Shown here: in pieces, positions 1-64,000 of the stretch | Layout of the letters: every line of letters starts with the position of its first letter | How positions within the stretch are numbered: the stretch's first letter is position 1 | IMG/VR virus record: IMGVR_UViG_3300046517_002304 | Span: 186,001 to 250,000 of that record | Direction: 5' to 3' (one strand) | Length of the DNA: 64,000 nt | Translations under genes and position numbers: made by a program | The notes under the pieces: model-generated | The model's database searches: none | The model's input: only the letters and a program-made list of their open reading frames with translations | What the model was told of the DNA's origin: nothing

Positions 1-750
1 CCCGTCGCCAGATGTATTATATGGTAGAGATTCTGGTATTGTATACATAAAATCATTGACTGCATTTCTAAGCGCGTCAGATAACCCTGCTCTCCCATCG
101 GTCATACGATTAATCGCTACGCCCATTTGTTCCGCAAGACGAGAAATAAGATTACTTTTACTTAAGTCATCTCCAGTTTCAACCAAAGCATCTTTTATTA
201 GTTCTTCGTGTTGTAGCGCGCTAAGGATTGCCATGGTATCGCCAAATGCTTCGTGAAACGCCGCAGTTTCTAAACATTGAACATTCCATAGGTCTGGACG
301 AACTCCGTCTAATATAGCATGGCCAAGCTCGTGCGCGACAATGTCAGGTGACTCACAAGTATAGACTGTTTTGCCGTCTTTGTCTTTATCATAGAAAAAC
401 TTTAAAGCTTGACGATCATAATAAGCATTAAATTGAACGCCTGCGCGAGGGAATACACTCAAGTTATTTATAGACGACCAACGATGCAGAGCGTGCATTA
501 AATTAGGTTGAACAAATCCAAGAGTAAAGGCTAGAGTAGAATATACCTGCATAACTTGTGGGTCATTTTTATCACCGACGAGCGTAAAGACTGGGCACGG
601 ATTAGGAAGGTTAGGAATATTAATCTTAACTTTTTCTGGAACCGATGGATCATCTAGAATATAATCAAAGTCCGAACCAATTGTTGGATTCATTGATTTT
701 ACATTTGATTGTCGGTTAAAAAAATTGCCTAAGAATTTAAAGAATTGCAT
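1..750 (-). CDS. Thermolysin-like (M4/M36-type gluzincin) zinc metallopeptidase, 3'-partial (runs off the window edge)
   Basis: Absent from the ORF track; translated by hand from ATG at 750: MQFFKFLGNFFNRQ...FNAYYDRQALKFFY...DIVAHELGHAILD...AAFHEAFGD. It has HExxH (~319-333), a downstream third-ligand E (HEAFGD, compare thermolysin NEAFSD) and NAYY (compare NAFW). Confidence 0.85.
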   Translation of the reverse strand, partial: MQFFKFLGNFFNRQSNVKSMNPTIGSDFDYILDDPSVPEKVKINIPNLPNPCPVFTLVGDKNDPQVMQVYSTLAFTLGFVQPNLMHALHRWSSINNLSVFPRAGVQFNAYYDRQALKFFYDKDKDGKTVYTCESPDIVAHELGHAILDGVRPDLWNVQCLETAAFHEAFGDTMAILSALQHEELIKDALVETGDDLSKSNLISRLAEQMGVAINRMTDGRAGLSDALRNAVNDFMYTIPESLPYNTSGDG

Positions 751-801
751 ATTATTTTTTCCATAAGTGTATTATAGAATATTTATTCAATCAAGTCTTA
801 A

Positions 802-1857
802 TTAACTTGTAGCAGCAGTAAATTCCGCAATTTGGGCGGGCTTTTTAAACTGAGATGCTACTGCTCTAAGAACCGTCATCCATTCAGGGCTTCCTTTAGG
901 CAGCGCTCTCCAGTCATCAATCGTCATCATAGTCCCACGGGGGGCCTTTGGATCAATGTATCTTTTTGCTATATGAACAATGTACTTATTAATTATTGCT
1001 TCTTTTGGCGTCATTGTGCCTGGCGCTGGGGGCGGAGCCGGGCCTGTTGGAGTTGCCCCTTTTGCTATTTCATCGTCTATTCTTTGAGCTTCTTGTTCTA
1101 CTATTGCATTATTACCTATATCATAATGATGCGTAAGATGCTGAACAAAGTCTAGGGCGCTTTCTGGTCTGCCTCCCATTGCTCCCATTTCCGCTCTATA
1201 GGTTGCATATAATTTTTTAAGCATGCTTTGCCAAGGAGCGGATTTACGCAAATATAGAGAGATGATAAATATTGACAGCAAATCTCTAATTGCCTTGTCT
1301 TTTGGCTTCCATCTAGCCCTTTTTTCAAATCCATCAATTATGAACTGATGCTCCGCTTTATCCTTGCTTGATGCATGCGGAGTATGGGTCTTAGGCGGTG
1401 TTGGAACTTGACGATGCTGTTCCCAGTTATCATCTAAAGTATTGTTAATAACCTGCGGATCATGAACTCCGGGAGGGAATCGGTATATCTTTGGATTTAA
1501 ATCATGTGCTTGTACATACAATCCAATTAATTCTCTTGGATTAAATTGATGCTGATTTACTTTATTGATACTATTTGTTAAGTCAATTAGGGTTTTATCT
1601 GGAATAATTTGATTTAAAGCCAAGGACTTTACGACATTAGTAAGATTTTTCTTAGCAAATAGGTCGGCTTTGTTCCACTTAACATTATGCTCACTTTGCA
1701 AAAACTTTATAAACTCATCCGCCGCTTTATTAAAATCTGCATCTGTAGGCTTGCCTTGTGTAATTCCCTGCATCATTCCTTGTGCGAATTGATTCACACC
1801 AGATAAGAATCCAGCTTCATCGTACTGATTGCTCCACTCTTTAAACCTTAATGCCAT
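802..1857 (-). CDS. Hypothetical protein with FKEW N-terminal motif; candidate virion internal protein
   Basis: ORF of about 350 aa. Likely start MALRFKEW at 1857, 5 nt after TAAATA. Contains Pro-rich linkers. Confidence 0.6.
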   Translation of the reverse strand: MALRFKEWSNQYDEAGFLSGVNQFAQGMMQGITQGKPTDADFNKAADEFIKFLQSEHNVKWNKADLFAKKNLTNVVKSLALNQIIPDKTLIDLTNSINKVNQHQFNPRELIGLYVQAHDLNPKIYRFPPGVHDPQVINNTLDDNWEQHRQVPTPPKTHTPHASSKDKAEHQFIIDGFEKRARWKPKDKAIRDLLSIFIISLYLRKSAPWQSMLKKLYATYRAEMGAMGGRPESALDFVQHLTHHYDIGNNAIVEQEAQRIDDEIAKGATPTGPAPPPAPGTMTPKEAIINKYIVHIAKRYIDPKAPRGTMMTIDDWRALPKGSPEWMTVLRAVASQFKKPAQIAEFTAATS

Positions 1858-1893
1858 AAACATATTTAGAGTTTGGCACGATATTATTAGTAT

Positions 1894-2280
1894 ATGGAAA
1901 GAAAAGAATTAGTCATTAGTCATCATATGTTTTTGACGCAAAAACAAAGGTATAGCTTATCCGAAGATGACACCACCCTTGAAGTTAGCGGAAGTAGTCT
2001 GGGCGTATGGAAAAAGGGCACTAAAACAAATGAGCCAGCAGAGGCGGTAGAGTGTAAGTATAAAATAACAAACAACATTTCTAGGCCCATTTTACAAGTT
2101 GACGGCGAAAATTATAAAATTGCATTGCCTGATTATGAGTCTAGGGCAGGATTACTCAATCCAAAAGACGGAGGGTTTAAAGGATTTCAATTTGCTTATA
2201 AAGAAGTGAATGAAAACTACGATTCTACTCATTATATCATAATTAATGACTATGATGAAATGATTGCGTCAAAAATCTAG
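1894..2280 (+). CDS. Hypothetical protein
   Basis: 128-aa ORF filling the space between neighbours; no motif recognised. Confidence 0.6.
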   Translation: MERKELVISHHMFLTQKQRYSLSEDDTTLEVSGSSLGVWKKGTKTNEPAEAVECKYKITNNISRPILQVDGENYKIALPDYESRAGLLNPKDGGFKGFQFAYKEVNENYDSTHYIIINDYDEMIASKI

Positions 2281-2316
2281 ATATATCTGATGCTTTAACA
2301 AGGAGTCAGAATATCA

Positions 2317-2754
2317 ATGTCAGTATCATTTAGCAATAATCAGGCAACATTAATCGTTGGGTCGCCTAATGCTCCATCAGTACAGGCCGCAGGCCGTTTA
2401 ACTGCAAAAACTAGCTCACAAGCATCCGTAGCAACATATACCGTTGGGTCGGCGGATGGATCTTTTGAAGTATCTGCAAACGTTTTGGTGACGGCATCAA
2501 GTAGCCATGCCTTTACCATTACCTGCGCATATACTGATGAAGGAAGCACTTCTAGAACGCTAACCATGTGCTTTACATTGGTGGCTGGCGGAACTTTGGT
2601 TACGTCTGTCGCAAACGCAAACGGAACAGTTCCATATATGGGAATTACTCAGCATATCAGATGCAAGGCTGCAACAGCCATTACTATAGCTACTACTGGC
2701 ACCTTTGGCAGCGTAACGTACAACGTAGAAGGTGTAATTAAGCAAACGGCCTGA
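2317..2754 (+). CDS. Thr/Ala/Ser-rich beta-strand protein, possible virion accessory protein
   Basis: 145 aa; AAGGAG Shine-Dalgarno upstream; composition typical of decoration or fibre proteins. Confidence 0.5.
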   Translation: MSVSFSNNQATLIVGSPNAPSVQAAGRLTAKTSSQASVATYTVGSADGSFEVSANVLVTASSSHAFTITCAYTDEGSTSRTLTMCFTLVAGGTLVTSVANANGTVPYMGITQHIRCKAATAITIATTGTFGSVTYNVEGVIKQTA

Positions 2755-2825
2755 AATTAACGGCTATAAAAATTATCCTGTATTAAATTCCATAAATAAA
2801 TAAGACCCTTATTTTAGGCAATTAC

Positions 2826-3731
2826 ATGAAAAAACTACATCTATCCATTGCTTTAGCGTTAATTGCTCTATTCAGCTTTGCATCGCTTGCACCCACTCCG
2901 GTATACGGAAGAAGTACGACAGATAAGCCAGCCGCAACTGCACAGGCTCCCGCTGGAGCTAAGCCTGTAGCTTTAACCGATGATACTGTCATTAAATATT
3001 TGGAAGCGTCTGTGATGATATTAAAAACAGACAATCTACAGCAGGGATGGATGGGAAGTGGTACTGTCTTATATCAAGACATGGATTGGGCATATGTTTT
3101 AACTTGCGCTCATTTATTTGATGATGCAAATCAAAAAGAGTGTGGCATACGATTCTTCTACAAAAATGGAGCGAAGCTTGATAAATCATTAATTTATAAA
3201 GCAGAAATACTTGGAATGAGCCATAAGGAAGATTTATGCTTTATAAGGTTTAAGGCGGACTATGATATTCCTCACTTTAGAATAGCGCCTAGGGATTGGA
3301 CTGCTGATAAAGGTGATTTAATTGTTTCTTGCGGCTTTGACCAGAGAGAAGGGAAGCTAGCAGCCTACAATACGTATTTTGATAAATATGAAGTTTGGAA
3401 TATGGGGCAGTTTAAGTGTGATAAATGCGGGCAAGTCCATTCTTATGAAAAAAGTTTATTTATTATTTCTGCACCAGGATATCGTCATGGTCGTTCTGGA
3501 GGCGGAAGTTTTAGCAAAGAAGGCTATATGATTGGCGTTTGCAGTAGAGGGTCTGAAATTGAGTTCGGCACAGGTAACGGCGGAAGTATTAAGGTGGCAG
3601 ATATTCATGATTATGCCAAGAAGCTAGGATTAGAATTTGTGCTGGATGGCAAAACTAAAACCTTAAGAGAGTCAACCGTCCAAACTAAAAACGGAGAAGT
3701 GCCTGGTTCGGATTATATTCCGGTTCCCTAA
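2826..3731 (+). CDS. Trypsin-like (S1) serine protease with signal peptide
   Basis: GSGTVL..VLTCAHLF (His), EDLCFI (Asp) and GRSGGG (Ser) motifs; N-terminal MKK-hydrophobic-ASLA signal peptide. Confidence 0.9.
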   Translation: MKKLHLSIALALIALFSFASLAPTPVYGRSTTDKPAATAQAPAGAKPVALTDDTVIKYLEASVMILKTDNLQQGWMGSGTVLYQDMDWAYVLTCAHLFDDANQKECGIRFFYKNGAKLDKSLIYKAEILGMSHKEDLCFIRFKADYDIPHFRIAPRDWTADKGDLIVSCGFDQREGKLAAYNTYFDKYEVWNMGQFKCDKCGQVHSYEKSLFIISAPGYRHGRSGGGSFSKEGYMIGVCSRGSEIEFGTGNGGSIKVADIHDYAKKLGLEFVLDGKTKTLRESTVQTKNGEVPGSDYIPVP

Positions 3732-4477
3732 AGAACATTTAAGGGTGAGTTCTGGAAGTAAGAACATAAACTTTTATACTCGCACAATCCGCAATGATCC
3801 CCAACTGTTCCTACAACTGTATCTGGATTGGACTCCATAACTTCGTTGTAAACCTTAAGCAGTTTCTTGGGCACATTCTCTAGTGTTTGTTTACTAAACT
3901 TAGCAGAAATAAGGCTTCCACCTTGCAGATAATAAAGTCCTGCTTTAATCTTACTTGGATCTACATTATACATCTCTGAAACCACCCATGTATAACACAT
4001 TAGTTGTAGGTCATTTACCACCGTCTGCATAGTTTTGCGAAACTTGCCTTCTTTGGTGGTTTTAAAATCTAAAATCCAGTATTCGTCATTTCTCTTAATA
4101 ATCATATCCATAAAGCCGACAACAAATTTATTGTGCGGGGCGTCTAAGTCCTTTTTAAATGGCACTTCAATCTCAGCATCTGTACCTATCTTTTTTGACA
4201 GCACCATGAATTGCTTTAAGTCCTTTGGCAATTGTTGGGCATAATGATACGGCAGTGGATTCTCGGTAGTCATTACTTCTTTTGAAATATCATTAATATT
4301 CATCATACCTTTATGCTTGGTATAAAGTTCAATGACCTTATGAACTATTTTTCCATATCTAAACCAGATTTGTTCGGGAATTGGGCTAGGTGTCTTGAGG
4401 TGATATTTTAACTTGTATTTGTATTTACATTGTTCAATAGTCCCAACTCTGCTGACGCTGATATGTTCTATATTCAT
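3728..4477 (-). CDS. PD-(D/E)XK nuclease, RecB/AddB/Cas4-like, with 4-Cys Fe-S staple
   Basis: Motifs EIEVPF, GFMDMII and ILDFKTT, plus QLMCY. One N-terminal Cys (IEQCKY) and C-terminal HCGLCEYKSLC. Confidence 0.85.
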   Translation of the reverse strand: MNIEHISVSRVGTIEQCKYKYKLKYHLKTPSPIPEQIWFRYGKIVHKVIELYTKHKGMMNINDISKEVMTTENPLPYHYAQQLPKDLKQFMVLSKKIGTDAEIEVPFKKDLDAPHNKFVVGFMDMIIKRNDEYWILDFKTTKEGKFRKTMQTVVNDLQLMCYTWVVSEMYNVDPSKIKAGLYYLQGGSLISAKFSKQTLENVPKKLLKVYNEVMESNPDTVVGTVGDHCGLCEYKSLCSYFQNSPLNVL

Positions 4478-4573
4478 ATTGATTTATCGGTTAATAAGAA
4501 AAAATAATTTAAGCCTCAATAGAAATTAGCATTTATACGATAAATTATCATCTGGACCTATTATTGGTGAAGC

Positions 4574-5212
4574 ATGAAGATAAAAGAAGTATTTGATTAT
4601 TTAAAGTCATTGAGCCTTCAGAGCGAGCTAGAGTCACGCATTAAGGCATTCCATGCTCTATGCTCACAGCCGGTCACCGGTAGTCCCGCCGAAGGACTCT
4701 TGCATAATGCTCTTGGTGGCGTAGGCGTTAAAACATCGTGGACTCCTATGAGTCATGCACAAGAAAAAGATATGGTTTTTGAAATAGGCGAAAACAAAGT
4801 TAACGTATCCCAAAAAGGATGTAAAGAGAGTCGCACTAGAATATCTTTTAGCAGTTATCGTACGACTTCAGCAGAACTACTGGAACAAAAACTAGACTTA
4901 ATTGAAAAATTAGATGCCAATCTTCACATGATGTTTGTATTCGCAAGAATGCATACCGGCAAAAACCCGCTGCCTGATTACTACAAGATTTATCTTATTA
5001 ATCCTCATTATTTAAATCCAAAAAAATTCAAGTGGAAAGAAGAAAGAGATGCAGACGGCGTGATTAAAGGATTTCATACTTACACGAATGATTTAAATAT
5101 CAATATGGGTATTGTTCAGAAAATGAGCGGACAACTTTGGGTTGATATCGCTAAGTCCAATTTAGAGAAACATCCAGATATGATTCTTGAATTAATGGAA
5201 ATTAAGATTTAA
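4574..5212 (+). CDS. Hypothetical protein, weakly restriction-endonuclease-like
   Basis: 212 aa. KDMVFE..VSQKG could be a D...(Q/E)xK PD-(D/E)XK core; not certain. Confidence 0.3.
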   Translation: MKIKEVFDYLKSLSLQSELESRIKAFHALCSQPVTGSPAEGLLHNALGGVGVKTSWTPMSHAQEKDMVFEIGENKVNVSQKGCKESRTRISFSSYRTTSAELLEQKLDLIEKLDANLHMMFVFARMHTGKNPLPDYYKIYLINPHYLNPKKFKWKEERDADGVIKGFHTYTNDLNINMGIVQKMSGQLWVDIAKSNLEKHPDMILELMEIKI

Positions 5213-6204
5213 TGAAATCTGTTAATCATAATACGTTTGTATCCTGGTTGGAGAAGCACTTCGATGTTATCAAGGAACGAGGTCCACAACTTCAAGTTAA
5301 TTCCTTTTTTCATGAAGATAAAAACTTCAAACTTTATTGTAATACAGACAAGAACTGCTATCATTGTTGGTTGTCTAGTGAGTCCGGATCTCTTTTTAAA
5401 CTTGTGTCTATAGTAGAAAAATGCTCATATAAAGAAGCAATGCAAATTTTGGGGGTTGAATCTGAAATTCATAACCTACATGAAAAAGTCAAAGAGCTAT
5501 ATAAAAAGAAAAAAGAGACTCCTATTGACCAAGTAGTAAAACAAATAGGCTTACCAGATGGCGCTTCTAAAATTTCGGATTTATCTAACGACAACCCTTT
5601 TAAGATAAAAGCCATAAAGTATCTTAGCACCAGAAAGATTGATTGCGGGGATTTGTATATCGGGTGCTTCGGCCCAGCGACAGACCGTATTATTATTCCA
5701 TATTATAACAAGAACGGAGCGCTGCTTTACTGGAATGCCAGAACAATTGTTGGGCATCCGCAGAAATACATGTTCCCGCTTAATGACGGAACAGGCAAAG
5801 GAGATTTTCTTTATTTCCCCGTTCATAAAAACGAAAGCAAGATTTATATTACAGAAGGTGAGTTTAACGCAATTACACTTTCGCAGATGGGATTTTTTTC
5901 GGCGTCAACTGGCGGAAAACAAGCGACAGAAAAGCAAATAAGACTACTGAAAAATTATGATGTAGTGGTTTGTTACGATAATGATAAGCCTGGCCGTATC
6001 GGCACATGTAAGGTCGCGAAAGAGCTGATATCAGATAGATTCGGCAGGCAAGTAAACTATGTGCTTCCGCCTAAAGATGTCAACGACTGGAATGATATGC
6101 TGAAGGACGGCAATCTAGAATTAGTTAAAAATTATATTTTATCTAATGAAAAAAGATTTAGCGAGGGGTACTTCAAAGTAGATTACTATATGGATTTTTG
6201 TTAG
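5212..6204 (+). CDS. DNA primase (DnaG/TOPRIM type)
   Basis: N-terminal zinc-ribbon-like region (FFHED...CYHCW), RIIIPYY..G.LLYWNAR, and TOPRIM motifs IYITEGEFNA, CYDNDKPG and DWND. Confidence 0.9.
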   Translation: MKSVNHNTFVSWLEKHFDVIKERGPQLQVNSFFHEDKNFKLYCNTDKNCYHCWLSSESGSLFKLVSIVEKCSYKEAMQILGVESEIHNLHEKVKELYKKKKETPIDQVVKQIGLPDGASKISDLSNDNPFKIKAIKYLSTRKIDCGDLYIGCFGPATDRIIIPYYNKNGALLYWNARTIVGHPQKYMFPLNDGTGKGDFLYFPVHKNESKIYITEGEFNAITLSQMGFFSASTGGKQATEKQIRLLKNYDVVVCYDNDKPGRIGTCKVAKELISDRFGRQVNYVLPPKDVNDWNDMLKDGNLELVKNYILSNEKRFSEGYFKVDYYMDFC

Positions 6205-6737
6205 ATCTTCTTTAATCCGTCAAGAAAATTAAAGAGCGGTTCATCGGTATAATCCCAAAAGCCAGAATTGGGCACGCCTTCAATTGATTCAAAATATCTC
6301 ATTGTTTGTTCACTTAGAATGTATGCCCATGCTGTTTCAACCGTAGCAGGATCAGTATAAGCATGTACTAGCTTGCGTACATGGTAATTAAAGCTTCCTC
6401 TACCGTAAAACGACTTTAGTTTATCTAAAAGCAAAATAGCATCAGGATTGGTTATGGTTAACATGTAACCGACTACTATATCTTTGCCGGATACTTTAAT
6501 TAAAGAGTAACTATTGGGGGTATACGAAATTACGCCTAATTTGCCGAATATAAATGCTGGCTTTATATCATAAGAGAAATCTGATAGCTCAGTTTTAAAA
6601 AGACGTGTCCCAGGTTTTAATTCACATGCTAAAAAAAATCTATTAATTTTTCGTATTTGTTTCTCGCCGCTTGACTTTCCGAGACTAAATCTGTTATTGT
6701 TCAAATCAGTTCTCCTGGTACTATGATATTTAATCAT
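6201..6737 (-). CDS. Gamma-glutamylcyclotransferase/AIG2-like fold protein (degenerate)
   Basis: FFLACELKPG in place of FVYGTLKxG; VVGYMLTI..AILLLDKL and YHVRKLV..ETAWAYI match the GGCT pattern. Confidence 0.55.
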   Translation of the reverse strand: MIKYHSTRRTDLNNNRFSLGKSSGEKQIRKINRFFLACELKPGTRLFKTELSDFSYDIKPAFIFGKLGVISYTPNSYSLIKVSGKDIVVGYMLTITNPDAILLLDKLKSFYGRGSFNYHVRKLVHAYTDPATVETAWAYILSEQTMRYFESIEGVPNSGFWDYTDEPLFNFLDGLKKI

Positions 6738-7023
6738 GAACCTGAACTATTTTGTTAACAAAATTTGTACCATCCTTACAGTATCAGTAAATTTAGACAA
6801 TCTATCTAAAATGCAAGTCGCAAATATCTTTACTGGAATAGTTGAAGATGTGAGCGATTATGGTGTTTTAATGCGAGCAATGAATGGAAAAAAGTCATTA
6901 TTTTTCCGCGATCACATCGTTGGAATATTAGAAGAAGAAGTAGTGCAAAAGCAGGAAATACCTAAGCCTGTACCACAACCGCTGTCCATTGACTCCTTAA
7001 ACGATATGCTTCTTAAACGTTAA
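6736..7023 (+). CDS. Small hypothetical protein, possible Sm/Hfq-like fold
   Basis: FTGIVEDVSDYGVLM...KKSLFFRDHIVGI resembles the Sm1/Sm2 strand pattern. Confidence 0.35.
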   Translation: MNLNYFVNKICTILTVSVNLDNLSKMQVANIFTGIVEDVSDYGVLMRAMNGKKSLFFRDHIVGILEEEVVQKQEIPKPVPQPLSIDSLNDMLLKR

Positions 7024-7267
7024 GATTTTCTGGTGGAGCGTACTCGCCAAACTTCTTAATGTTTAGTAAACACATGTCAAACTTAGAGCAAAGTGAATCA
7101 AAGTATTCAAAGTATAGCTTTTCAAATTCTTTAACTTCTGTTTCTTTGATGTCAAAGTAAACCGTTCGGCCCTTCTTGCCCACAAATTTATATCCGTGCA
7201 TATTGAGCCATGCGGCAATACCTAAATCGGATATTTGTTTTCTAACTTGCTTTTCTGTATCTGTCAT
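7013..7267 (-). CDS. Small hypothetical phage protein
   Basis: 84 aa, immediately downstream of the actin-like gene on the same strand. Confidence 0.55.
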   Translation of the reverse strand: MTDTEKQVRKQISDLGIAAWLNMHGYKFVGKKGRTVYFDIKETEVKEFEKLYFEYFDSLCSKFDMCLLNIKKFGEYAPPENLNV

Positions 7268-7282
7268 TTTCTTTCTTTCTCT

Positions 7283-8293
7283 TTATAAAACACTATTTTC
7301 GGCAGCAATTAAAGCGCCCTTGGCAACAGTAAGTAAGGTGTCTTTAGGCTTTTTAATCGCCCCAATGTTCATTGGAACCTTGTTCTCAATTAAAATTTCC
7401 TTAAACCAATCTTCAAAACCGTTAGGCGAACTAGTTCCACCGCTAAGCACAATATCAACTGGTTCATCCATGTTAAATTTACCATTGTTATCAGCAATTC
7501 CCTTTTTAATTCCGGCCACTGTCTTTTCTATCATAATACGATATTGCGTCATGATAGACCTTTCCACACTAGTTGTAGGCGACTTGGTTAAGTCAATTTT
7601 TGTCTTTTCTCTGTTAATAACGATTGGGCTTTCATTTGTTGCCTTGGCAGACATTTCGTCAATCCAGTCGCCAGAATTTGATATAGAGAAGCTAAAGACA
7701 GGCGTCCCATATACCGCATAACAAACATTGGACATTCCGGCACCATGACTACTGGCTAGACCAGTAAACTTCTTATCTTCTAATTCAGCAAATATAATGC
7801 AAAGCGCCTCATTAACGGCCTGTGGAAGAACCACTTTGTTGTTAACATTATATTTCTTAAAAATTGAATCTAGTATCTTCTGATGGTAATCGGCATCGGA
7901 AAAAGAATTAACGGCGTTGGCCGGAACAGTATAGGCTAAGGTGGCCTTATCTTCATTTACCTCGCCGATAAGACGATGCAACATTGCGCCTAATATAAAA
8001 AATGCTTCTTTTTCCTTAGGGTTAAGACATCCGCCTTGCATTGGTCGCTTTAACTGAATCTCGCTCATAGAATAGGCTAAGTTTAAGCTAGCCTCCCCGA
8101 TTGCAAAGGCAACTTTTTCCTTCTCAATCAGAGGAACCCCTGACTTCTTTAACATATTAAACATATACCTGTTATTAAGCGGTAATTCTACGAATGCGTT
8201 AATATCTTTGGTATACTCAATTTCATTATTTGCATTTCTCTTTGCGCAAACTAACGTGTAAGTTCCAACATCTAGTCCAATACAATTATTCAT
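7283..8293 (-). CDS. Actin-like ATPase (ParM/MreB/Alp superfamily)
   Basis: Phosphate-1 IGLDVGT, connect-1 VNEALC, phosphate-2 SHGAGMSN, adenosine VLSGGTS and connect-2 VAKGALIAA; 336 aa. Confidence 0.85.
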   Translation of the reverse strand: MNNCIGLDVGTYTLVCAKRNANNEIEYTKDINAFVELPLNNRYMFNMLKKSGVPLIEKEKVAFAIGEASLNLAYSMSEIQLKRPMQGGCLNPKEKEAFFILGAMLHRLIGEVNEDKATLAYTVPANAVNSFSDADYHQKILDSIFKKYNVNNKVVLPQAVNEALCIIFAELEDKKFTGLASSHGAGMSNVCYAVYGTPVFSFSISNSGDWIDEMSAKATNESPIVINREKTKIDLTKSPTTSVERSIMTQYRIMIEKTVAGIKKGIADNNGKFNMDEPVDIVLSGGTSSPNGFEDWFKEILIENKVPMNIGAIKKPKDTLLTVAKGALIAAENSVL

Positions 8294-8298
8294 TCAAT

Positions 8299-8493
8299 TC
8301 ATTCCTTCTTTAATTCTACAACTTTGCCTATTTCAATATCTGGAATCTCTAAGTCCCAAGGGACTTCTTTATTCTCAACATTGATGCCAATTTTTCCATC
8401 TTGATCTAGCGTAATTGTAAGATTAAGGTTTATTGTTATTTCGCCTTGCTGCGTCTTAGTGATTACGCTAACTGGTTTGGTTAAATGTGCCAT
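8299..8493 (-). CDS. Small hypothetical protein upstream of the actin-like gene
   Basis: 64 aa on the same strand, 5-nt gap. Confidence 0.5.
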   Translation of the reverse strand: MAHLTKPVSVITKTQQGEITINLNLTITLDQDGKIGINVENKEVPWDLEIPDIEIGKVVELKKE

Positions 8494-8496
8494 ATT

Positions 8497-8673
8497 TCAA
8501 TATAGTAAAAAGTTATTTTTTTTATAGAGTTCTTCAAATAAGACATCTATAAACACTAACTTATTAATGTCATTGTCTCCATCTAGGCTTGAGAAAAGAG
8601 ACTTTAATCCTTCTTCTGTTTGTTTTAACTTTTCCACATCCGAAATGATACCTTTATCTGAATTAGCTGCCAT
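8497..8673 (-). CDS. Possible 58-aa ORF below the track cut-off
   Basis: Hand translation: MAANSDKGIISDVEKLKQTEEGLKSLFSSLDGDNDINKLVFIDVLFEELYKKNNFLLY*. Ends 3 nt before the next minus-strand gene. Confidence 0.35.
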   Translation of the reverse strand: MAANSDKGIISDVEKLKQTEEGLKSLFSSLDGDNDINKLVFIDVLFEELYKKNNFLLY

Positions 8674-8938
8674 TAAAAATAACTATTGCCTTTGCTATAA
8701 GGGGTTTAATCAAGATATTGTTGTTCAAATGAAGTCTCTGAGACATTTAATTGAACAAAAGTATACAAGCATTAACCTTTTTCTTTGTTGTAGAGATGAA
8801 TTACTTTATTTATTAGGCGAAAATGATAAAAATATATGTATATCCAACTATACTAAGGAGAGGTATGCGTATACCCACGAGCTATCTGAGGTGCCAAAAG
8901 GCGAAAATCCCGTAAATATTTTTAGGAAAGATATATGA
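8645..8938 (+). CDS. Hypothetical protein, weak resemblance to a GT9 N-terminal segment
   Basis: Likely start MIPLSE at 8645 rather than 8567. QDIVVQMKSLRHLIEQKYTSINLFLCC resembles a GT9 strand/helix. Its end overlaps the next ORF start by 4 nt (ATGA). Confidence 0.4.
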   Translation: MIPLSELAAIKNNYCLCYKGFNQDIVVQMKSLRHLIEQKYTSINLFLCCRDELLYLLGENDKNICISNYTKERYAYTHELSEVPKGENPVNIFRKDI

Positions 8939-9498
8939 GTAAATTTAAAGTTAATCTTCGTCAAGGTCGTGCAGGGCGCTTAGATACAAGCGCGGTAGCC
9001 GGAGTTAGTTTTCAAAGAACCGTTCACATTTCTGGACCAGATGGAGTTAATAAAGAGTATGTAGATGGACAAGTATTTGAAGAATCTAATTTTTACAAGT
9101 GTTATTGCCTTCCTGCCTGTAAACCAGAAGATGCTAAGCTACAAATATTAGAAGATGATGGTAGAGAATATGCCCCAAACAGCAAGCATCCTGTTATTTT
9201 TACTAAAGTAATTAATGCACACTCTAACTGTTTGCCAGAGTATACTATTGACGCCAAAAGAGATTGTCATGGAACTATCGTAGCGGCCCAAATCACTAAT
9301 CGTTGCGCAACTGGGTCTGGCGAAGACATAAACGTAAAATTTAACAAGAGCAACAGCGCCATTCTTGAGATTATGGCCGGAGAAACACAAACGTTTGGAA
9401 AAGATGATTTTAATATATCCAATATCGATTTTATTAATAATACTGATCATAACATTAAAATGCAGGTATTAATTTCTGTTGTCTCTGATTTTAAGTAA
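8935..9498 (+). CDS. Hypothetical protein
   Basis: 187-aa ORF translationally coupled to both neighbours. Confidence 0.6.
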   Translation: MSKFKVNLRQGRAGRLDTSAVAGVSFQRTVHISGPDGVNKEYVDGQVFEESNFYKCYCLPACKPEDAKLQILEDDGREYAPNSKHPVIFTKVINAHSNCLPEYTIDAKRDCHGTIVAAQITNRCATGSGEDINVKFNKSNSAILEIMAGETQTFGKDDFNISNIDFINNTDHNIKMQVLISVVSDFK

Positions 9499-10274
9499 TG
9501 AAGAATCAAATCTCTATTAAAGAGTTTAATGATAAGAAAGACAAAATTCTTATCATTCGTGATGAGGGTCACTTTGGCGATATCTTGATGCATAGAATGT
9601 TATTTGAAGATATAAAAGCCTTAATCCCAGATTCCCATATAACTTTTGCCTGCCCGAAAAGATATCATGATGCAGCAATGAATCATCCTTATATCGATAA
9701 TCTTATGGACTCTGGTAAAGTGAATGTTGGCGATTTTTTATATGTCTACAACACCGCCAACTCTTGTGAAGAACAGAACCATCATCAACATAAAAGTGAC
9801 ACATGGGCAGAGAAACTAGGTATCAAGTTAGCGAATCATCATATGCACCTTCATGTGGACGCTAGCCATACCGATTCTTCTTTGCCATTATTAATTTTAG
9901 CTCCATTTGCGTCGGATAAAAAGCGTAGTCTAAGTGCTTCACAAGCCAATGATATTATTCAACATTTTGATGGTAAGTACGACATACGGCTAGTACACAA
10001 TTGTTTAGTAGAAGGATTATGTAAAGATGGAATTATTTTTGATACATTCATTCATTTAGCAGAATTAGTGGCGAGTGCTTCGCTGGTGGTTTCTGTAGAT
10101 ACATCTATACTACACCTTGCTGGAGGACTAAATAAAAACACTATCGGATTATTCAGTTGGACATCAGGAAAAATTATGTGCCAGTATTATCCTACGGTTA
10201 AATATATCCAGCACAAATCGCTTAATCTTTCAGATGATTTTGACATCGGCCGCCTAATAGAGATGGCTAAATAA
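9498..10274 (+). CDS. Glycosyltransferase family 9 (heptosyltransferase-like)
   Basis: GHFGDILM...ITFAC N-terminus and LVVSVDTSILHLAGGLNKNTIGLFS C-terminal GT9 signature. Confidence 0.85.
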   Translation: MKNQISIKEFNDKKDKILIIRDEGHFGDILMHRMLFEDIKALIPDSHITFACPKRYHDAAMNHPYIDNLMDSGKVNVGDFLYVYNTANSCEEQNHHQHKSDTWAEKLGIKLANHHMHLHVDASHTDSSLPLLILAPFASDKKRSLSASQANDIIQHFDGKYDIRLVHNCLVEGLCKDGIIFDTFIHLAELVASASLVVSVDTSILHLAGGLNKNTIGLFSWTSGKIMCQYYPTVKYIQHKSLNLSDDFDIGRLIEMAK

Positions 10275-11097
10275 AGAATTCACTCACGTTACTAATGTTA
10301 GAAATATTATCGTATTTCCATCCGTTTGAGCAATCGCCGATCTTAATTTCGGGGTTTTCTCTTTTCATAAAGAAGGCCATTGTATCTACTATTTCCTGAC
10401 TAATCTTGTGTTGCGGATAAGAATACATGTTGTTTTCTAGTTTTTCAGATCCAGGTCTTTCATCGGCAAATGCATTATCGCAAGATAGCAAAAGTATATT
10501 TGATGACTGAAAAAAATTAGCTATATTTAAAGCAGCACATAAAGGACTTCTGTAATCGTCAATTCTAAATCCAGTTGTGTTATTGAACATAGAAAACTTA
10601 CTCTCGTAGGTAGGATAATACTTATACATTATCCCTTTATATTTTTTAACAAATTCCGAACTAGTTCTTGACGCAACAATGCATGGAGGGAAGTATTTAT
10701 TTTTAGGCAGGAAGGAACAACATTCTTGATATGGATTGTTGACTAAATAAAAATCCATCTTCCCTAATGATGCATTCCATTTTTTTAAAGCTCCGTTAAT
10801 ACCAATTACGATATACGGACCCTTTATTTGTTTTAATATGCTCTGAGCATTTAGAAAATTAAGTCCGTCAGATACGATAACACAATTTTTGTATTTATTC
10901 TTAATTTCGTTAACAGCCATTAAATTTAATGGTCTGATATATGTTTCATTATCAATGAATAATTTGTAGTCTTTTTCAGATGTTAGATTATTAATATCTA
11001 TCGGGTGTAAGCGTATACTAGAGTTTCTTACCCATATGTTATGCTCTGTTAAAGCATACTCGTTATTTTTATACTTTTTAATACGCTTGATTGCCAT
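10267..11097 (-). CDS. DUF115/MAF/sialyltransferase-like Rossmann GT-related protein
   Basis: KNCVIVSDGLN..IVIGINGA..DFYLVN, then ALNIA..ILLLSCD; pattern of the DUF115/GT29-like clan. Confidence 0.55.
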   Translation of the reverse strand: MAIKRIKKYKNNEYALTEHNIWVRNSSIRLHPIDINNLTSEKDYKLFIDNETYIRPLNLMAVNEIKNKYKNCVIVSDGLNFLNAQSILKQIKGPYIVIGINGALKKWNASLGKMDFYLVNNPYQECCSFLPKNKYFPPCIVASRTSSEFVKKYKGIMYKYYPTYESKFSMFNNTTGFRIDDYRSPLCAALNIANFFQSSNILLLSCDNAFADERPGSEKLENNMYSYPQHKISQEIVDTMAFFMKRENPEIKIGDCSNGWKYDNISNISNVSEFFI

Positions 11098-11118
11098 GAA
11101 ATAAAATAGCGATAAAAA

Positions 11119-13041
11119 CTACTTTCCGCAAGGAACAAAGTAGAAACAATCCGGCTCATTGCCGTTTTCCGTCATAATTTTCTTCATGTCAAGATGGACG
11201 CTAATATTTACGTCTAATGGCTTAACCTCAATCATTGGTTTATTATCTGGCAGAATTAGTGAAATAAACGCTGGCAAGTCATGCTTCAAGGTAATGAAAT
11301 CTGGACAACCGGTAATTTTGATTTCACTAATCATTTTGCTAGAATCAATGGAAATAACATCTGGTATGCCAGGGTTTTCTATTTTAATCAAACTTGGAAT
11401 ATCATGTTCAATTTTGATTACTCTTGGCACATCATCAGCAATTAAGCGAATATCTTTTATTTCCGGAGCGATTACTCTGATTTCTTTAGGAACATTGCTG
11501 GCATCTATCGATATAGATGGAATAGAAGGAACAACTACATTAATCGTATCTTTGAAGTTGTGCTTCAATGCGATGTATTGAGGAATATTTGCAGGAACAA
11601 TCTTAATTTCAGATGGGATACCAGCAAAGTTATACTCAACATTTGGCGATTCCTCAGTTTCTTCAAAGCCTAAGTCTTCTACGTATGTTTGCTGCCACGC
11701 GGCCACTGATGCGGCACCTGGGCAGGTGATAGAACAAGCGCAGCTAATTACTGGAGGAGTACCCCAGTCTACTGATACTGTTGGCGGATCTCCGAAATTT
11801 ACATTAGGGAAATCAGGAACCATAAATTGAACAGCAGGAAATTGAACCGGACCAAATTGTACGATTGGGAAAAACGGCTGAGCAAATTGTATCGTTGGAA
11901 AGTTTGGGAGCGGACCAAAATTAATTGTAGCAGGTATACCCGGATTATTAATTACAATTACAGATGGTATGGCTGGATTTGTAAAAGAAATAATAGGTGG
12001 CGTAATTGAAATATGAGTAGGAATACTCGGTCCACTAATAATGATTGTATCTGGAATGCTAATTCCAGATAATGTTATTACACTTGGAATACTTCCATGA
12101 ATGTCTATGACGCTTGGAATATTTCCGTGAACATCTATTATACTGGGTATATTAAATGAGCTAATTCCGCTAATTCCTAATGTTAGACATGGAAAGTTAA
12201 TAGGGATTATCGGTAAATCAAAATCTGTAGATGCTATACTAACATTAATGCCAGGAAATGGACTAATAACAGGCACTCCAACGACAATGCCTCCCCCGCC
12301 GCTATTAACCACTGGTTCATTTGAACTTGTTCTCCGAATAGCTGTTTGGGTTATTGTACAATTGCCGTTCGTCACGGTGACTACGGGGTCAATATTGCCA
12401 TTGGGGGCATATGTATGTGTTCCGGGCTGAGTAGATGTTGTTTGGAAGCCGTCGCCAAACTGCAATAAAAAAGTTTGTATGGTGCCTGTTATATCAACAG
12501 TATAGCTCATTACCGTGCCGCTGGCAGGGTCAGAACTAAGAAATTCAATAGTTAAGACAACCGTAGGGCAACCAGAATCGTCAAATATCGGCGGTGTATT
12601 TTGTAGATTTCTAATGCGCCAATCTAAGGTAGACGTATCAGGACTAAAATTTTCACCTACGAAATCTTCGATATCAATAATTGCATCGGCAAGTTGCTTA
12701 TGATGTTCTGCAATTACGAATCCTCTAACTGAAGTTCCAGATGCATTAAACCTTGTATGATCTCCCCCGAAGTTTCTTAAACATCTTTTAAATTTAAATA
12801 TTTTACCATTTACGTCTTTTTCTACTAGATCATAATAAAACAGTTCGCCAGATATGTTTGCAAAACCGTTTTCAGCCCATATCTCATCAGCGTCAATGCC
12901 AACTGGAACAATCGTAATTTCTTCGCTCCATGCTTGATTATCGCCAACGGTTATAGATTCTGATGTGTTGTAAACAGCATAAAGAGTGCTGTCATTGTCA
13001 ATTGCGTTAGGATATACTGGTTGTGGAGGAAATCCTCTCAT
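11119..13041 (-). CDS. Virion fibre-like protein: shared N-terminal domain, PKD/Ig-like domain and Ile/Pro-rich repeats
   Basis: PKD-like LQFGDG..HTYAPNG..VTVT; N-terminal domain shared with the two upstream ORFs; IPxxI repeats. Confidence 0.65.
   Translation of the reverse strand: MRGFPPQPVYPNAIDNDSTLYAVYNTSESITVGDNQAWSEEITIVPVGIDADEIWAENGFANISGELFYYDLVEKDVNGKIFKFKRCLRNFGGDHTRFNASGTSVRGFVIAEHHKQLADAIIDIEDFVGENFSPDTSTLDWRIRNLQNTPPIFDDSGCPTVVLTIEFLSSDPASGTVMSYTVDITGTIQTFLLQFGDGFQTTSTQPGTHTYAPNGNIDPVVTVTNGNCTITQTAIRRTSSNEPVVNSGGGGIVVGVPVISPFPGINVSIASTDFDLPIIPINFPCLTLGISGISSFNIPSIIDVHGNIPSVIDIHGSIPSVITLSGISIPDTIIISGPSIPTHISITPPIISFTNPAIPSVIVINNPGIPATINFGPLPNFPTIQFAQPFFPIVQFGPVQFPAVQFMVPDFPNVNFGDPPTVSVDWGTPPVISCACSITCPGAASVAAWQQTYVEDLGFEETEESPNVEYNFAGIPSEIKIVPANIPQYIALKHNFKDTINVVVPSIPSISIDASNVPKEIRVIAPEIKDIRLIADDVPRVIKIEHDIPSLIKIENPGIPDVISIDSSKMISEIKITGCPDFITLKHDLPAFISLILPDNKPMIEVKPLDVNISVHLDMKKIMTENGNEPDCFYFVPCGK
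11250..12150 (-). repeat. Degenerate 10-11 aa IPxxIxI / FPxxxF protein repeats in two blocks
   Basis: IPSIIDVHGN-IPSVIDIHGS-IPSVITLSG..., FPTIQF/FPIVQF/FPAVQF/FPNVNF, and IPSEIKIV/IPQYIAL/VPKEIRV/VPRVIKI/IPSLIKI/IPDVISI. Confidence 0.75.
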
Positions 13042-13042
13042 A

Positions 13043-15286
13043 TTAATAAACTCCTAAAACCCATTGTTCTCCAGCAGGTCTTGCCGGAAGTGAGCTAAAC
13101 GTTGCCGATGATGCATTGAACTTAATAAATGTATTCACCGAATAATCAAAAGATATATACGCTAAATGATTGCCATCTGATGTAGCCAGTAGTTTTTGTG
13201 ATGGGTCGTCAAACGACATGTTCGCCATACCAGGTATAGTTGGATCTTGATAAGCTACAACAGACGAGTCATAAAGAGCAGACCAAGCCATTGAGTTAAT
13301 GCCAGGCCCGCCGACCGACCATGTGGCTGATGTGGGATTATATGCTAGGACTTCGCCTGTATTATTAAAGAAATATAAACCACCGATTAAGGGGACTAGT
13401 TGACCTTCTAGTTTCGTAGAACCCGGCATATCGTTTAGTTTTTGTATCCCTTGAACTAAATCAGAAAGAACGCCCTGTGTTTGATAAAAGCTTTTAATTC
13501 TAAAATAAGTGCCGTTTGCATCATTTCTAGCAATAAACCCAGTTGAGTTAAACCACGCCGATCTGTATACGCTAAAATCTCCGCTCGCACCGCTGTCTAC
13601 ATTGTTCATTAATTCAACTGCGCCGTTAGTGTAGCTACTTGGCGTAAAGACTGTTGTAGCGGTACTTAAGTCTACCAGACTCATGTTTGTATTGTCTTGA
13701 TTGGTAGATGACGAAACATCTGGCATTGCGTCAGTATTGCCTAGCAAAAAGTAAACTGATTGCGGGGAATTAAGAGATACCCAATTCCAGGCGCGCGAAA
13801 AACTACCACTTAGCGCTGCATTGCAGCTACCGCCTGTATAACAATCGCTAAATCCTTCGTATTCTGTTACATCAATTGTTTGATCAGTCCAACTGCCAGA
13901 CGATACATTATATCCAGTTGCCCAATAGAAATAGGCAGTACCTCTATCTCCTGAATCTGTTGTATCTTTAGCAACAAAGCCAGAATTTCTAAGAAACTCT
14001 TTTTTTTGTTGATTTTCCTGAGGTTCACCAGTCAAAAAGCTGTAGTCTCTAGTTATATTTGGGGAAGCGTTTCTATTATTAGTTTTAAAAACGCTGCCTA
14101 AGGTGTTAAATTCATATGTATTGGCGGTTTTTGTGGCCTGATAGGTTGTGTCCGGGAAAACGGCAAACCATAAATTAGTATCTTCTATAACATCAATAGC
14201 ATCTGGAACTATTGTAGTTCTGTATGCCCCAAATGATGTGTTAACCCTAATTCTTACGTCATATAAACCGCCAGTACTATAGAGCGCTTGGGTTTGAGCA
14301 GAATTAAAATGCTGCAAGTCATCCCCTAGTTTCCAAATATATTGTAATACAGGATCTTCTGGTCTTTCCCCATTATCGGTTACTTCTATGTTTACTAAGG
14401 TGTTTATTTTTGATTTTAAGACGCCTCCGGTGGCCATAGACACGTCCGGCTCAAAAACCTGATTAGTAGGGGATATGTCAAAGAAATCCATTTCTGCGGG
14501 GTCTGGGGCCTGTGCCCTAGCGTTAATCATCTTTTCAAATACTAACTCATCAGTTCCAAAGGCATTGCTAACGGTTAGGCTTACATTATAAAAGGCAGGA
14601 GTGTAATATGTTTTTTCTATTGTTTTGCCGTCAAGATCCACAACGCATGATACTCCACTTGGCACAAACTCAGATACAGATGGTATTCCAGCAGAAACAG
14701 AGACTGATCCGCCATCCCCGAAACACCACTTCCAGTAAGTTGGACTTCTGAAACTAAGATCATCAAAAGTGATTGTTAATGGGACTACGCCAACTTGTTT
14801 ATTTGCAGTAAACCATGCTTTTGGCTGAAGGACAAGGTTCTGCAAAAAATTAGTTCTACCCTCTAATGTATCCCCTAAAGGATTTAGGTCTGTAGTTCCT
14901 TTTACTCCAGCAAAATTCTCAATAGCTATAATAGCATTTTTTATACTGCCGTGATGTTCGGCCATTACGTTTTCTGTGACATTTGTTGACAACTTAGACT
15001 TAGTGGCGTCTGTAAATCCTGGTAAAATCTCTAATTCTGAAAACGTATCGCTAGTAACGACGCCATAGTAAAACGAGACAGCCCTTAGGTCAATTTCGCT
15101 ACATTGATCAGTCAATGTAATAATTCCAGTCGGTGGAAATCGCGATGTATCACCACTAACGGTAATAGATGTATCGCCTGGACTATAGTCTTCAGATAAA
15201 GAAACACGAAGCGAATCGTGTACTAAAAATAGATTATTATCAGTATCTAAGACAGATGGATATAATGATGAACTAGGAATTGTCAT
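13043..15286 (-). CDS. PKD-domain virion protein (fibre/receptor-binding candidate)
   Basis: PKD motifs WKWCFGDG..KTYYTPAFYNVSLTVSN and WKLGDD..YSTGGLYDVRIRV; propeller-like C-terminus. Confidence 0.7.
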   Translation of the reverse strand: MTIPSSSLYPSVLDTDNNLFLVHDSLRVSLSEDYSPGDTSITVSGDTSRFPPTGIITLTDQCSEIDLRAVSFYYGVVTSDTFSELEILPGFTDATKSKLSTNVTENVMAEHHGSIKNAIIAIENFAGVKGTTDLNPLGDTLEGRTNFLQNLVLQPKAWFTANKQVGVVPLTITFDDLSFRSPTYWKWCFGDGGSVSVSAGIPSVSEFVPSGVSCVVDLDGKTIEKTYYTPAFYNVSLTVSNAFGTDELVFEKMINARAQAPDPAEMDFFDISPTNQVFEPDVSMATGGVLKSKINTLVNIEVTDNGERPEDPVLQYIWKLGDDLQHFNSAQTQALYSTGGLYDVRIRVNTSFGAYRTTIVPDAIDVIEDTNLWFAVFPDTTYQATKTANTYEFNTLGSVFKTNNRNASPNITRDYSFLTGEPQENQQKKEFLRNSGFVAKDTTDSGDRGTAYFYWATGYNVSSGSWTDQTIDVTEYEGFSDCYTGGSCNAALSGSFSRAWNWVSLNSPQSVYFLLGNTDAMPDVSSSTNQDNTNMSLVDLSTATTVFTPSSYTNGAVELMNNVDSGASGDFSVYRSAWFNSTGFIARNDANGTYFRIKSFYQTQGVLSDLVQGIQKLNDMPGSTKLEGQLVPLIGGLYFFNNTGEVLAYNPTSATWSVGGPGINSMAWSALYDSSVVAYQDPTIPGMANMSFDDPSQKLLATSDGNHLAYISFDYSVNTFIKFNASSATFSSLPARPAGEQWVLGVY

Positions 15287-16251
15287 TGTATGATGATTTT
15301 GTCGCCTAAACTGAGCTTCTTCTTAGTTCCGTCAGTGAATACAACTAATAAGGATGGTTGATAGGAGCCTGCTACGGTATATATGTGAGTTGCGGTATGA
15401 ACGTCTGGATCAGATGCGGTAAAGAATGTTCCGTCGTCAAAAATCCAATATCTACTTGCTATATCCCCATCTGTTTGATCGATAAAGGTTATATTTGTGG
15501 TATTTGCAATACCAATTACCGGTGTGACATAAAAAAAGGCTTGTGCCTGGTTATTGTTTACGGTAATATAAGATTTCTTTGTTATTATACCTTGAGCACC
15601 CAATGATGTTGTCATGCTCAACTGAACCGTATAAGTCCCTATACTAGCGTAAGTATGCATTGGGCTTACTTCAACGCTCGTATTTCCGTCCCCGAAATCC
15701 CATAGAAAACTTACGGCATTTCCACTAGAAAAGTTTTGAAATGATACTTCTAGTGGCGCTGGTCCTGACGCTGGAAATGCTCTGAACAGAGGAGCAGGTG
15801 CCAACCATCTACTTTCTTGTTTCTTCAAAATGCCATTTAACGATGCATCGGTTGGCTTGTCGCTTACCCCTATATTCGCCTCAATGTTAATAATGGCGTC
15901 TTTTTCGGCATTGTGAACTTCTGCAAAAACACAGCCAAGAACTGGAGTGTTTTTGGGCCATGGTCCTTGTCTAGAGCCAGAAAAGCCTCTTGCCAACTCT
16001 TTAAACGTAGTATCCGTTCTACTTGCATAATAAACAGTTTCTTCCCCCACTTTTATAAGTCCAGAAGAAGGGAATGAAGACGCATCTTGAACAACGATAA
16101 ACTTAGTAGTATAACTAATGCCCTGAGTGGTTACTGTAGATGCATTGTTAGCCACTTGGTAGAGTGTATCCTCTGAATCCAATGCTTTAGGGTAAATACT
16201 TAAATCTCCGGCTATGTATCCGGAATCTAGTGAACTAATTCGGCTTGTCAT
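15283..16251 (-). CDS. PKD-domain virion protein (two PKD domains)
   Basis: FLWDFGDGNTS..PMHTY..GTYTVQL and YWIFDDG..HIYTVAGSYQPSL. Confidence 0.8.
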   Translation of the reverse strand: MTSRISSLDSGYIAGDLSIYPKALDSEDTLYQVANNASTVTTQGISYTTKFIVVQDASSFPSSGLIKVGEETVYYASRTDTTFKELARGFSGSRQGPWPKNTPVLGCVFAEVHNAEKDAIINIEANIGVSDKPTDASLNGILKKQESRWLAPAPLFRAFPASGPAPLEVSFQNFSSGNAVSFLWDFGDGNTSVEVSPMHTYASIGTYTVQLSMTTSLGAQGIITKKSYITVNNNQAQAFFYVTPVIGIANTTNITFIDQTDGDIASRYWIFDDGTFFTASDPDVHTATHIYTVAGSYQPSLLVVFTDGTKKKLSLGDKIIIQ

Positions 16252-16867
16252 TTGTATTATTATTTAGATTTTTTCTGTTGCTTTCTAAATTTGCCTTATT
16301 TTGAATCATCTGAATAATTTCTGATTTAACCTGTGTTCCGTCCGGCAGAGCAAATATAGTTTTGAGTAGCTCAACATCAATGGGCCTGCCAAGTATCGCT
16401 CTCATACGAAGATCTGCCAGTAATTTAGCATTCCAGTAATCCTTCTGGACTTCTGGACTTCCCCAATCCTTTGCATCTTCTTTTTCGGTCAAAAAATTAT
16501 ACATTTTAATGATTAGCTGAGACTCTTCTTCAGTAGACTTTTTAATTTCATTTAGCTCGCCGATTCTCTTATCAAGATAAAGCATTTTTCTATCAGCAAT
16601 TCTATCTTTGATTTCTTTTTCATGAGAATTTCTATGGGGGGCCAGTTCTTTGTCTATTTTTAAAAGCTCCTTTTTATCATTAACTTCTAATATTTCCATG
16701 TCCAAGTTTTCTAATACCTTCCTTCTTGACTGTAATTCTACAAGACATTGGTGAATTTTGGCCTGATGATTTGGTTCGTTTCCTATAACGAAATGCTCAA
16801 GTTGGAAATCGCTATGTCTATTGGTCAGTTTATTTTTAACAATTTCATCGATTTGATTAATGATCAT
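16235..16867 (-). CDS. Hypothetical coiled-coil protein
   Basis: 210 aa, helical, Lys/Glu-rich. Confidence 0.55.
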   Translation of the reverse strand: MIINQIDEIVKNKLTNRHSDFQLEHFVIGNEPNHQAKIHQCLVELQSRRKVLENLDMEILEVNDKKELLKIDKELAPHRNSHEKEIKDRIADRKMLYLDKRIGELNEIKKSTEEESQLIIKMYNFLTEKEDAKDWGSPEVQKDYWNAKLLADLRMRAILGRPIDVELLKTIFALPDGTQVKSEIIQMIQNKANLESNRKNLNNNTNDKPN

Positions 16868-16924
16868 GATGTTAATTTCCGATAAAGTAAGTACAGTTTA
16901 GTATAGTATAGGGACTAAGAATAT

Positions 16925-17479
16925 ATGGGTAAATTGCGAGGAAACATCACCTATCTTGCTGGAAGTATGGACAACGATCCGACCGGCGGAAACGATTGGC
17001 GTGATGAAATAACTCCATTCTTAAAAAGCAAGGGCGTGGGAGTGTTTAATCCATGCCATAAGCCGATGACATCGGCAGTGGAAGATGGGAAAGTTCGGGA
17101 AAACATTAGTCAGCTTAAGAAAGAAAAAAGATTCGCCGAAATTAAAGAAATCATGAGAGAAATTGTTTACACTGATCTAAGAATGGTAGACAAGTGCGAT
17201 TTTATGATTTTAAACATTGAGCCAGATGTGCATATGTGCGGAAGTTATCACGAATCCAATTATGGAATCATGGAACACAAGCCGATTATTATATTATGCA
17301 GAAAGGGTGTAGAATTTATTCCTAATTGGCTATATGGAATTATTGACATTGAAACAATGTTTGATTCAGTTGGTGGAGTTTGTGAATATTTAGATAAGAT
17401 TGACAGCGGAGCAATTGTGCCTTCATATCGTAAATGGAAATTTTTTGATTTCAGTATGGTGTTTGGAACTAATGAATAA
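16925..17479 (+). CDS. Nucleoside 2'-deoxyribosyltransferase/DNPH1(RCL)-like N-glycosidase
   Basis: TYLAGSMD, WR, VFNP, DLRMVDKCD and GSYHE (catalytic Glu). Confidence 0.8.
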   Translation: MGKLRGNITYLAGSMDNDPTGGNDWRDEITPFLKSKGVGVFNPCHKPMTSAVEDGKVRENISQLKKEKRFAEIKEIMREIVYTDLRMVDKCDFMILNIEPDVHMCGSYHESNYGIMEHKPIIILCRKGVEFIPNWLYGIIDIETMFDSVGGVCEYLDKIDSGAIVPSYRKWKFFDFSMVFGTNE

Positions 17480-17939
17480 GATTATACAAAGTAGCATTTC
17501 TTGGGATAGTTATTTTTTAAACATAGTTAATGACATCGGAAAGAAAAGCAAAGATCCTAGTACTAAAATCGGGTGCTTGATAGTTGATAAGGAAAACCGC
17601 ATTAAGGCAACCGGATACAATGGATTTCCGTCTAAGGTCATTGACTACGAAGAAAGATATACTGACAGAAATCAAAAATTATATTTTACAGAACATGCAG
17701 AAAAAAACGCTATTTTTTATGCTGCCCGCCTTGGAATTTCTGTGGTTGGCTGCAAGATATTCATACCCCTTCATCCTTGTCACGAGTGCTGCCGTGGGAT
17801 TATACAATCTGGTATAGATGAAGTGATTTTTACTAACGACAATTCTAATGGGTATTATGATAGGTGGCGAGAAAGTATCGCATACGCAGATATAATGTTT
17901 GAAGAAGCCGGTATTTTATTAAGAAAGATTGATGTATGA
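17472..17939 (+). CDS. dCMP deaminase
   Basis: KSKDPSTKIGC, TGYNGFP, HAEKNAI and PCHECCRGI zinc motifs. Likely start MNKIIQ at 17472, overlapping the NDT stop. Confidence 0.92.
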   Translation: MNKIIQSSISWDSYFLNIVNDIGKKSKDPSTKIGCLIVDKENRIKATGYNGFPSKVIDYEERYTDRNQKLYFTEHAEKNAIFYAARLGISVVGCKIFIPLHPCHECCRGIIQSGIDEVIFTNDNSNGYYDRWRESIAYADIMFEEAGILLRKIDV

Positions 17940-18910
17940 AGAACATTAGTTTAGATCTAATTAGAGTTTGTGAAGCAGCCGCTATAGAAGCAGGCAAGCT
18001 TGTTGGCAGTGGAGATAAACTAGAAATTGACCGAGTCGCCACAGACGCTATGCGCAAGAGGTTAAATGAAATACGGTTCGCCGCCAAGGTAGTGGTTAGT
18101 GAAGGAAAGAAGGACGGAGCAGCGCATCTAGAGGGCGAATATGTTGGCTTGCTAGGACGACAGTTCGCCGAAAATTCTTCTGCTGCTAGTGTATCCGAAT
18201 ATAAAAATATACAAGACAGTAAGCCTAATACTTATGAAATCGCACTGGATTCAGTTGATGGCACCACTCCCACATCAATTAATGGAGCTGAAGCAATGAG
18301 CGTCTTAGCAGTTGCTAATGAAGATTGCATGTATGTTCCTCAAAACTTCTACATGAATAAACTGGCTTATGGTGCAAAAATACGGTCAAAAGTAAGGTTG
18401 AATATCTTAGATCCTATTGAGAGAAATGTTGAGCTATCCGCTTTTGCATTAGATAAAAAAATTAATAATCTAATGGTTGGGTTGTTAAACCGCCAAAGGC
18501 ATAATGACATAATAACAAGATTAAGAAAGATGGGAGTTAGACTAAAGCTTCTACAAGATTGTGATGTGTCTGGATGTATAGGAACATGTTTGCCAGAAAG
18601 TGATATTGATTTATTTTTTGGATTCGGTGGAGCGCCTGAATCCATCATAGCAACCGCGGCGATTAAATCCCTCAGAGGAGGATTTCAATCATATGAAGTA
18701 GACAGTAATTTTAAGCAATCTGGTGATGTGATGGACGAGAATGCTTTAATTAGAGGAGATTGTGTTTTTGTAGCTACAGGTGTTCTTAACGGCTCAATGC
18801 TCCGTGGCGTAAGATTTACAGAAGATGGATGTATAACTAACTCGGTATTCATGAGAAGTAAATCCGGAACAATTCGTTGGCTAACGACGCACCATAATCA
18901 CGAAATCTAG
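17936..18910 (+). CDS. glpX: Class II fructose-1,6-bisphosphatase
   Basis: RVCEAAA, DAMRKRL, VVSEG, IALDSVDGT, GGAPE and FVATGV..G.ML.GVRF. Confidence 0.9.
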   Translation: MKNISLDLIRVCEAAAIEAGKLVGSGDKLEIDRVATDAMRKRLNEIRFAAKVVVSEGKKDGAAHLEGEYVGLLGRQFAENSSAASVSEYKNIQDSKPNTYEIALDSVDGTTPTSINGAEAMSVLAVANEDCMYVPQNFYMNKLAYGAKIRSKVRLNILDPIERNVELSAFALDKKINNLMVGLLNRQRHNDIITRLRKMGVRLKLLQDCDVSGCIGTCLPESDIDLFFGFGGAPESIIATAAIKSLRGGFQSYEVDSNFKQSGDVMDENALIRGDCVFVATGVLNGSMLRGVRFTEDGCITNSVFMRSKSGTIRWLTTHHNHEI

Positions 18911-18931
18911 AAACGATAACTAGTTTAATGA

Positions 18932-19696
18932 GTGAAGAAAAGTCCATTAGATAAATTTTATACAAAGCCAGAAGTGGCTAAATTCCTTATCAGTAAATTA
19001 AATTTATCTGATTTTGATCTAATCATTGAGCCATCTGCTGGCAATGGGGCTTTTTCTTCACAGATAGATAATTGTTTGGCTTTTGATATTTGTCCGGAAC
19101 ACCCATCAATCGTTGAGCAAGATTTTTTGTTGTATGAATATAATGGAAAAATTACTAGTAGTAAGATTCTTTGCATAGGCAACCCGCCATTTGGCAAACA
19201 GTGCTCTTTGGCCCTAAAGTTTATTAAAAAGTGCTCTGAGTTTTCTGATACTATAGCGTTTATTCTTCCTCTTTCTTTTAAAAAGTCTAGTATACAAAAT
19301 AAAATACCTAAAAGCTATCACCTATTCAACGAGGTGGATATACCCGAAGGTTCATTTTTAATAAATGGAATGTCTTGTTCTGTTCCTGTGGTTTTCCAGA
19401 TATGGAAAAACGAATATGTAGACAGACATCAAGAAGATAAGGTATATCCAGAAGGGTTTCAGTATACGAAGAAAAGCACGGCAAACTTGTCGGTTAGAAG
19501 AGTGGGGGTAAATGCAGGAAAAGCGTTTTACGATACCGATAAATCAGATCAATCACATTATTTTATAAAAACAGATGCCAATATTGTAGATGCTTTAAAC
19601 CGACATCAATGGCAACATAATAACACTGTTGGTCCAAGGTCTATATCTAAGCAAGAATTAAATAAAGTTATAAATGATATAATTAGCCAATTATAG
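18932..19696 (+). CDS. SAM-dependent amino-DNA methyltransferase (motif I before NPPF)
   Basis: DKFYT, IEPSAGNGAF, IGNPPFG and IAFILP. Confidence 0.8.
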   Translation: MKKSPLDKFYTKPEVAKFLISKLNLSDFDLIIEPSAGNGAFSSQIDNCLAFDICPEHPSIVEQDFLLYEYNGKITSSKILCIGNPPFGKQCSLALKFIKKCSEFSDTIAFILPLSFKKSSIQNKIPKSYHLFNEVDIPEGSFLINGMSCSVPVVFQIWKNEYVDRHQEDKVYPEGFQYTKKSTANLSVRRVGVNAGKAFYDTDKSDQSHYFIKTDANIVDALNRHQWQHNNTVGPRSISKQELNKVINDIISQL

Positions 19697-20288
19697 GCAC
19701 GTTAATTACGCCTTTAAAGGTAAATTGTTTATTATTAACTATATTCTCGCAAAACCAAACGATTTTACTGCCTTCTATATCATTAAACTCAGTAGGCATA
19801 TCTCCTATCTCGTTTAATGCTCTTTTATGAAAGAACAGGCCATTCAAAGACGATTCGTAGAAAAGCGTTTTTCTGTTTATAACTGCATACAGTATATCTT
19901 TATCACTTTTTGCGAAAGACAAGTACTTTCTTTCTATCTTTGTTTTTATCTTCGCTCCGGCCACAAATATAAAATTCCAGTCTACGGTTGTTGATTTTAC
20001 TCCAGAGTTTATAATTCCACATATGGTCTGGTCGCGTTTAGCGGCAATTTTGTTTTGCAGATCTATCGATTGAACTATTTTTATTTGTTCTTTTGTAAGC
20101 TGTGATGAACACGCAATAACCATTGGGTGATTAGGATAATAAATTCTGATGCTCCTAAGGGTATCTTGAATTTGCTTGATATTAAAAATCGGCAAAAGCA
20201 CTATAAATCCAAACTTATAATCCTGTTTGGCTTCTGGTTCTATTTTCTGCTTTGATTCTCTCGCCGCAAGCATTGAAGTAAGCGTCAT
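19683..20288 (-). CDS. Hypothetical protein, GT-A/GT2-like N-terminus (degenerate)
   Basis: FIVLLPIFN..TLRSIRIYYPNHPMVI..INSGVK..DWNFIF; no DxD evident. Confidence 0.45.
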   Translation of the reverse strand: MTLTSMLAARESKQKIEPEAKQDYKFGFIVLLPIFNIKQIQDTLRSIRIYYPNHPMVIACSSQLTKEQIKIVQSIDLQNKIAAKRDQTICGIINSGVKSTTVDWNFIFVAGAKIKTKIERKYLSFAKSDKDILYAVINRKTLFYESSLNGLFFHKRALNEIGDMPTEFNDIEGSKIVWFCENIVNNKQFTFKGVINVPIIG

Positions 20289-20961
20289 CTTTTTCCACTC
20301 CTATATAATTTCTGTTTTCTCTTAAGCATGCGATGGCTGTTGTTCCGCTGCCGATACATGGGTCTAATACTAAGTCGCCTTCTTTTGTGTATGTTCTTAT
20401 AATATATCGGCAAAGATCAATCGGCTTCTGTGTTGGATGAACTGGTTTGCCTTCACTCTCTGCTGTTTTAAAGTAGATAATAGACCTTGGATATCTTACG
20501 CCATTATTATCATTTCTAAATTGACTGTCTCTAACAGCGCCATACACTTCTGTAATTTTTTTACCAGGCTTTGCCTTATAGCTACTTCCATTAGTCATTT
20601 GTGGATAGTAAGGAGTTTTTCCATTACAAAAAACAAGTAAAGATTCGTGTGATTTCAGTGGCTTCTTCTTAGCATCCAAGAAATTGCTCGCCTTGCTTTT
20701 TTCCCATATCCATTCATATTTAAATTTATCAATCTGCGATACTAGTAAAGTAGACGTAAATGGTTGAGATGAAAACATAATTATCGGACAATTTGCTTTA
20801 GCAACTCTCCATAGTTGTTCCCATAACTTAGTTAGGTCAATGCGGCAATCCCACTTGCATTGCGTTGTTCCGTACGGCAAGTCACATAAAATTAAATCGA
20901 TTGATTTTTCTTGTACTGCTGGCAATACATTGAATAAATCATCATGATATATTTGGTTCAT
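20215..20961 (-). CDS. Beta-class N4-C/N6-A DNA methyltransferase
   Basis: DLILCDLPYG, HPTQKP and VLDPCIGSGTT. Confidence 0.92.
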   Translation of the reverse strand: MNQIYHDDLFNVLPAVQEKSIDLILCDLPYGTTQCKWDCRIDLTKLWEQLWRVAKANCPIIMFSSQPFTSTLLVSQIDKFKYEWIWEKSKASNFLDAKKKPLKSHESLLVFCNGKTPYYPQMTNGSSYKAKPGKKITEVYGAVRDSQFRNDNNGVRYPRSIIYFKTAESEGKPVHPTQKPIDLCRYIIRTYTKEGDLVLDPCIGSGTTAIACLRENRNYIGVEKDDAYFNACGERIKAENRTRSQTGL

Positions 20962-21713
20962 TAAATTAAGGCAAAGTCAAAATCAATCTGAACAACATCA
21001 GTGTTTAATAAAGTTGCATTAAACTGAAATGTTCCGGCTGAACTCAATATTTCTGTGTACATTAAACTAACCCAAGTAGTTGAAACTCCAACTCTAGGTA
21101 CGCTTGTGGTGGTAGTTTCACTTAATCTAATCCCATTGACATATACGCGCAGGGTTCCTGAAACATATGGAGTGCCACCGCTTGTTGTCTTATAATTTAG
21201 ATGATTGGTTGTGTATGGGACTACTGAGTAAAAATGCGATACTGGAGCGTAAATTACGTCAGCGGACAACTTACCGGCTGTATAGTTCCACTCGATTGTA
21301 TCGCTGCCGATTAAAGATATTTGTCCTGTGGAAAAATCTGTAGTATTTGACATTGTGTCAACTTGGATAGTTAAGCTATTCGCATTGCTAGCAACAGTGT
21401 TTAGCTTAATTCTTTCGCCAAATTCCATTCTAACAAAGCTACCAGAATCAGTATGATCATCTATAAGATGCATTGAATTATTAACAGCAGTTGTTTTGAG
21501 CGTTCCATCAGCATTCAAACTAACGTTTAGTCTTGTTGCTAGGCTTCCAGATGTGCCTTGAGCTAACTCAAGAATACCAGTGCTGTTGTCCACGGCATCA
21601 TTTATAACAACAGCTTGTACGGATATGTCCTGTAGCGGAATATTGTCAGTAGAAACCTCGTATGGCTCTAGGCCAGTAAAAAAACGAATAGGTATGTTTG
21701 TTAAATCGGGCAT
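20961..21713 (-). CDS. Virion structural protein (baseplate/fibre region)
   Basis: T/S/N-rich; SGTLRVYVNGIRL motif; last gene of the baseplate operon. Confidence 0.55.
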   Translation of the reverse strand: MPDLTNIPIRFFTGLEPYEVSTDNIPLQDISVQAVVINDAVDNSTGILELAQGTSGSLATRLNVSLNADGTLKTTAVNNSMHLIDDHTDSGSFVRMEFGERIKLNTVASNANSLTIQVDTMSNTTDFSTGQISLIGSDTIEWNYTAGKLSADVIYAPVSHFYSVVPYTTNHLNYKTTSGGTPYVSGTLRVYVNGIRLSETTTTSVPRVGVSTTWVSLMYTEILSSAGTFQFNATLLNTDVVQIDFDFALI

Positions 21714-21728
21714 TGTTGTTTCTCTCTA

Positions 21729-22211
21729 TTAAACCAATTCTAGATCCCAGACAATCGTAATTTGAATAGCCGAGGTTTTTGTTATGACGGGGAATGTAAA
21801 CATTGAAAATAAATCACCATTAGCCATCTGTAGCGCAATTTCACTAAGAGAACTGCCGTTCCCGTCAGAAGAACTTAAAACTGCCGTTATGTGAAGTAAA
21901 TTGGTGTTAACTGAATCAATACTAACTGATACCGGCTTACTTAGCAACGTTGCTCCGAACAACCCAGTTCTTGATGGGTCTATTGTTTTAGGTGTTGAGC
22001 CAGAAACCCCATTAGTTCCTACTAATAAAGTTGTAATGTAAAAACTAAAAACGGTGTCGATAGCGTTTGCTAAGCACGCAGCAAGAGCAGACTTTCCGCC
22101 ATTTAAAACAGTATTGCTGCGAGAAATTATAGTTTGTTCGCCCGTATCAAGATTATCAATCACCATCTTGACGAATCCATTACACTTTGTGCTGTCAATA
22201 ATATTTGTCAT
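21729..22211 (-). CDS. Tail-fibre attachment/tail-collar-like protein
   Basis: GKSALA..ITTLLVGT..TGLFG..GNG.SLSEIAL..NGDLFS pattern of the P2 gpH N-terminal/DUF3751-like domain. Confidence 0.6.
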   Translation of the reverse strand: MTNIIDSTKCNGFVKMVIDNLDTGEQTIISRSNTVLNGGKSALAACLANAIDTVFSFYITTLLVGTNGVSGSTPKTIDPSRTGLFGATLLSKPVSVSIDSVNTNLLHITAVLSSSDGNGSSLSEIALQMANGDLFSMFTFPVITKTSAIQITIVWDLELV

Positions 22212-25111
22212 GCTTCTACCTTCTCAATTATAAATGATACTTTTTCACTCTGTCTTACGTTATCGCTGAATCCAGGTATTCCTTCATATGAAAGCATGGC
22301 TCCGACACTTTCCGAAGTAATCGTCACCACATCATTCCCGCTTCTATCTATTTTTCTGAATACATGGTCTTCTATATTTACGTTTTGTGTTTTGTTATAC
22401 TGCACGATTGAGTATGTGATAGGGGTACCTGCTAGCCCCCAATTTACCTTGTATCCACTAATATAAATATTAGTTCCAGTCCATTGTGATACTTTATAAT
22501 AGTTTCCGTTAAAAAGTATTAGATAATTCTCTTTAAATTTACTATCGGTGTCCGCCACTCCATCTGTAGATTGGCCATGTCCGTTTGCAATTCCTAGTCC
22601 AGCTTCGTAATCCACTCCGGACACAATACGCATTCCTCCTGTGTCTAGGTATCCGCGAGTATTGTCAACAAGTCGCTTTAATATTCTAATATTAGCAGTC
22701 CCAACTGCTGTCCCGGCCGAGTATGCGTCAACGTATGCTTTGTTAGACGCATTAAACCCTGATATCGGATATTGGTTAGACTTATAAAGAACATAATAAC
22801 CAATGTTAACTTCAAACCCATTTACGATATCATCCAGAAGCTCAACTCTACCTCTGTTTTGAATGTTGATACTTCCAGTAGTGCTGCTAGTTATTGTATT
22901 GCTAAGATTGTCTTTAAGCTGATAGCTTAACCCGCTAATATTTGCGCCTGGCCACGCATTAATTAATAATGTATTGTTTGGAAGTATTTCATTAATAGCG
23001 TATGTGCCAGGATTTGTGCCATTAGAAATTACCACGTTCCACGAAGATGTGACTGCATATTGCGTAAAATCAATATTTGAATCACTAAAGATAAAAAGAT
23101 TGTCCTGAAAAATGCTTGCGGAAATATCTGTATAAACAATATTGCTAAGGCGAAAATGATGTTCTCCAACCTCTAATGGATACGATAATGTATCTGGGCT
23201 GCCTTGGTTTATATGTACTCTATATTTTTCTGATACACTACATGTATAGTTGCCTGCCGCTGTTCCGGAAAGAATTTCCAATAAGTTGCTCCCGCCATTT
23301 AACCCAATTTCATCAAAACGGATAAGCGGAGCATATAAAACGTACTCTTGATTAAAACCATTGCCCGAAACAGAATTAATAACAGTAGTCCGTGTTGCTA
23401 ATGAGATTCTGTTTAATGCATTGAAACTACTATCAATTCCACCGGAAATCGGCATTGCCCTGTTGAATCTTGCTTCGGCACCGGCCAACACGTTATCGCT
23501 GGGAGTGTATTGTATTAGAAAATCTACGCTCTCTACTGGTGGAATGATTATATCATAAAATGAACTTGAATAACTTAGGTTTTGTGGCACAAGGTGGAAT
23601 GGTTTATATTCTCTAATTATATCATTTGTTTCAGACAGCCTATCATCAGATAGGTCATTAATTGTAACATCAATATTAAACTTGCTACTTCTGCAACAAC
23701 TGCAAGTATCTAAAAATGACTTATCTAAATCACATGGGTTCGTAGAATCTCGTTTGGAACCATTGTATTCATCCATATTATAAATGTTTTCGCTATATGG
23801 AAACTCTGTTCTCACTTGCCCAAATATAATTGGATCTACGAAAGGATGCTTAACGCTGCAAATTACATCAAACATCGAATCTGCTTCAGTGATAAGCCTT
23901 ACGTTCCAGTTTTTAGGAGGATACGCAACCGTAACTTCATCTCTTAGGTCGGCTAGCGGTAAAGATCTTATGTAATTTTCTATAGGCTGACTGACTACAG
24001 GACTAATCTTATAAATAACATCTAGGAAATCGCCCTCGGCCAAAACAATTGGAGATGTAGCGCTTTCTCCAATCCATGTCATGGTCGTAATGCCATCGCT
24101 GTTAGAAAATGTCACATAATCATTTAGAATTAACGACATGTACGATGATGTATTTGCTGGTCTAATTGATATAGAAAAATTACTTCCATCTTCTGGAAGA
24201 ATTGCTAGTTTAGCTAAAACAAAGATTGTCTGGCTATCTTCGGAAACTTTAATTCCTTCTTGCCACGTAGACGGCGATACTATTTGCCATAACATAGAAA
24301 AGCTATTAAGCGTGATTCCAGCATTGGCAAGCGCGTTCGTTAATCCGATCAGAGTGCCTTTTTGCTTGTATAACGGAATAGCTTGTTTTATCTGTCTTCT
24401 CCATAGAGTCACATCTTGTGATCTTAGTTTTAGACCGAACAATCCCGCAAGGTAAGGCAACAAGGTTTGCGGAGTAGCATTAGCATCGATCAAATCTACT
24501 GTCTGATTGACCATGTCCTCAATAAACGTGAACAGCTTTGCTACTGCTGTATTGTACCTAGAAATTACATCTGGAGACAAATCACTTTCCGACATTTGAT
24601 TACTCATAAAATCTGGCATATATCGGCTTAATAGAGTCGTATACTTTTCAGGATTTGTATGATGCGTAGGAATGCTAGTGGTTTCTTTAGTGTCACCAGA
24701 AATAAAAAATTGATAAAAATTAGAAAGTTGATCGCTTGTGTTCAGAGTCCATGTCCAACAGATGTAATAATCGCCTTCGCGATAATTCGGTTGCCAAGTA
24801 AATGTAAAGGTTCCGGTAGAAACATGCCGTATGGTTGAAGCACTTGGGCTAGAAGAATTCCAGGCAGCAATGCCATCACTGCCCAATACGGTGGTTGGAA
24901 TGGTTTTGCTAAAGAAGGTATCATAACTCATTTCCGGCTCAACTTCAATTACTTCTTTGAAATTACCATTAAAGAAACTTCTTTCAACGTAGTTGATGGT
25001 CACTAAGTCAATAGTGTCCGGGTCAACTAGATTACCGTCGTTATCTGTTGTGGTTATAGTAAATAAAATCTCATCAGAGATTGTTGGGTTTTGATCGATT
25101 GTTATTGTCAT
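22208..25111 (-). CDS. Baseplate wedge protein (T4 gp7/P2 gpI-like core with extensions)
   Basis: ATPQTLLPYLAGLFG..RRQIKQAIPLYKQKGTL.GL; located directly after the gp6-like gene. Confidence 0.75.
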   Translation of the reverse strand: MTITIDQNPTISDEILFTITTTDNDGNLVDPDTIDLVTINYVERSFFNGNFKEVIEVEPEMSYDTFFSKTIPTTVLGSDGIAAWNSSSPSASTIRHVSTGTFTFTWQPNYREGDYYICWTWTLNTSDQLSNFYQFFISGDTKETTSIPTHHTNPEKYTTLLSRYMPDFMSNQMSESDLSPDVISRYNTAVAKLFTFIEDMVNQTVDLIDANATPQTLLPYLAGLFGLKLRSQDVTLWRRQIKQAIPLYKQKGTLIGLTNALANAGITLNSFSMLWQIVSPSTWQEGIKVSEDSQTIFVLAKLAILPEDGSNFSISIRPANTSSYMSLILNDYVTFSNSDGITTMTWIGESATSPIVLAEGDFLDVIYKISPVVSQPIENYIRSLPLADLRDEVTVAYPPKNWNVRLITEADSMFDVICSVKHPFVDPIIFGQVRTEFPYSENIYNMDEYNGSKRDSTNPCDLDKSFLDTCSCCRSSKFNIDVTINDLSDDRLSETNDIIREYKPFHLVPQNLSYSSSFYDIIIPPVESVDFLIQYTPSDNVLAGAEARFNRAMPISGGIDSSFNALNRISLATRTTVINSVSGNGFNQEYVLYAPLIRFDEIGLNGGSNLLEILSGTAAGNYTCSVSEKYRVHINQGSPDTLSYPLEVGEHHFRLSNIVYTDISASIFQDNLFIFSDSNIDFTQYAVTSSWNVVISNGTNPGTYAINEILPNNTLLINAWPGANISGLSYQLKDNLSNTITSSTTGSINIQNRGRVELLDDIVNGFEVNIGYYVLYKSNQYPISGFNASNKAYVDAYSAGTAVGTANIRILKRLVDNTRGYLDTGGMRIVSGVDYEAGLGIANGHGQSTDGVADTDSKFKENYLILFNGNYYKVSQWTGTNIYISGYKVNWGLAGTPITYSIVQYNKTQNVNIEDHVFRKIDRSGNDVVTITSESVGAMLSYEGIPGFSDNVRQSEKVSFIIEKVEA

Positions 25112-26661
25112 TGGAAGCTAAATGAGACACTTATAGTATCTGGCCTTATAATTTCATAGTATTTTGCCACAACCGTTTCTCCAGAATTACCTGGGTCATT
25201 TGTGGTGAATGTCGTTGAAAAACTAATAATTTGTTGTATAGAAGATAAAGATTTTACTAAATCAGAGGCGTTAAGTGTTTGTCCATATTCCCAGTTGGCT
25301 AGGGCGAAGAAGTTATTTATAGCTGAATTTACTGCGCTTTCTATATTAGACTGAGCGTTTCTATAAAACTTATCAACTATTAGATCTACAGAAACATCTG
25401 TATTAATAACCACGCCATCTCTCAAGCAAACCGAAACTCCCATCATAGACTGTGCGTTGATAGCATCTAATAATGCGCTCTTAAGAGAGTCATTGGCAAC
25501 TTGTAAGCCGCTAGTCCCACTTAAAGCAAGCACATAAACATCTACAATGTTAGCTGCGCAGCCATAGTTCCTTAAAACCGCTACAGATTTGCCGATTTGC
25601 CCGTTGTATGGAGTAGCGAACTGGTCAGCGAAAGTCTGGTAATCAGTATCGGAAACAATTCTACCCTGCATTTTAACATACCTTGGCAGTTTACTCTTAA
25701 CATCATCAATCGTATCGCCGTCGTATCCAAAGTTGCTAGCTGTGTAATTAGAAAAATTAACTGCTGCGGCAATACCGAATCCGTCTAAAGTAAAAGTTCT
25801 ATAAGTAGAAATAGCCCCAGAAACAATGTTGCTGCTTGTCCCGCCACCCACTCTATATTGTACAACAATATTTGCTCCTGACGTAGGGAATAGGCCAGAT
25901 TGTGTATTGCCGAATATAATGAACGCATTATAATTTGAATCAAATTCAAGGCGGTATTCTTTTCTAGGATTGGAGTCGGTAAAGTAATCAACCTCATTCC
26001 ATGTTGAGCCATCTACTATTACAGTCACGCTGTCAAAAATAACAGGATGATTTGATAGCTGAAAATTTTGATTAGCTAATCCGGTGCCGAGGAAGGTATC
26101 AATAAATGTTTGTCCTTGCACCCCAACTATAGAAGTATTTGACAGATTCCCAGCAGGTATAATTATGTCTTGGTTAAATATTGGGTTATTATTAGAGTCG
26201 GCAACAAATAACTCATATACTACCGAATTGTTGTTAGACACCGCAGTAACCGCAACACCAGACGGGATAATCAGATCACCAGGCAGGACCGTGTTGATGG
26301 TGGCAGCAAACATTGCTACTGCTGGAATTGGTGGGGTTGGCTTAAAACCGACTGATTCTGCTATACGAAAAGCATTTTCTGTTTCCGTGACCGTGCCAAT
26401 AAAAACTTCCTGTATAATTTGATCTTGCTTAAATGACAGTGTGTCAAATAAAAATGCCTGAGGTTCGATAAGTAAAAATGCTAAGGATGACTCAATAAAA
26501 TCATTAAAGTCAGACGGAAACTGTTCTTTGATTAGATTTCTTAATCTAAACTTTAAAGAGTAAAAGTCTTGGTTGGTATAATTAATGTTCGTTAGGCTAT
26601 TGTTTGGAGCCAAGGATGATTGGTCTAATGGGGTTTGTTCAAAGGTACAGTTTGTTGTCAT
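25108..26661 (-). CDS. Baseplate wedge protein (T4 gp6/P2 gpJ-like)
   Basis: YTNQDFYSLK, AFRIAESVGF, VQYRVGGG..NI, GYDGDTIDDVK and RIVSDTDY. Confidence 0.85.
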   Translation of the reverse strand: MTTNCTFEQTPLDQSSLAPNNSLTNINYTNQDFYSLKFRLRNLIKEQFPSDFNDFIESSLAFLLIEPQAFLFDTLSFKQDQIIQEVFIGTVTETENAFRIAESVGFKPTPPIPAVAMFAATINTVLPGDLIIPSGVAVTAVSNNNSVVYELFVADSNNNPIFNQDIIIPAGNLSNTSIVGVQGQTFIDTFLGTGLANQNFQLSNHPVIFDSVTVIVDGSTWNEVDYFTDSNPRKEYRLEFDSNYNAFIIFGNTQSGLFPTSGANIVVQYRVGGGTSSNIVSGAISTYRTFTLDGFGIAAAVNFSNYTASNFGYDGDTIDDVKSKLPRYVKMQGRIVSDTDYQTFADQFATPYNGQIGKSVAVLRNYGCAANIVDVYVLALSGTSGLQVANDSLKSALLDAINAQSMMGVSVCLRDGVVINTDVSVDLIVDKFYRNAQSNIESAVNSAINNFFALANWEYGQTLNASDLVKSLSSIQQIISFSTTFTTNDPGNSGETVVAKYYEIIRPDTISVSFSFQ

Positions 26662-26667
26662 AATGGT

Positions 26668-27084
26668 TTAGCCTACGGGCAGTTGTAGAACTAATGTGTC
26701 TACTGCCGTTAAATTGTCAAATTGTGCGAATTGTATAGTAATAGTCATTAGGTGCTGGTCGCTTTCGGAAAGATTATTTGGGTTCTGCGCATTTGCCGTT
26801 TCCGATGATACTGCTGTTATTTGTGTAATAGATACTCTTGGCTCCCATTTACTTATAGCGCTTTTAATTAATGAAACCACCTGCGCCTCTAAAGCGGCGT
26901 TATTTTGCTGGAATAGAGCCGAACTTAGTCCAGTCCCGAAGGACGGCAACATCACTCTTTCGCCAAAATTAGTAAGCAAAAGTATCAATAAATCACTTTT
27001 AATAGTGGAAGTATCAGCTATTTTTGCGAAATAACCTTGACTATTTTTTTGTATAGGGTATTTGAGACCGAGGAAGTTGGGCAT
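26668..27084 (-). CDS. Baseplate wedge protein gp25/GpW-like
   Basis: IKSDLLILLLTNFGERVMLPSFGTGL..AISKWEPRVSI. Confidence 0.9.
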   Translation of the reverse strand: MPNFLGLKYPIQKNSQGYFAKIADTSTIKSDLLILLLTNFGERVMLPSFGTGLSSALFQQNNAALEAQVVSLIKSAISKWEPRVSITQITAVSSETANAQNPNNLSESDQHLMTITIQFAQFDNLTAVDTLVLQLPVG

Positions 27085-27090
27085 TTAGTT

Positions 27091-27098
27091 TATTTATA
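27091..27098 (-). promoter_or_regulatory. T4-type late promoter TATAAATA
   Basis: Exact T4 late consensus, 6 nt before the gp25-like ATG. Confidence 0.75.
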
Positions 27099-27123
27099 GA
27101 AGAATTAATACTAAATTAGTGCT

Positions 27124-27756
27124 ATGGGTAAAAAATATCACATTATTCTGGCCGATCCACCATGGAGCTACAACGATAAAAAGGTTGCCGGAACAGTCAG
27201 AAGCAACTTCGGAGCATCTAAACATTATACGTGCATGAATATAAATGAAATTAAAAAACTAAATGTATCCAGTATAGCGGAAGACAATGCGGTATTGTTT
27301 CTTTGGGTCACGATGCCATTGCTAAAAGAGGGTATTGATACAATGGAAGCTTGGGGATTTAAATACAAAACCATAGGTTTTTCTTGGGCTAAATTTAACA
27401 AAAATGGAAAACCTTTCTTTGGAGTAGGGGCGTACGCCAAAAGCAATGTAGAGCTATGCTTAATGGGTGTTCGCGGTAAAGTGGGTCGTCTTATAAAAGG
27501 ACAAACATCAGATCCAAAAACCAAGCTTACAGTAGCCAGTAATTATGTGTCATCTTTAATTCTTACAAATAGGCCACACCAGTCTACCAAAGTTTTTTTC
27601 CACTCATCAAAGCCAGAAGAACAATATTCTAGAATAGAAGGTTTGTTCGGCGATGTTTCCCGAATAGAATTGTTCGCTAGAAATACCCGTAATGGATGGG
27701 ATTCCATCGGCCATGATATAGATGGCGCAGATATTAGAAATTATCTAGTTAGTTAA
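27124..27756 (+). CDS. MT-A70 family methyltransferase
   Basis: ILADPPWSY, LFLWVT, AWGFKYKT, HSSKPE and RIELFAR. Confidence 0.92.
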   Translation: MGKKYHIILADPPWSYNDKKVAGTVRSNFGASKHYTCMNINEIKKLNVSSIAEDNAVLFLWVTMPLLKEGIDTMEAWGFKYKTIGFSWAKFNKNGKPFFGVGAYAKSNVELCLMGVRGKVGRLIKGQTSDPKTKLTVASNYVSSLILTNRPHQSTKVFFHSSKPEEQYSRIEGLFGDVSRIELFARNTRNGWDSIGHDIDGADIRNYLVS

Positions 27757-29732
27757 TTAGTTTGTGAGCTTCCGCCGGACTTACCGCCCATTACCATTTG
27801 TAGCTGAACCTTTTGAGCGCCACTGCCAGCGGCTGCAAAAACCCTATCTGAAATTTGTAGCAATCCGTCTTTGAACACAATAACGGGGGCGACACATGGG
27901 TCAAGCTGGCCTTCTACCGATGTATCAGGGCAATCCTGTCCTGCTAGTAAATAGATATTTTCTTTAGCATAATGTAATATGCTTTCATCAGCCGCAAAAT
28001 ACACGTTCTTACATTCAACTACAAACTGATCTGACACGGAAAAGATCTTATTGCTCGGGTTACTTTCTGATCCAACTACTTCTACGCTGTCTCCGTATGT
28101 CTCAATATTTAATTGTCCACCAGCTCTTAGGAATACAAAAGATGTAAATGAGTCTGACGTTGCCGCATCTGCGCTTTCCTGCATTAAAAAAACGTGCGGA
28201 CCAGCTTCTTGATTATCTTTTTGAGGGCATAGTATTTGTACGCTTTGAGCCTTGGTATTTTCTTGGCTTGTAGAATCATCCATTACAAATTCTAAGCCAT
28301 ATCCAGTTTTAATATAAACTTTTCCAGCAGATGCCTTGGCAATGGGAAGTCCGCCAGACATGCGCATTGGAGAGCACTGTTGATTCCCTTCGTCAATCAT
28401 AGCAAATACGTGATTGGAAGTGGTAGTGACCTTATATCCTCTATTTTTTCCAGCAGAATTAGGGGGGCAGGCGGCATCTTGTGCATTTTCTTCCCCTTCT
28501 TCAGCGTTCCCCGCATTGCCAACAGTATGATCGTTTAATTCAACTTTAATACCACAGGCGGTTTCTAAAACAATACCATTACCGTCATCACGCACGCCTT
28601 TAGACGACTCAATGTCCTTCATGGTAATAGAATGGCCGGTGACACTTTTAAGAAATGCTTTTCCTATAAACTTATCAGTGCAACCAAAATCAAAATCTAA
28701 TCGCCAATCTGGATTACCGCTAGGTTGTTCTACTGAATCATCGAAAACTAATTGGTATCCTGCGATAGACTGTAATTGTACTCCTGATTGGGGTAATGCC
28801 GATGCGGCATTTTGTGGCGTAGGTGCGCCAGCATATAACCGACATTCTTCTTTATGCTTATAATAAGGATTAGATCCTTTGTTTAAATTTTCTACGTCTG
28901 GAGCTACCGTATTGGAACAGTTTACCATCTTGGTGCTGCATTCGCTCAAGTCATCCCCAGCTTGGCCGCATTGTGGATGCGCCCATTGTCCACTAGGATT
29001 TAAATGATCATCCTTAAACAATAACCAGTTTCCACGACCTGAAAACAATTCAACTCTTGAGTATCTCTCGTTGCATTTGTGGTCGCCGTCGTCAAACTTT
29101 AAAGTATGTTTGTTGTTTGTTTTAAACCCATAAATATGTGGATATGTAATTTTTTGATATGCGTTCGGATCTTCGTCAAATGTTTCAAATTGCGTTGAGT
29201 CAATTGCGTTATAATTTTCGCTTGTCCATGGAGGAAGCAACTGCGATTCATCGTCTGGGCCGACCAGATAACCCTTTCTTTTCCCATACCATATGTTATA
29301 ATATTCTTCAATTTCATATCCCCATTCATATGGTGCTTGTCCTCTGCTAACGGGATAAGTGGTTCCGAAATAATATGGAGCATTTCTGTTTCCATTTACG
29401 AAAGAGACTATAACTGTTGACCCAGCCGGTGGAACCCACGATACTCCGCTTGCATCAAATCCGCCAAACGTAGATATAGGATCTGCCCAAGGCAAGCTTT
29501 TAATATCTGCATCTTTATTATTTAAAATGCCAGTAAAAAATTGTATTCTATTTCGTTTTAGTGGGTCTAGGGTATTAACGCATAGCGCTAAGTAAATACC
29601 ATTTAGCGTTTCGCTGTGATAAGCAACGCGCCAGTTCTTGACGAAATCAGAAGTAAGAATTTTATCTACTTTTCCACCTAGTGAAAAAATATATGATTCT
29701 AAATCTTGAACTTTTTGTTGCAGCGACGACAT
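27753..29732 (-). CDS. Baseplate central spike, gp5/VgrG-like with OB-fold
   Basis: DPLKRNRIQ..LPWA..VPPAGSTVIVSFVNGNRNAPYYFG OB-fold followed by repeated beta strands. No lysozyme motif seen. Confidence 0.85.
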   Translation of the reverse strand: MSSLQQKVQDLESYIFSLGGKVDKILTSDFVKNWRVAYHSETLNGIYLALCVNTLDPLKRNRIQFFTGILNNKDADIKSLPWADPISTFGGFDASGVSWVPPAGSTVIVSFVNGNRNAPYYFGTTYPVSRGQAPYEWGYEIEEYYNIWYGKRKGYLVGPDDESQLLPPWTSENYNAIDSTQFETFDEDPNAYQKITYPHIYGFKTNNKHTLKFDDGDHKCNERYSRVELFSGRGNWLLFKDDHLNPSGQWAHPQCGQAGDDLSECSTKMVNCSNTVAPDVENLNKGSNPYYKHKEECRLYAGAPTPQNAASALPQSGVQLQSIAGYQLVFDDSVEQPSGNPDWRLDFDFGCTDKFIGKAFLKSVTGHSITMKDIESSKGVRDDGNGIVLETACGIKVELNDHTVGNAGNAEEGEENAQDAACPPNSAGKNRGYKVTTTSNHVFAMIDEGNQQCSPMRMSGGLPIAKASAGKVYIKTGYGLEFVMDDSTSQENTKAQSVQILCPQKDNQEAGPHVFLMQESADAATSDSFTSFVFLRAGGQLNIETYGDSVEVVGSESNPSNKIFSVSDQFVVECKNVYFAADESILHYAKENIYLLAGQDCPDTSVEGQLDPCVAPVIVFKDGLLQISDRVFAAAGSGAQKVQLQMVMGGKSGGSSQTN

Positions 29733-29733
29733 C

Positions 29734-31296
29734 TTAATCTCCTATACCGTTATTTATGTCTGTATCTATACCAGGTTGTGCCAGCACTAATTCTAATGTA
29801 GTGGTATAAGATCCTTCCTTAATGTCATGAAAAAAGCTTTTTATCATCCAAGATTTATTAGACAAAACCGAATTGCACAATGCTAAGTTACTGCTGCTGC
29901 TCATTGTTTGTATAGTCCAGTCACAAGTAGTAGTCGTGCCAGATGGTATAAATGAATTGATGACTACCACTGTTATTAGTTGCCCGATGTCTTGAATATA
30001 CTGATAAGATGGATCGCCTTGTATTCTAAGTTCCGCCGTAATCGCCTCAAACGCATTTTCTGCTAAGAACTGTTTTCGGTCAGCGCGCATTCTATCAACC
30101 ATAGCATCGCTTCCACGAGAATCGTCAATCGGATGCGACGGAGACTGCATTGTTGTTATCCCAGGCTTTGTGTTTTTAGGCTTATCTCCGTCTTGGCAGT
30201 CTTCTAGTTTTTGATCGTCTTGCTTAACATCTTTTTGTTGATTTTTATCCTGCACGGCACCAGCTTTTAGTGATGGAACATATATCCATTTTATATTTGG
30301 GGTAAAACTTAAAACTTTACTCTGAACACCACCGTTTACAATATAAACTCTTTTCTCAAGTGGATCGATATCTGGAATTTGGGGAAATTTTTCGCAGCCG
30401 GGCTTGTCATTCTCTCTAATTATTAAATTAATACCTTTCGCCCCACTCTCAAACATTACTTTAAAGCCTTGTCCATTGATACTTTCAACAACGCCGAGCC
30501 AGTCGCGTAATATAGACAAAGGAGTTCTTCCTAAAGTATTCCATTTAACTTTTGGTCCGAGCGTTTGTTCATTAATTCCATTATTTGATGCAAAAAATGG
30601 TCTATCTGGCTCATCTGGCATTGAAACTATGTTGCCTTTGGCATCTCTCATCTGATATATGACAGAGTCTACCGATGGAACGGCATATGCTACAAATAAC
30701 GTAGTGATCGCATGAACAAGAGGTATTTCTGGAACTTCTGCATCTACCACCTGCTCATGATATATGTCAGAAGGATCTACGCATGTTATCGTAAACCTAA
30801 ACATGCCATTTTCTAAAACTGGAACTATATGTCTGATAATGGCAGTGTGAGACCCGCTAATTAATCTTGCATCAATCGATGCAAGCGAACCTTCGCCATT
30901 TGAGCCACACTCATCGCCACTCCATCCCCATCTAAAAATAATCTTATGATCTTCGTCAAAATTATCTTCTTTTAAATCTTGCGCTAACTTGTTAACAAAA
31001 CTACAGAAATTACCACCTTGTACATCAACTATTTCAAACTTAACAGTAAATCCATCGCTTGATCCATATTGAAATGATTTAATCGCAGCATATGCGGTTT
31101 GTCCGCCTTGTGATTCGTTTCCTACGGTAATAACTTGAGCATTAGGGTTGTCTATATCGCCATTGATGGCTATTTTTACCCAAGGAATAAGAACAGCAAA
31201 TGGAGGCGGTTGGTTTTGTGGAAAATCTAATAGATTTCCGCCAACCGGATCTATAAGAAAATCTGGAATTTTGCAATCACAAGGTATTACTGCCAT
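29734..31296 (-). CDS. Baseplate hub protein (gp27/gpD-like)
   Basis: Lies between the gp53-like and gp5-like genes; AELRIQGDP..WMIKSFFHDIK.GSYTTTLEL C-terminus. Confidence 0.65.
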   Translation of the reverse strand: MAVIPCDCKIPDFLIDPVGGNLLDFPQNQPPPFAVLIPWVKIAINGDIDNPNAQVITVGNESQGGQTAYAAIKSFQYGSSDGFTVKFEIVDVQGGNFCSFVNKLAQDLKEDNFDEDHKIIFRWGWSGDECGSNGEGSLASIDARLISGSHTAIIRHIVPVLENGMFRFTITCVDPSDIYHEQVVDAEVPEIPLVHAITTLFVAYAVPSVDSVIYQMRDAKGNIVSMPDEPDRPFFASNNGINEQTLGPKVKWNTLGRTPLSILRDWLGVVESINGQGFKVMFESGAKGINLIIRENDKPGCEKFPQIPDIDPLEKRVYIVNGGVQSKVLSFTPNIKWIYVPSLKAGAVQDKNQQKDVKQDDQKLEDCQDGDKPKNTKPGITTMQSPSHPIDDSRGSDAMVDRMRADRKQFLAENAFEAITAELRIQGDPSYQYIQDIGQLITVVVINSFIPSGTTTTCDWTIQTMSSSSNLALCNSVLSNKSWMIKSFFHDIKEGSYTTTLELVLAQPGIDTDINNGIGD

Positions 31297-31298
31297 TA

Positions 31299-31625
31299 TT
31301 AAAAGACCAATGCTGGGATACGAATGTTTAGACCTGCTTTGAAGTTATATATATCCATTATATTGTTGGCTTGGAGTATTTTCCACCACAATCTAGGATC
31401 TTGATAAACATCATTCGCAAGTAAATCTGGTCTATATTCGTATTTTTTATTAAGTACTGTGAAAATATCGTTTGGTGAAACTGGAATTGCGACCTTTTTG
31501 TACGTCTCAAATGTAATGTATTTTTCTATGTTGGTATTATAATAAATTACATTTGAATTAATGTATCTACTTGAACCGTCAACATATTGGCTGGCCGGTA
31601 TATTAGTGGGTTGTATAGTTATCAT
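31299..31625 (-). CDS. Baseplate gp53/LysM-like protein
   Basis: YRPDLLANDVYQDPRLWWKILQANNI..GLNIRIP. Confidence 0.85.
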   Translation of the reverse strand: MITIQPTNIPASQYVDGSSRYINSNVIYYNTNIEKYITFETYKKVAIPVSPNDIFTVLNKKYEYRPDLLANDVYQDPRLWWKILQANNIMDIYNFKAGLNIRIPALVF

Positions 31626-32176
31626 TTAAAGCAACTCTGCGAAAGTTGAACATCGCTTAATATTCTCTCTTGTCCAGGCAAATCAGTGGTGTTATAGACA
31701 ACGTCCATTTCTATATCCATAGTAAAGTAATATGGGATTAATTTAGTTGGCTCCCAAGGAACATCTCTTGGTAATTTTAATGAGTATCTTTTTATAACTA
31801 CGCATAAAGGATCTTTAGATAAAAGTTGTCCGCAATATAACTGACATAACTGTGGTGGGCGATATGGTAACGCTGTTGCGAGGAATCCGGCTCTAGGATA
31901 TGTAGCACTTTGGATTAATCTGCAATAACCCAAATTACAATTAATTGCATCTGATGTATCTGAATAAAAGTATGCAGTCATTCCTATGGTTCTATTTTCG
32001 CTATACGCATATGTTTTAACAGGAAATGATCTACCCATGACCGGCTCGTCATTATACTGAGCAGCCTTACTGTCTGAAATATCAGGTAATATTTTTAGCG
32101 GTATAACAAATGTACCTATTGTTAAAGTACATCCTGTTGCGGTAAGTGCCCCTGTGGGTGATGTTGCTAGTGTCAT
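31622..32176 (-). CDS. Tail tube initiator (gp48/gp54/gpU-like)
   Basis: QYNDEPVMGRSFPVKTYAYSENRTI; located right after the tape measure gene. Confidence 0.65.
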   Translation of the reverse strand: MTLATSPTGALTATGCTLTIGTFVIPLKILPDISDSKAAQYNDEPVMGRSFPVKTYAYSENRTIGMTAYFYSDTSDAINCNLGYCRLIQSATYPRAGFLATALPYRPPQLCQLYCGQLLSKDPLCVVIKRYSLKLPRDVPWEPTKLIPYYFTMDIEMDVVYNTTDLPGQERILSDVQLSQSCFK

Positions 32177-32213
32177 TGTAGTATTATAGTTATTTAGTTA
32201 TGAAGGCTGCTGA

Positions 32214-35200
32214 TTAAGTTTGTTGAGTGTATGACATGTTTCTGTTTATGCTGCCAGACCTAGTGTTGCTAACTTGTCTGCCGTAATCCGGAGCTACTGA
32301 ACCTTTGGCATTTGGACTTGTGTCTGGAGAAGTGTTTGACGTTCTTAGTTCTTCTAAAATTTCAGAAAGCGTAGTTTGCATAGACGTTAATGCATCAACA
32401 GCGCTTCCGGTATTAGATGCTACATCCGTTAATTGTTTTGTGCTTTCGGATTCTACGTCTGCTTTCGCTTGCGCAGCGCGCTCTTCTCTTAGAGTATCGA
32501 TTGACGCACCACTGGTGGCAGCGCTCATCTTGCCTAACTGATCATCTATATCTTTTAGTTCTTTATCATATGCTGTGATTCGGCCTTTATCGCCCTCAAT
32601 CATGGCATTATCGCTATTATTGGCCCACCAGTTAAGTGGATTGAACCATGATCCTTTATTCTTTTCCAATTGCTTAATATTATTCTCTGCACCGCCTCTT
32701 AGTCTTGTTAGGTTTGCTTTTTGATTTTGTAGCTCTTCTAATTTTTTAGGATCATCTAGGCCAGCTAATTGCTTCTGCCGATCAGCCATACCCATTTTAT
32801 CTATTTTTCTTTCCGATTCTGTTTTGCGAACTGCTGCGTTTGATTGATAAGACTCATATTGTCTTTTTCCGATTTGAACAAAGTCTCCGGTGCTCATAGA
32901 TGCGATATCACCAGCCTTGCTCGCGTAATCCCATCCTCCCCAATCCTTAAGGTTTTCTGGTCTTCTAGCATCCCAATCATTAGTACTAGTAGCGGCCCCT
33001 TCATATGCCCCTAAGGCCATAGCCACAGGAGTTGCCAATCTACCAGCAAGCTTACCAGCACCCATTGCGACTCTCCCCACTCCACCTAAGCCTCTTCCAG
33101 CAGCGCCTAATCCTCGTCCTAATGCTGCGCCAGCCCTTCCGAATCTGCTTCCAGCTCCCGCCGCCCCGCCCGCGCCACGAATGCCACCTGCACCAGCAGC
33201 AGCGCCACGAACGCCACCTGCACCAGCAGCACCTCTTACACCACCAGCCGCTCCCCGAACACCAGCACCCCCCGCCCCTGCGGCTTCTGCTCCAGCAGCA
33301 CCGGCGCGTCCATTCCATAACGCTCTACCCGCGTTTAATCCCCAACTTGCAAGTTGTTTGCCAAAAATACCCGCGCCAAAAGCGACAGCAGGATGTATAT
33401 TCGGCGCGGCCCCAGTTCCAAATTTAGCCAGCCAATCATAAATTTTTTCTAGCCATTGATTAGCCTGTTGTTGCGGCGATCTCATTTTAGAAATTTCAGC
33501 CCTAACCTGCTCATTGGTGTTTTCTAATAATTGTAATTTTTCCTCTGCTGACTTTCCGGCTAAAGCACCTGGCTCTAGTTGAGTGCCAAGCCCCGCGCCT
33601 TTTGCCATTTCATTAATTTCATCGGCGGCTTTTTGCAATTCGGCATCAGAAACTCCCTTTGCCCCCCTCTTATCAAATGCCGTTGTTTGATCTCTTAATA
33701 TTTTGTCAACATGTTGACTTTGTAGACCAAATAATTGATCTTTTGCTGCATTAATTTGTAATTTATTGCCTAATTTTTCGGCATTAGCCAACACGTCTTT
33801 TTGAGCCTTAATTTTTTTCTCAATGTCTTCCATGTTTTTTCCGCTGATACTTTCCTTCCATGCTTTGACGACCTGTTTTAATTCACCTATTTCCATTCCC
33901 ATGCTATGAGCAAAGACCGCCTGTCCTTGTTTGCTCATTTTTTCAAAAGCTGCAAATTCTTTCTCTAGTCCCTTGCCAAATTGCGCTACTAATTTTTCAT
34001 CACCCAGTATATCTTCGCCAGCATTAAACTTGCCTCTTAATCCTGATTTGTCAAGTATTCTTTGGAATAAAGTAAAGTATTTAGACCCACCCATCGCAGC
34101 TCTTGCTGGACCTCCAGCTAGTAGTTTTTGGAACTCGCCTACTTGTTCCCCAACGCCAAATTTTTGACCAGCAGCAGTTAATTTTAAAACATTATCTGCT
34201 GAACTAGATGTTAAGCTATTGATATTTCTTAAATAGTCCATCATAACTTTTGACGAATGAACGGCTTTGGCTAAGCTATCCCCCATCAATCCAGTAGTTC
34301 TAGCAGTATCTCTCATAGAGCGAGTCATTGCTGTGATTTGCCTATCGCCCAAACCAAGCTCTTGTGTCCATTGTCCAAATAATTCGGCAGTAGAATCTGC
34401 ATCCATGCCAAGCTCAAACGCAGCTCTTCCAGATGCCGTTAACGCTTTTTCTGCTTGTTGGCTGTCCTTCATGCCCATTCTGGTTAACTTAACATAATTT
34501 TTCATCAAAACTAATCGATTAAGCCCGGTTTTATTCTGGGCGTCTTGAATTACCTTGATATTTTTCTCAATTCTTTCAATTCCGCCGAATTTTGCACTTA
34601 TATCCTGTACTTGTAAGGCCGTTTGAGCCATCGCATCGTAGAATTTAATGCCCTCGCCAAATGCCGGCCCCAGTGTACTTAAGTCGCCGGCTCCGATAGC
34701 GCCAATGGCTCCTACGATCAAATCATGTGTTTTACCAAAGACGGCATTTTGTAAACTAGCCACAGCATCTTTGTATACATCTTTTAAACCTGTATACTGT
34801 TTGTTATTTCCAGACCCAACATCCCCGCCTATTCCGGATTTTGATTGGCGTTCTGCCATTCTCCCAATTTCATCATATGAATCTAAGATTAATTTATCCT
34901 TAGCTTTCATTCTTTGATGAATAGACTTGAGTATTTTGGTGATATTATTTAGATGCTTATCAGTCCTGATATCATGAGTATAAATACTCCCCTTCTTAAG
35001 CCCAGCGTGTGCTAGCTTTGCCAACTCTATGTGTTCTTTACTCTTTTTTTCTTTCTTGCTGTTTTTAAGGCTAGTGTTTAATCGTTCGGCTATCTTATGC
35101 AGTTCTTTGGCATTGCTACTGATTATCTTCTTATTTTCTTGAGAAAGACGCTCAAGAGCCTTTTGCATCTTCGTTTGGTTGTGGCTTAGCTCAAGCATGG

Positions 35201-35336
35201 ACTGACGAAGAAAATCCATGTCCGTTTTATTGCTGGTATTTTGTACAGGGCTTTTTAGCGAAGCAATGAGCGCTTTCGCAAAATCGCCGCCGCCGCCCTG
35301 AAAAGGAACGTTATTACCGAGAGAATCTTGAGGCAT
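32214..35336 (-). CDS. Tail tape measure protein
   Basis: 1040 aa, helical, A/G/K/E/Q-rich, with a G/A-rich hydrophobic segment; precedes the baseplate genes. Confidence 0.8.
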   Translation of the reverse strand: MPQDSLGNNVPFQGGGGDFAKALIASLKSPVQNTSNKTDMDFLRQSMLELSHNQTKMQKALERLSQENKKIISSNAKELHKIAERLNTSLKNSKKEKKSKEHIELAKLAHAGLKKGSIYTHDIRTDKHLNNITKILKSIHQRMKAKDKLILDSYDEIGRMAERQSKSGIGGDVGSGNNKQYTGLKDVYKDAVASLQNAVFGKTHDLIVGAIGAIGAGDLSTLGPAFGEGIKFYDAMAQTALQVQDISAKFGGIERIEKNIKVIQDAQNKTGLNRLVLMKNYVKLTRMGMKDSQQAEKALTASGRAAFELGMDADSTAELFGQWTQELGLGDRQITAMTRSMRDTARTTGLMGDSLAKAVHSSKVMMDYLRNINSLTSSSADNVLKLTAAGQKFGVGEQVGEFQKLLAGGPARAAMGGSKYFTLFQRILDKSGLRGKFNAGEDILGDEKLVAQFGKGLEKEFAAFEKMSKQGQAVFAHSMGMEIGELKQVVKAWKESISGKNMEDIEKKIKAQKDVLANAEKLGNKLQINAAKDQLFGLQSQHVDKILRDQTTAFDKRGAKGVSDAELQKAADEINEMAKGAGLGTQLEPGALAGKSAEEKLQLLENTNEQVRAEISKMRSPQQQANQWLEKIYDWLAKFGTGAAPNIHPAVAFGAGIFGKQLASWGLNAGRALWNGRAGAAGAEAAGAGGAGVRGAAGGVRGAAGAGGVRGAAAGAGGIRGAGGAAGAGSRFGRAGAALGRGLGAAGRGLGGVGRVAMGAGKLAGRLATPVAMALGAYEGAATSTNDWDARRPENLKDWGGWDYASKAGDIASMSTGDFVQIGKRQYESYQSNAAVRKTESERKIDKMGMADRQKQLAGLDDPKKLEELQNQKANLTRLRGGAENNIKQLEKNKGSWFNPLNWWANNSDNAMIEGDKGRITAYDKELKDIDDQLGKMSAATSGASIDTLREERAAQAKADVESESTKQLTDVASNTGSAVDALTSMQTTLSEILEELRTSNTSPDTSPNAKGSVAPDYGRQVSNTRSGSINRNMSYTQQT
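33183..33231. repeat. 19-nt direct repeat (30-nt period) within the Gly/Ala-rich tape measure segment
   Basis: GCCACCTGCACCAGCAGCA at 33183-33201 and 33213-33231. Confidence 0.85.
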
Positions 35337-35411
35337 GGGTTATTCTCTATTTACTGCAAATTTTTTCTATTTTGTACTTCCCTTTTTCAAATTTTGCTGT
35401 ATTATTGTAGT

Positions 35412-36149
35412 ATGAACACTCAAGAATCAGACTGGAATAGCCGAATCATCGCCTTGTTTGTGATGTCTTTCTTTGGCGCGGCACTTCCGTTTATGGTCGT
35501 CGGCCAGTTCCACGCAGAAGAAAATTGTACCGTATTGCCGTCATTTGAAAAATACGGAGCCAAAAAACCGTATCCAGTAATCAGCGATCATACGGAATAC
35601 GATAAGGCTGTGATAGACGTAATTGATTCGTCTTACAGGCAAGAACTCGCCGCAGCTAAAAATGAAGGCGAAGTAATGCCAAGATATGCTTTGTTGTTAA
35701 AAGATGTTCACGACACTTTAGCTGTTAGCTTCGGATTCTTCCAAAGTAATGTTTCTCTTTGGAATAGCATTGTCTTTATTACTGCCCTTTGTGTTATGCA
35801 ATGGGTAAGCGGAGTATGGGTATATTTCTTTTCTAGAAATATTGCCGTTTCCCTGAGATTAAATATGTTCAATATTGGGTGTGCGTCTTTAGCCTTCTTG
35901 TGCCTATGGACCCATTTGTTTCCATCTCTTTCATTTATCGGAGCAATATTTTACTATGTCTTGCCGATACCAGTGTTGATATGCTGGTTGTTATATGGAT
36001 TGGTATACTTCTACAACATGATTGTTTTGAAACACGAAAATCTATTCACTAACTCTCTGTATGCCTTTTGGCATTACTGTGGGTTTTTGGTAATGTTTAA
36101 TTACATAACAAATTGCAGCGTGCCTTGGTTGCCTGGAGCATCATCATGA
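35412..36149 (+). CDS. Multi-pass membrane protein, hypothetical
   Basis: Likely start MNTQESDW at 35412; about 5-6 hydrophobic segments. Confidence 0.6.
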   Translation: MNTQESDWNSRIIALFVMSFFGAALPFMVVGQFHAEENCTVLPSFEKYGAKKPYPVISDHTEYDKAVIDVIDSSYRQELAAAKNEGEVMPRYALLLKDVHDTLAVSFGFFQSNVSLWNSIVFITALCVMQWVSGVWVYFFSRNIAVSLRLNMFNIGCASLAFLCLWTHLFPSLSFIGAIFYYVLPIPVLICWLLYGLVYFYNMIVLKHENLFTNSLYAFWHYCGFLVMFNYITNCSVPWLPGASS

Positions 36150-36412
36150 GAACATGCGTAGCACTATTCGTCTTTATTTTGATTTCATCATTCTGTCTTG
36201 CCACCTTATGTTTGTGCGTAAGTTGGCACAGGCATGAAAAACCGAAATACATTGACAGCATCATGATTTCAAGATGCTCAGAATACAACTCCAAGCGGAC
36301 AGAATGGGAAAAACTACACTGGAATAAATTTGTTGCGCATATTCGGAGAGATGAGCCATCGCTTTGGGAGCAATACGGCGATCAGCTTAACCGTGGCGTG
36401 TCGGCCAACTAG
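36113..36412 (+). CDS. Small membrane-anchored hypothetical protein
   Basis: N-terminal hydrophobic helix. Start uncertain (ATG near 36146). Confidence 0.5.
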   Translation: MQRALVAWSIIMRTCVALFVFILISSFCLATLCLCVSWHRHEKPKYIDSIMISRCSEYNSKRTEWEKLHWNKFVAHIRRDEPSLWEQYGDQLNRGVSAN

Positions 36413-36692
36413 GGAACTTGCTGTTTCCAGCATTTGGCTGAGTTAGACCTATAACCGTTTTTTGATTTGCTAGATCTGCCGCAAGTCGCTTAACGGTTGT
36501 TTGGTTTGTCATGTTTACTGGAGGACGCTTATTTTTTACGGTTGATATCGCTCCGCTTCCTGTTCCAATATTTGACTTTTGAATAATATCAGAGCCATAA
36601 CCTAACCTTTTAAGTTCTTCGTCATCAAGAACATTTTCAGGGTCTAATCCATACGGATAGTTCTCGTTTAACCATTCTATAAAAGTGATCAA
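36387..36692 (-). CDS. Hypothetical protein with N-terminal FIEWLNE motif
   Basis: MITFIEWLNE; TTG start overlaps the upstream TGA. Confidence 0.55.
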   Translation of the reverse strand: MITFIEWLNENYPYGLDPENVLDDEELKRLGYGSDIIQKSNIGTGSGAISTVKNKRPPVNMTNQTTVKRLAADLANQKTVIGLTQPNAGNSKFPSWPTRHG

Positions 36693-37222
36693 ATGCCGCT
36701 CCCATCTCCTGGTTGAACGGCGCGGCCCTGTCGCACCATATTCCTCATGCCTTGTAAAGCGGCATTATAATCAGGCTGTTGGCCTGGTTGGGTAGCATTT
36801 GCCTTATAGGTTTGTCCATTAAAACTTAATTGTTTACCGTTGCCTGCTTGTAATGCTCGGCCTACGTTGGTGAGGAAGTTTTGAACCTTTGGATCGGTTA
36901 GACCAACCTTTTTTAAATCTCCTTGTAAATCAGTGATTTTTCTAGTTGTCTGCATCACTTGATTGCGTTGTTGGCCTTGTTGAAAATTATTGGATACATT
37001 TTGACCGAAAGACTGTATGCCAGATTTAACCGCTTGTCCTACGGCGTTAACTCCATTGCCGATTGCTTGGCCGATGCCGCCAAGCAACTCGTTATAAATT
37101 TGCTCTTCTGATAATGCATTTTTTCTAGCCAGATACATGGCTACTTCATAAAATTCGTCAAACGATAGCCCAGAGATATCTTCTATATTTTTTTGGATTA
37201 GAAACTCTTTGAATAATTGCAT
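36689..37222 (-). CDS. Gln/Gly-rich hypothetical protein with FKEFL motif
   Basis: MQLFKEFLIQKNIE; TACATA-N4-ATG upstream. Confidence 0.6.
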   Translation of the reverse strand: MQLFKEFLIQKNIEDISGLSFDEFYEVAMYLARKNALSEEQIYNELLGGIGQAIGNGVNAVGQAVKSGIQSFGQNVSNNFQQGQQRNQVMQTTRKITDLQGDLKKVGLTDPKVQNFLTNVGRALQAGNGKQLSFNGQTYKANATQPGQQPDYNAALQGMRNMVRQGRAVQPGDGSGI

Positions 37223-37226
37223 ACTC

Positions 37227-37232
37227 TATGTA
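37227..37232 (-). promoter_or_regulatory. Late-promoter-like TACATA
   Basis: 4 nt before ATG 37222. Confidence 0.4.
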
Positions 37233-37236
37233 TTCC

Positions 37237-37785
37237 TTACATCCCAGGAAAAGGTGGCGGTCCTGCTGGCATCTGCGGAATTTGAGGGCCAATTCGTTTA
37301 TCCATAGAAAACATATCGTGTTGATGCGGCGTAATCATATTCTGTAATTGCCCGGCCATGTCTTGTGCATTAGGATTCTGTATATCCTGCATTTGCTGCT
37401 TGATTTGATTCTGGATAGCGGCAATTTCGTTAGGATTGAATCGGAATGATCTAATGACCCCAAGTGTTTTGTTTAGGACTTCGCAGTCCATCATATGCAT
37501 ATTTCTAATGCCAGTTTTTTTGTAAGTCCTAAAAGAATTATATAAAAACCTATCGCCTTTAATTTTATAGTAGCCAAACGTCTTATCATCGCAAAAATTC
37601 TTAAGTAATTTTCGGACATAAACAAAGGTTAAATAATGTAAGTTTATACCCGCAATCCGTCCGTCTGAATAGATACTTGTTACCAGGACTAGCGGACTCG
37701 GATCGTTTCTGTGGAACAGATATTGAAAGTTAATTAAACTTCCCTTTTGTACGGTTGTACTATAGATTCTGCGGAACGGGATCAT
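37237..37785 (-). CDS. DNA end protector protein (T4 gp2-like)
   Basis: GSLINFQY..DPSPLVLV..GINLHYL..RKLL..FRTY pattern of the gp2 family. Confidence 0.7.
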   Translation of the reverse strand: MIPFRRIYSTTVQKGSLINFQYLFHRNDPSPLVLVTSIYSDGRIAGINLHYLTFVYVRKLLKNFCDDKTFGYYKIKGDRFLYNSFRTYKKTGIRNMHMMDCEVLNKTLGVIRSFRFNPNEIAAIQNQIKQQMQDIQNPNAQDMAGQLQNMITPHQHDMFSMDKRIGPQIPQMPAGPPPFPGM

Positions 37786-37930
37786 CTACAATGGCCAAAT
37801 GGCTTACCCTTTCCTTAATGTTCTTAATTTCTTCCTTGATAGTCTCAAGAACTTGAATTTTTTCGCTTAGTTCTTGCTCACTTTTAGCGGAAGGCTGCTT
37901 CTTTTTAGTTTCCTTAACCTTGCGGGCCAT
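37760..37930 (-). CDS. Small hypothetical protein
   Basis: Likely start MARKVK at 37930 with AGGA upstream. Confidence 0.45.
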   Translation of the reverse strand: MARKVKETKKKQPSAKSEQELSEKIQVLETIKEEIKNIKERVSHLAIVDDPVPQNL

Positions 37931-37971
37931 ATAATTCCTACCAGAAAGGGACAATAATATATATAGCGACA

Positions 37972-37977
37972 TAAATA
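37972..37977 (+). promoter_or_regulatory. Late-promoter-like TAAATA
   Basis: 4 nt before ATG 37982. Confidence 0.6.
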
Positions 37978-37981
37978 CAAT

Positions 37982-38416
37982 ATGCAGAATCCCACAGAGA
38001 TGATTAAGATTGAGTCTAATGGCACATCTATGTCTATTTCATCGCCGCCGAAAGAAGAAGTCAAAGAATTAATTACGGATGAACAGGTATTAGGTCTTGC
38101 CGATGAAATCTTACAAGATATTAGAGATGACGCTACTTCAATAAAAGACGCTTATGAAAGATTCTTTGATATGGTGATGAATGAAGGCGATGCATCATCT
38201 GCTAGCAAAGAGGCTATTGTTAACTTGCTAAAAGTTAAATCAGAAATGTCAGATAAAAAGATAAAGGTAATGGATTTGTATATGCGAGTTAAATTAAGAG
38301 AAAGAGACACTTTCCCTAAATATCTTGTTAATAATCAAAAAAATACTATCGTTAATGGTATGGACAAAAAGAAACTATTAGAGGAAATAACTGAAGATGA
38401 GCACAAAAATAAATAA
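37982..38416 (+). CDS. Helical hypothetical protein (small-terminase-like size and pattern, tentative)
   Basis: 144 aa, amphipathic helices, late-type promoter, divergent from the gp2-like gene. Confidence 0.3.
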   Translation: MQNPTEMIKIESNGTSMSISSPPKEEVKELITDEQVLGLADEILQDIRDDATSIKDAYERFFDMVMNEGDASSASKEAIVNLLKVKSEMSDKKIKVMDLYMRVKLRERDTFPKYLVNNQKNTIVNGMDKKKLLEEITEDEHKNK

Positions 38417-39710
38417 GATGATGTGGCTAGAAGAAGAAGGACTGGACGCTAATCCCGGCCAACCCGCTCAAAATATGCAACAACAGCCCGTCCCAACAAT
38501 GCCTAATGCACAACAGGCGTCTATGTCTGATCCTAATCAGCAAAAAATTCCTCAGGCTAATCCTGGTGATCAAAAATCTATGAGCGATAATGATAAGGCT
38601 CCAGATCAAGGTCAGTTAGATCCTAATTCTCCTGATATGCCAGAAGAAAATGACGAAGTTGAATTTAATAGCTGGAAAAATGAATACTTTAAGTTAGCCG
38701 TTCAGGGCGATACTGATAAAATGCTTGATTCTATTGATACTATCAGAAATCATGACCTAAAAGCATCGCAAACTAAGTTCGTAGAAGATAATTTTCAAAT
38801 ACTGCTTTTGAGACAGGACGCTAACTTTGACAAGGTTTCTAAAAGTATAAGAAGGTCTATTAAGACTGACGTTGATAAAGACCATCCTGGCGTATCAATG
38901 ATGCAGATTATATCACAAGAACTAGACCCTAATCCAGTATTAAGCGAAATATTAGTTAAGCTATTCGGATTCCATGGATTAAAAGGTGAGCTACATCGTA
39001 AGTTTCTTGCTGCATTAACCGGATCTGTTCAAGTAGGTGGTGGCGCAAGCAAAGAAGATATAGTTTTTAACGATAAAGATTTCTCAATCAATATCTCCAC
39101 TAGAATGGCCAGTGATTTTGGCGAAATTAATTTAGGTAAGTGGTCGTTACAAGATGACGATACGCATAAGTTCCTTGCCGAACCAGAGGTCGCACGATTA
39201 CAAGAAGGTAGCCCCGAAGAGCGCAAAGCACTGATTCATCGTGTTGTTATGTCAAGTATCGCAGAGAAGTTTAAGAAACGCGCCTTTTTAATACATGTAG
39301 TGTCTGAAACTGGAAATGTTTATAGTATTGGATGGGACTTAGGCGATAGTTTACAGAGCGCATATAAAGAAGGAAAACTTATAGTTAAGAGCGATGATTC
39401 TGATGACGCAGATGTTTCCATTAACGAAGCCGGTGAATTAGTTCCTCTTAAGAATTTAGGCATTTACGCTAAAATGCCAGACAGCGAAATAGGCGATAAT
39501 GGAGAAACAGAAGAAAAAACGGTTCCGTTTATTGAAAATAGAAGCGGCACACTTTACTTTGTCGCTGATATGGACACCATGAATTCTATGGGCGGAAATT
39601 TAGCTGGCATGTCTTTCCAAAACAAGCCATATACAGGTAGTCCAGTAGAGTTTAAAAATTTAACCAGATGCATTCCGTCAATGACTGAATTGCTATTAAG
39701 GAGATGCTAA
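38397..39710 (+). CDS. Hypothetical protein with Q/P/D-rich N-terminus
   Basis: 437-aa ORF; no family recognised. Confidence 0.6.
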   Translation: MSTKINKMMWLEEEGLDANPGQPAQNMQQQPVPTMPNAQQASMSDPNQQKIPQANPGDQKSMSDNDKAPDQGQLDPNSPDMPEENDEVEFNSWKNEYFKLAVQGDTDKMLDSIDTIRNHDLKASQTKFVEDNFQILLLRQDANFDKVSKSIRRSIKTDVDKDHPGVSMMQIISQELDPNPVLSEILVKLFGFHGLKGELHRKFLAALTGSVQVGGGASKEDIVFNDKDFSINISTRMASDFGEINLGKWSLQDDDTHKFLAEPEVARLQEGSPEERKALIHRVVMSSIAEKFKKRAFLIHVVSETGNVYSIGWDLGDSLQSAYKEGKLIVKSDDSDDADVSINEAGELVPLKNLGIYAKMPDSEIGDNGETEEKTVPFIENRSGTLYFVADMDTMNSMGGNLAGMSFQNKPYTGSPVEFKNLTRCIPSMTELLLRRC

Positions 39711-40198
39711 TGCAGTATTTTCATAGTTTTGTTGACAGAAAACACAGAAAAGCAATTAAAGAGTTAAAAACCATAGATGAAGTTCTCACTATGGCCGGGT
39801 TCAAGGTCAAGAAGTTTTTTGAAGACAAGTTTGATCCTTATATCTTCGTAGCGTCAAATGCTGATACTCCATTTGGCGGCATTAGAATATACAAGATTGA
39901 AAGCACGATTGCTTATCGCGCCCAAAACGAAGAAAAAACACATCCTTACGGCAAAGCATTTAATATTGACGTTGAAGGAATATTTGAAGACTATCTAGAA
40001 GATGATGAAGAAGGCGATAAAATTGGAGAAATGGTTGCTAAGGCAATAGCAGAAGACGTGCGCTTCTTTTTCAAGAAAAATGCCGAACTATATTCTCCAT
40101 ATGCACAATTTGACAAAGATAAAACGGACAAGCCACAAATTATGACGCCACCAGTTGGTGGAGCAGATAAATTTAGGGCTGACGGCGCTTGGTCGTAA
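39704..40198 (+). CDS. Hypothetical protein
   Basis: 164 aa, coupled to the previous ORF. Confidence 0.6.
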   Translation: MLMQYFHSFVDRKHRKAIKELKTIDEVLTMAGFKVKKFFEDKFDPYIFVASNADTPFGGIRIYKIESTIAYRAQNEEKTHPYGKAFNIDVEGIFEDYLEDDEEGDKIGEMVAKAIAEDVRFFFKKNAELYSPYAQFDKDKTDKPQIMTPPVGGADKFRADGAWS

Positions 40199-40429
40199 TT
40201 AGCGGCCTTTGTTAACAAACTTTTTGAAGGTAATTGGCTCAAAAAGTCCCTTGACTTCTCTAGATGGATCTAGTATAATCTTGTTAACTGCTTTATTGCC
40301 CTCTTGGCTTTTCACTTTACTCCATGCGTTTCGGCGAGTTGAGAGAGTGTACTTTTTAAATGCGGTCTCTAAGGCTTTAGCTATGTCGTCTATCGCCTTT
40401 TTTTGATTATTAGACTCTTGATTACTCAT
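40199..40429 (-). CDS. Small basic hypothetical protein
   Basis: 76 aa; TATATA-N4-ATG upstream; ends ...ITFKKFVNKGR. Confidence 0.55.
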   Translation of the reverse strand: MSNQESNNQKKAIDDIAKALETAFKKYTLSTRRNAWSKVKSQEGNKAVNKIILDPSREVKGLFEPITFKKFVNKGR

Positions 40430-40433
40430 GCCT

Positions 40434-40439
40434 TATATA
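40434..40439 (-). promoter_or_regulatory. Late-promoter-like TATATA
   Basis: 4 nt before ATG 40429. Confidence 0.45.
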
Positions 40440-40608
40440 GTAAGCTCAATTCCAAGCATTTGCCTCCATGAAGGATATAAATATTATAGCACTGCATTTC
40501 CTCCAGTCAGAGCCAAATCATTAATAAGCCATCTCAAATTTATTGCGCATGACAGTATCTTATCATTAGCCGCCGCAGGTAGTAATTCTTTTATACGGAG
40601 TAAAAAAA

Positions 40609-41508
40609 TTGTCAAACCATCTAATTAGCACAAGTCAGTTTCATGAACCAAAAGATTTAGAGCCTTTTTTTGCTCACGCCGATTTAATGGCGAATCCATG
40701 GAAAAAGGCCGACCCCATTTATATGTTGCGTGGTAAGGTCGTAGGACTTGTTTTCTTAGAAAATAGTACAAGAACCAAGATATCTTTTAAGGTTGCAGCG
40801 AAACGGTTAGGATGTCATACATTTGATTTCGGAGTACAACAGTCGTCAATTCAAAAGGGCGAAAGCTTACAAGATACAATAAAGGTCTTGGAGCAATATT
40901 CTGACGCTCTTGTTATTAGAGAAAGAAATCATTCGCTACTTGAGACGTTTGCCAAAACATCAGAAATACCTATTATAAATGCCGGTAGCTCAGAACACCC
41001 TACTCAAGCAATAAATGATTTATATACAATTAAAAAAGAAATCGGCAAAATACATGGAACGAATATTTTACTTATGGGTGACTTGAAATATAACAGAGCC
41101 ATTTTTTCACTAATTAACATGCTAAAGATGTATTCGCATATTAGAATTCATCTTTATTCACCCGCTGAACTAAGGCTCCCCAAAGAATTTTTCTATGAAA
41201 ACATCATCTTTGTTGAGGAACAGGATCTTACAAAGTTACTTCCTAAAATAGATGTCGTCTACATCACGCGCCCGCAAAAAGAGCTATACCCAGAAGGGCT
41301 GTACGAAGAAGTTAAAAATAAATACGTTTTTGGTGAAAAAGAACTTGCTTTATTGGCAAAAGATGCTATTATCATGCATCCATTACCACGTAATAATGAA
41401 ATTCCCAGAACGCTGGACTCTGACAAGAGAGCCGTCTATTTTCGGCAAGTAAAAAATGGCATGTACATACGAATGGGAATTCTCAAAGAACTTATGAGGC
41501 ACGAATGA
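40609..41508 (+). CDS. pyrB: Aspartate carbamoyltransferase catalytic subunit
   Basis: FLENSTRTKISF, EHPTQ, GDLKYNR, TRPQKE, MHPLPR and QVKNG; GGAG upstream of the TTG start. Confidence 0.95.
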   Translation: MSNHLISTSQFHEPKDLEPFFAHADLMANPWKKADPIYMLRGKVVGLVFLENSTRTKISFKVAAKRLGCHTFDFGVQQSSIQKGESLQDTIKVLEQYSDALVIRERNHSLLETFAKTSEIPIINAGSSEHPTQAINDLYTIKKEIGKIHGTNILLMGDLKYNRAIFSLINMLKMYSHIRIHLYSPAELRLPKEFFYENIIFVEEQDLTKLLPKIDVVYITRPQKELYPEGLYEEVKNKYVFGEKELALLAKDAIIMHPLPRNNEIPRTLDSDKRAVYFRQVKNGMYIRMGILKELMRHE

Positions 41509-42056
41509 TCTTCATTCTTTTCGGAAAACCTGGTTCAGGAAAAGGTACGCAGTCTAAGGTACTGAGCGAAAGATTAAAAATTAGACATATCGATGTCGGC
41601 AACATTTTACGACACAATATTCAAAATAGGACAGAGTTGGGCCGCAAGGTTTATGGATACATAGATAAAGGCAACTTAGCGCCAGATGAATTAATTAACG
41701 CAATGGCCGTGGACACAGTAAAAGAAGTCGGCCCCAGTTCCTTTGTCTTAGATGGTTACCCAAGAAATATTAAGCAAGCGGAGTTTTTTAATAATCATAT
41801 TCTTAAAAAGAAAAATGATCACTGTATTGTTATTCATCTAAACGTATCTGATGATGTTGCAAAACAGCACATTTTAGACAGGCATCGTGGCGACGATACC
41901 GAGGATATATTTGTTAATCGCATGAAAATTTATCAACAAGACACCTTGCCAGTTTTGGAATTTTTTGCTAAAATACACCCAGTGCTATCTGTGCCAGCAG
42001 AAAAAAATATTGAGGATGTAAGTAAGTCATTTATGTCATTTTTATACGGCTATTAA
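41505..42056 (+). CDS. adk: Adenylate kinase (short LID type)
   Basis: GKPGSGKGTQ, LDGYPRN and R..DDTED..R. Confidence 0.92.
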   Translation: MIFILFGKPGSGKGTQSKVLSERLKIRHIDVGNILRHNIQNRTELGRKVYGYIDKGNLAPDELINAMAVDTVKEVGPSSFVLDGYPRNIKQAEFFNNHILKKKNDHCIVIHLNVSDDVAKQHILDRHRGDDTEDIFVNRMKIYQQDTLPVLEFFAKIHPVLSVPAEKNIEDVSKSFMSFLYGY

Positions 42057-42068
42057 GAGAGAACGATC

Positions 42069-43196
42069 ATGAAGTTAGAAGATATTTTAAAAGATGTCTA
42101 TTTACAGGGACTAGAAAGTCCCATGGATTCTATAGATGATATAGTTCAGCAGAAGCTTGACTGTATTACTAAAATTTCGTACATGAGAAAATTATTTGCC
42201 GTTCATTTGCGTGAGTGTTTTACATCAGGATATTATGGCGATGCTGTTTTAGCGGAAGAGTATGCGTCTAGCATGTCGCGAATGATCTTCAAAAGACTTG
42301 GGAATTTAAAAAATCTTCTTAACATTGATAAGGTATTAAAAAATATACCTGATGCTGTGTCAGAGTGCATCACAGTTGGTGGTGGGTATTTATCTGGTGG
42401 CGGTGCCTTAAGAGCCATTCTTGGTGGGGGATGGGAAGGCGACTGGGATATTTATTGCTCGCATAAACAAGAAGCCAGTATTGTTAAGTTGCTACAAGAT
42501 AAATATAAGGCCATCGCAAACACCAATCCCACCTATGGAAACTGGGACATTGTTGCAAATGATCAAAAAATACAAATAATAGTCGTTGACAGCCTTCAAG
42601 GCGCTATTTCCGCATTTGATTTAACTATTTGCCAATTTAGTATCTCTAGGTATATTCCATGCATTTCTGGACCAGATGTTGCCTTCTCCGATTTAAGAAA
42701 GAACTTGTTAAGAATTAACCCATCGCTCAGATCTGTGAACAAAGATACCATAGAGCGCCGGATGGAAAAGTATATCGCTCGTGGATTTAGTTGTGCGCCT
42801 GGAACTTTAGAAACTATAAAAAAGTTGGGGTCTGTAAGTAGGGCAGGGAAGGGGTTTCTTAGAGCAACTAAAAAACAAGAATTAGTTCAAGAAAGTCAGC
42901 CGAGTTTTGCTGTCCAATCAGTGCCTCACACTATTTCGGGATTTAGTATTGCGAACACCAATCCAGCCACGGGAAACCCGGGAAGCCTGCAAAACTGGAC
43001 TTTTGACGGCGGTGACGGTTCCGAACCCGGATGGAGCACTCCTGGCGCCTCGCCACAATATGTATCAAATCCTTATGGAACATTAACTACTCCTACACTC
43101 CCTACAGCAGCGGATGGCCCCACACTTGATGTTACTTATGATGAGATTGATGAAGTAGAGTCTGATTATGGTTCAGATTTAGACGAAGTGCTATAA
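42069..43196 (+). CDS. Pol-beta-superfamily nucleotidyltransferase (CCA/poly(A) polymerase head-like)
   Basis: LSGGGALRAIL..GDWDIYC (GG..DxD), AFDLTICQF and RMEKYIARGF; low-complexity C-terminal tail. Confidence 0.65.
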   Translation: MKLEDILKDVYLQGLESPMDSIDDIVQQKLDCITKISYMRKLFAVHLRECFTSGYYGDAVLAEEYASSMSRMIFKRLGNLKNLLNIDKVLKNIPDAVSECITVGGGYLSGGGALRAILGGGWEGDWDIYCSHKQEASIVKLLQDKYKAIANTNPTYGNWDIVANDQKIQIIVVDSLQGAISAFDLTICQFSISRYIPCISGPDVAFSDLRKNLLRINPSLRSVNKDTIERRMEKYIARGFSCAPGTLETIKKLGSVSRAGKGFLRATKKQELVQESQPSFAVQSVPHTISGFSIANTNPATGNPGSLQNWTFDGGDGSEPGWSTPGASPQYVSNPYGTLTTPTLPTAADGPTLDVTYDEIDEVESDYGSDLDEVL

Positions 43197-43219
43197 TTTA
43201 AATTTGTAAAGGATGTTTT

Positions 43220-43408
43220 ATGATTTTTACTTTTTTATGGAAGACCTTAAAAGTTTTTCTTTTTATTTCTGGTTTTTACTTTCTGTCTTATGGAATTGCG
43301 TCTAGTATGGGATGTAATCCCATAAGCGGCGGATGTATCTTTGGGGGTATAGCGTCTATCATAGTGTCATTTTTAATGACTTTGGAAAATCCTGAGAAGC
43401 CAAAATGA
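43220..43408 (+). CDS. Small two-helix membrane protein
   Basis: Two hydrophobic segments; AAGGA upstream. Confidence 0.55.
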   Translation: MIFTFLWKTLKVFLFISGFYFLSYGIASSMGCNPISGGCIFGGIASIIVSFLMTLENPEKPK

Positions 43409-44298
43409 TTACAGGCGAAACATTATTCGGGCTGCTTTTTGTTGGTCTAATGATCTATTTTTTAGTTTTATTCATAGCTAAATCATGCGTTGAGGGGGAT
43501 AGTACGTTTGACTTATCATTAGGCACATCTGGTCCGACCAGCTCCACAGTTGTCCAGAATAGTAAAACTATTAAAATAACGAATGATATTATTAGTGGTA
43601 GTGAAAAGTTTTATGAATCGCCATCTGGGAAATATAAGCTAATTACATGGAATCAAAGTAGTGGTGGCGGAAAAAAGAAATCTCCATCATCATTTGGGCG
43701 GATATTCGCAGACAACTTGACATTTCCTATATCAAATATAGGATTAGATTTTATAACTTTTTGTTGGCTTGAAGATTGCGAAGATGGACATGATTATTTC
43801 GTATACCAAAGCTTCAACCAGAACAGAAATACATCTTTGTATAGTATATGCTTAGACACTGGCTCGGAAGGGAAGCAACTAGATCCTCCTAATAATACTC
43901 ATTTCATAGATATGCTTTTATCGCCTGACAAAAAGAAAATAGCAATGGTCGGGTTCTTCAGCATAAATTCTGTCAAGGCTGTTCCTGATATCGATATTCA
44001 TTTTTATGATATAAAATTTGACAATGGCTTATCCATATGTCATTCGGCCAACATGACCAATTCATTGTGCTACTTTATGAAGTGGCGCAATGATAACATT
44101 CTTGATATGACCCTTATGTCTGAATATGATAAAAAAATGGGCAAGTATCAGGTTGAAATGTCGCAAGCAGAAAAAACAAAATCTACAAATGTTTATGGCT
44201 GGCCAAAAAACCCACAAATAGAAGTAGATGCAGAGTATAATTACTGTGAAAAAAGAGTTGTTAGGGCGTCACCTACGCTATTAACATGCACTGTGTAA
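43405..44298 (+). CDS. Membrane-anchored hypothetical protein
   Basis: N-terminal TM helix followed by a beta-rich soluble domain. Confidence 0.6.
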   Translation: MITGETLFGLLFVGLMIYFLVLFIAKSCVEGDSTFDLSLGTSGPTSSTVVQNSKTIKITNDIISGSEKFYESPSGKYKLITWNQSSGGGKKKSPSSFGRIFADNLTFPISNIGLDFITFCWLEDCEDGHDYFVYQSFNQNRNTSLYSICLDTGSEGKQLDPPNNTHFIDMLLSPDKKKIAMVGFFSINSVKAVPDIDIHFYDIKFDNGLSICHSANMTNSLCYFMKWRNDNILDMTLMSEYDKKMGKYQVEMSQAEKTKSTNVYGWPKNPQIEVDAEYNYCEKRVVRASPTLLTCTV

Positions 44299-44312
44299 AA
44301 GGAAAGATAAAA

Positions 44313-44441
44313 ATGAAAAAAGATGATCTAATTTGGTACACATTTATGGCCGGAATAGTTTTGTTTATGGCAGCAAGCGTATTTTGCTGTTGGTATTTTG
44401 GCATGCCGGTTAGTGATGACTATCTAATCATTTGCCCTTAA
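44313..44441 (+). CDS. Small single-TM peptide (42 aa, below the track cut-off)
   Basis: MKKDDLIWYTFMAGIVLFMAASVFCCWYFGMPVSDDYLIICP*; AAGGA upstream. Confidence 0.45.
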   Translation: MKKDDLIWYTFMAGIVLFMAASVFCCWYFGMPVSDDYLIICP

Positions 44442-44805
44442 GTTCATGAAATCGGCACGCAACTTCGCCGAACACTTCCATTTTACCCATTAGTTCTTGG
44501 AATTGTTTCTGTGATACTTTTTGTAGCTTGACTTTGGCCTTTAATTTATTGAATTTGCCTTCTAAGAATCCATGAATATCATTTTTTTTAATATGGGAAA
44601 TTGCTTCGTTATACGCGGGCAACTTAGCGAAGAAATGCCAAGCAGTCAACATCGCTAAACCGCCTTTTTCTTTTGACTTGCGAGCTATTTTTTCTGCGCC
44701 TTCTTTGCGATTTTTGCAAAAATCAATAAGAATTTGATTTACGTTTTCTGAATCTTCTGCTTTTTTACTTTCGCATAGATTATATTCTTCGTATCGTATT
44801 AGCAT
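44428..44805 (-). CDS. Hypothetical protein
   Basis: 125 aa; TAAATA 6 nt upstream (44812-44817); N-terminus MLIRYEEYNLCE. Confidence 0.6.
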   Translation of the reverse strand: MLIRYEEYNLCESKKAEDSENVNQILIDFCKNRKEGAEKIARKSKEKGGLAMLTAWHFFAKLPAYNEAISHIKKNDIHGFLEGKFNKLKAKVKLQKVSQKQFQELMGKMEVFGEVACRFHELKGK

Positions 44806-44854
44806 ACGCTATATTTATTATAACTACAATCAAAACCTAAATTAAGGAAAAACC

Positions 44855-45202
44855 ATGCTACAAATCACTGATGTCGCTGCGCAAGAGATTAAGAGCGTTA
44901 TGAAGCAAAACAATGTGCCTGATAACACTTACTTAAAGCCCTTTATCCAAAGTCAAAGCTGTTCTGGAACTAGCTTTGGACTTGGCTTTGTGGATACGGT
45001 GGATGCCGACGATATTACGCTAGAAGTTCAAGGCATTAAAGTTTTAATTAATGAAGCAGAGGAGCCACTCCTTAAGTCAACAACTATTGATTACAACATT
45101 GAGAAGAAGGGGTTTGTTTTCAAGAACCCGCTTCAAACCATAAACAATAGTAGTGCTGGTGGATGCGGTAGTTGCTCAACAGGTGGCTGCGGAAGCCATT
45201 AG
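44855..45202 (+). CDS. HesB/IscA family A-type Fe-S carrier
   Basis: MLQITDVAA, CSG.SFGLGF, L..TTIDY, GFVFKNP and Cys-rich C-terminus. Confidence 0.85.
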   Translation: MLQITDVAAQEIKSVMKQNNVPDNTYLKPFIQSQSCSGTSFGLGFVDTVDADDITLEVQGIKVLINEAEEPLLKSTTIDYNIEKKGFVFKNPLQTINNSSAGGCGSCSTGGCGSH

Positions 45203-46017
45203 AATATAAAGTTCATAAGTCCAGTCATCTTGACTTCGCTGGCAGAATCCGTAATGCTAATATAGCCGTTGGCGAACTTTATTTTCATATTTGCGCTTGA
45301 GCCATAGTCTTTATCGGCGTTGTTGCCTTTACTCGGATAAAGCCGCAGCGATTCAGCCTCTGCATCATATTGTCGTTTAATTAAATCGGAGTAAGAGATA
45401 AGACCCGCATCTTTCGTTTTAGTTTTTTCATTTTTATAAAGATGGTATGCCGACACTTTGGCCTCGTTTCTTAGCTCATCTTGCGAAGCATGAATAAATA
45501 CATTATAAAATACGTTAAAGAATATCGGACCTCCTGATACACCAAGTATAGAACTAATTACAGCATGAGGATGCATACTGGCATTGTTGCTTGATAGATA
45601 TACATCTAGTTTTGCCGCGTCAAATCCAGTAGCTTTTTGAAAAGTCCATGAACGTTTTAGTATATCGGATACCTTTTGCTTCATTTCGTTAAATTTAGGT
45701 GTGTTAAATTCTAAAAACCATATAAAATCTAAATCGGCATCTTTGCTATCTGGCCTGACGCTGTAATACGTCTTATCTGCTTTATAGCCCTGTTCTTTAT
45801 TGAACAGGAAATCTTTAATTATACTAAGAACAGCTTTGCTATCTGCGTCTTTTCTTTTGGCCCACGTAAGCACTTTTTTTCTAAAACTAGGCCAGTCATC
45901 ATCGCCGCCCCCGCCCCCACCGCCGTCATAATCATTGTTGTCAGTGTTGTTTATATTTCCTATATCAGAGCCTTTAATAGTGGCGACTGCTTCTAAAAAC
46001 TGCTTAAAGGACTTCAT
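45199..46017 (-). CDS. Hypothetical protein with FKQFLE N-terminal motif
   Basis: Start MKSFKQFLE at 46017, TAATG-coupled to the upstream gene; Gly7/Asp linker. Confidence 0.65.
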   Translation of the reverse strand: MKSFKQFLEAVATIKGSDIGNINNTDNNDYDGGGGGGGDDDWPSFRKKVLTWAKRKDADSKAVLSIIKDFLFNKEQGYKADKTYYSVRPDSKDADLDFIWFLEFNTPKFNEMKQKVSDILKRSWTFQKATGFDAAKLDVYLSSNNASMHPHAVISSILGVSGGPIFFNVFYNVFIHASQDELRNEAKVSAYHLYKNEKTKTKDAGLISYSDLIKRQYDAEAESLRLYPSKGNNADKDYGSSANMKIKFANGYISITDSASEVKMTGLMNFIF

Positions 46018-46550
46018 TACTTGTCCTTCCAAGGCATATCTTTAAATAACCCATATTCATCATCGTTGCCGCCCGTTGGCTCTTGTGGTGTTGATTTTTT
46101 TTGACTTTTATCCATAAATTGTTTAAATGAATAACCAGGAGGCAATTCATTTTTTGGTGGATAAGTGGCGATTACATTATCTCCATGCGCGCTAAAGCCA
46201 AACATTTGTTCGGTTCCGTGCTTAATTTTTTTGAGCACATTGAGCATATCTGATCTATTGATTGGCACTTCAATGAACAAATTGTCTCTAGCTATGTTTC
46301 CTCTAGACATTCTATCCATAAAATAATTAACAATATCCATTACGCCACTTTCTGCTCCGTCTATTTCAAAAATAAAGATGCCTCTTTTGTAGTTGGTCCT
46401 ATATAAGGCGAAAGCATTGACGTTTCCAGCGCCATCAAACGATACGACTCCAGTGTTAGTAGAAATTTTTTTCTCTAAAGCAGGCGTGTAGTTTCTAGAA
46501 ATATCAGCAATTTGGCTCAAGTTCCTGGGTGTAATATTTTGAATTGGCAT
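46017..46550 (-). CDS. Hypothetical protein
   Basis: 177 aa; TAAATA-N4-ATG; YSFKQFMD near the C-terminus. Confidence 0.6.
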   Translation of the reverse strand: MPIQNITPRNLSQIADISRNYTPALEKKISTNTGVVSFDGAGNVNAFALYRTNYKRGIFIFEIDGAESGVMDIVNYFMDRMSRGNIARDNLFIEVPINRSDMLNVLKKIKHGTEQMFGFSAHGDNVIATYPPKNELPPGYSFKQFMDKSQKKSTPQEPTGGNDDEYGLFKDMPWKDK

Positions 46551-46554
46551 GATA

Positions 46555-46560
46555 TATTTA
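46555..46560 (-). promoter_or_regulatory. Late-promoter-like TAAATA
   Basis: 4 nt before ATG 46550. Confidence 0.6.
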
Positions 46561-46561
46561 G

Positions 46562-46589
46562 TTGCATTTTTTTGTTTTTATGATATAAT
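46562..46589 (+). promoter_or_regulatory. Sigma70-type promoter for rtcB
   Basis: TTGCAT-N16-TATAAT with an extended TGn; GGAG at 46598-46601; ATG at 46609. Confidence 0.65.
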
Positions 46590-46608
46590 GCACGGTTGGA
46601 GAAAAATC

Positions 46609-47985
46609 ATGAATCCTAGACAACTAGAAAAAATCGGCATTACCCCGGACTGTATGTCTACTGCTATTGCTGGAATACAGAAGGCGGCAAAAGATGGCGT
46701 TCTTAGAACAATGAACGTTAAGGCCAAAATAAAGGGAATAGCAGATAACCCAGAATCTGGCGTGAATGATCTATATTTCGGGGATTTGGCTAAGGAAATT
46801 ATAAAAGATAAGAGTTTTGTCGCCAAAGAACCTGTTCCTTATTCTTATTGGGGAGTGGTGGACGAAAATGTAAAGGGTCAAATGCAAAACGTTTGCTCTG
46901 TTCCTAATGTGGAAAAAGTATCTTTAATGGCAGATAGTCATTATTGCACGCCGATACCCGTAGGAGCAGTCGTCGCTATGTCGGACGCCATTTCTCCATC
47001 TCTAGTAGGATCTGACATTTCATGTATGATGAAAATGTCTATCCTTGACATGCCCGTTTTGTCTATTAAAACCAAGCTTAATCTTTATAAAGAAGCGATT
47101 AATACCAGCACTAGGTTCGGAATGGGGCCTGAAGCATTGCACGATAAGCCGCAGCATCACCCTATAATGGACCAGCACTGGAGCATCACTAGAGTAACTA
47201 GAGAGATTAAAGATAGGGCATGGAAGCAATTAGGTAGTTCTGGTAACGGGAATCATTTTTGTGATATAGGAATAGTTACGCTAAATTCTAATGCATTTGG
47301 ATTAACTGCCGGCGAATATGTGGCTATTCTGTCTCACAGCGGTTCCAGAGGCCCTGGTGCGGCTGTATGCGATACTTATGACAGTATCGCTGGCAGAAAG
47401 CGACCTAGACGATATGATTACCTTGGGCGGCTGTCCTGGCTGGATAAAGGCACCCAAGAGTTTTATGAATACTGGGAAGCAATGAACTTCATGGGAGAAT
47501 ATGCATCTGCTAATCATGAAGTTATACATAGGTTGCTAGTAAAAAACATAGGAGCAAATGTCTTGTTCTCATTAGAAAATAAACATAATTTTGCTTGGCT
47601 AGAGGAAGTGGACGGCAAGGAAATGTACGTTCACAGAAAAGGAGCAACTCCCGCCGGAAATGGAGTTATGGGAATTATCCCTGGTTCTATGGCTTCGCCA
47701 GCGTTTGTGGTTTGCGGAAAGGGTAATAAAGAATCAATTAACTCTGCGTCTCATGGCGCAGGACGAGTAATGAGCCGTAGACAAGCTAATGAGAAGTTTA
47801 ATTGGAAATCTATTAAAGGTGATTTAGACAAAAAAGGTATAACCGTAATTGGTGCATCTGCCGAAGAAGCACCTTATGTGTATAAGGACATTGAGCAAGT
47901 TATGAAACAACAGGAAGACCTGGTAGATGTAGTGGCTCGTTTTGATCCAAAAATTGTTCGTATGGCAGAAGATGAAAGAAGATGA
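46609..47985 (+). CDS. rtcB: RtcB family RNA 3'-phosphate/2',3'-cyclic phosphate ligase
   Basis: MADSH, GSDISC, GNGNHF, SHSGSRG, HNFA, HRKGAT, IIPGSM, SHGAGR and EEAP..YKDI. Likely start MNPRQLE at 46609. Confidence 0.95.
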   Translation: MNPRQLEKIGITPDCMSTAIAGIQKAAKDGVLRTMNVKAKIKGIADNPESGVNDLYFGDLAKEIIKDKSFVAKEPVPYSYWGVVDENVKGQMQNVCSVPNVEKVSLMADSHYCTPIPVGAVVAMSDAISPSLVGSDISCMMKMSILDMPVLSIKTKLNLYKEAINTSTRFGMGPEALHDKPQHHPIMDQHWSITRVTREIKDRAWKQLGSSGNGNHFCDIGIVTLNSNAFGLTAGEYVAILSHSGSRGPGAAVCDTYDSIAGRKRPRRYDYLGRLSWLDKGTQEFYEYWEAMNFMGEYASANHEVIHRLLVKNIGANVLFSLENKHNFAWLEEVDGKEMYVHRKGATPAGNGVMGIIPGSMASPAFVVCGKGNKESINSASHGAGRVMSRRQANEKFNWKSIKGDLDKKGITVIGASAEEAPYVYKDIEQVMKQQEDLVDVVARFDPKIVRMAEDERR

Positions 47986-48278
47986 AGAAAAAAATTTATG
48001 TTCTAACCAATAAAACAGGCGCAGGAGAGCCTAATGCCCCTGGAATCGCTTTAAAAGAAGGGCGCTGGTATACCGTAGACGTTACGCAGATAGCCAATGA
48101 TTTAATCAGATATAGGGTATGGAGCAATGCAACCGGAAATGAAGGCAACCACACAATCGGTAAAAAAGAAGTGCGCATGTATGATATTAAAACAACAAAA
48201 TTTATTCATTTACCAGTTATTAAGTCTTTGGAGAAAGGCTGTTTTGTAAGAAGTCAAAAAATCAATCTTGACTTGTAA
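47982..48278 (+). CDS. Hypothetical protein
   Basis: 98 aa, coupled to rtcB. Confidence 0.5.
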   Translation: MKKKIYVLTNKTGAGEPNAPGIALKEGRWYTVDVTQIANDLIRYRVWSNATGNEGNHTIGKKEVRMYDIKTTKFIHLPVIKSLEKGCFVRSQKINLDL

Positions 48279-48447
48279 AGTCACCCCTGGTTAGTTTAGA
48301 TACGATAATTTCTTTTACGGGTGGAGGGAGTTTAGCCGGAAGCATCTCTTCAGCGAAATAAATGATCTGAGTATTTCCGGCAGGAGCGCCGCAGCCACCA
48401 TGAAGGCAACTAGTGTGTTCTAAGTTATTCAAGTCAAATAGTGGCAT
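48262..48447 (-). CDS. Small hypothetical protein
   Basis: 61 aa; TAAATA-N4-ATG. Confidence 0.5.
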   Translation of the reverse strand: MPLFDLNNLEHTSCLHGGCGAPAGNTQIIYFAEEMLPAKLPPPVKEIIVSKLTRGDFTSQD

Positions 48448-48451
48448 ATAG

Positions 48452-48457
48452 TATTTA
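48452..48457 (-). promoter_or_regulatory. Late-promoter-like TAAATA
   Basis: 4 nt before ATG 48447. A divergent TAAATA at 48474-48479 faces the cyanophycinase-like gene. Confidence 0.55.
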
Positions 48458-48483
48458 TTGTTTGTACTTTATCTAAATATTAA

Positions 48484-49404
48484 TTGATGGCAAAAAATCT
48501 CAAACGATGTTTGTTTTTCATAATTCTATTTGCCATACTCTTCTCATCGCTCCCGCAAGACAAATATAAAAACGGTGCCGTTGTCTTAATAGGCGGCGGA
48601 TATTGTGCAGAGGGCATTGAGTGGCTGTTAAATAAGGCCGAAAGTAGAGAGATGCTCGTGCTATCGTCAGATGACGTATGGATGAGCTGGCTATACAGAC
48701 TTCAGGCCAATACTAAGATAGACTTCTTAATAATACCATCTAGGGATGCCGCTAACTCAGATCAAGTAATTGATAAAATCTATAGAGCTAAATCCATTCT
48801 GATATCCGGAGGCTATCAGAACGATTACATTAAGTTATGGAAAGGAACCAAGCTTGCGGCAGCAATAAGCAAAATGGCTTATAAAATTCCCGTTGGTGGG
48901 TCAAGTGCCGGACTAGCTATTATGGGTGAATTTTACTATTCAGCAAAAAACAATACGGTGATTAGCGATGAAGCGCTATTCAACCCGTATAATGAGTTTA
49001 TGTCTGATATTGATAATAACTTTCTTAAATTACCATTTATGGAAAATATAATTACTGACTCTCATTACGCAGAAAGAGGGCGACAAGGCAGACACTTGGT
49101 CTTCATGGCGAGAATATTAAATGATAGGCATATAGAAAATATTAAAGGAATCGGAATAGATGAAGACACGGCTTTATGCATTGACTACCGGGGAACCACA
49201 ACCGTTTTAGGGAATGGCAAGTGTTATCTTATAGAAAATCTATCTTTCCCGAAGATATGCATTATAGGACAATGCCTAATCTGGAACAGAGCAGCAAGGG
49301 CGTACATCATTAGTTCTGGCACCGTATTTGATATTAATAAATGGAAATTTGAGAGCAGCGAAGTTTGGAGTGTTGAAGACGGGAAACTAGTCCGCGCTAA
49401 TTAG
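48484..49404 (+). CDS. Cyanophycinase-like S51 serine peptidase with signal peptide
   Basis: VLIGGG, ISGGYQ, GGSSAG (Ser), TDSHY (His) and GIGIDEDTA (Glu); hydrophobic N-terminus. Confidence 0.85.
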   Translation: MMAKNLKRCLFFIILFAILFSSLPQDKYKNGAVVLIGGGYCAEGIEWLLNKAESREMLVLSSDDVWMSWLYRLQANTKIDFLIIPSRDAANSDQVIDKIYRAKSILISGGYQNDYIKLWKGTKLAAAISKMAYKIPVGGSSAGLAIMGEFYYSAKNNTVISDEALFNPYNEFMSDIDNNFLKLPFMENIITDSHYAERGRQGRHLVFMARILNDRHIENIKGIGIDEDTALCIDYRGTTTVLGNGKCYLIENLSFPKICIIGQCLIWNRAARAYIISSGTVFDINKWKFESSEVWSVEDGKLVRAN

Positions 49405-49840
49405 CGTATCTTTTAATTAATGAAATAGAATGATTAATTAAAGCGCTAAGCCCGAAGTGCTTCGGTTGTATTTTCAGAAGCTCATTTAAATCTACCCACT
49501 TAAACTCCTGCGTTTCACAGTTGCTGGTCGGCTGAAATTCTTCGGGTACTAAACCGATGAAATTATGATACTCAAAATCCTTATCTTTAAACACATAAGC
49601 GGGAATTAGGTTTATCATTCCACGATAACCAGTTTCTTCATGAAACTCTCTATTGGCTTCTGCTTTTAGGCTTATCGTATTATCGTCTACCTTACCGCCG
49701 ATAGTTCCATAGGTATTTGGCTCATTCACATGAATAGAGCGCAATGCTATTAGAATTCTCTTCGTAGTAAAAGAAATGGGCAATATCCCAACTCCCTTGC
49801 TTCCCCAATATCGGGATTCTAAATAGTTTTTGAATTTCAT
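49397..49840 (-). CDS. Nudix hydrolase with FKNYLE N-terminal motif
   Basis: GG....REFHEETGY Nudix box. Start MKFKNYLE at 49840 (TAATG-coupled). Confidence 0.85.
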   Translation of the reverse strand: MKFKNYLESRYWGSKGVGILPISFTTKRILIALRSIHVNEPNTYGTIGGKVDDNTISLKAEANREFHEETGYRGMINLIPAYVFKDKDFEYHNFIGLVPEEFQPTSNCETQEFKWVDLNELLKIQPKHFGLSALINHSISLIKRYAN

Positions 49841-50076
49841 TAGCTTAAATGCTTGTAGGCTCGCCATATAACACAAACCCCAATACCACCGGCTACCGAA
49901 AAGAAGATGCTTTCATGACAACCGAATAAAGACGCAACTAAGTGGCCTAGTACTGATCCAAATACCCCCACTGCTGTAGTTGCCCAGAAACCTTCTGGCT
50001 CTTCGCCAGGATGAATTAGTTTAGCAATCTGACCGATTGTGAATCCCATTAAAACAACATAAATAATATGAAACAT
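49840..50076 (-). CDS. GlsB/YeaQ/YmgE family membrane protein
   Basis: GFTIGQIAKLIHPG..G...T..VGV.GS.LG..SVAGG; GGAGG upstream. Confidence 0.8.
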   Translation of the reverse strand: MFHIIYVVLMGFTIGQIAKLIHPGEEPEGFWATTAVGVFGSVLGHLVASLFGCHESIFFSVAGGIGVCVIWRAYKHLS

Positions 50077-50097
50077 AATGATTTGCCTCCAAGATAT

Positions 50098-50982
50098 TTA
50101 GGATACATTAACCGGTTTATTATTGACAACCACTTTAGGCAAGGCGTCTAGTATGGCTTCTATAAGTTTAACCTGCCCATCGTCAACCTTTTCTAGGTAT
50201 ATGAATAAATCTGCTAAGTTTCTAGCATCTGGATGGTATGAGTATCTATTGGCCAGAAGGTGCTGTATGGCTTTTAGCATTTCATCTTCGGAATCGCCCA
50301 GTACATGCTTTGTGAGAGCAAAGTAATCTCTTTTAAATTGGGCTACTCTTACGCCAAATTCATGCGGCATTAAATAATATTTAACAGTATTTTTTTCATC
50401 TCTGTCAAGGTCTGAATTATCAATATCGGCATCAGTAAATTGTCTAATAAGTCGCTCTTTAAAAGTATTTTGGGCAGCGTGCGTTAGCTCGTGTGCCAGT
50501 GCTTCTTCTTCATCTTTTTTAGCAACTACGCAGAAAGGATTGCCGATTGCGTCGTTGGAGCAAAAGGCTACATTGCCCGTTAACTTACCCTTTAGCTCAT
50601 CTGGACTTACGTTTATAACTGGAACGTACTGCATCATTCTAATCTGGTTAAACACCATGCCGCTTTTGGCATCTGCGGGTTTTTGAGCCTTAACTGCATT
50701 GCTTATTGCACTATCAGTTTTATCACCATAAAAACCATGTATTACATCTAGTGGTTTATAAAAAGCAATTTGATCTGGGTTTAAATTATACCCATATGTT
50801 TTTTTAACATATTGAATTAAGTCGGCCTTTCTCTCAACTTCTGTTGCCTTATCAGGATGAATCCGAGATACCTTTGGCATTATACCCATCATGGCTGTGC
50901 CGATTACTAATGGACTTGCTATTTTACGAAGCCTGCTGTTCATAAGACCCTCAGTTTGAATTAGCCATTCTCTAAATCGCAT
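50098..50982 (-). CDS. Zincin-like (HExxH) metallopeptidase-domain protein with FREWL motif
   Basis: ALAHELTHAAQ (50479-50493) and downstream PHEF; N-terminus MRFREWLIQTE. Confidence 0.65.
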   Translation of the reverse strand: MRFREWLIQTEGLMNSRLRKIASPLVIGTAMMGIMPKVSRIHPDKATEVERKADLIQYVKKTYGYNLNPDQIAFYKPLDVIHGFYGDKTDSAISNAVKAQKPADAKSGMVFNQIRMMQYVPVINVSPDELKGKLTGNVAFCSNDAIGNPFCVVAKKDEEEALAHELTHAAQNTFKERLIRQFTDADIDNSDLDRDEKNTVKYYLMPHEFGVRVAQFKRDYFALTKHVLGDSEDEMLKAIQHLLANRYSYHPDARNLADLFIYLEKVDDGQVKLIEAILDALPKVVVNNKPVNVS

Positions 50983-50986
50983 GAAT

Positions 50987-50992
50987 TATTTA
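50987..50992 (-). promoter_or_regulatory. Late-promoter-like TAAATA
   Basis: 4 nt before ATG 50982. Confidence 0.6.
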
Positions 50993-52410
50993 TGGAAATG
51001 GCATCCTATAATAGATTCACGATGTTAAAACTAGAAAAGATAAAGAAAGCATTAGACTTAGTTAGGGTAAATCCAGAAAAGGCAGAGCCAATGCTGGTAG
51101 ATTTATATAAACAGTATTCGTCTGATAGACAACTAGGCCGAATGCTTGGTATGTGTAAAATTCAGCTAAAAAAGTTTAAAGATGCAGAACCTATATTCGT
51201 CAACTTAGTGCAAAAAGAGCGAAGATATGATGATTACTTTATTATGGCAGGCATCTATACGAATCTAGGGAAACATGACGAATCTATAAGCATTTTATAT
51301 AAGTTATTAAATCAAAAACCAGATGATATCAAAGTACAAAACCATATTGCTAGTAAGCTTTGGAATATTGGCAAGTACGAGGATTCTATTAAATTACTAA
51401 AAAATTCTAGTCATAGCTATAAAACATGCGATGATTGGGACAATCTAGCTAATTTTGCGATTAATTTTCTAGACTTACAAACAGCAGAACTGGCAACAAA
51501 AGAATCTCTAAAAATTAATCCAGATAATCCTGCGGCTCACCTTAATCTTATCGATTTATACGATTTTCGTGGTGATTGGAAGTCTGCAATTAAAGAAAAA
51601 GAATGGCGAGTGAAGCAGTTTGACGATTACAAAGTGTATTTTAACAAGTATCCAGCAGACAAGCTGTGGGCCGGGCAATCTCTTGATAATAAAACAATTA
51701 TAATTTATGGTGAACAGGGTTTCGGCGATGTCATTCAACACTATAGATTTGCATCTTATCTTGAGAACACTAAGGTAATATTTAACTGCCCCAATAAGCT
51801 TAAAACCCTTTTATACAACCAAGAAAGTAATTTTGAAATCATCGCGTCTAATATGTCAGATCCAGAACCATCTCCTGAGCATGACTATCATATTTTGTCA
51901 GACAGCCTACCGTATGTGATGAAAGTAACATCCATATGCGGTAGGCCGTATCTTAAATCTCAAAAATCAGATTTAAAAAGCAATAAATTTAAGGTGGGGT
52001 TTGTGTGGGCTGGAAACAGTCAGTATAAAATGGATAAAGAGCGTTCTATTCCGCAAGACTTTTTCCGCTTTAACAACGATAAGATTCAACTTTATAGCTT
52101 ACAAGTGCCATCACAAGATGGAGATTTTTATATTAACTTGGCAGATAAAATTAATGATTTTTCTGACACCGCTCAATTTTTGATGGGATTAGATTTATTC
52201 ATTTCATGCGATACTGCAACGGCGCATTTGGCTGGCGCATTAGGTGTTTCTACATGGCTATGCTTACCATATTCTCCGGACTCAAGATGGGGGCTGGGAG
52301 AAACTTCGCATTGGTATGATTCTATTCGAATATTCCGACAAGAAAGTGTCGGGAACTGGCATTCTGTATTTAATAATATCAAGAACGCTCTTTTAACAAC
52401 CATCCCTTAA
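50992..52410 (+). CDS. TPR-repeat plus GT9-like glycosyltransferase
   Basis: N-terminal TPR helices; EQGFGDVIQ, GFVWAGN, DLFISCDTATAHLAGALG and WYDSIRIFRQ. Confidence 0.9.
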   Translation: MEMASYNRFTMLKLEKIKKALDLVRVNPEKAEPMLVDLYKQYSSDRQLGRMLGMCKIQLKKFKDAEPIFVNLVQKERRYDDYFIMAGIYTNLGKHDESISILYKLLNQKPDDIKVQNHIASKLWNIGKYEDSIKLLKNSSHSYKTCDDWDNLANFAINFLDLQTAELATKESLKINPDNPAAHLNLIDLYDFRGDWKSAIKEKEWRVKQFDDYKVYFNKYPADKLWAGQSLDNKTIIIYGEQGFGDVIQHYRFASYLENTKVIFNCPNKLKTLLYNQESNFEIIASNMSDPEPSPEHDYHILSDSLPYVMKVTSICGRPYLKSQKSDLKSNKFKVGFVWAGNSQYKMDKERSIPQDFFRFNNDKIQLYSLQVPSQDGDFYINLADKINDFSDTAQFLMGLDLFISCDTATAHLAGALGVSTWLCLPYSPDSRWGLGETSHWYDSIRIFRQESVGNWHSVFNNIKNALLTTIP

Positions 52411-53107
52411 AACTAACACTATCGCCGAACTGAAAAGATTTTTGCTGATAGTAAGGGTGTAGCTTTTGCGTTTCTATGTCCTTAACTTGTTGGTTGGCAA
52501 CATTACCGTATTGAGTAGACGGTGATTGTGATGGCTTTCCGCCGTTTTCTAATTCTGGAAGAGTAAAAGTATAATTTTTTTTTGTGGAGTAAACATAAAC
52601 ATAGAACTCTTCGTTCTCATCAAATTCTTCGCTCCCACCCTCTTGTTCAATAATTTCCCCTAATCCATCGGCTATTTCTTTTATGTCTTTCGGCATGAGA
52701 GTCCATGTTTCCACATGATCGTTTCTAACCGCTTTCCATCCGTATTGCTTTATGACATATTCTCTAGAATCTCCGCGACCCTCAGCAATGGCGAACATAT
52801 CTGCCGGAATTTTATGCTTGGCTAATGATTTGTCGATAAGTTTTTTTCGTCTTTGATTATCATTAAGTATTTTCAGAGCGCTAATTTCATACTGATTTAA
52901 TTCGCCTTCTTCGTCATCAATAATCTTCTCTACAAATTCGTCCCAGTCCACATACTCATTATTAATGAACTCATCAAGTCCATATGCGCCAATTACTTGG
53001 CGCATAACGAAATCTGTGGCTATAAAATCATGATTCTTATCGCCTGTGTCGCCATCTGCGAAATCTACTTCGCCTCCGATAATCCAGTATTCTCCAGTTA
53101 TTGCCAT
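52379..53107 (-). CDS. Acidic hypothetical protein with C-terminal FKGWL motif
   Basis: 242 aa; TATATA-N4-ATG (53112-53117). Confidence 0.6.
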   Translation of the reverse strand: MAITGEYWIIGGEVDFADGDTGDKNHDFIATDFVMRQVIGAYGLDEFINNEYVDWDEFVEKIIDDEEGELNQYEISALKILNDNQRRKKLIDKSLAKHKIPADMFAIAEGRGDSREYVIKQYGWKAVRNDHVETWTLMPKDIKEIADGLGEIIEQEGGSEEFDENEEFYVYVYSTKKNYTFTLPELENGGKPSQSPSTQYGNVANQQVKDIETQKLHPYYQQKSFQFGDSVSFKGWLLKERS

Positions 53108-53123
53108 ACTTTATATAGGAAAT

Positions 53124-54845
53124 TTATATTACTTTGCGGGTATACATCCATTCATATATCCTCTCAAAACACCAAGGCGCTTCTGGGAAGTTAATAGATA
53201 AATCAAGCCATTTTTGATATTGTTCTTTGGTATATTGCCTAATTGTATCTCTTCCTATAGCCATTATGGCCCCAGCCCCAAAGCACAACGTATCTGGTAA
53301 TTTATCGTCTGGAAACATGGTAGAAAGCAGCTCTTGTATTTTCAGACCATCATGGTTCGGCCTACCGTTTAAGTAACAGTCCAAGTTTACGTCGCACAAA
53401 TTAATAAAAGAAATATTGCGAGGTATCTTTATTATATTGCTCATAAATTTACGACAATGGGCCATTGTGTTGCCTTGACAAAAAATCGTAACATCAGACA
53501 AGTTATCGTAGTTTTCTATAATATGATGAAAGTAAGTATGGGCCTCTCTGCCGATATTAGGCAAAGCAATAGCAGGCGTTAGCTTACTTTCTGATTTATC
53601 ATACACTTTTTTCTTGCAGTTTAAATCGTGAAGCCAATCAATATCTTCTTTATATTTTGCCACCACAATTTCAATACCATCTAAGCTTTCATTAACTACA
53701 TAATATTCTTTAAAATCTGTAAATTGCTCATATTTTTTTTCCATGCTAGTTTTATTTTCGCTAGGATAAGTTCCTGTGGTATGGTAGCATATAAGAGAAA
53801 ATTTATCCTTGATAATAGCAGTATTACTAAACGTATTTGGAAGCCTGGCCCATCTTATCGGATATTTTGCTGACACCTTAAATAACTCTGATATATAATA
53901 CTGGTCATCATGTTCGGGATTTTGCTCCACGCGATCCAAAACATCGGCATAAAGCTTCTCTGTAATTTCGGAGCATCTCACCACCGCCAACCCTCCGTTT
54001 ACACAGTAATAATCACAGTGATCCGTTTCTTTCATAAAAAGAACGTCTTTATTTATCATAAGTTTTTGCACAATATCATAAAACGGACGAATCCATAAGA
54101 TATCGGAATCTGAAAATATTACTATTTTACCGTAATTATTTTTGATTAAATTTAAAGCTATCTTGGTTCTTTTGATTATAGTAGACATGTACCCATAACT
54201 ATTCCAATTTGCGTTTCCCGGTACCTCAACTGATATCGCCCCAACTCTAATGTTTGGATCGTTGGTAATCTTTAAAGAATTTAAAAATACAGAATGCTCC
54301 ATATCCTTATAATTTCCTGCGCCCACCGTGTATATGTTAATCGGCTCATTATACGGGATTAGCTTTTGGTGGTTTTTTGCAATATCTACCTTAACTGGAT
54401 TTTTTTCGTTTATCCATTCTGTAAAACATCTAGTATCTGATGTATCTAATAAACTAGATGATACCATAGTGCCGCTGAAGCCTCCGCCAGAACCCAAGCG
54501 AATTATTTCATGCTTAGAACACTCAAAAGACATTTTGGCTAGCATGTCCCGGCTGTTTAATAGGAAATCTTCGTCGATAAAACAGATATATTTTGAATAC
54601 AGCAAGTTACAGCATAGGTTCATAACGGAATTGATGCTGTTTATTTCAGCAAAATGAATCTCTACATCCGGAGATTTAAAATCATAAATGTACTTGATAT
54701 AATCAACATTTGAACCATTGTAAACTATTGCGATATACGGATTGTCGGATTGTAACCTTAACTCATTAACAATGCTGTCAATTTTTTTCTCATTTTGTAT
54801 GATTAAACATACGGTTATCGGATAATCCCAAGGATAAATTTTCAT
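53124..54845 (-). CDS. Multi-domain glycosyltransferase: GT-A-like + nucleotide-diphospho-sugar transferase + DUF3431-like
   Basis: IFSDSDILW (DxD), VNGG and DDQYY; C-terminal IVVAKYKEDIDW..NIGREAHTY..YDNL.DVTIFCQG. Confidence 0.75.
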   Translation of the reverse strand: MKIYPWDYPITVCLIIQNEKKIDSIVNELRLQSDNPYIAIVYNGSNVDYIKYIYDFKSPDVEIHFAEINSINSVMNLCCNLLYSKYICFIDEDFLLNSRDMLAKMSFECSKHEIIRLGSGGGFSGTMVSSSLLDTSDTRCFTEWINEKNPVKVDIAKNHQKLIPYNEPINIYTVGAGNYKDMEHSVFLNSLKITNDPNIRVGAISVEVPGNANWNSYGYMSTIIKRTKIALNLIKNNYGKIVIFSDSDILWIRPFYDIVQKLMINKDVLFMKETDHCDYYCVNGGLAVVRCSEITEKLYADVLDRVEQNPEHDDQYYISELFKVSAKYPIRWARLPNTFSNTAIIKDKFSLICYHTTGTYPSENKTSMEKKYEQFTDFKEYYVVNESLDGIEIVVAKYKEDIDWLHDLNCKKKVYDKSESKLTPAIALPNIGREAHTYFHHIIENYDNLSDVTIFCQGNTMAHCRKFMSNIIKIPRNISFINLCDVNLDCYLNGRPNHDGLKIQELLSTMFPDDKLPDTLCFGAGAIMAIGRDTIRQYTKEQYQKWLDLSINFPEAPWCFERIYEWMYTRKVI

Positions 54846-56221
54846 CTTTTTTTAATTTTTTGAAATTGTTCTAATTTTAACTCAACACTACTTTTATTTT
54901 TTACTGGGAATGTCCCTATTGAATGATAACAGATCAATCTATCGTCATTGATATCATACTCTAGCGAGCTATTGGCGAATACGCTTGGCAACATGCACCA
55001 TTTAAGATTGGACTTTGGCAGCAAAGTATTAACAATGCCCTGGAACCTTAAGTTTTTTTCCTTCAGCGAACAATATACTTTTTCGTAAAAATCATATATG
55101 TCCTTATAAAACTTTTCAGTTTTTTCCGAACACTTAATAACCGATATTCCTATATTGGCCTTATCCTCTGCCTCTTCGTTATTTGATTCTTTGGTGTACA
55201 GACAATCATAATTTTGCATCATTAAAAATTTAATCGTATGCGAAAACGGCTTGAACCAATAGATGTCCGCGTCAGAGAAGACTATGACTTTGCCATAATT
55301 TGATTTGATCAAGTTAATGATAATTTGCGTTTTATACAAATCCATGTCGGCAAATCCTTGGCTGGTAAAGTCACCATTACTATAATGATCTATAAATAAA
55401 GGCTTTAGCTCTATATCTGGATCATTAATTTCGTTCAATGACTTCATGTAAACATTATGATACAATTTCTCATGGGATTGAGAATACATGCAGAACATTT
55501 GTATTTTGCTATTATGATCCCACTGAGGCGATGTTGTATCGGCATAAGATAACATTAAATCAGAATCATGTTGCATCTTATCTTTATCGTCGTAAAACCC
55601 AAATACTTTGTCGCTCTTACTATAGCCTTCTTCTCCCAGTATAAATGGGCTAATTTTATTGTCTTTTAAATTCAAATTAAACATAACTTCCCTACTCAAG
55701 TAATCCTTAGATGCTCCAGTAGGCGCTTGATTCCGCAACCCTAATCTTTTACTTAGTTTTCTAAGATTAAAACTAATATTGTGCTTGGCGAATAAGTCTT
55801 TTTTTACCATAAGGCTTTTAAATCCCACCATTGACTTATGTCCTGGATAAGTTTTGTCAATTAAACTATATCCACATACGTTTTTTTTGCTGCATAATGA
55901 CATCATATATTCAAGAGAGCATGTCGCTTTTGGTAGACAGGTCATGTCTGTTATGTAAACATAATCTGATTTGCTTATACTAATAGCAAATTCTAATGCA
56001 CAAACAAATGCGTCAGATTGATTGATCTGATAGTTTGGCGATATCCATTGGACAATGATATTCTTGCTTTTAATTTCTTTTAAGTAATAAAAGTCCCCTA
56101 GCTTTTCTCCAGTATATAAGATAATAATATCAGGACGAATCGTTTGTAGTTCTAGCAAATTGACCAAATTAGCCACGCTTTGTCTTTGACTGGTGATAAT
56201 GCAGGCACTAATATTTGACAT
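54842..56221 (-). CDS. Glycosyltransferase: GT2-like N-terminus + nucleotide-diphospho-sugar transferase
   Basis: VFSDADIYW (DxD), ANIG and FQGIVN; C-terminal domain paralogous to the neighbouring gene. Confidence 0.72.
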   Translation of the reverse strand: MSNISACIITSQRQSVANLVNLLELQTIRPDIIILYTGEKLGDFYYLKEIKSKNIIVQWISPNYQINQSDAFVCALEFAISISKSDYVYITDMTCLPKATCSLEYMMSLCSKKNVCGYSLIDKTYPGHKSMVGFKSLMVKKDLFAKHNISFNLRKLSKRLGLRNQAPTGASKDYLSREVMFNLNLKDNKISPFILGEEGYSKSDKVFGFYDDKDKMQHDSDLMLSYADTTSPQWDHNSKIQMFCMYSQSHEKLYHNVYMKSLNEINDPDIELKPLFIDHYSNGDFTSQGFADMDLYKTQIIINLIKSNYGKVIVFSDADIYWFKPFSHTIKFLMMQNYDCLYTKESNNEEAEDKANIGISVIKCSEKTEKFYKDIYDFYEKVYCSLKEKNLRFQGIVNTLLPKSNLKWCMLPSVFANSSLEYDINDDRLICYHSIGTFPVKNKSSVELKLEQFQKIKKR

Positions 56222-56230
56222 ATATTTAAA

Positions 56231-56983
56231 TTAGTTATTGTTATGATAATATAAGCTAAAATTACCGTCATTATCTTCAATGATAGCAGAACAACTTTCA
56301 ACAAAATCGCCACAATTCATGTATTTAAACCCATTGATGTCTTTGATTTCAGCATGATGAATATGTCCGCATATAACTCCATCACATCCATTTTTAATGC
56401 CGTATGAGACAAGACAATCCTCAAAATCAGACATATAATTAACTGCGCTTTTTACATTATACTTGACCGCCTTGCTTAAAGACCACTTTTTAAATCTAAA
56501 TATCTGCCTTATTTTATTCACCAGGTGATTTAGCCTAAGTAAAAACTCATACCCTATGTCACCTAAAACACACAGCCACTTAGCGTGTTTTGTAACTAAA
56601 TCAAATGCATCGCCATGAATAACCATCATTTTTTTGCCGGCAGCGCTTTCGTGTATGACTTCGTTAGTAATTGTTATATTTCCAAAACTTAAAATATGAT
56701 ATTGATCGATAAATTTTCTAATAAACTCATCGTGGTTTCCAGCGATTAAATAAACCTTAGTGCCTCGTTTTATGAAGCCAAAAATCTTTCTAATAAGAAG
56801 CGTAGCGTTATCGTCCCAATACCAATTTCTTTTTAATTTCCATCCGTCAATAAAATCGCCAACGATATAGATAAATTCTGGCTCGTCCTTTTTGACGGAT
56901 GTTAAAAAATCAATTAGCTCTTTTGTGTGAGCATGCCTAGATCCAAGATGTATATCGCTAATAAATAGGCTACGTATTTTCAT
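56231..56983 (-). CDS. LpxH-like (UDP-2,3-diacylglucosamine hydrolase family) metallophosphoesterase
   Basis: SDIHLG, VGDFIDGW, GNHDE, HGDAFD, CGHIH and NCGDFVE. Confidence 0.88.
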   Translation of the reverse strand: MKIRSLFISDIHLGSRHAHTKELIDFLTSVKKDEPEFIYIVGDFIDGWKLKRNWYWDDNATLLIRKIFGFIKRGTKVYLIAGNHDEFIRKFIDQYHILSFGNITITNEVIHESAAGKKMMVIHGDAFDLVTKHAKWLCVLGDIGYEFLLRLNHLVNKIRQIFRFKKWSLSKAVKYNVKSAVNYMSDFEDCLVSYGIKNGCDGVICGHIHHAEIKDINGFKYMNCGDFVESCSAIIEDNDGNFSLYYHNNN

Positions 56984-58019
56984 TTACTATATTTATGACC
57001 TTTTGAACTCCATTTACCATTTTACTTTCTGATGGCTTAAAATTATTGACGAAATTAATAACCACTTTTTCATTTAACTTACTGGCGCTGCAACTTTGTC
57101 CAATCTTTAATTTGTCAACATAGAATGCATTTATATGCTGTTCATACTGGCCTGGTTCTGGAACAACCAGCATTGGTTTGTTGTAGAATCTAGCCTCTGT
57201 TATCAACTGATTACCTGCTGTAGATATTACACATTGACAATTTGCCAAGTCTTTGATAAAGAACGGAGACAAGCCATGAAAACTAAAGTTTTCTTTATCA
57301 AAGAAGTAGTTTTTGTTTTTGTTATCTATATGCCCATAAACATGGAGCGGTATATTTAGATTTCTAAGAGAATCAAGTATTATATCGCTTACGGTTCCAC
57401 GAAGATACACTAGGACAAAGCCTTTATTACTAGGGGTAATTTGGTCCATTCCCTTCCTTAGTAGACCGTATGTAAGCGAAACATTTGGATTGTTTGGAGT
57501 TAAGTTATCAAAGTTGAAAGTAGAAATAATAGTTTTATATGGATTGGGCACCATATACTCTACGGTAAGTTTCGCCATTCGGCAATATAGCTTTAAAAAG
57601 GCAGGAAGATCTGATAAATCGCAATCAAGAAAGCGATGCTGATTATCAACGGATATAAATTTTTTATTTAACAGATTGGCAACTCTCGGCATAGATGGCT
57701 CAAAATCCGTCATGAATAGGCATGGGTTTAATTCATCTGCTTTGGTCTTTATGTAATCTAAGTTCTTTTTAATCTCATGTTTAAAGAAATTATAAGTAGT
57801 TAATCCAGTCTTTAGATAATTAACGTGATTATGTCTGTAAGAAAACAAAATGCCGGCAATGTTATGTCTATTCTGGTATTTTATAGTTTTTAAAAATTCG
57901 TAAGCTTTGCCAAATGTAAAAATATGAAATTCATATTCTGGCATGTGCTCTACAACAGAGAGAGTTCTTGTGATATGACCTAGACCTTCGCCAGCAACAC
58001 CATAGAAGATTCTTTTCAT
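56970..58019 (-). CDS. MJ1255/VC2487-like GT-B glycosyltransferase
   Basis: IFYGVAGEGLGHITR, TDFEP, VDNQH, ISTAGNQLITEA and GQYEQHINA. Confidence 0.85.
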   Translation of the reverse strand: MKRIFYGVAGEGLGHITRTLSVVEHMPEYEFHIFTFGKAYEFLKTIKYQNRHNIAGILFSYRHNHVNYLKTGLTTYNFFKHEIKKNLDYIKTKADELNPCLFMTDFEPSMPRVANLLNKKFISVDNQHRFLDCDLSDLPAFLKLYCRMAKLTVEYMVPNPYKTIISTFNFDNLTPNNPNVSLTYGLLRKGMDQITPSNKGFVLVYLRGTVSDIILDSLRNLNIPLHVYGHIDNKNKNYFFDKENFSFHGLSPFFIKDLANCQCVISTAGNQLITEARFYNKPMLVVPEPGQYEQHINAFYVDKLKIGQSCSASKLNEKVVINFVNNFKPSESKMVNGVQKVINIVNENT

Positions 58020-58023
58020 ATTG

Positions 58024-58029
58024 TATCTA
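58024..58029 (-). promoter_or_regulatory. Late-promoter-like TAGATA
   Basis: 4 nt before ATG 58019. Confidence 0.4.
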
Positions 58030-58078
58030 TATGAAGCACGGTCATACTGTTAGTATTTTTTATTAAGTGTTTTAAAAA

Positions 58079-60193
58079 TTAAACAGTTTGCGAAAGCTGA
58101 TAGGCCGTAAAGTTTTTATTTGCCGTTTTGTCTCTCGGTTCTAAAACAATTTTTGCGTGGATTTTCATCATCGGCTCTTGGAACTCTGGATCTTTTGTCC
58201 TTACCGATGTTTGAATTGCCTTTTTTAGAATTGGCATCATTTCAGATTCAAATTTAGAATTATACTCTACGCTTACATTATTATGTTCGTCCGAATGCAA
58301 TATCACCAATCCCTTTTCATCATATGCAACACCAACAGATATCTCGGATGCGGCGGCATATATGTCTTCGTTATCTGGCTCTGCCTCATATTTCCAACTT
58401 TCTTCTTCTTCCTCTTGTTTTAGTTGCTTAATCTTCCACTCAACATACTCATTATAATACTTTGTTTTTATTAGTTGCTCAAGGTCTTCATTTGAAATAT
58501 CATCTGGTACATCAAGCGATTCATCGCTAGCAAAATCATCCATGTCATATCCAATATCATTCATTACTTCTTCTTTATCTTCTCCGTAAGATTCCGATGG
58601 CTTAGATTCAACGTTTCCCTGAGCTTTCTCCATAGCAGCTTCATATGCGTCATCGTGTACTTCGTCAAAATCAACTATTTCATTTGAGATAAAATCTTCT
58701 TCATCTATGCTGTCGCCTCTGTAGGAAACGTATTTATCTGGTACGTCTTCCCATGTTTTCATGCCATCCTTAAGCACTAGGTATTTCCACGCAAGCTCGC
58801 CTATAATAAACTTATTGTTTTCGGTTTTTTGTCGCGCAGCTTCCTTTCTGTCTTCGTCTGCCTTAGTATGTTGGGCATGGGCATCATCTATATGAGCCAT
58901 TATTCTAGGATCAATCTGGAGATACTTAGAAAGCTCTTTTATGTTTGTTACAGCATGCTTTTCCAGTGGCTCGCCAGGATTCTCTAAATATGAATTTAGT
59001 TCTTGCGTATACTCTTGCTTAAATTTGTTAAATTGTGATGGAATAAGAGACTCTAGGGCGGCAGAGTGTTTAAAAATATTTATTGCATCGTAATAACTCT
59101 GTTCACGTATATTTTCTATAACATCATTTACGTTATCGTCTAAAAATTTGGCTATGTAAAAGATTACAGAGCCTCTATTGGTTTTGTCTGCCGCAGCCTT
59201 GTTCATAATATCATACAGATACTTGTTATCTTTACTAACAGCCCGAATAAAGAAATGTAGTATTTCATCATCGGCATAACTGGCTTTTATAAATTTACTT
59301 ACATCATTTAAAGGCACTCTGGTATTGGCTGGCTTAATGTCTAGAGCAGGATGCTTTCTCCCTCCAGAAACCGTTGTGCCGACACCATTGATTCTATGCA
59401 TTACCATTTCGTGTGCATTAGGATATCCTTTTAACATTGTATCTGCTAAAAACTTTAAGTAAGCTACATTATTGTTATATTCATTTTGCCATTTGTCTTT
59501 CGCCTCATGACCAGTTTTGCTATGGACGGTTTCTATAGTACGTCCACTCATCCTATCTCTAATTTCATAAAACTCCATTAAATCATTATCGATCAACGGT
59601 TTAGCAGCCTGCTTCATCATGTCAAGAACGCCATCAATAGCATGTTGCGGGTGTTCGTTTCTAAAAAAGTAAGACCAAGAACCAGATGCTTTTGATACAG
59701 AAATGCCAGTAGTGATTTTTTGTGCATTGGATGCGCCAGCCTTAATGTCTGGGACTGCCGAAACTTTATGCTGAGTGTCCTGCGCATTCTTAAACTTATT
59801 TAATAAATCCTGTTTTTCAGGTTCAAACTCATCGCTTTTAATGTTCTTAACAATATTAGACCAGTCTGATTCGCCTTCTTTATATGGAACCGGCTTACCG
59901 GCCTTAGATTGTAATAACGGCGCTAAAGTTTTGATAAAGCTAATGTCTACGCCTTTTCCTGCCTCAATAGGATTAGTTTTGGTAATGCCAACGTGTGTCG
60001 GCCTCTGACTTATAGAAACATATCCTACTCTTCTTGCTTGATACGGTGCAATAAAATAAGTAGACCATTCGGTATCCGTCTGATAGTTGAACTCTTTAAT
60101 GAAATGTGGCTCAACGACATGAAGAGTGGATTCGCCTATCCCATCTTGGATGACGATGCTTTCTGATAACAGGAGCCACTCTTTGAAATTCAT
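58079..60193 (-). CDS. Large hypothetical protein with FKEWL N-terminal motif and acidic C-terminal third
   Basis: 704 aa; MNFKEWLLLSE; TAAATA-N4-ATG. Confidence 0.65.
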   Translation of the reverse strand: MNFKEWLLLSESIVIQDGIGESTLHVVEPHFIKEFNYQTDTEWSTYFIAPYQARRVGYVSISQRPTHVGITKTNPIEAGKGVDISFIKTLAPLLQSKAGKPVPYKEGESDWSNIVKNIKSDEFEPEKQDLLNKFKNAQDTQHKVSAVPDIKAGASNAQKITTGISVSKASGSWSYFFRNEHPQHAIDGVLDMMKQAAKPLIDNDLMEFYEIRDRMSGRTIETVHSKTGHEAKDKWQNEYNNNVAYLKFLADTMLKGYPNAHEMVMHRINGVGTTVSGGRKHPALDIKPANTRVPLNDVSKFIKASYADDEILHFFIRAVSKDNKYLYDIMNKAAADKTNRGSVIFYIAKFLDDNVNDVIENIREQSYYDAINIFKHSAALESLIPSQFNKFKQEYTQELNSYLENPGEPLEKHAVTNIKELSKYLQIDPRIMAHIDDAHAQHTKADEDRKEAARQKTENNKFIIGELAWKYLVLKDGMKTWEDVPDKYVSYRGDSIDEEDFISNEIVDFDEVHDDAYEAAMEKAQGNVESKPSESYGEDKEEVMNDIGYDMDDFASDESLDVPDDISNEDLEQLIKTKYYNEYVEWKIKQLKQEEEEESWKYEAEPDNEDIYAAASEISVGVAYDEKGLVILHSDEHNNVSVEYNSKFESEMMPILKKAIQTSVRTKDPEFQEPMMKIHAKIVLEPRDKTANKNFTAYQLSQTV

Positions 60194-60197
60194 ACCT

Positions 60198-60203
60198 TAT
60201 TTA
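60198..60203 (-). promoter_or_regulatory. Late-promoter-like TAAATA
   Basis: 4 nt before ATG 60193. Confidence 0.6.
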
Positions 60204-60231
60204 CTTTGGAAGACAATCTTTCTACAACTGA

Positions 60232-60239
60232 TATAAATA
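60232..60239 (+). promoter_or_regulatory. T4-type late promoter TATAAATA
   Basis: Exact consensus, 4 nt before ATG 60244. Confidence 0.75.
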
Positions 60240-60243
60240 CTAT

Positions 60244-61593
60244 ATGAACTTCAAGGTGTGGCTAGAAGCAATACTAGACCCAAATGTAAAATACTTAGGT
60301 AAATACCCTAACGATTACGGCGATAAAAAGCCACGCCTTGGTAGGGGAGCTTATCTTAAACTAGATACTAATGGTCGCGTCACATCCTTAACCCAAGACG
60401 ATTGGGAACGGGGCACTCCATATATACAAATACAGCCGAATCACTCAATATCTTTGCACAAGATAAGCCCTCAATCGCCTGATTTTGCTAAAATTATAAA
60501 AGCATTAAAGCCAAAGTTCCATGATATAGGAAATTGGCAAGTTGAGTATTTCTTTATGGCAAGCCATTTAGTAACCGGTAATGAAAAATATTATCGTACA
60601 GTAGATTACTGGCTTAAACATACTGTTAATATTAACGATACCTTGCCCGAATTCTTTTATCACGGAACATCCACCAATCAGTGGTATGAAGGCATTAAGA
60701 AAAATGGCTTACTACCAAGAAATATTACCGGATCTGCCGGAGGGTATGGTTCACAAAACGCAAGTTCTTTAAGCAAAAAAGGTATAGTTTATCTTTCTAC
60801 TCATCCCGACGCGGCCACAAGAACCGCAGCAGAACAGGCGGCAAACAAACATGGTGGAGTGCCGCTGATACTGAAAATCAATAGTTCTGGGATATTCAAG
60901 GATAAATTAGTACCAGATGAAGATTCAAGGCAACCAAATGCCCAAAAGTCAATCGTTAAAATGTCAACTGTAGGATATGAAGGGCGAGTACCTCCATCGG
61001 CCATAGAGCCATTTTTACTTGGTAATGAATATGAAAAAAATAGTCGGCTTTATACTAAATGGGAAAAATTTAAAGACGTTCCAGTTGCCGAACATCCATT
61101 AACCGCACGTTTAAAATCTGGAATGACGCCATACAGCAATGATCCAGAATACTATATTTTGAGGGATGCGGGAATTATTAAAAGAGAAAAAACAAGAAAC
61201 CCTACTAGTGGCTGGCCATCTGAAAACGACGTTCAAACTAGAGAAGTAAGCGACGAAGAGTTACGCAAATTACTTAAAAATGGTGGGTGGGCAAACACTG
61301 CTAGGGCGATTAGTACTGATTTAAACAATGGCTATCAAGGATGCATATACAGCTTAAAAGACATCACCCTGCCGCCTAACATGTCGCCAGAATCGGAAAG
61401 TATAATTAAGATGCTAACTGACAGTAGGCTATGCGGCACTGATACTCGGGGCGAAAAGAGGTATATCTATTTAAACAACTACGATTCAATGGATAGGGTA
61501 ATTGCCTTAGCTAAACTTCTACATGCTAAAAAGATGGACATGGACGATCTATGCCGAGAAATAAAAACTATTACGGCGTTGCCATTAGACTGA
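60244..61593 (+). CDS. ADP-ribosyltransferase/Tpt1-fold domain protein with FKVWLE motif
   Basis: FYHGTS..IKKNGLLP..VYLST..A..A..LILKI..VPPSAI. Confidence 0.7.
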   Translation: MNFKVWLEAILDPNVKYLGKYPNDYGDKKPRLGRGAYLKLDTNGRVTSLTQDDWERGTPYIQIQPNHSISLHKISPQSPDFAKIIKALKPKFHDIGNWQVEYFFMASHLVTGNEKYYRTVDYWLKHTVNINDTLPEFFYHGTSTNQWYEGIKKNGLLPRNITGSAGGYGSQNASSLSKKGIVYLSTHPDAATRTAAEQAANKHGGVPLILKINSSGIFKDKLVPDEDSRQPNAQKSIVKMSTVGYEGRVPPSAIEPFLLGNEYEKNSRLYTKWEKFKDVPVAEHPLTARLKSGMTPYSNDPEYYILRDAGIIKREKTRNPTSGWPSENDVQTREVSDEELRKLLKNGGWANTARAISTDLNNGYQGCIYSLKDITLPPNMSPESESIIKMLTDSRLCGTDTRGEKRYIYLNNYDSMDRVIALAKLLHAKKMDMDDLCREIKTITALPLD

Positions 61594-62115
61594 CATTAAG
61601 TGAGTTCTTTGAATCTGCTTGCCTACCCCGCCTGGCGGAGGTAATGGCGAAGGTGGATTCCTATCATCATCGCCGCCATTATCGTTATCATGGCCATTAT
61701 AAAAGCCATAAATAGCATTCTCAATAAAATGCACAACTTGCGCCGGCGATTTCAATGGAGTTTGAGGATGTAAATTGTCTGCTATGGAATGAGATAAATT
61801 ATCTCTCTGCATTCTTAGATTTACGAAAAACTTAAGGAACTTATTACCAGTAGCGTGGTCATATTGTAAATTATCCACATCATCGCCAGCGGCCTTATCA
61901 ACCACAACATCTACAGTGGCAAGAAATACGTCATTCTTATGAATACCTCTTCCAGTAAAAGATAGGCGATTATGAAAGCTATATTTTGGATCAAAGTTTA
62001 CTTCTTTCCAATCCATAGTCCAATTACCGGCTATATGTTTGGAAAAAGCTTGCTTAAAATCATTGGCTAAATTAGATAATGATTGGCTATGCTCAACAAA
62101 TAGTTTAAACTTCAT
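61585..62115 (-). CDS. Hypothetical protein with FKLFVE motif
   Basis: MKFKLFVE; TAAATA-N4-ATG; D/G/P-rich tail. Confidence 0.6.
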   Translation of the reverse strand: MKFKLFVEHSQSLSNLANDFKQAFSKHIAGNWTMDWKEVNFDPKYSFHNRLSFTGRGIHKNDVFLATVDVVVDKAAGDDVDNLQYDHATGNKFLKFFVNLRMQRDNLSHSIADNLHPQTPLKSPAQVVHFIENAIYGFYNGHDNDNGGDDDRNPPSPLPPPGGVGKQIQRTHLMSV

Positions 62116-62119
62116 ATAC

Positions 62120-62125
62120 TATTTA
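62120..62125 (-). promoter_or_regulatory. Late-promoter-like TAAATA
   Basis: 4 nt before ATG 62115. Confidence 0.6.
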
Positions 62126-62129
62126 GAAG

Positions 62130-62381
62130 TTAATATCCGTAATCTTCGGAATAATCGCCGTCCATAGGATCAATTATAACGTCAGCATCATAGGCCCACT
62201 TAGATAATAGCCTAGATACTTCTTCATAATTCCAGAAGCAGCTTACCATAATTGGACTTTCTTCCCCACAGCTCGGGCCAAATGATCTAATAATGCTTAT
62301 AATTTCACTATCCCATTCACCGGAGGTCCATCTAATATGATAATCGTAAAGTCCAACTCCGCTGAAGTCAAATAGTTTCAT
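62130..62381 (-). CDS. Small acidic hypothetical protein
   Basis: 83-aa ORF. Confidence 0.5.
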   Translation of the reverse strand: MKLFDFSGVGLYDYHIRWTSGEWDSEIISIIRSFGPSCGEESPIMVSCFWNYEEVSRLLSKWAYDADVIIDPMDGDYSEDYGY

Positions 62382-62422
62382 CTGGTAAATCTCTTATTAA
62401 AAATCCACTAATATATATTAGT

Positions 62423-63622
62423 ATGCGATTTTCTCAATTCTTGACAGAAATTAGGACTCCTCCACATATGCCTCTGAAGTATTTCAGAGATAAGCTGGCC
62501 AGCATTTCTGCTATAGAGCAAAATCTGAGTGAATTTGTTTTAAACTATGAAAAATTTCAAGATATTTTATATGATTTCAATGGTACTTCCAACTATTACA
62601 GAATCCGCTTACCATGGGAAATTGGAGAAAAATTAGGCAAAAATACATCATATAAAGATTCATTTTCAGAGCCGATAAGAAGACTATTTCAATATTTAGA
62701 GTTTGATAATCCTCACGGTTGGGAAAAATTTCTGCCAAACATTCTTCCGTTCGGAGAAGAAGGATATCAAGCTTTTATTACAAAGCATCAAAAGACATTG
62801 AGGAAAATGACTCAATTTATAAAAGCTGCGCCTGATTTAGTTAATGAAATAAAAAGTGTTGCTGAATATTTGCAGGGTGGAAATCAAGCCGAGCCAGGAG
62901 CGCCGACTTTAGCAGAGGCAGTAGGGTACGTGAATTACATTGCCAATGGATATCAAAATATAATGAAGTTGCTAAAAGAAGTTTTTGATCTTGAACATAA
63001 ATTAAAAGCGTATATGGAAAGAATACAACTTAATAAAGAGAGACAGTGGAACAGCACCGGAGAAGATATCAAGCCGAAACACGAAGGCACAGAAACATTA
63101 TATCATGCTACAATTGCCGCAGATGCTATTATAAACGGCGGATTTAAAACAAGAGCAGAATTAGGCCATAACGGAGCCTTAGGTGGTGGGCCGAGTGATG
63201 TAGTAAGTTTTACCGCCGACCTAAGAATAGCTAAAGAAATAAGCAAGAACCTAAGAATTGTAGTCAGAATAGCCAAAGGATTAATTAAACCAGAAGAAAT
63301 ACTAAAAATGGCCGCAGACGATAATGTTGACATTAGTAGATTTGACGCTCCCCGTAGTTATGCTCGCCATAAGACAGATGATCCAAAGATGACCTATGAG
63401 TTATTCAGAAGCTTTTTAGCACAGGCACATTTTGATAACAAGCATTATGACCCGTTATTCTTCGACGTATCTTTAGATGATTTGAAAAATGTAGATGAAC
63501 GACAAATTGGCGTACTAGCTTGTAAGGTTGATATGAGCCAAGTGAAAGATTATCTCACATCTATGGAAGAGTATAGAGCGCCGCCTAGTGCAGTTTTAGG
63601 TGTTAGAAAGGCTATAGGATAA
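62423..63622 (+). CDS. Protein with C-terminal ADP-ribosyltransferase-fold domain and FSQFLTE motif
   Basis: TLYHAT..IINGGFK..VVSFTADLRIAK..MEEYRAPPSAV; TATATA 5 nt upstream. Confidence 0.6.
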   Translation: MRFSQFLTEIRTPPHMPLKYFRDKLASISAIEQNLSEFVLNYEKFQDILYDFNGTSNYYRIRLPWEIGEKLGKNTSYKDSFSEPIRRLFQYLEFDNPHGWEKFLPNILPFGEEGYQAFITKHQKTLRKMTQFIKAAPDLVNEIKSVAEYLQGGNQAEPGAPTLAEAVGYVNYIANGYQNIMKLLKEVFDLEHKLKAYMERIQLNKERQWNSTGEDIKPKHEGTETLYHATIAADAIINGGFKTRAELGHNGALGGGPSDVVSFTADLRIAKEISKNLRIVVRIAKGLIKPEEILKMAADDNVDISRFDAPRSYARHKTDDPKMTYELFRSFLAQAHFDNKHYDPLFFDVSLDDLKNVDERQIGVLACKVDMSQVKDYLTSMEEYRAPPSAVLGVRKAIG

Positions 63623-64000
63623 TGCCATTTAAAAATAAAAGACAAATCAAAGCATGCTTCGCAGCACATGACCCAAAATGGAATTGCGAAAAATGGCTTA
63701 AAGTAACACCTAAAAATATTCCAGAGTCATTGTCATTTAAACAATGGTTGGAAGGCAAACATTTAACAGAAGCTACTAAGGAAGATTTCTGGGAACTAGG
63801 CAATCTTCAAAGAGATAGACCAGAGCACGCCATGCTTCAAGTTCAATATGCTATGGGAGGCGGAGTTATGAATCCTGTCATAGAACATGTCGGCGATTTA
63901 ATTCACAGAATGACAGAGCGCCCTACTTGGAGCTATGCGGGATATGAGTATGTAAAAAATAAAGTAGAAAAAACTCTTAGGTGGCTTACAAATGGGTATG
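63622..64000 (+). CDS. Hypothetical protein, 3'-partial
   Basis: Absent from the track. ATG overlaps the previous TAA: MPFKNKRQIKACFAAHDPKWNCEKW...SLSFKQWLEGKHLTE..., open to the window end. Confidence 0.65.
   Translation, partial: MPFKNKRQIKACFAAHDPKWNCEKWLKVTPKNIPESLSFKQWLEGKHLTEATKEDFWELGNLQRDRPEHAMLQVQYAMGGGVMNPVIEHVGDLIHRMTERPTWSYAGYEYVKNKVEKTLRWLTNGY

What the first reader, a model, noticed from the sequence alone, without database searches (positions are those of the whole stretch)
802..63622. A shared capsid-targeting-like N-terminal tag on at least ten unrelated proteins: a candidate head-packaged cargo system
Seen: the N-termini are MALRFKEW (1857-), MITFIEWLNE (36692-), MQLFKEFLIQKNIE (37222-), MKSFKQFLE (46017-), MKFKNYLE (49840-), MRFREWLIQTE (50982-), MNFKEWLLLSE (60193-), MNFKVWLE (60244+), MKFKLFVE (62115-) and MRFSQFLTE (62423+), with a looser MLIRYEEY (44805-). 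The bodies are otherwise dissimilar, and none of the recognisable metabolic or baseplate genes carries the tag. Known: T4 internal proteins use a short N-terminal capsid-targeting sequence (IPIII MKTYQEFIAE) that the gp21 prohead protease removes after Glu. Inference: this phage tags a diverse set of proteins, including ART-fold, zincin and Nudix enzymes, for packaging and injection. Most also have late-type promoters, as virion cargo should.
Basis: partly seen in the sequence, partly recalled or inferred. Interest (0 to 1): 0.85.

Follow-up and report, generated by a model that had tools for sequence, protein, structure and literature searches.

The report
Capsid-targeting tags in a huge phage
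About a dozen unrelated proteins of this 511-kb phage start with the same short address label that phage T4 uses to load proteins into its head for injection, and the phage also encodes the T4-type protease that removes that label, so the label marks a large predicted set of injected proteins.

Summary
Ten N-termini sit where stated, and three more candidates exist (39710+, 750-, and 64726- just outside the window). The core F-x-x-[WFY]-[LIVM] within four residues of the start Met occurs in 9 of 76 genes, against 0.37% of internal positions.

The window comes from a 511,233-bp uncultivated phage contig. About 21 kb left of the window, the same contig encodes a T4 gp21-family prohead protease (Peptidase_S77, 6.9e-25), a coiled-coil scaffold-like protein, a Gp23 capsid protein with an N-terminal propeptide, and a T4-type portal and terminase.

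The tag matches the T4 capsid-targeting sequence (CTS): T4 IPI is MKTFKEF and IPII/III are MKTYQEFIAE. A weight matrix built only from environmental tags ranks IPI, IPII and IPIII in the top four of 271 T4 ORFs.

In two cargo families every full-length homologue but one keeps the tag, which ends in E followed by A, S, G or N. AlphaFold models show it as a detached, low-confidence helix.

The bodies are unrelated: one Nudix enzyme, one ART fold, one weak zincin.

This is a T4-type CTS cargo system, greatly expanded: 53 of 999 genes in a related 595-kb genome against 4 of 271 in T4. Packaging and cleavage remain untested.

The parts
802..1857 (-). Tagged gene, 351 aa, unknown fold. Tag MALRFKEWSNQYDE (nt 1857-1816), predicted cut after E14 (DE|A).
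   Evidence: TAAATA lies 5 nt before this ATG. No Pfam or PHROG hit.
36387..36692 (-). Tagged gene, 101 aa, TTG start. Tag (M)ITFIEWLNE (nt 36692-36663), predicted cut L-N-E|N.
   Evidence: GGGAG upstream; overlaps the stop of 37222-. Lies just upstream of the tail module.
36689..37222 (-). Tagged gene, 177 aa. Tag MQLFKEFLIQKNIE (nt 37222-37181).
   Evidence: TACATA box 4 nt before the ATG.
39704..40198 (+). Additional candidate, 164 aa. MLMQYFHSFVD, with the tag counted from Met3 at 39710.
   Evidence: The LR756511 homologue starts MLEFKEFIDKKE.
44428..44805 (-). Doubtful member, 125 aa, MLIRYEEY.
   Evidence: Homologues start MRTFNEHV or are untagged. The second aromatic and the aliphatic position are not kept.
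45199..46017 (-). Tagged gene, 272 aa. Tag MKSFKQFLE (nt 46017-45991), predicted cut F-L-E|A.
   Evidence: Shine-Dalgarno-like GGAAGGA upstream; internal to an operon.
49397..49840 (-). Tagged Nudix hydrolase, 147 aa. Tag MKFKNYLE (nt 49840-49817).
   Evidence: Pfam NUDIX 9.1e-12. Orthologues in LR756511 and L121 lack the tag.
50098..50982 (-). Tagged gene, 294 aa, HELTH motif at residue 164 (possible zincin). Tag MRFREWLIQTE (nt 50982-50950).
   Evidence: Weak eCIS_core hit, E = 0.023. Weak metallopeptidase leads by structure.
58079..60193 (-). Tagged gene, 704 aa, no known fold. Tag MNFKEWLLLSE (nt 60193-60161), predicted cut L-S-E|S.
   Evidence: 14 homologues: 13 are tagged and one starts exactly at the junction. 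In the model, residues 1-11 have pLDDT <50 and the body starts at residue 13. No fold match.
60194..60243 (.). 50-bp divergent intergenic region with two TAAATA boxes, each 4 nt before an ATG.
60244..61593 (+). Tagged ADP-ribosyltransferase-fold protein, 449 aa. Tag MNFKVWLE (nt 60244-60267), predicted cut W-L-E|A.
   Evidence: All 14 homologues with an N-terminus are tagged and end in E-A. H140, Y183 and E226 are invariant. Model pLDDT 80.9. The top 20 PDB fold matches are all ART subunits.
61585..62115 (-). Tagged gene, 176 aa. Tag MKFKLFVE (nt 62115-62092).
   Evidence: TAAATA box 4 nt before the ATG.
62423..63622 (+). Tagged gene, 399 aa, weak ART-like leads. Tag MRFSQFLTE (nt 62423-62449), predicted cut L-T-E|I.
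   Evidence: Another gene call starts at Met16 and drops the tag.
1..750 (-). N-terminal part of a 481-aa protein with a tag-like start MQFFKFLGN. Weak member.
   Evidence: Weak Peptidase_M4 hit (0.0018). The LR756511 orthologue lacks the first 25 residues.

Best explanation
The tag is the capsid-targeting sequence (CTS) of the T4 superfamily, kept in a deep-branching 511-kb relative. The proposed mechanism is inferred by homology with T4.

1. The first 8-14 residues form a short amphipathic helix with two aromatic residues three apart, then an aliphatic residue: M-x(1-3)-F-K-E-W-L.
2. This helix docks the protein onto the scaffolding core while the prohead assembles.
3. The gp21-type prohead protease then cuts after the first Glu that follows (…[L/I]-x-E | A/S/G/N). 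This releases the mature protein inside the head.
4. The protein is delivered to the host with the DNA.

The label is modular. It sits on unrelated bodies (Nudix, ART fold, possible zincin, unknown folds), and orthologous bodies occur with and without it.

Most tagged genes also carry a TAnATA box 3-6 nt before the ATG. This resembles the T4 late promoter, placed so that the mRNA would have almost no leader.

Shown here: the tag, its enrichment, its match to the T4 CTS, its conservation within cargo families, and the T4-type head genes in the same genome. Inferred: binding to the core, cleavage, packaging, injection and late timing.
For: 1. Enrichment.
2. The same contig encodes the T4-type head genes:
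   - Peptidase_S77, 6.9e-25;
   - an adjacent 303-aa coiled-coil protein;
   - Gp23, 2.8e-86, with the domain starting at residue 64, which leaves a propeptide containing L-N-E|S;
   - Portal_T4 and the terminase.
   His85 and Ser140 of T4 gp21 are invariant in the protease alignment.
3. T4 N-termini read from AF158101: IPI MKTFKEFTS, IPII/III MKTYQEFIAEA. In T4, CTS residues 4 and 7 do the targeting, residues 8 and 10 the processing, and gp21 cuts after L/I-x-E (PMC9026906). The tag has aromatics at the same spacing, then L/I, then E.
4. A weight matrix built from 209 environmental tags ranks T4 gp61.1, IPI, IPII and IPIII first to fourth of 271 T4 ORFs.
5. Logo of 309 tags: E at +5 or +8 from the first aromatic. 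L/I at P3 in 44% against 15% background. N, S, A and G are enriched at P1'.
6. In two cargo families every homologue with an N-terminus keeps the tag while the spacer length varies, except one that starts at the junction.
7. AlphaFold: the tag is a low-confidence helix and the body starts right after the predicted cut.
8. The related complete genome LR756511.1 is syntenic with the window. It has gp17, gp20, gp21 and gp23 homologues, a small region-2-only sigma factor, and 47-53 tagged genes.
9. The exact pattern M[NK]FKEW[LF] heads ORFs in more than 100 viral contigs. 12 of those 120 short loci also carry T4 hallmark genes.
10. ART and Nudix proteins are independently argued to be head-packaged in myoviruses (PMC9503650).
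Against: - There is no virion proteome, no cleavage data and no transcript data. No RNA run was listed.
- Where E follows L directly (W-L-E), P3 is aromatic rather than the L/I that T4 prefers.
- 50982- has a hydrophobic stretch at residues 21-36 after the tag, which is unusual for head cargo.
- The scaffold-like protein is identified only by position and composition. T4 gp22 does not hit it.
- The Nudix orthologues without a tag show that packaging is not required for that enzyme.
- The regex has about 1% false positives, for example a primase N-terminus in LR756511 and 3-4 T4 ORFs.
Confidence: 0.8

Rival explanations
1. The peptide is a cleavable or recognition label for a fate other than the head. 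Examples are a pro-peptide that only keeps enzymes inactive until gp21-type cleavage, a degron, or an address for a membrane or another intracellular compartment of a huge phage.
For: - Nothing here shows physical packaging.
- One tagged protein has a hydrophobic segment after the tag.
- The phage encodes an actin-like protein, so intracellular organisation is possible.
Against: - Near identity to the experimentally defined T4 CTS.
- The T4-type protease, capsid and portal module is in the same genome.
- The tag has no signal-peptide character.
Confidence: 0.1
2. The conserved N-terminus is a by-product of a nucleotide signal around the start codon: a promoter, or a translation-initiation element of leaderless mRNAs.
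For: - A TAnATA box lies 3-6 nt before 16% of gene starts, against 0.4% of other ATGs.
- 29 of 47 tagged genes in LR756511 have this box, against 48 of 952 untagged genes.
Against: - Synonymous codons vary freely within the tag: TTT/TTC, AAA/AAG, GAA/GAG and several Leu codons.
- Tagged genes exist with Shine-Dalgarno starts or translational coupling and no box (46017-, 36692-, 49840-).
- Box-adjacent structural genes have unrelated N-termini.
- T4 IP genes carry the same peptide behind ordinary leaders.
Confidence: 0.04
3. The tagged proteins are diverged paralogues that kept only an ancestral N-terminus.
For: Some neighbouring contigs carry arrays of tagged paralogues.
Against: - The bodies show no similarity to each other and have different folds: Nudix, ART, unknown.
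- The Nudix and the 481-aa protein have untagged orthologues.
Confidence: 0.03
4. Chance or compositional bias of AT-rich N-termini.
For: K, N and F codons are common after start codons in AT-rich genomes.
Against: - Composition-preserving shuffles and the internal-Met control.
- Trp at the second aromatic position.
- ORF-start concordance across the viral contigs.
Confidence: 0.01

Closest known systems
T4 internal proteins IPI, IPII and IPIII and their capsid-targeting sequence, removed by the gp21 prohead protease
   Same: - An N-terminal peptide of about 10 residues with aromatics three apart, then an aliphatic residue, then Glu, often followed by Ala.
- Unrelated bodies behind a shared label.
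- The gp21, gp23 and gp20 homologues are in the same genome.
- The sequences are near identical (MKTFKEF).
   Different: - Trp is usual at the second aromatic position.
- The spacer before the Glu varies from 0 to 4 residues.
- The repertoire is dozens of tagged genes per genome instead of 3-4.
- Cargo ranges up to about 1000 aa.
- A promoter-like box abuts the start codon, rather than lying about 25 nt upstream with a Shine-Dalgarno site.
T4 Alt, a head-packaged ADP-ribosyltransferase
   Same: An ART-fold enzyme with an N-terminal propeptide ending in Glu, predicted to be delivered with the DNA.
   Different: Alt starts MELITELFDE, which is not the aromatic CTS. There is no detectable sequence similarity between Alt and 60244+.
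Ejection / inner-body proteins of phiKZ-like giant phages (phiKZ gp175 and SPN3US gp245 proteases)
   Same: Many head-internal proteins are processed after Glu by a diverged gp21 homologue.
   Different: Those phages use long propeptides and the S/A-x-E motif, with no short shared N-terminal label. Their capsid lineage is different.
MuF- or portal-fused polyvalent effectors of phages (PMC9503650)
   Same: A strategy for loading ART, Nudix and other enzymes into heads.
   Different: Loading there works by fusion to a structural domain, not by a cleavable address peptide. No MuF domain was found here.
Encapsulin cargo-loading peptides
   Same: A short terminal peptide directs diverse enzymes into an HK97-fold shell.
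   Different: Encapsulin peptides are usually C-terminal, bind the shell directly, are not cleaved, and are not linked to DNA packaging. The comparison rests on my own knowledge and was not tested here.

Membership tests
T4-type CTS cargo system | N-terminal peptide of about 10 residues with the targeting residues (T4 positions 4 and 7, aromatic) three apart | tested here: met
   A matrix trained without T4 ranks T4 IPI, IPII and IPIII in the top 4 of 271 ORFs.
T4-type CTS cargo system | Processing site ending in Glu (L/I-x-E) at the end of the peptide | tested here: met
   In the sequence, E lies within +5 to +8 of the first aromatic in 73% of tags. L/I at P3 in 44% against 15% background. 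The E-A and E-S/G/N junction is conserved in two families. Actual cleavage was not tested.
T4-type CTS cargo system | gp21-family prohead serine protease in the same genome | tested here: met
   L219:3829-4515:-, Peptidase_S77 6.9e-25. T4 H85 and S140 are invariant.
T4-type CTS cargo system | T4-type capsid, portal and scaffolding core | tested here: met
   Gp23 2.8e-86 and Portal_T4 4.9e-64. The scaffold is identified only by its position between protease and capsid gene and its coiled-coil composition.
T4-type CTS cargo system | Label is modular: unrelated bodies, and the same body with or without it | tested here: met
T4-type CTS cargo system | Late expression together with head genes | tested here: inconclusive
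   A TAnATA box abuts 7-8 of the tagged starts and some structural genes, such as the gp25-like gene. The relative has a small region-2-only sigma factor. No transcript data.
T4-type CTS cargo system | Processed proteins present inside virions and injected | not testable with these tools
   The phage is uncultivated and no proteome is available.
phiKZ-like inner-body / ejection proteins | S/A-x-E sites in long propeptides and a gp175-type protease | tested here: not met
   The protease here is closer to T4 gp21 (phmmer 3.9e-23 for the relative). The tags are short, and L/I or an aromatic is at P3.
MuF / polyvalent-protein fusion cargo | Fusion to a MuF, portal or other head domain | tested here: not met
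   No such Pfam domain in any tagged protein.

The most novel reading that the evidence does not exclude
In this huge-phage lineage the CTS, together with a start-abutting promoter box, acts as a portable cassette. It lets the phage load 50 or more different enzymes (about 5% of its genes) into the head and exchange them quickly. If so, a simple N-terminal matrix would read out the injected proteome, and with it many counter-defence candidates, of thousands of uncultivated T4-superfamily phages.
Probability: 0.45. Interest if true: 0.75.

Novelty: new member of a known kind. Interest (0 to 1): 0.6.

Why it matters
Proteins injected with phage DNA act before any phage gene is expressed, so they are prime candidates for counter-defence and host take-over functions. 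They are normally found only by virion proteomics of cultured phages.

This window suggests that the T4 address label is conserved far outside the T-even phages. The capsid protein here is only about 30% identical to those of cultured T4-like phages. The label has also been applied to dozens of unrelated proteins in genomes above 500 kb.

That gives a sequence-only way to list candidate injected proteins in uncultivated phages. It also yields testable cargo here: an ART-fold enzyme, a Nudix hydrolase and several proteins of unknown fold.

It flags an annotation problem as well. Gene callers that pick a later Met or an upstream ATG hide the tag.

Tried and rejected
- Megablast of 20 kb of the window against GenBank phages: no match.
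- tblastn of the 704-aa protein against the same collection: no match.
- PHROGs: only the Nudix and one family of unknown function hit.
- Literal search for 'FKEWL' in papers: only unrelated insect neuropeptide papers.
- Papers on the capsid targeting sequence: none deals with huge or uncultivated phages.
- RNA runs to map transcript starts: none was listed.
- T4 gp55 by phmmer in the relative: nothing. A two-sequence profile with the cyanophage gp55 then found a small sigma factor.
- T4 gp22, gp67 and gp68: no hit in the own contig.
- Fold search of the 704-aa protein: no match.
- PDB sequence search of 50982-: nothing.
- Isoelectric point. Tagged proteins are more basic in LR756511 (median 8.3 against 6.5, P = 0.003) but not in the own 96-kb region. 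I do not use this as evidence.
- A first merge of the fetched loci used an offset wrong by 3 nt. It was corrected: window position = contig position - 186000.
- The whole 511-kb contig could not be fetched. Only contig 160300-256193 was read.
Full report
**Observation.** The window has about 76 genes.
- All ten main tags are there.
- 36692- uses TTG behind a GGGAG and overlaps the stop of the upstream gene.
- 1857- and 49840- are not the first ATG of their ORFs. They fit a TAAATA-N5-ATG spacing and a TAATG stop-start overlap respectively.
- The core F..[WFY][LIVM] within four residues of the start Met is found in 9 of 76 genes. It occurs at 69 of 18,636 internal positions and after none of 412 internal Met.
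- Shuffling residues 2-13 keeps the aromatic content of each N-terminus. It gives 1.3 expected hits against 7 observed.
- The bodies do not resemble each other.
- Synonymous codons vary inside the tag, so selection acts on the peptide.

**Where the window comes from.** The 704-aa tagged protein located the window on IMGVR_UViG_3300046517_002304, a contig of 511,233 bp. Window position equals contig position minus 186000.
- There is no close relative among GenBank phages.
- A baseplate protein hits the uncultured 595-kb phage LR756511.1. I fetched that genome whole.
- Window 1.9-40 kb is syntenic with LR756511 542-580 kb.

**The tag elsewhere.**
In 95 of 129 matches the ATG heads an ORF of at least 60 aa. 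In 86 a stop lies within 15 codons upstream. Chance matches would not behave this way.
- Neighbouring genes in those loci carry variants such as MKFSEWLEMRE, MNFKQWLILSE and MKTFAEYLVEA.
- A logo from 309 non-redundant tags reads M-(K)-[NSTK]-F-K-E-W-L-x-x-x-E. Glu is at +5 (22%) or +8 (34%) from the first aromatic.
- At the first Glu, L/I is at P3 in 44% against 15% background, and N, S, A and G are enriched at P1'.
- LR756511 has 47 of 999 genes matching the strict regex, against 10.3 +/- 3.1 after shuffling.

**The head module.**
- phmmer with T4 proteins read from AF158101 found gp17, gp20, gp21 (3.9e-23), gp23, gp25 and gp13 homologues in LR756511. They lie just beside the region syntenic with the window.
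- I walked left from the window on its own contig. Locus L219 covers contig 160300-182027.
- In L219, Pfam gives the following:
  - Peptidase_S77, 6.9e-25, at 3829-4515 (window -21872 to -21186);
  - Gp23, 2.8e-86, at 1385-2836, with the domain starting at residue 64;
  - Portal_T4, 4.9e-64, interrupted by an intein;
  - the terminase, which carries Terminase_6N and matches T4 gp17 (phmmer 1.1e-36).
- Between the protease and the capsid gene lies a 303-aa Glu/Lys/Ala-rich coiled-coil protein, where T4 has gp22.
- The protease keeps T4 His85 and Ser140. That these are the catalytic residues is from my own knowledge.
- The capsid protein is 60.7% identical to that of LR756511 and about 30% identical to those of cultured T4-like phages.

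**Comparison with the T4 CTS.**
- T4 IPII and IPIII start MKTYQEFIAEA, and IPI starts MKTFKEFTS.
- PMC9026906 reports four things. The first ten residues of IPIII suffice for packaging. Residues 4 and 7 carry the targeting. Residues 8 and 10 carry the processing. gp21 cuts after L/I-x-E.
- The tag here has aromatics at the same spacing, then Leu/Ile, then Glu.
- As an independent test I built a weight matrix from 209 environmental tags and scored all 271 T4 ORFs. The top four are gp61.1, IPI, IPII and IPIII. The median ORF scores -10.8.
- At the IPII/III score, T4 has 4 hits, the 96 kb read from this contig has 10 of 121, and LR756511 has 53 of 999. The last two counts are partly circular, because those tags helped to train the matrix.
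- The T4-like cyanophage S-SSM4 has 2 regex hits among 191 ORFs in the 150 kb read. The label is therefore widespread but normally rare.

**Behaviour within cargo families.**
- Family of 60244+. All 14 homologues that have an N-terminus carry the tag, followed after 0-4 variable residues by E-A. Two fragments lack the region.
- Family of 60193-. 13 of 14 homologues carry it, ending [L/I/F]-x-E and then S, G or N. One homologue starts MEN exactly at that junction.
- AlphaFold models (pLDDT 80.9 and 82.3) show the tag as a short, low-confidence helix. In the 704-aa protein, residues 1-11 are below pLDDT 50 and the first strand of the body begins at residue 13.
- The Nudix protein and the 481-aa protein have orthologues without the tag.

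**What the cargo is.**
- 49840- is a Nudix hydrolase.
- 60244+ has invariant H140-G-T, Y183 and E226. The twenty best PDB fold matches of its model are all ADP-ribosyltransferase subunits, with probability 0.35-1.0 (0.77 or higher for the first 19) and E about 1e-3 at best. Atlas leads agree.
- 62423+ has only weak ART-like leads.
- 50982- has HELTH and weak metallopeptidase leads.
- The 704-aa protein has no fold match.
- Iyer et al. (PMC9503650) argue on other grounds that ART and Nudix proteins are often head-packaged in myoviruses.

**Promoter-like box.**
- TAnATA lies 3-6 nt before 19 of 121 gene starts in the 96 kb read from this contig, and before 15 of 3784 other ATGs.
- Seven of ten regex-tagged genes have it, against 12 of 111 others. 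In LR756511 the figures are 29 of 47 against 48 of 952.
- Some structural genes, such as the gp25-like gene, have the box but carry unrelated N-termini. The box therefore does not dictate the peptide.
- T4 late promoters (TATAAATA) lie about 25 nt upstream of the ATG.
- LR756511 encodes a 186-aa sigma factor with region 2 only, found with a gp55 profile.
- Timing, and whether the transcripts are leaderless, remain inference. No RNA run was listed.

**Verdict.** This is a T4-type CTS cargo system in a huge, deep-branching T4-superfamily phage, with a much larger and more varied repertoire than T4. The kind of system is known. Its extent, its cargo and the start-abutting box are new as far as the searched literature shows. 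Packaging, cleavage and injection still need experiment.

Noticed in passing
window-wide, e.g. 60194-60243, 50983-50995, 27085-27100: A TAnATA box sits 3-6 nt before 16% of gene starts but before only 0.4% of other ATGs. This suggests transcripts with almost no leader, or an unusual initiation signal. Tagged genes often stand back to back around such boxes.
   Followed up: partly
L219:12636-15131 (contig 172935-175430, left of the window): The T4-type portal gene is interrupted by an intein (Intein_splicing 2.3e-11).
   Followed up: no
window 7283-8293 (-): Actin-like protein matching Pfam Volactin (2.9e-57). It is conserved in LR756511 at 49% identity.
   Followed up: no
L001, window coordinates about 64992-69895 (outside the window): Tandem array of about 15 small paralogous genes of 80-106 aa, most starting MKAEVKITVG.
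   Followed up: no
T4 AF158101 18966-19130 and 73952-74410: T4 gp61.1 (54 aa, MKTFKEFIKEDMV) scores higher than the known internal proteins with the tag matrix. gp57B (MMEFKDFS), next to ipI, ranks fifth. These are possible unrecognised CTS proteins of T4.
   Followed up: partly
window 62423-62470; proteins P0005, P0012: Other gene calls start 62423+ at Met16. Some homologues of 60244+ are called from upstream ATGs. Such calls hide the tag in public protein sets.
   Followed up: partly
L219:15512-15952 and L215:4626-5087 (left of the window): Ferritin-like and MscL-like genes lie among the head genes.
   Followed up: no
window 46549-47985 (+): RtcB RNA ligase (2e-76), untagged, next to tagged genes.
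   Followed up: no
L131:14260-14820 (LR756511 464260-464820): 186-aa sigma factor with region 2 only, found with a T4/cyanophage gp55 profile. It is a candidate late sigma of this phage group.
   Followed up: partly

What the first reader, a model, noticed from the sequence alone, without database searches (positions are those of the whole stretch)
7013..8673. Actin-like ATPase in a compact operon with two to three small proteins
Seen: all five actin-fold motifs, with phosphate-2 DxG replaced by SHG. It is flanked on the same strand by 84-aa, 64-aa and possibly 58-aa ORFs. Known: nucleus-forming jumbo phages use tubulin PhuZ, whereas actin-like filaments are described for plasmids (ParM/AlfA) and prophage CGP3 (AlpC), usually with small adaptors. 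Inference: an actin-based system for positioning genomes or capsids in a large lytic phage.
Basis: partly seen in the sequence, partly recalled or inferred. Interest (0 to 1): 0.6.

Follow-up and report, generated by a model that had tools for sequence, protein, structure and literature searches.

The report
Huge-phage actin gene with two partners
A 511-kb phage carries its own actin-type (volactin-family) gene locked between two small conserved partner genes, a three-gene set shared by many huge phages that probably builds filaments inside the infected cell, though its cargo is unknown.

Summary
Window 7283..8293 (-) encodes a 336-aa actin-fold protein. It matches Pfam Volactin end to end (195 bits, cut-off 35). 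Its AlphaFold model (pLDDT 89.9) lies closest to the filament formers MamK, BeeR, MreB, crenactin and actin (Z 24-29); no Hsp70 or sugar kinase appears in the top 50 rows.

The phosphate-2 Ser is real and family-wide: 90/90 viral homologues and about 142/150 distant cluster representatives have it. Only the His is private to this window.

The genome is a 511-kb virus record with terminal repeats, tail and baseplate genes, and no match to tubulin or tyrosine-integrase models.

Two flanking small genes are true partners:
- The 64-aa family lies on the same strand in 82 related loci, 73 of them within 150 nt upstream.
- The 84-aa family lies on the same strand in 84 loci, usually as one ~150-aa protein made of two such domains.
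- Both are under purifying selection, and the trio persists down to 42% actin identity.

The 58-aa ORF is a real gene but arrived by a local inversion.

No centromere-like repeats or basic DNA-binding adaptor were found, so a ParMRC-like genome mover is not supported. Glycosyltransferase and virion genes recur next door. Polymerisation, partner binding and cargo remain inferred. I found no description in the searchable literature.

The parts
7283..8293 (-). Actin-fold ATPase of the Pfam Volactin family, 336 aa. Phosphate-2 reads S-H-G-A-G-M.
   Evidence: Pfam PF25216, 195 bits, full length. AF2 model pLDDT 89.9, pTM 0.88. VIA Z: MamK 28.6, BeeR 27.2, MreB about 25.5, crenactin 25.9, actin about 24. 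dN/dS 0.02-0.10 among relatives.
8299..8493 (-). 64-aa upstream partner (s64 family). It has a conserved N-terminal beta-rich unit, a variable linker (very short here) and a C-terminal W-x-IPD-[FI]...K...FGK-type peptide.
   Evidence: Alignment A2. Profile hits in 82 related loci, all on the actin strand, 73 of them within 150 nt upstream. dN/dS 0.09-0.40. No Pfam, PHROG, NCBIfam or Atlas match. Stop is 5 nt before the actin ATG.
7013..7267 (-). 84-aa downstream partner (s84 family), a single beta-alpha-beta-beta-alpha-alpha domain. In most relatives two such domains are fused into one ~150-aa protein.
   Evidence: Profile hits in 84 loci, all on the same strand, 66 of 83 within 150 nt downstream. 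81 loci carry the two-domain form. AF2 model pLDDT 89.3. dN/dS 0.00-0.02. Weak DUF5659 likeness. No solved-structure match.
8497..8673 (-). 58-aa ORF. It is co-directional and abuts the 64-aa gene in this lineage only, and is not a conserved partner of the actin gene.
   Evidence: The family is found in 63 loci, always on the opposite strand to the actin gene and divergent from the p123 gene. It overlaps the 5' end of the opposite-strand ORF 8567..8938.
8645..10274 (+). Block of three genes inverted relative to the relatives: p123 (likely start 8645), p187 (8935..9498) and a GT9-like glycosyltransferase (9498..10274). In relatives the block lies upstream of, and co-directional with, the actin module.
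   Evidence: tblastn synteny in 44-71 loci. Glyco_transf_9 at 30.2 bits, cut-off 22. Glycosyltransferases also lie beside distant family members.
6736..7023 (+). 95-aa convergent neighbour (p95). It is conserved in position in 44 loci. Function unknown.

Best explanation
The phage encodes its own actin-type filament protein together with two dedicated accessory proteins. The three act as one module that builds a filament or scaffold inside the infected cell.

Shown:
- The 336-aa protein belongs to the Volactin family. Its model is closest to solved filament formers.
- The module (64-aa family, actin, 84-aa family) keeps its order and strand in about 80 related huge-phage loci and in a relative with only 42% actin identity.
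- All three genes are under purifying selection. The 84-aa family is as constrained as the actin itself.

Inferred:
- The protein polymerises with nucleotide, as H. volcanii volactin does in vivo.
- The upstream protein is a two-ended adaptor or regulator. Its C-terminal aromatic/acidic peptide, set behind a flexible linker, docks on the actin.
- The downstream domain works as a dimer, because it is a fused tandem pair in most relatives. It may cap, bundle or link the filament to its cargo.
- With Ser in place of the phosphate-2 Asp but the connect-1 Glu (E162) kept, hydrolysis may be slow or gated by a partner.

The cargo is not identified. The nearest recurring neighbours are glycosyltransferase and virion (PKD, baseplate) genes on one side and a primase on the other. 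I therefore favour a role in organising late events such as assembly sites or envelope-linked steps, rather than ParM-style DNA pushing.
For: - Family and fold. Volactin forms dynamic filaments in vivo (PMC10869688).
- Motif kinship with volactin: FTG..G.xFGAG and GGTSSP.
- Distribution: 206 matches in IMG/VR, many on contigs of 223-532 kb. LR756511 (595 kb) carries the trio as well.
- Trio synteny and strand. Tight spacing of 3, 5 and 15 nt.
- Selection.
- Trio in a 42%-identity relative.
- Fused two-domain partner.
- Inteins sit in two conserved motifs of the gene in several lineages, as is typical of important, highly conserved phage genes (my own knowledge).
- No match to the Pfam tubulin model in the genome.
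Against: - No experiment or expression data.
- The complex prediction for actin plus the 64-aa protein gave no verdict.
- The phosphate-2 Asp, whose mutation stops filament dynamics or assembly in ParM, AlfA, Alp7A and AlpC (PMC5539076), is Ser here. No Ser-type member has been characterised.
- Conserved gene order in a clade of related phages can reflect shared descent rather than function.
- The window's own 64-aa copy is the most divergent of its family.
- Relatives at 30-39% identity lack both partners.
Confidence: 0.55

Rival explanations
1. A ParMRC/AlpAC-like DNA mover. The filament, through a small adaptor bound to a phage DNA site, positions or separates replicating phage genomes.
For: - The layout (actin-like gene with small co-directional genes) resembles parMR and alpAC (PMC5539076).
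- A primase and a nuclease lie just beyond the module.
- Distant cellular family members carry an N-terminal ParB-type HTH fused to the actin domain (P0246 at 27.8 bits, over the cut-off; three more just under it). DNA linkage therefore exists somewhere in the family.
Against: - There is no iterated repeat array beside the module in the window. Only 8 of 89 loci have any array nearby, and none is conserved.
- Neither partner matches an RHH, HTH or any other DNA-binding family.
- Family pI medians are 6.3 and 5.1, so neither is basic.
- No ParM/StbA match was reported for the actin.
- ParB_N genes of the genome lie far away.
Confidence: 0.15
2. An envelope- or glycan-linked scaffold. The filament organises phage glycosyltransferases or host envelope synthesis, in an MreB-like or volactin-like cell-shape role. 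It might enlarge or reshape the cell, or place virion-glycosylation enzymes.
For: - Glycosyltransferase genes recur next to family members at several depths of divergence: the GT9-like 9498..10274 and MptE-like 10267..11097 here, GT9-like in L094, GT4 in L096, GT9 plus GT1/4 in L100, and GT9-like copies after the L002 gene.
- One cellular member is fused to Wzz/GNVR/BY-kinase polysaccharide co-polymerase domains (P0262).
- Volactin itself acts in cell-shape transition.
- In L100 the upstream small protein starts with a hydrophobic helix and ends in a KFG peptide.
Against: - The protein starts only 4 residues before the first strand, so it has no N-terminal amphipathic helix of the MreB kind (sequence).
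- It has no significant MreB family match (18.8 bits against a cut-off of 515).
- Adjacency may be inherited gene order.
- No partner in the window has a predicted membrane segment (sequences).
Confidence: 0.2
3. A non-polymerising actin-fold ATPase (chaperone- or kinase-like) that only resembles cytoskeletal actins.
For: - The phosphate-2 Asp-to-Ser and Thr-to-Met changes depart from the canonical nucleotide site.
- BFVD viral look-alikes are mostly Hsp70 homologues, at low TM of 0.5-0.6.
Against: - The top 50 solved-structure matches are all MamK, BeeR, MreB, crenactin, actin or Arp, aligned over 280-317 residues.
- There is no Hsp70 substrate-binding domain.
- Pfam assigns the protein to Volactin at 195 bits, against 13.6 bits for Actin, and nothing else scores at E below 0.1.
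Confidence: 0.1

Closest known systems
Volactin (VolA, HVO_2015) of Haloferax volcanii; Pfam PF25216
   Same: Same Pfam family, matched full length at 195 bits. The motif wording is shared, FTG..G.xFGAG and GGTSSP. Size is about 330 aa. Volactin forms dynamic cytoplasmic filaments.
   Different: Volactin has D-F-G-A-G-T in phosphate-2, whereas this protein and nearly all of its closer relatives have S-x-G-x-G-M. Volactin is a chromosomal cell-shape factor of an archaeon; this gene sits in a huge phage with two private partner genes. Cellular relatives score 240-380 bits on the model, so the phage branch is the divergent one.
ParMRC, AlfAB and AlpAC (plasmid and prophage actin-like segregation systems)
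   Same: An actin-fold NTPase encoded beside small co-directional accessory genes on a mobile element.
   Different: There is no centromere-like repeat array, no recognisable DNA-binding adaptor, and no ParM-family match. There are two partners, one on each side. The host element is a lytic-looking 511-kb phage, not a plasmid or prophage.
MamK, MreB and BeeR (bacterial actin filaments)
   Same: These are the nearest solved structures: Z 28.6, 25-26 and 27.2, with 281-303 residues aligned.
   Different: Identity is only 14-18%. Family models score far below their cut-offs (MreBH 18.8 against 515; MamK 17.1 against 400). There is no N-terminal membrane helix.
PhuZ tubulin of nucleus-forming jumbo phages
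   Same: It is a phage-encoded cytoskeletal protein in very large phages, so it is a functional analogue by inference only.
   Different: It has a different fold (tubulin). This genome has no match to the Pfam tubulin model.
DUF5659 (PF18903) small phage proteins, compared with the 84-aa partner
   Same: Similar size and predicted fold (Atlas structure TM 0.65-0.71, feature score 0.86-0.88). Two of 30 family members hit the Pfam model at 8.5e-4.
   Different: The window's copy does not hit the model. DUF5659 has no known function, and I found no paper on it.

Membership tests
Pfam PF25216 Volactin | Score over the curated gathering cut-off (35 bits) along the whole model | tested here: met
   195 bits, E 2.9e-57, residues 5-331 on profile 3-321/321. 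Confirmed on the genome copy.
Pfam PF25216 Volactin | Actin (ASKHA) fold with phosphate-1, connect-1, phosphate-2, adenosine and connect-2 motifs | tested here: met
   Motifs are conserved in A1. AF2 model pLDDT 89.9. Z 24-29 to actin-family filaments.
Pfam PF25216 Volactin | Phosphate-2 D-x-G as in the characterised H. volcanii protein | tested here: not met
   Ser in the window and in 90/90 viral homologues. Volactin reads D-F-G-A-G-T (Suppl. Fig. 8b of PMC10869688). Most family representatives near this protein also have Ser, so this is a subfamily trait and does not exclude it from the Pfam family.
Pfam PF25216 Volactin | Dynamic filaments in vivo and a role in cell shape | not testable with these tools
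   Needs expression, imaging or polymerisation assays.
Type II (ParMRC-like) partition system | Actin-like NTPase of the ParM/StbA family | tested here: not met
   It is an actin-fold protein, but only Volactin (and Actin at 13.6 bits) appear at E below 0.1.
Type II (ParMRC-like) partition system | Adjacent small DNA-binding adaptor (ParR, AlfB or AlpA type) | tested here: inconclusive
   Small partners exist. They match no DNA-binding family and are neutral to acidic. DNA binding itself was not assayed.
Type II (ParMRC-like) partition system | Centromere-like iterated repeats next to the operon | tested here: not met
   No array in window 6500-9600. TRF finds arrays near the module in only 8 of 89 loci, mostly coding repeats, and none is conserved.
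MreB | Family model over its cut-off | tested here: not met
   NCBIfam MreBH scores 18.8 bits against a cut-off of 515. Pfam MreB_Mbl was not reported for the window protein.
AlpC/AlpA of prophage CGP3 | Sequence kinship with AlpC and an AlpA-like adaptor binding upstream alpS sites | not tested
   No AlpC or AlpA sequence was available from a tool. The comparison rests on the description in PMC5539076.
DUF5659 (PF18903), for the 84-aa partner | Match to the family model | tested here: inconclusive
   The window copy has no hit at E below 0.1. Two of 30 relatives hit at 8.5e-4. Atlas feature and structure neighbours are DUF5659 clusters, scoring below the level the tool calls reliable.

The most novel reading that the evidence does not exclude
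Huge phages that lack PhuZ tubulin run a cytoskeleton of their own, based on a Ser-type volactin-family actin. It comes with a private two-protein control set: a tail-peptide adaptor upstream and a dimeric alpha/beta partner downstream. The partners gate nucleotide hydrolysis and tie the filament to a cargo. This would be a second, independent kind of phage cytoskeleton, widespread in environmental huge phages.
Probability: 0.3. Interest if true: 0.85.

Novelty: new variant of a known kind. Interest (0 to 1): 0.66.

Why it matters
Phage-made cytoskeletons are known mainly from PhuZ tubulin in nucleus-forming jumbo phages, and from ParM- or AlpC-like proteins on plasmids and prophages.

This is an actin of a different family. 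It is fixed in a large clade of huge phages: 206 IMG/VR contigs, with genomes up to about 600 kb. It keeps two co-conserved partner proteins that resemble no known adaptor.

If it polymerises, it offers a new and compact three-gene system for studying how very large phages organise the infected cell. It would also be the first handle on the Ser-type branch of the volactin family, which includes uncharacterised bacterial chromosomal operons.

The three genes are small and could be tested by heterologous expression without a cultured host.

Tried and rejected
- Complex prediction, actin plus 64-aa protein: score 0.18 against a mark of 0.32, so no verdict. It counts neither for nor against binding. 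The actin/84-aa pair could not be tried because the cap is one job.
No reads were laid and no other route was tried.
- PDB sequence search with the actin: no relative.
- PHROGs: no hit for any of the nine local proteins except a weak one for the GT9-like gene.
- NCBIfam: only far sub-threshold MreBH and MamK hits.
- 84-aa model: Foldseek and VIA-wide give best Z 5.4 and nothing convincing.
- 64-aa protein in the Atlas: no usable hit.
- First genome-contig scan with the single protein: blank.
- 'Relatives' search: not available for a virus record.
- Centromere hunt by the repeat finder, promoter scan and TRF: nothing conserved.
- Idea that the Ser is phage-specific: rejected, because cellular members have it too.
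- Idea that the 58-aa ORF belongs to the module: rejected.
- Idea that the family is cellular with phage pick-ups among the near relatives: rejected for the subfamily above 50% identity. The seven MAG hits carry the same phage synteny and come from unrelated phyla.
- The careful tree did not finish; only the quick tree was used.
- A phylogeny against MreB, MamK, ParM and volactin was not built, because no tool gave me those reference sequences.
- The Pfam LidA_Long_CC hits to the two-domain partner (28/30, best 8e-8) remain unexplained and were not used.
Full report
**What is at the coordinates.** The minus strand of window 7013-8673 holds four closely packed ORFs:
- 8497..8673, 58 aa
- 8299..8493, 64 aa
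- 7283..8293, 336 aa
- 7013..7267, 84 aa

The spacers between them are 3, 5 and 15 nt, and an AAGGAA lies upstream of the 336-aa start. The window is bases 186001-250000 of a 511,233-bp IMG/VR virus record with direct terminal repeats. The surrounding genes include:
- a DnaG-type primase (5212..6204)
- a PD-(D/E)XK nuclease (3728..4477)
- a GT9-like glycosyltransferase (9498..10274) and an MptE-like protein (10267..11097)
- PKD-domain proteins
- baseplate proteins (Phage_base_V, Tail_P2_I)

The genome gives no match to the tyrosine-integrase or tubulin Pfam models. It is therefore a very large tailed phage and looks virulent.

**The actin-like protein.** The 336-aa product matches Pfam PF25216 Volactin from end to end (E 2.9e-57, 195 bits, cut-off 35). 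The next family is Actin at 13.6 bits. PHROGs and PDB sequences give nothing. NCBIfam gives only far sub-threshold MreBH and MamK hits.

An AlphaFold2 model built on 23 homologues is confident (pLDDT 89.9, pTM 0.88). Its nearest solved structures are all filament formers:
- MamK, Z 28.6
- BeeR, Z 27.2
- crenactin, Z 25.9
- MreB, Z about 25-26
- eukaryotic actin, Z about 24

No Hsp70 or sugar kinase appears in the first 50 rows.

The motifs are conserved:
- D8-x-G10-T11
- N161-E162
- S182-x-G184-x-G186-M187
- G285-G286-T-S-S-P
- G326

**The SHG motif.** H. volcanii volactin reads D-F-G-A-G-T at phosphate-2 and T-G-G-T-S-S-P at the adenosine motif (Suppl. Fig. 8b of PMC10869688). The phage protein shares that wording except for two changes, Asp to Ser and Thr to Met.
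- Ser occurs in 90 of 90 viral homologues I could align, including those at about 30% identity.
- Ser occurs in about 142 of the best 150 cluster representatives from an exhaustive search; only one has Asp.
- Some of those representatives are bacterial. One example is a 908-aa Planctomycetota protein on contigs up to 405 kb.

So the Ser is a trait of a large branch of the family, not of this gene or of phages alone. Only the His is private to the window.

In ParM and AlfA, mutating what I take to be this Asp (ParM D170) freezes filament dynamics. In Alp7A and AlpC the equivalent mutation prevents filaments (PMC5539076). The assignment of ParM D170 to phosphate-2 is from my own knowledge. The connect-1 Glu (E162) is invariant here. 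Slow or partner-gated hydrolysis is therefore a reasonable inference, but nothing more.

**Who else has it.** The word search gave 1111 homologues. One is at 89% identity, one at 63%, and then there is a plateau at 54-59%. A profile scan of IMG/VR confirmed 206 viral contigs, many of 223-532 kb.

In 185,579 species genomes only seven hits appeared. They came from MAGs labelled as unrelated phyla: Chloracidobacterium, Acidimicrobiaceae, Nitrosotalea, Neisseriaceae and others. The longer ones, those not cut off close to the actin gene, carry the same phage gene order, so they are phage contigs in bins.

In GenBank phages only two records match, both uncultured huge phages: LR756511 (595 kb, 48.7%) and LR745208 (485 kb, 31%). 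BFVD holds no close viral model; the best TM is about 0.6, including Bacillus phage G gp506.

In a quick tree the window groups with L093, then with L006/L089, near LR756511, on a long branch inside the family.

**The partners.**

*Downstream, 84-aa family.*
- A profile finds it in 84 loci, always on the actin strand, and 66 of 83 lie within 150 nt.
- In 81 loci it is one ~150-aa protein built of two tandem copies of the domain.
- The single-domain form occurs in the window, its 89% and 63% relatives, L053, LR756511 and the 42% relative L094. The fusion suggests that the single form acts as a dimer.
- Its model (pLDDT 89.3) is beta-alpha-beta-beta-alpha-alpha. It has no convincing solved relative.
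- Atlas neighbours and two weak Pfam hits point to the uncharacterised phage family DUF5659.
- dN/dS is 0.00-0.02, as low as or lower than the actin's 0.02-0.10.

*Upstream, 64-aa family.*
- It is found in 82 loci, all on the same strand, and 73 lie within 150 nt.
- It has a conserved N-terminal beta-rich unit, a variable low-complexity linker, and a conserved C-terminal W-x-IPDF-x4-K-x-FGK peptide.
- dN/dS is 0.09-0.40.
- The window's copy is the shortest and most divergent. It keeps W46, P51, D52 and the lysines.
- This architecture is typical of a tail peptide that docks on a partner. That it docks on the actin is my inference.
- In more distant loci the upstream small protein has no detectable similarity to the s64 family. 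It still ends in similar short motifs: ELFDFF in L101, and KFG after an N-terminal hydrophobic helix in L100.

The full trio is present in L094, where the actin is only 42% identical. At 30-39% identity both partners are undetectable.

**The 58-aa ORF.** Iterative search finds its family in 63 loci, so it is a gene. In every relative it is on the opposite strand, 2.5-3 kb upstream, and divergent from the p123 gene. In the window the whole block (58-aa gene, p123, p187, GT9-like gene) is inverted. This places the 58-aa gene head-to-tail with the 64-aa gene. The 89% relative shows the same layout. It may be co-transcribed here, but it is not part of the conserved module.

**What it probably does.** Volactin forms dynamic filaments that span the cytoplasm. 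The fold, the family and the tight co-conservation with two partners argue for a filament system with its own regulators or adaptors.

The ParMRC-like reading is weak:
- There is no repeat array by the module.
- No DNA-binding family matches either partner.
- The partners are neutral to acidic.

It is not excluded, because some distant cellular members carry a ParB-type HTH fused to the actin domain. These sit in chromosomal operons beside a second, short volactin gene.

An envelope or glycan link has more local support:
- Glycosyltransferase genes sit beside family members at several depths of divergence.
- One cellular member is fused to Wzz/BY-kinase domains.
- Virion PKD and baseplate genes are close by.

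Shared descent of gene order could explain part of this. I therefore commit to a phage-made actin filament with two dedicated partners that organises the infected cell, at about 0.55. The cargo is open, and I place late assembly or envelope-linked roles ahead of DNA pushing.

**Novelty.** The full-text library gave nothing on a volactin- or MreB-like gene in huge phages. Known phage actin-likes are AlpC of CGP3, proteins of two Bacillus pumilus phages, ParM-type genes of plasmid prophages, and the giant-virus viractins. The library lacks most subscription journals, so the absence is provisional.

The protein is a member of a known Pfam family. What is new is the three-gene module, its spread in huge phages, and the partners.

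**Limits.**
- There are no expression data.
- There is no verdict on binding.
- There is no rooted phylogeny with reference actins.
- The host is unknown.

Noticed in passing
L007:4995-7133 and L009:2061-4175; also representatives P0121, P0128, P0130, P0136, P0159, P0180, P0184, P0194, P0223, P0234, P0245, P0260, P0265, P0266: The actin gene carries in-frame inteins at two different conserved sites. In L007 the ORF is 712 aa. The insert starts C-L-C-P-G-T and ends H-N, followed by Cys, and it lies between S and C of the phosphate-2 S-C-G-A-G-M. In L009 the ORF is 704 aa and the insert ends H-N just before S-G-D-W-I-D. At least 14 of the 150 best representatives show the same split match.
   Followed up: partly
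window 8497-10274: The block of 58-aa gene, p123, p187 and GT9-like gene is inverted relative to about 60 related loci. L089 shows a partial version of the same rearrangement.
   Followed up: yes
L097:3860-7676 and L099:2206-5196: Bacterial chromosomal operons hold two volactin-family genes in tandem. One is short (about 336 aa). The other is long (654-891 aa) with an N-terminal ParB-type HTH. An unknown 324-403-aa gene precedes them. Another member (P0262, 1160 aa) is fused to Wzz, GNVR and BY-kinase domains. Others carry an N-terminal zinc ribbon (P0233, P0218).
   Followed up: partly
L004-L007 (genome contigs): Contigs with full phage synteny (primase, GT9-like gene, actin trio) are binned in MAGs labelled Chloracidobacterium, Acidimicrobiaceae, Nitrosotalea and Neisseriaceae. 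These are probably phage contigs mis-binned, so they give no host signal.
   Followed up: partly
alignment A3 (two-domain partner), e.g. L012:7027-7473: 28 of 30 members hit Pfam LidA_Long_CC (best E 8.2e-8) over the second domain. I have no explanation for this.
   Followed up: no
window 17936-18910 and 46549-47985: The phage carries a glpX-type fructose-1,6-bisphosphatase (266 bits) and an RtcB RNA ligase (258 bits).
   Followed up: no
window 11119-13041: A 640-aa protein with long runs of short IP-x-x-I-type repeats and a weak PKD hit sits beside two PKD-rich proteins (13043..16251). Similar coding repeats appear at the edges of many related loci in the TRF output.
   Followed up: no
L094:6583-6894: A ribosomal protein S21 gene lies three genes downstream of the actin trio in a 42%-identity relative.
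   Followed up: no
G000:C1:443772-443948 and 301483-301623 (L103, L104): Two ParB_N-domain proteins (394 and 386 aa frames) are encoded elsewhere in the genome, more than 100 kb from the actin module.
   Followed up: no
window 8567-8673: The 58-aa ORF overlaps the 5' part of the opposite-strand ORF 8567..8938. Homologues of that ORF align only from its residue 25-28 onwards, so its true start is probably the ATG at 8645. That would still overlap the 58-aa start by 29 nt.
   Followed up: partly

What the first reader, a model, noticed from the sequence alone, without database searches (positions are those of the whole stretch)
37222..62125. TA(A/T/C/G)ATA exactly 4 nt before ATG: T4-like late promoters that would give leaderless mRNAs
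Seen: TAAATA-N4-ATG at starts 37982+, 46550-, 48447-, 50982-, 60193-, 60244+ (full TATAAATA) and 62115-. TATATA-N4-ATG at 40429- and 53107-, TACATA-N4-ATG at 37222-, and TAGATA-N4-ATG at 58019-. Other spacings of TAAATA occur before 1857, 16251, 27084 (full TATAAATA), 32176, 35336, 44805 and 56221. The N4 cases leave no room for a Shine-Dalgarno after the element. Known: the T4 late promoter TATAAATA is a -10-only element read by gp55, with +1 about 5-6 nt downstream. Inference: transcription starts within a base or two of the ATG, so late genes would be translated leaderless. Caveat: single hexamers are common in AT-rich DNA; the fixed spacing is the evidence.
Basis: partly seen in the sequence, partly recalled or inferred. 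Interest (0 to 1): 0.72.

Follow-up and report, generated by a model that had tools for sequence, protein, structure and literature searches.

The report
Late-type promoters abutting start codons
In a 511-kb soil phage and its uncultured relatives, a T4-late-like promoter hexamer TA(A/T)ATA sits exactly 4-5 bases before the ATG of about 7% of genes, which most likely means these genes are transcribed by host RNA polymerase with a phage gp55-like sigma factor into mRNAs that begin at the start codon and have no ribosome-binding leader.

Summary
All 11 listed TANATA-N4-ATG sites exist and all sit at gene starts. A twelfth match, at 52360-52372, is chance. The window count alone is weak: 12 matches against 6.2±2.6 in shuffles. 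The whole genome is decisive. TAAATA lies 4 nt before 31 of 826 called starts, against about 0.65 per position elsewhere. TAAATA-N4-ATG occurs 44 times against about 12 expected, and N3 and N5 sit at expectation.

Motif genes lack Shine-Dalgarno sequences, which half of the other genes have. They use ATG only and have a pyrimidine at -1 in 46 of 47 cases. They are six times enriched at divergent gene junctions (p=2e-8). Two follow strong terminators directly. The same arrangement, at spacing 4-6, recurs in five related huge-phage genomes. T4 itself has none at N4; its TATAAATA lies 13-34 nt from the ATG.

The genome encodes a 156-aa, region-2-only, gp55-family sigma and a Gp23-type capsid protein. 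No phage RNA polymerase, gp33 or gp45 was detected.

Best reading: a compact -10-only promoter that gives leaderless mRNAs. This is a new variant of T4-type late transcription. No transcript data exist, so start sites and timing are inferred.

The parts
37220..37232 (-). TACATA-N4-ATG at the start of gene 36689-37222 (177 aa). The N-terminus MQLFKEFL resembles the N-terminus of T4 internal proteins.
37972..37984 (+). TAAATA-N4-ATG at the start of gene 37982-38416 (144 aa). It sits at a divergent junction whose intergenic gap is only 9 nt.
40427..40439 (-). TATATA-N4-ATG at the start of gene 40199-40429 (76 aa), at a divergent junction.
46548..46560 (-). TAAATA-N4-ATG at the start of gene 46017-46550 (177 aa). 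The hexamer lies inside codons 3-4 of the divergent RtcB gene (46549-47985). The two ATGs share the tetranucleotide CATG.
48445..48457 (-). TAAATA-N4-ATG at the start of gene 48262-48447 (61 aa), at a divergent junction.
48474..48489 (+). TAAATA-N7-ATG at gene 48487-49404 (305 aa), the divergent partner of the previous site. It is a looser-spacing candidate that would give a leader of about 2-3 nt.
50980..50992 (-). TAAATA-N4-ATG at the start of gene 50098-50982 (294 aa, N-terminus MRFREWL). The divergent gap is 9 nt.
53105..53117 (-). TATATA-N4-ATG at the start of gene 52379-53107 (242 aa), 16 nt after the upstream gene on the same strand.
58017..58029 (-). TAGATA-N4-ATG at the start of gene 56970-58019 (349 aa).
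60191..60203 (-). TAAATA-N4-ATG at the start of gene 58079-60193 (704 aa, N-terminus MNFKEWL). It is one half of a back-to-back pair within a 50-nt intergenic region.
60234..60246 (+). TAAATA-N4-ATG (here the full TATAAATA) at the start of gene 60244-61593 (449 aa, N-terminus MNFKVWL). It is the other half of the back-to-back pair.
62113..62125 (-). TAAATA-N4-ATG at the start of gene 61585-62115 (176 aa, N-terminus MKFKLFV).
62412..62425 (+). TATATA-N5-ATG at the start of gene 62423-63622 (399 aa, N-terminus MRFSQFL). This is the gap-5 variant, with T at -1.
27082..27096 (-). TAAATA-N6-ATG (full TATAAATA) at gene 26668-27084 (138 aa). This is the first gene, after a divergent junction, of the minus-strand baseplate/tail gene run.
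44803..44817 (-). TAAATA-N6-ATG at gene 44428-44805 (125 aa), at a divergent junction. Its G005 orthologue has the element at gap 4.
56981..56995 (-). TAAATA-N6-ATG at gene 56231-56983 (250 aa).
1855..1868 (-). TAAATA-N5-ATG if gene 802-1863 actually starts at 1857 (N-terminus MALRFKEW) rather than at the first ATG, 1863. This is a candidate only.

Best explanation
TA(A/T)ATA is the -10-like, and only, element of a phage-specific promoter class. It is read by host core RNA polymerase carrying the phage's 156-aa gp55-family sigma, which has region 2 and no region 4. The hexamer sits 4 nt (less often 5-6) upstream of the A of the start codon, with a pyrimidine at -1. Transcription therefore initiates at or within a base or two of that A. 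The mRNA has no 5' leader and no Shine-Dalgarno sequence, and it must be translated by the leaderless pathway (5'-terminal AUG, 70S or IF2-dependent initiation).

The class covers about 47 genes at gap 4 and about 65 at gaps 4-6, out of 826. It is confined to the mixed-strand half of the genome (0-250 kb, plus 428-491 kb). It heads many very short divergent intergenic regions. It is enriched for tail-fibre-like structural proteins and for proteins whose N-terminus resembles that of T4 internal proteins. It is therefore probably a late or virion-protein class.

Shown: the motif, its spacing and its statistics; its context; its conservation in the clade; and the presence of the sigma. Inferred: the start site, which sigma reads the element, the timing, and the mode of translation.
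For: 1. Position lock. TAAATA at gap 4 occurs before 31 genes against 0.65 background. TAAATA-N4-ATG occurs 44 times against about 12 expected, with N3 and N5 at expectation.
2. The ATG is the real start. 70% of the matches are the first ATG of a called gene, against 4% of all ATGs. 43 of 47 have no in-frame alternative start upstream. Orthologue alignments begin within a few residues of it.
3. No SD. Only 6% of motif genes have a >=4-nt SD match, against 50% of other genes and 17% of random windows. The other genes use AGGAG, which is 15-fold enriched.
4. The -1 base is T in 36, C in 10, A in 1 and G in 0, against 55% pyrimidine in other genes (p=7e-11). In gap-5 sites the pyrimidine stays next to the ATG in 21 of 22 cases. 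This is the Y(-1)R(+1) start-site rule (established knowledge) anchored on the A of the ATG.
5. The excess is for ATG only, with none for GTG or TTG. About 13% of AGGAG-led starts are non-ATG.
6. 25 of 47 motif genes are first after a divergent junction, against 125 of 777 others (OR 5.9, p=2e-8). Intergenic gaps are often 9-50 nt or even overlapping, which leaves no room for a leader.
7. Two strong intrinsic terminators are followed within 15-24 nt by the motif and the ATG.
8. There is no conservation upstream of -12, so no -35 element. This fits a region-2-only sigma.
9. The sigma candidate's only PHROG hit is phrog_234, 'late sigma transcription factor' (1e-10). It has Sigma70_r2 only. hhalign to T4 gp55 is collinear over residues 4-119 (E 7e-4). 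It keeps the counterparts of gp55 N13, F86 and T99, and an aromatic residue at Y97 (with residue roles).
10. No phage RNA polymerase domains were found.
11. There is a T4-superfamily capsid gene, Gp23 (E 5e-87).
12. The same hexamer is the top or near-top hexamer at -10..-5 of gene starts in the related contigs G001, G002 and G003, and it peaks at gaps 4-6 in G005 and LR756511 too. The sigma is present in G001, G003 and LR756511.
13. In the T4 control, TATAAATA lies 13-34 nt from the ATG and there is no TAAATA-N4-ATG at all.
14. A TA-like signal about 10 bp upstream of the start codon is the accepted computational signature of leaderless genes (PMC3160421).
Against: - No transcript 5' ends are available, because no RNA run was listed.
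- T4 geometry places the hexamer at -11..-6, which is 5 spacer bases. The dominant class has 4, so it would need initiation one base closer to the hexamer than in T4.
- gp33 and a sliding clamp were not detected.
- The link between this sigma and this motif is only co-occurrence. phrog_234 also cross-hits cellular sigma factors (control). A profile search of the PDB found only generic sigma region 2 at E>0.02. The AlphaFold model was too poor to use (pLDDT 52).
- Away from start codons, sense-strand TAAATA is not clearly commoner than antisense (21 against 14). The element is therefore not demonstrably active as a leadered promoter.
- The major capsid gene itself is SD-led and has no hexamer nearby.
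- The host is unknown, so its competence for leaderless translation is unknown.
Confidence: 0.72

Rival explanations
1. The hexamer is an RNA-level translation-initiation signal, that is, a non-SD ribosome-binding or enhancer element, or the site of a phage translational activator. It would lie in a leader transcribed from promoters further upstream, and the mRNAs would be leadered.
For: - The spacing is fixed relative to the ATG, and these genes have no SD. Either model predicts both.
- AU-rich leaders are known to help SD-independent initiation (established knowledge).
- Orthologues swap between this motif and an SD, as if the two were alternative initiation signals.
Against: - The six-fold enrichment at divergent junctions, with gaps of 9-50 nt or overlapping starts, would require unseen promoters inside the neighbouring coding sequence. 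No second conserved element exists upstream of -12.
- Two sites lie directly after strong terminators.
- The pyrimidine at -1 and the strict five-of-six base invariance look like protein-DNA recognition and start-site selection, not AU-richness.
- The hexamer matches the core of the T4 late promoter, and a gp55-family sigma is encoded.
Confidence: 0.12
2. The element is a promoter, but it is read by something other than the gp55-like protein. Candidates are the phage's second sigma (215 aa, regions 2 and 4), a host alternative sigma, or host sigma-A modified by a phage factor. The mRNAs would still be leaderless.
For: - A second phage sigma with r2 and r4 exists at G000 457.4-458.0 kb.
- Thermus phages make leaderless late transcripts with host RNAP and distinct -10 elements, apparently through phage factors.
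- The assignment of this sigma to this motif rests on co-occurrence only.
Against: - No -35-like conservation is present for an r4-bearing sigma to read.
- The hexamer ends in A, where sigma-70-type -10 elements have their most conserved T (established knowledge).
- The hexamer equals positions 3-8 of the gp55 target.
- The gp55-like sigma and the motif co-occur in G000, G001, G003 and LR756511.
Confidence: 0.12
3. It is chance, composition or an annotation artefact. On this view, AT-rich hexamers accumulate before start codons, or copies were inherited through duplication of paralogous genes.
For: - Inside the window the raw count is only about twice the shuffle mean, and 1 of 100 shuffles reaches it.
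- Seven motif genes are paralogues.
- About 19 share a similar N-terminal peptide.
Against: - The genome-wide excess is limited to one spacing and one hexamer, with N3, N5 and single-base variants at background.
- There are 40 independent protein groups among the 47 genes, with unrelated flanks.
- The arrangement recurs in five other genomes whose shared proteins are only 38-48% identical.
- It is absent in T4.
Confidence: 0.02

Closest known systems
Bacteriophage T4 late promoters (TATAAATA) read by gp55, with gp33 and the gp45 clamp
   Same: - Both are -10-only elements with no -35 conservation.
- The hexamer equals positions 3-8 of the T4 box.
- A is preferred (55%) at the position of T4's pocket-bound A(-12).
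- The spacer is AT-rich.
- A small region-2-only gp55-family sigma is encoded.
- The capsid gene is of the T4 Gp23 type.
   Different: - The first T of the 8-mer is not conserved, and the 8-mer is not enriched.
- No gp33 or gp45 was detected.
- In T4 the box lies 13-34 nt from the ATG with an SD in between, and N4 never occurs. Here it lies 4-5 nt away with no SD.
[quoted passage not shown] 2011, PMC3160421)
   Same: A -10-like TA signal sits at a sharply peaked distance of about 10 bp from the start codon, SD is absent, and SD-led genes coexist in the same genome.
   Different: - There the signal is the housekeeping sigma's TANNNT, about 12 bp upstream. Here it is TA(A/T)ATA, starting at -10 and ending in A. 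It is specific to a phage clade and probably read by a phage sigma.
Leaderless transcripts of Thermus phages YS40 and Lalka27a (bioRxiv 10.64898/2026.04.20.719267) and, from my own recollection and not checked here, P23-45 and lambda cI from PRM
   Same: Phage genes whose mapped 5' end is the A or G of the initiator codon, with class-specific -10 elements attributed to phage modification of host RNAP.
   Different: - Those hosts use leaderless mRNAs generally, and most phage transcripts are leaderless.
- Their -10 elements are different (for example TAGGGT).
- Here only about 7% of genes are in the class, next to a majority using AGGAG SD, and the element is T4-late-like.
T4 internal proteins IPI, IPII and IPIII and their N-terminal capsid-targeting sequence
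   Same: 23 otherwise unrelated proteins start with M-x(1,2)-F-[KRQ..]-E/Q-W/F-L, like T4 MKTYQEFIAE and MKTFKEF. 19 of the 23 carry the promoter motif.
   Different: - Targeting and cleavage are untested here.
- T4's own ip genes are SD-led, with no TATAAATA within 80 nt.

Membership tests
T4-type late transcription system | Promoter is a -10-positioned box with no -35 element | tested here: met
   Conservation is confined to -11..+3, and nothing upstream of -12 is conserved. The T4 description is taken from PMC2988020.
T4-type late transcription system | 8-bp consensus TATAAATA | tested here: not met
   Only the last six bases are conserved. Position 2 is A in 26 of 47 sites, and position 1 is T in 7 of 47. 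The 8-mer occurs 49 times against 65 for the reversed control. Only 2 gap-4 sites carry the full 8-mer.
T4-type late transcription system | gp55-family sigma (region-2 homology, no region 4) | tested here: met
   The candidate is a 156-aa ORF at G000 95290-95760(+). Its sole PHROG hit is phrog_234 (1e-10). It has Sigma70_r2 only (24.6 bits). hhalign to T4 gp55 gives E 7e-4 and is collinear from the N-terminus. Caveat: phrog_234 also rings in cellular genomes (control), and the PDB profile search found only generic sigma r2.
T4-type late transcription system | gp33 co-activator | tested here: inconclusive
   T4 gp33 used as a query finds nothing in G000 at E<=10. gp33 is short and diverges fast, and the tool itself warns that an empty answer shows nothing.
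T4-type late transcription system | gp45-type sliding clamp as activator | tested here: not met
   phrog_223 gives no match at E<=1, and the DnaN C-terminal domain PF02768 gives no match. A very divergent clamp cannot be excluded.
T4-type late transcription system | Box at -13..-6, that is, 5 nt between its last base and +1 | not testable with these tools
   The geometry follows from the flipped bases -12, -9 and -8 in the gp55 open complex. Here the spacer to the A of the ATG is 4 nt (dominant), 5 or 6. The true +1 is unknown because there are no RNA data.
Leaderless (TA-led) genes | -10-like signal with a sharp positional peak about 10 bp before the start codon | tested here: met
   The criterion is from PMC3160421.
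Leaderless (TA-led) genes | No Shine-Dalgarno sequence between the signal and the start codon | tested here: met
   6% of motif genes have a >=4-nt SD match in -18..-4, against 50% of other genes. A spacer of 4-5 nt leaves no room for one.
Leaderless (TA-led) genes | Start codon is AUG and is the first possible start | tested here: met
   The excess is for ATG only. 43 of 47 have no in-frame upstream alternative, and 22 have an in-frame stop at -6..-4.
Leaderless (TA-led) genes | Mapped transcript 5' end at the start codon | not testable with these tools
   No RNA run was listed for this sequence.
T4 internal-protein-like capsid-targeted proteins | Conserved N-terminal targeting peptide on otherwise unrelated proteins | tested here: met
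   23 genes match the N-terminal pattern. They are not related by BLASTP. The T4 ipI, ipII and ipIII N-termini were verified in the T4 record. The concept is from PMC3012670.
T4 internal-protein-like capsid-targeted proteins | Packaging into the prohead and cleavage by a gp21-type prohead protease | not tested
   I did not search for a prohead protease, and no virion proteome exists.

The most novel reading that the evidence does not exclude
A whole clade of uncultured 0.3-0.6-Mb T4-superfamily soil phages has moved its gp55-type late promoter hard up against the start codon. A defined regulon would then be made as leaderless mRNAs in a host that otherwise uses AGGAG Shine-Dalgarno sequences. 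The regulon includes tail fibres and some twenty diverse proteins whose N-termini resemble T4 internal proteins, which could be packaged anti-defence proteins. This would couple a transcriptional switch to a switch in translation-initiation mode. Late in infection the phage could favour 70S or leaderless initiation, or survive host or phage attacks on SD-dependent initiation. It would also let promoters be embedded in neighbouring coding sequence, giving intergenic regions of zero length.
Probability: 0.3. Interest if true: 0.78.

Novelty: new variant of a known kind. Interest (0 to 1): 0.62.

Why it matters
If the start sites are where the sequence says, this is the first T4-type (gp55-family) late promoter class found to produce leaderless mRNAs. 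It would also be the first regulon-scale use of leaderless translation by a phage outside the Thermus phages, in a genome that otherwise depends on Shine-Dalgarno sequences.

It offers a simple, testable rule for annotating start codons and transcription units in huge-phage metagenomes: TA(A/T)ATA, then N3-4, then Y-ATG. It explains how these genomes tolerate divergent genes with 0-50-nt intergenic regions.

It also marks out about 20 candidate capsid-internal (ejected) proteins. In T4, proteins of this kind are anti-restriction factors.

Finally, it opens a question that can be put directly to experiment: do huge phages shift the host ribosome between initiation modes during infection?

Tried and rejected
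- **Transcript evidence.** Two run searches (any kind, then RNA) found only soil and rhizosphere DNA metagenomes and no RNA run. I did not use read laying, because DNA reads cannot show start sites.
- **Close relatives.** A search with a single motif-gene protein found nothing in GenBank phages or IMG/VR. Relatives were reached only through a baseplate-hub alignment.
- **Two large proteins in LR756511.** Two similar-sized proteins behind TAAATA-N4 there are not homologues of the G000 proteins I compared them with. Gene-level conservation was therefore tested by local best-hit BLAST instead. It is modest (OR 8.9, p=0.007) and shows much turnover between the motif and an SD.
- **Structure route for the sigma.** The AlphaFold2 model from 5 sequences reached pLDDT 52, so no fold search was run. 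The PDB profile search gave only weak generic sigma hits.
- **Function of the window's motif genes.** PHROGs found nothing for 9 of 10.
- **Hexamer as a leadered promoter elsewhere.** The sense/antisense bias is not significant (21 against 14), and there is no Y-R pattern after distal copies. Only the sheath gene and the gene after it have a plausible distal copy plus an SD.
- **Hexamer TAA as the upstream gene's stop codon (termination-reinitiation).** This holds for only 3 of 22 same-strand cases, so I rejected it.
- **Phage-encoded RNA polymerases.** Neither a phiKZ-like multisubunit enzyme nor a T7-like one was found. The T7-like search has no positive control.
- **Literature.** I found no paper linking TAAATA, late promoters and leaderless mRNAs in phages.

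Full report
**What the sequence is.** The window is bases 186,001-250,000 of a 511,233-bp IMG/VR virus record with direct terminal repeats and 38% G+C. It is a tailed phage.
- The window encodes baseplate and tail proteins (Tail_P2_I, Phage_base_V) and an RtcB ligase.
- The genome encodes a T4-type Gp23 major capsid protein (PF07068, E 4.8e-87) and a contractile sheath.
- The only GenBank relative is LR756511.1, an unannotated 595-kb 'uncultured phage'.
- DNA runs that hold the sequence are soil and rhizosphere metagenomes.
- No multisubunit or T7-like RNA polymerase domain was found, so host RNA polymerase is presumably used.

**Observation.** All 11 sites exist, and each ATG is the first ATG of a gene in my codon-usage-based calls (826 genes). 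A twelfth match, at 52360-52372, is a chance hit: it opens a 26-codon frame and has A at -1.

The window count alone is not compelling: 12 against 6.2 +/- 2.6 in shuffles.
- TAAATA lies exactly 4 nt before 31 gene starts, and TANATA before 47. No other distance has more than 6 (10). Non-start ATGs show no peak.
- Independently of any gene calls, TAAATA-N4-ATG occurs 44 times against about 12 expected. N3 and N5 occur 11 times each.
- The hexamer is specific. Only its third base varies (A 31, T 11, C 3, G 2), and all other single-base variants are at background.
The -1 base is T or C in 46 of 47 sites, -2 is G or A in 38 of 47, and -11 is A in 26 of 47.
- There is a shoulder at gap 5 (9 more TA[AT]ATA genes) and at gap 6 (9). 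In the gap-5 sites of G000 and its relatives the pyrimidine stays next to the ATG in 21 of 22.

**Two modes of gene start.** Half of the other genes carry a Shine-Dalgarno match in -18..-4; AGGAG is 15-fold enriched and AAGGA 11-fold. Only 6% of the motif genes have such a match, which is below the random level of 17%. The excess is for ATG only, with none for GTG or TTG (3 against 5 expected; 8 against 12.5). About 13% of AGGAG-led long ORFs begin with TTG or GTG. In 43 of 47 motif genes no alternative in-frame start exists upstream. In 22 the last two bases of the hexamer plus the next base form an in-frame stop just before the ATG. The ATG is therefore the initiation codon, with at most 4-5 untranslated bases between it and a conserved DNA element.

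**Promoter or RNA signal?** Several features point to a promoter.
- 25 of 47 motif genes are the first gene after a divergent junction, against 125 of 777 others (odds ratio 5.9, p=2e-8).
- The intergenic regions are tiny: a median of 36 nt, several of 9 nt, and two cases where the divergent ATGs overlap. The hexamer for gene 46017-46550 lies inside codons 3-4 of the divergent RtcB gene. Genes 58079-60193 and 60244-61593 share a 50-nt spacer that holds two back-to-back elements.
- Intrinsic terminators are rare in this genome, but two strong ones (G000 428.4 kb and 491.0 kb) are followed within 15-24 nt by the hexamer and the ATG.
- Nothing upstream of -12 is conserved.
- The pyrimidine at -1 followed by A is the general preference of bacterial RNA polymerase for its start site (established knowledge). 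It travels with the ATG rather than with the hexamer. This is what one expects if +1 is the A and the distance from the -10 element to +1 can flex by a base.
- A TA-like signal peaking about 10 bp before the start codon is the accepted computational signature of leaderless genes (PMC3160421).

The termination-reinitiation idea fails. The hexamer supplies the upstream gene's stop codon in only 3 of 22 same-strand cases.

**Relation to T4.** The T4 late promoter is an 8-bp box about one helical turn upstream of +1, with no -35 element (PMC2988020). In the gp55 open complex the bases at -12, -9 and -8 are flipped into pockets (PMC7892883). This places TATAAATA at -13..-6, and its last six bases, TAAATA, at -11..-6. 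Here the hexamer would be at -10..-5 (gap 4) or -11..-6 (gap 5) if +1 is the A of the ATG. That is the same geometry, or one base tighter.

The genome encodes a 156-aa protein (G000 95290-95760).
- Its only PHROG hit is phrog_234, 'late sigma transcription factor', which is the T4 gp55 family (1e-10).
- It has Sigma70 region 2 but no region 4.
- A profile of it and four homologues aligns collinearly with T4 gp55 from the N-terminus (residues 4-119 to 9-125, E 7e-4). It keeps the counterparts of gp55 N13, F86 and T99, and an aromatic residue at Y97, all residues named as base-pocket residues.
- Homologues occur only in uncultured huge phages: G001, G003 (two copies), LR756511 and a 634-kb contig.

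The differences from T4 are real.
- The 8-mer is not enriched (49 against 65 for the control), and its first base is not conserved.
- gp33, the gp45 clamp and a DnaN-type clamp were not detected.
- T4 itself has no TAAATA-N4-ATG at all (0 against 7 for the control). Its 24 TATAAATA boxes that precede ORFs lie 13-34 nt from the ATG, most often 25-28 nt.

The clade therefore keeps the core of the T4 late element and a gp55-like factor, but has moved the promoter against the start codon.

**Conservation.** An alignment of the baseplate hub with its LR756511 homologue retrieved 39 IMG/VR loci, 37 of them 35-48% identical. I fetched and analysed four large contigs.
- G002: TAAATA at gap 4/5 = 11/4. 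It is the commonest hexamer at -10..-5.
- G001: 5/5.
- G005: 3/1 (TANATA 6/2).
- G003: TANATA 21/20/12 at gaps 4/5/6, against about 3 elsewhere.
- In G001, G002 and G005 every gap-4 site has a pyrimidine at -1.
- A 100-kb piece of LR756511 shows the same clustering.

At the level of individual orthologues the class is only partly conserved (4 both, 8+7 one side, 125 neither; OR 8.9, p=0.007). Orthologues that lack the hexamer carry an SD instead. Promoter positions therefore turn over, and the two initiation modes are interchangeable through evolution.

**Which genes, and when?** The motif genes are confined to the mixed-strand part of the genome (0-250 kb: 40 of 47; 428-491 kb: 7). The 250-428-kb block of several hundred small, minus-strand genes has none at gap 4.

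The motif genes include:
- a seven-member family of large virion or tail-fibre-like proteins (PHROG 8510, 'virion structural protein'), next to an unrelated 475-aa right-handed beta-helix protein that also carries the motif;
- in the window, the heads of the tail and baseplate gene runs, which carry the hexamer at looser spacing (gaps 6, 11 and 14).

23 genes encode proteins that begin M-x(1,2)-F-[KRQ..]-[EQ..]-[WF]-[LI], for example MNFKEWL, MKTFQEWL and MRFREWL. 19 of these carry the hexamer at gap 4-6 (OR 78, p=5e-19). The association recurs in G002 (8 of 11) and G001 (3 of 3). The proteins are otherwise unrelated, and the codons vary synonymously, so the constraint looks to be on the peptide.

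The peptide resembles the N-termini of T4 internal proteins: IPII and IPIII (MKTYQEFIAE) and IPI (MKTFKEF), verified in the T4 record. This is the capsid-targeting sequence shared by otherwise diverse T4 internal proteins (PMC3012670). It suggests a large set of packaged proteins.

It does not by itself prove late timing. T4's own ip genes are SD-led, with no late box within 80 nt. The major capsid gene here is also SD-led. 'Late' therefore remains an inference, resting on the promoter type, the structural genes and the genome partition.

**Mechanism proposed.** Host core RNA polymerase plus the gp55-like sigma opens the TA(A/T)ATA element and initiates with ATP at the A of the ATG. The transcript has no leader. 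It is translated by the leaderless route, in which a 70S ribosome or a 30S-IF2-fMet-tRNA complex recognises a 5'-terminal AUG (established knowledge). Downstream genes in the same unit use SD sequences or start/stop overlaps.
- Confidence that this is a promoter giving leaderless or near-leaderless mRNAs: about 0.7.
- Confidence that the class is late: about 0.6.

**What could not be done.** No RNA run holds the sequence. The host is unknown. The sigma model was too poor for fold comparison.

**Novelty.** Leaderless phage transcripts are known from Thermus phages, and T4 late promoters are a classic system. I found no report combining the two, and none of this motif. I rate it a new variant of a known kind.

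Noticed in passing
Outside the window: G000 250,613-409,231, mostly minus strand: There is a second start-codon-locked element. The 9-mer TAGTTATCC (extended form tTAGTTATCCaTaa) occurs 147 times against about 4 expected, nearly all on the minus strand. It is confined to the unidirectional block of small genes that lacks the TAAATA element. A start codon follows at N10 (39 times) or N13 (15 times), without an SD. It is absent (0-2 copies) from relatives G001, G002, G003 and G005 and from 100 kb of LR756511. It probably marks a different (early or middle?) promoter or regulatory class.
   Followed up: partly
window 37222-, 46017-, 50982-, 60193-, 60244+, 62115-, 62423+ (gene starts); 23 genes genome-wide: Otherwise unrelated proteins share an N-terminus of the form M-x-x-F-K-E-W/F-L. 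It resembles the capsid-targeting sequence of T4 internal proteins IPI-III. 19 of the 23 carry the TA(A/T)ATA element (OR 78). The same association holds in relatives G002 and G001. They may be a large set of packaged or ejected proteins.
   Followed up: partly
window 46548-46551 and 6736-6737; also G000 89394/89395 and 259073/259074: Divergent gene pairs have start codons that overlap back to back on the palindrome CATG, so the intergenic length is -2. Any promoter for either gene must lie inside the other gene's coding sequence.
   Followed up: no
window 1894+, 27124+, 35412+; G000 54826-, 89394+, 101404+, 183021+: Several divergent-junction genes that lack TA(A/T)ATA and an SD instead end their upstream region in ...TAttaT/TAaatT-AGT(G/A)C(T)-ATG. 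This looks like a sigma-70-type TANNNT about 5-6 nt before the ATG. TAGT at gap 2 occurs 12 times against about 4-5 background. It may be a second, host-type leaderless promoter class.
   Followed up: no
G000 161,684-163,135(-) and 153,450-153,632(-): The genome has a T4-type Gp23 major capsid gene (E 4.8e-87), so the phage belongs to the T4 superfamily despite its 511-kb size. A second, short Gp23-like stretch contains two stop codons (one TAG, one TAA) and may be a decayed paralogue.
   Followed up: no
G000 97,164-100,072(-): The tail sheath gene and the gene after it each have a TAAATA about 50 nt upstream, followed by c-a at the +4/+5 positions and then an SD (GGAGA, AGGAG). These may be rare T4-style leadered uses of the same element.
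   Followed up: partly
window 802-1863(-): The first ATG (1863) gives MFMALRFKEW. TAAATA-N5 precedes the third ATG (1857), which gives MALRFKEW, a T4-internal-protein-like N-terminus. The annotated start may therefore be 6 nt too far upstream.
   Followed up: no
G000 457.4-458.0 kb(-): There is a second phage sigma factor of 215 aa with regions 2 and 4 (phrog_351, 8e-28). Its promoters are unidentified.
   Followed up: no
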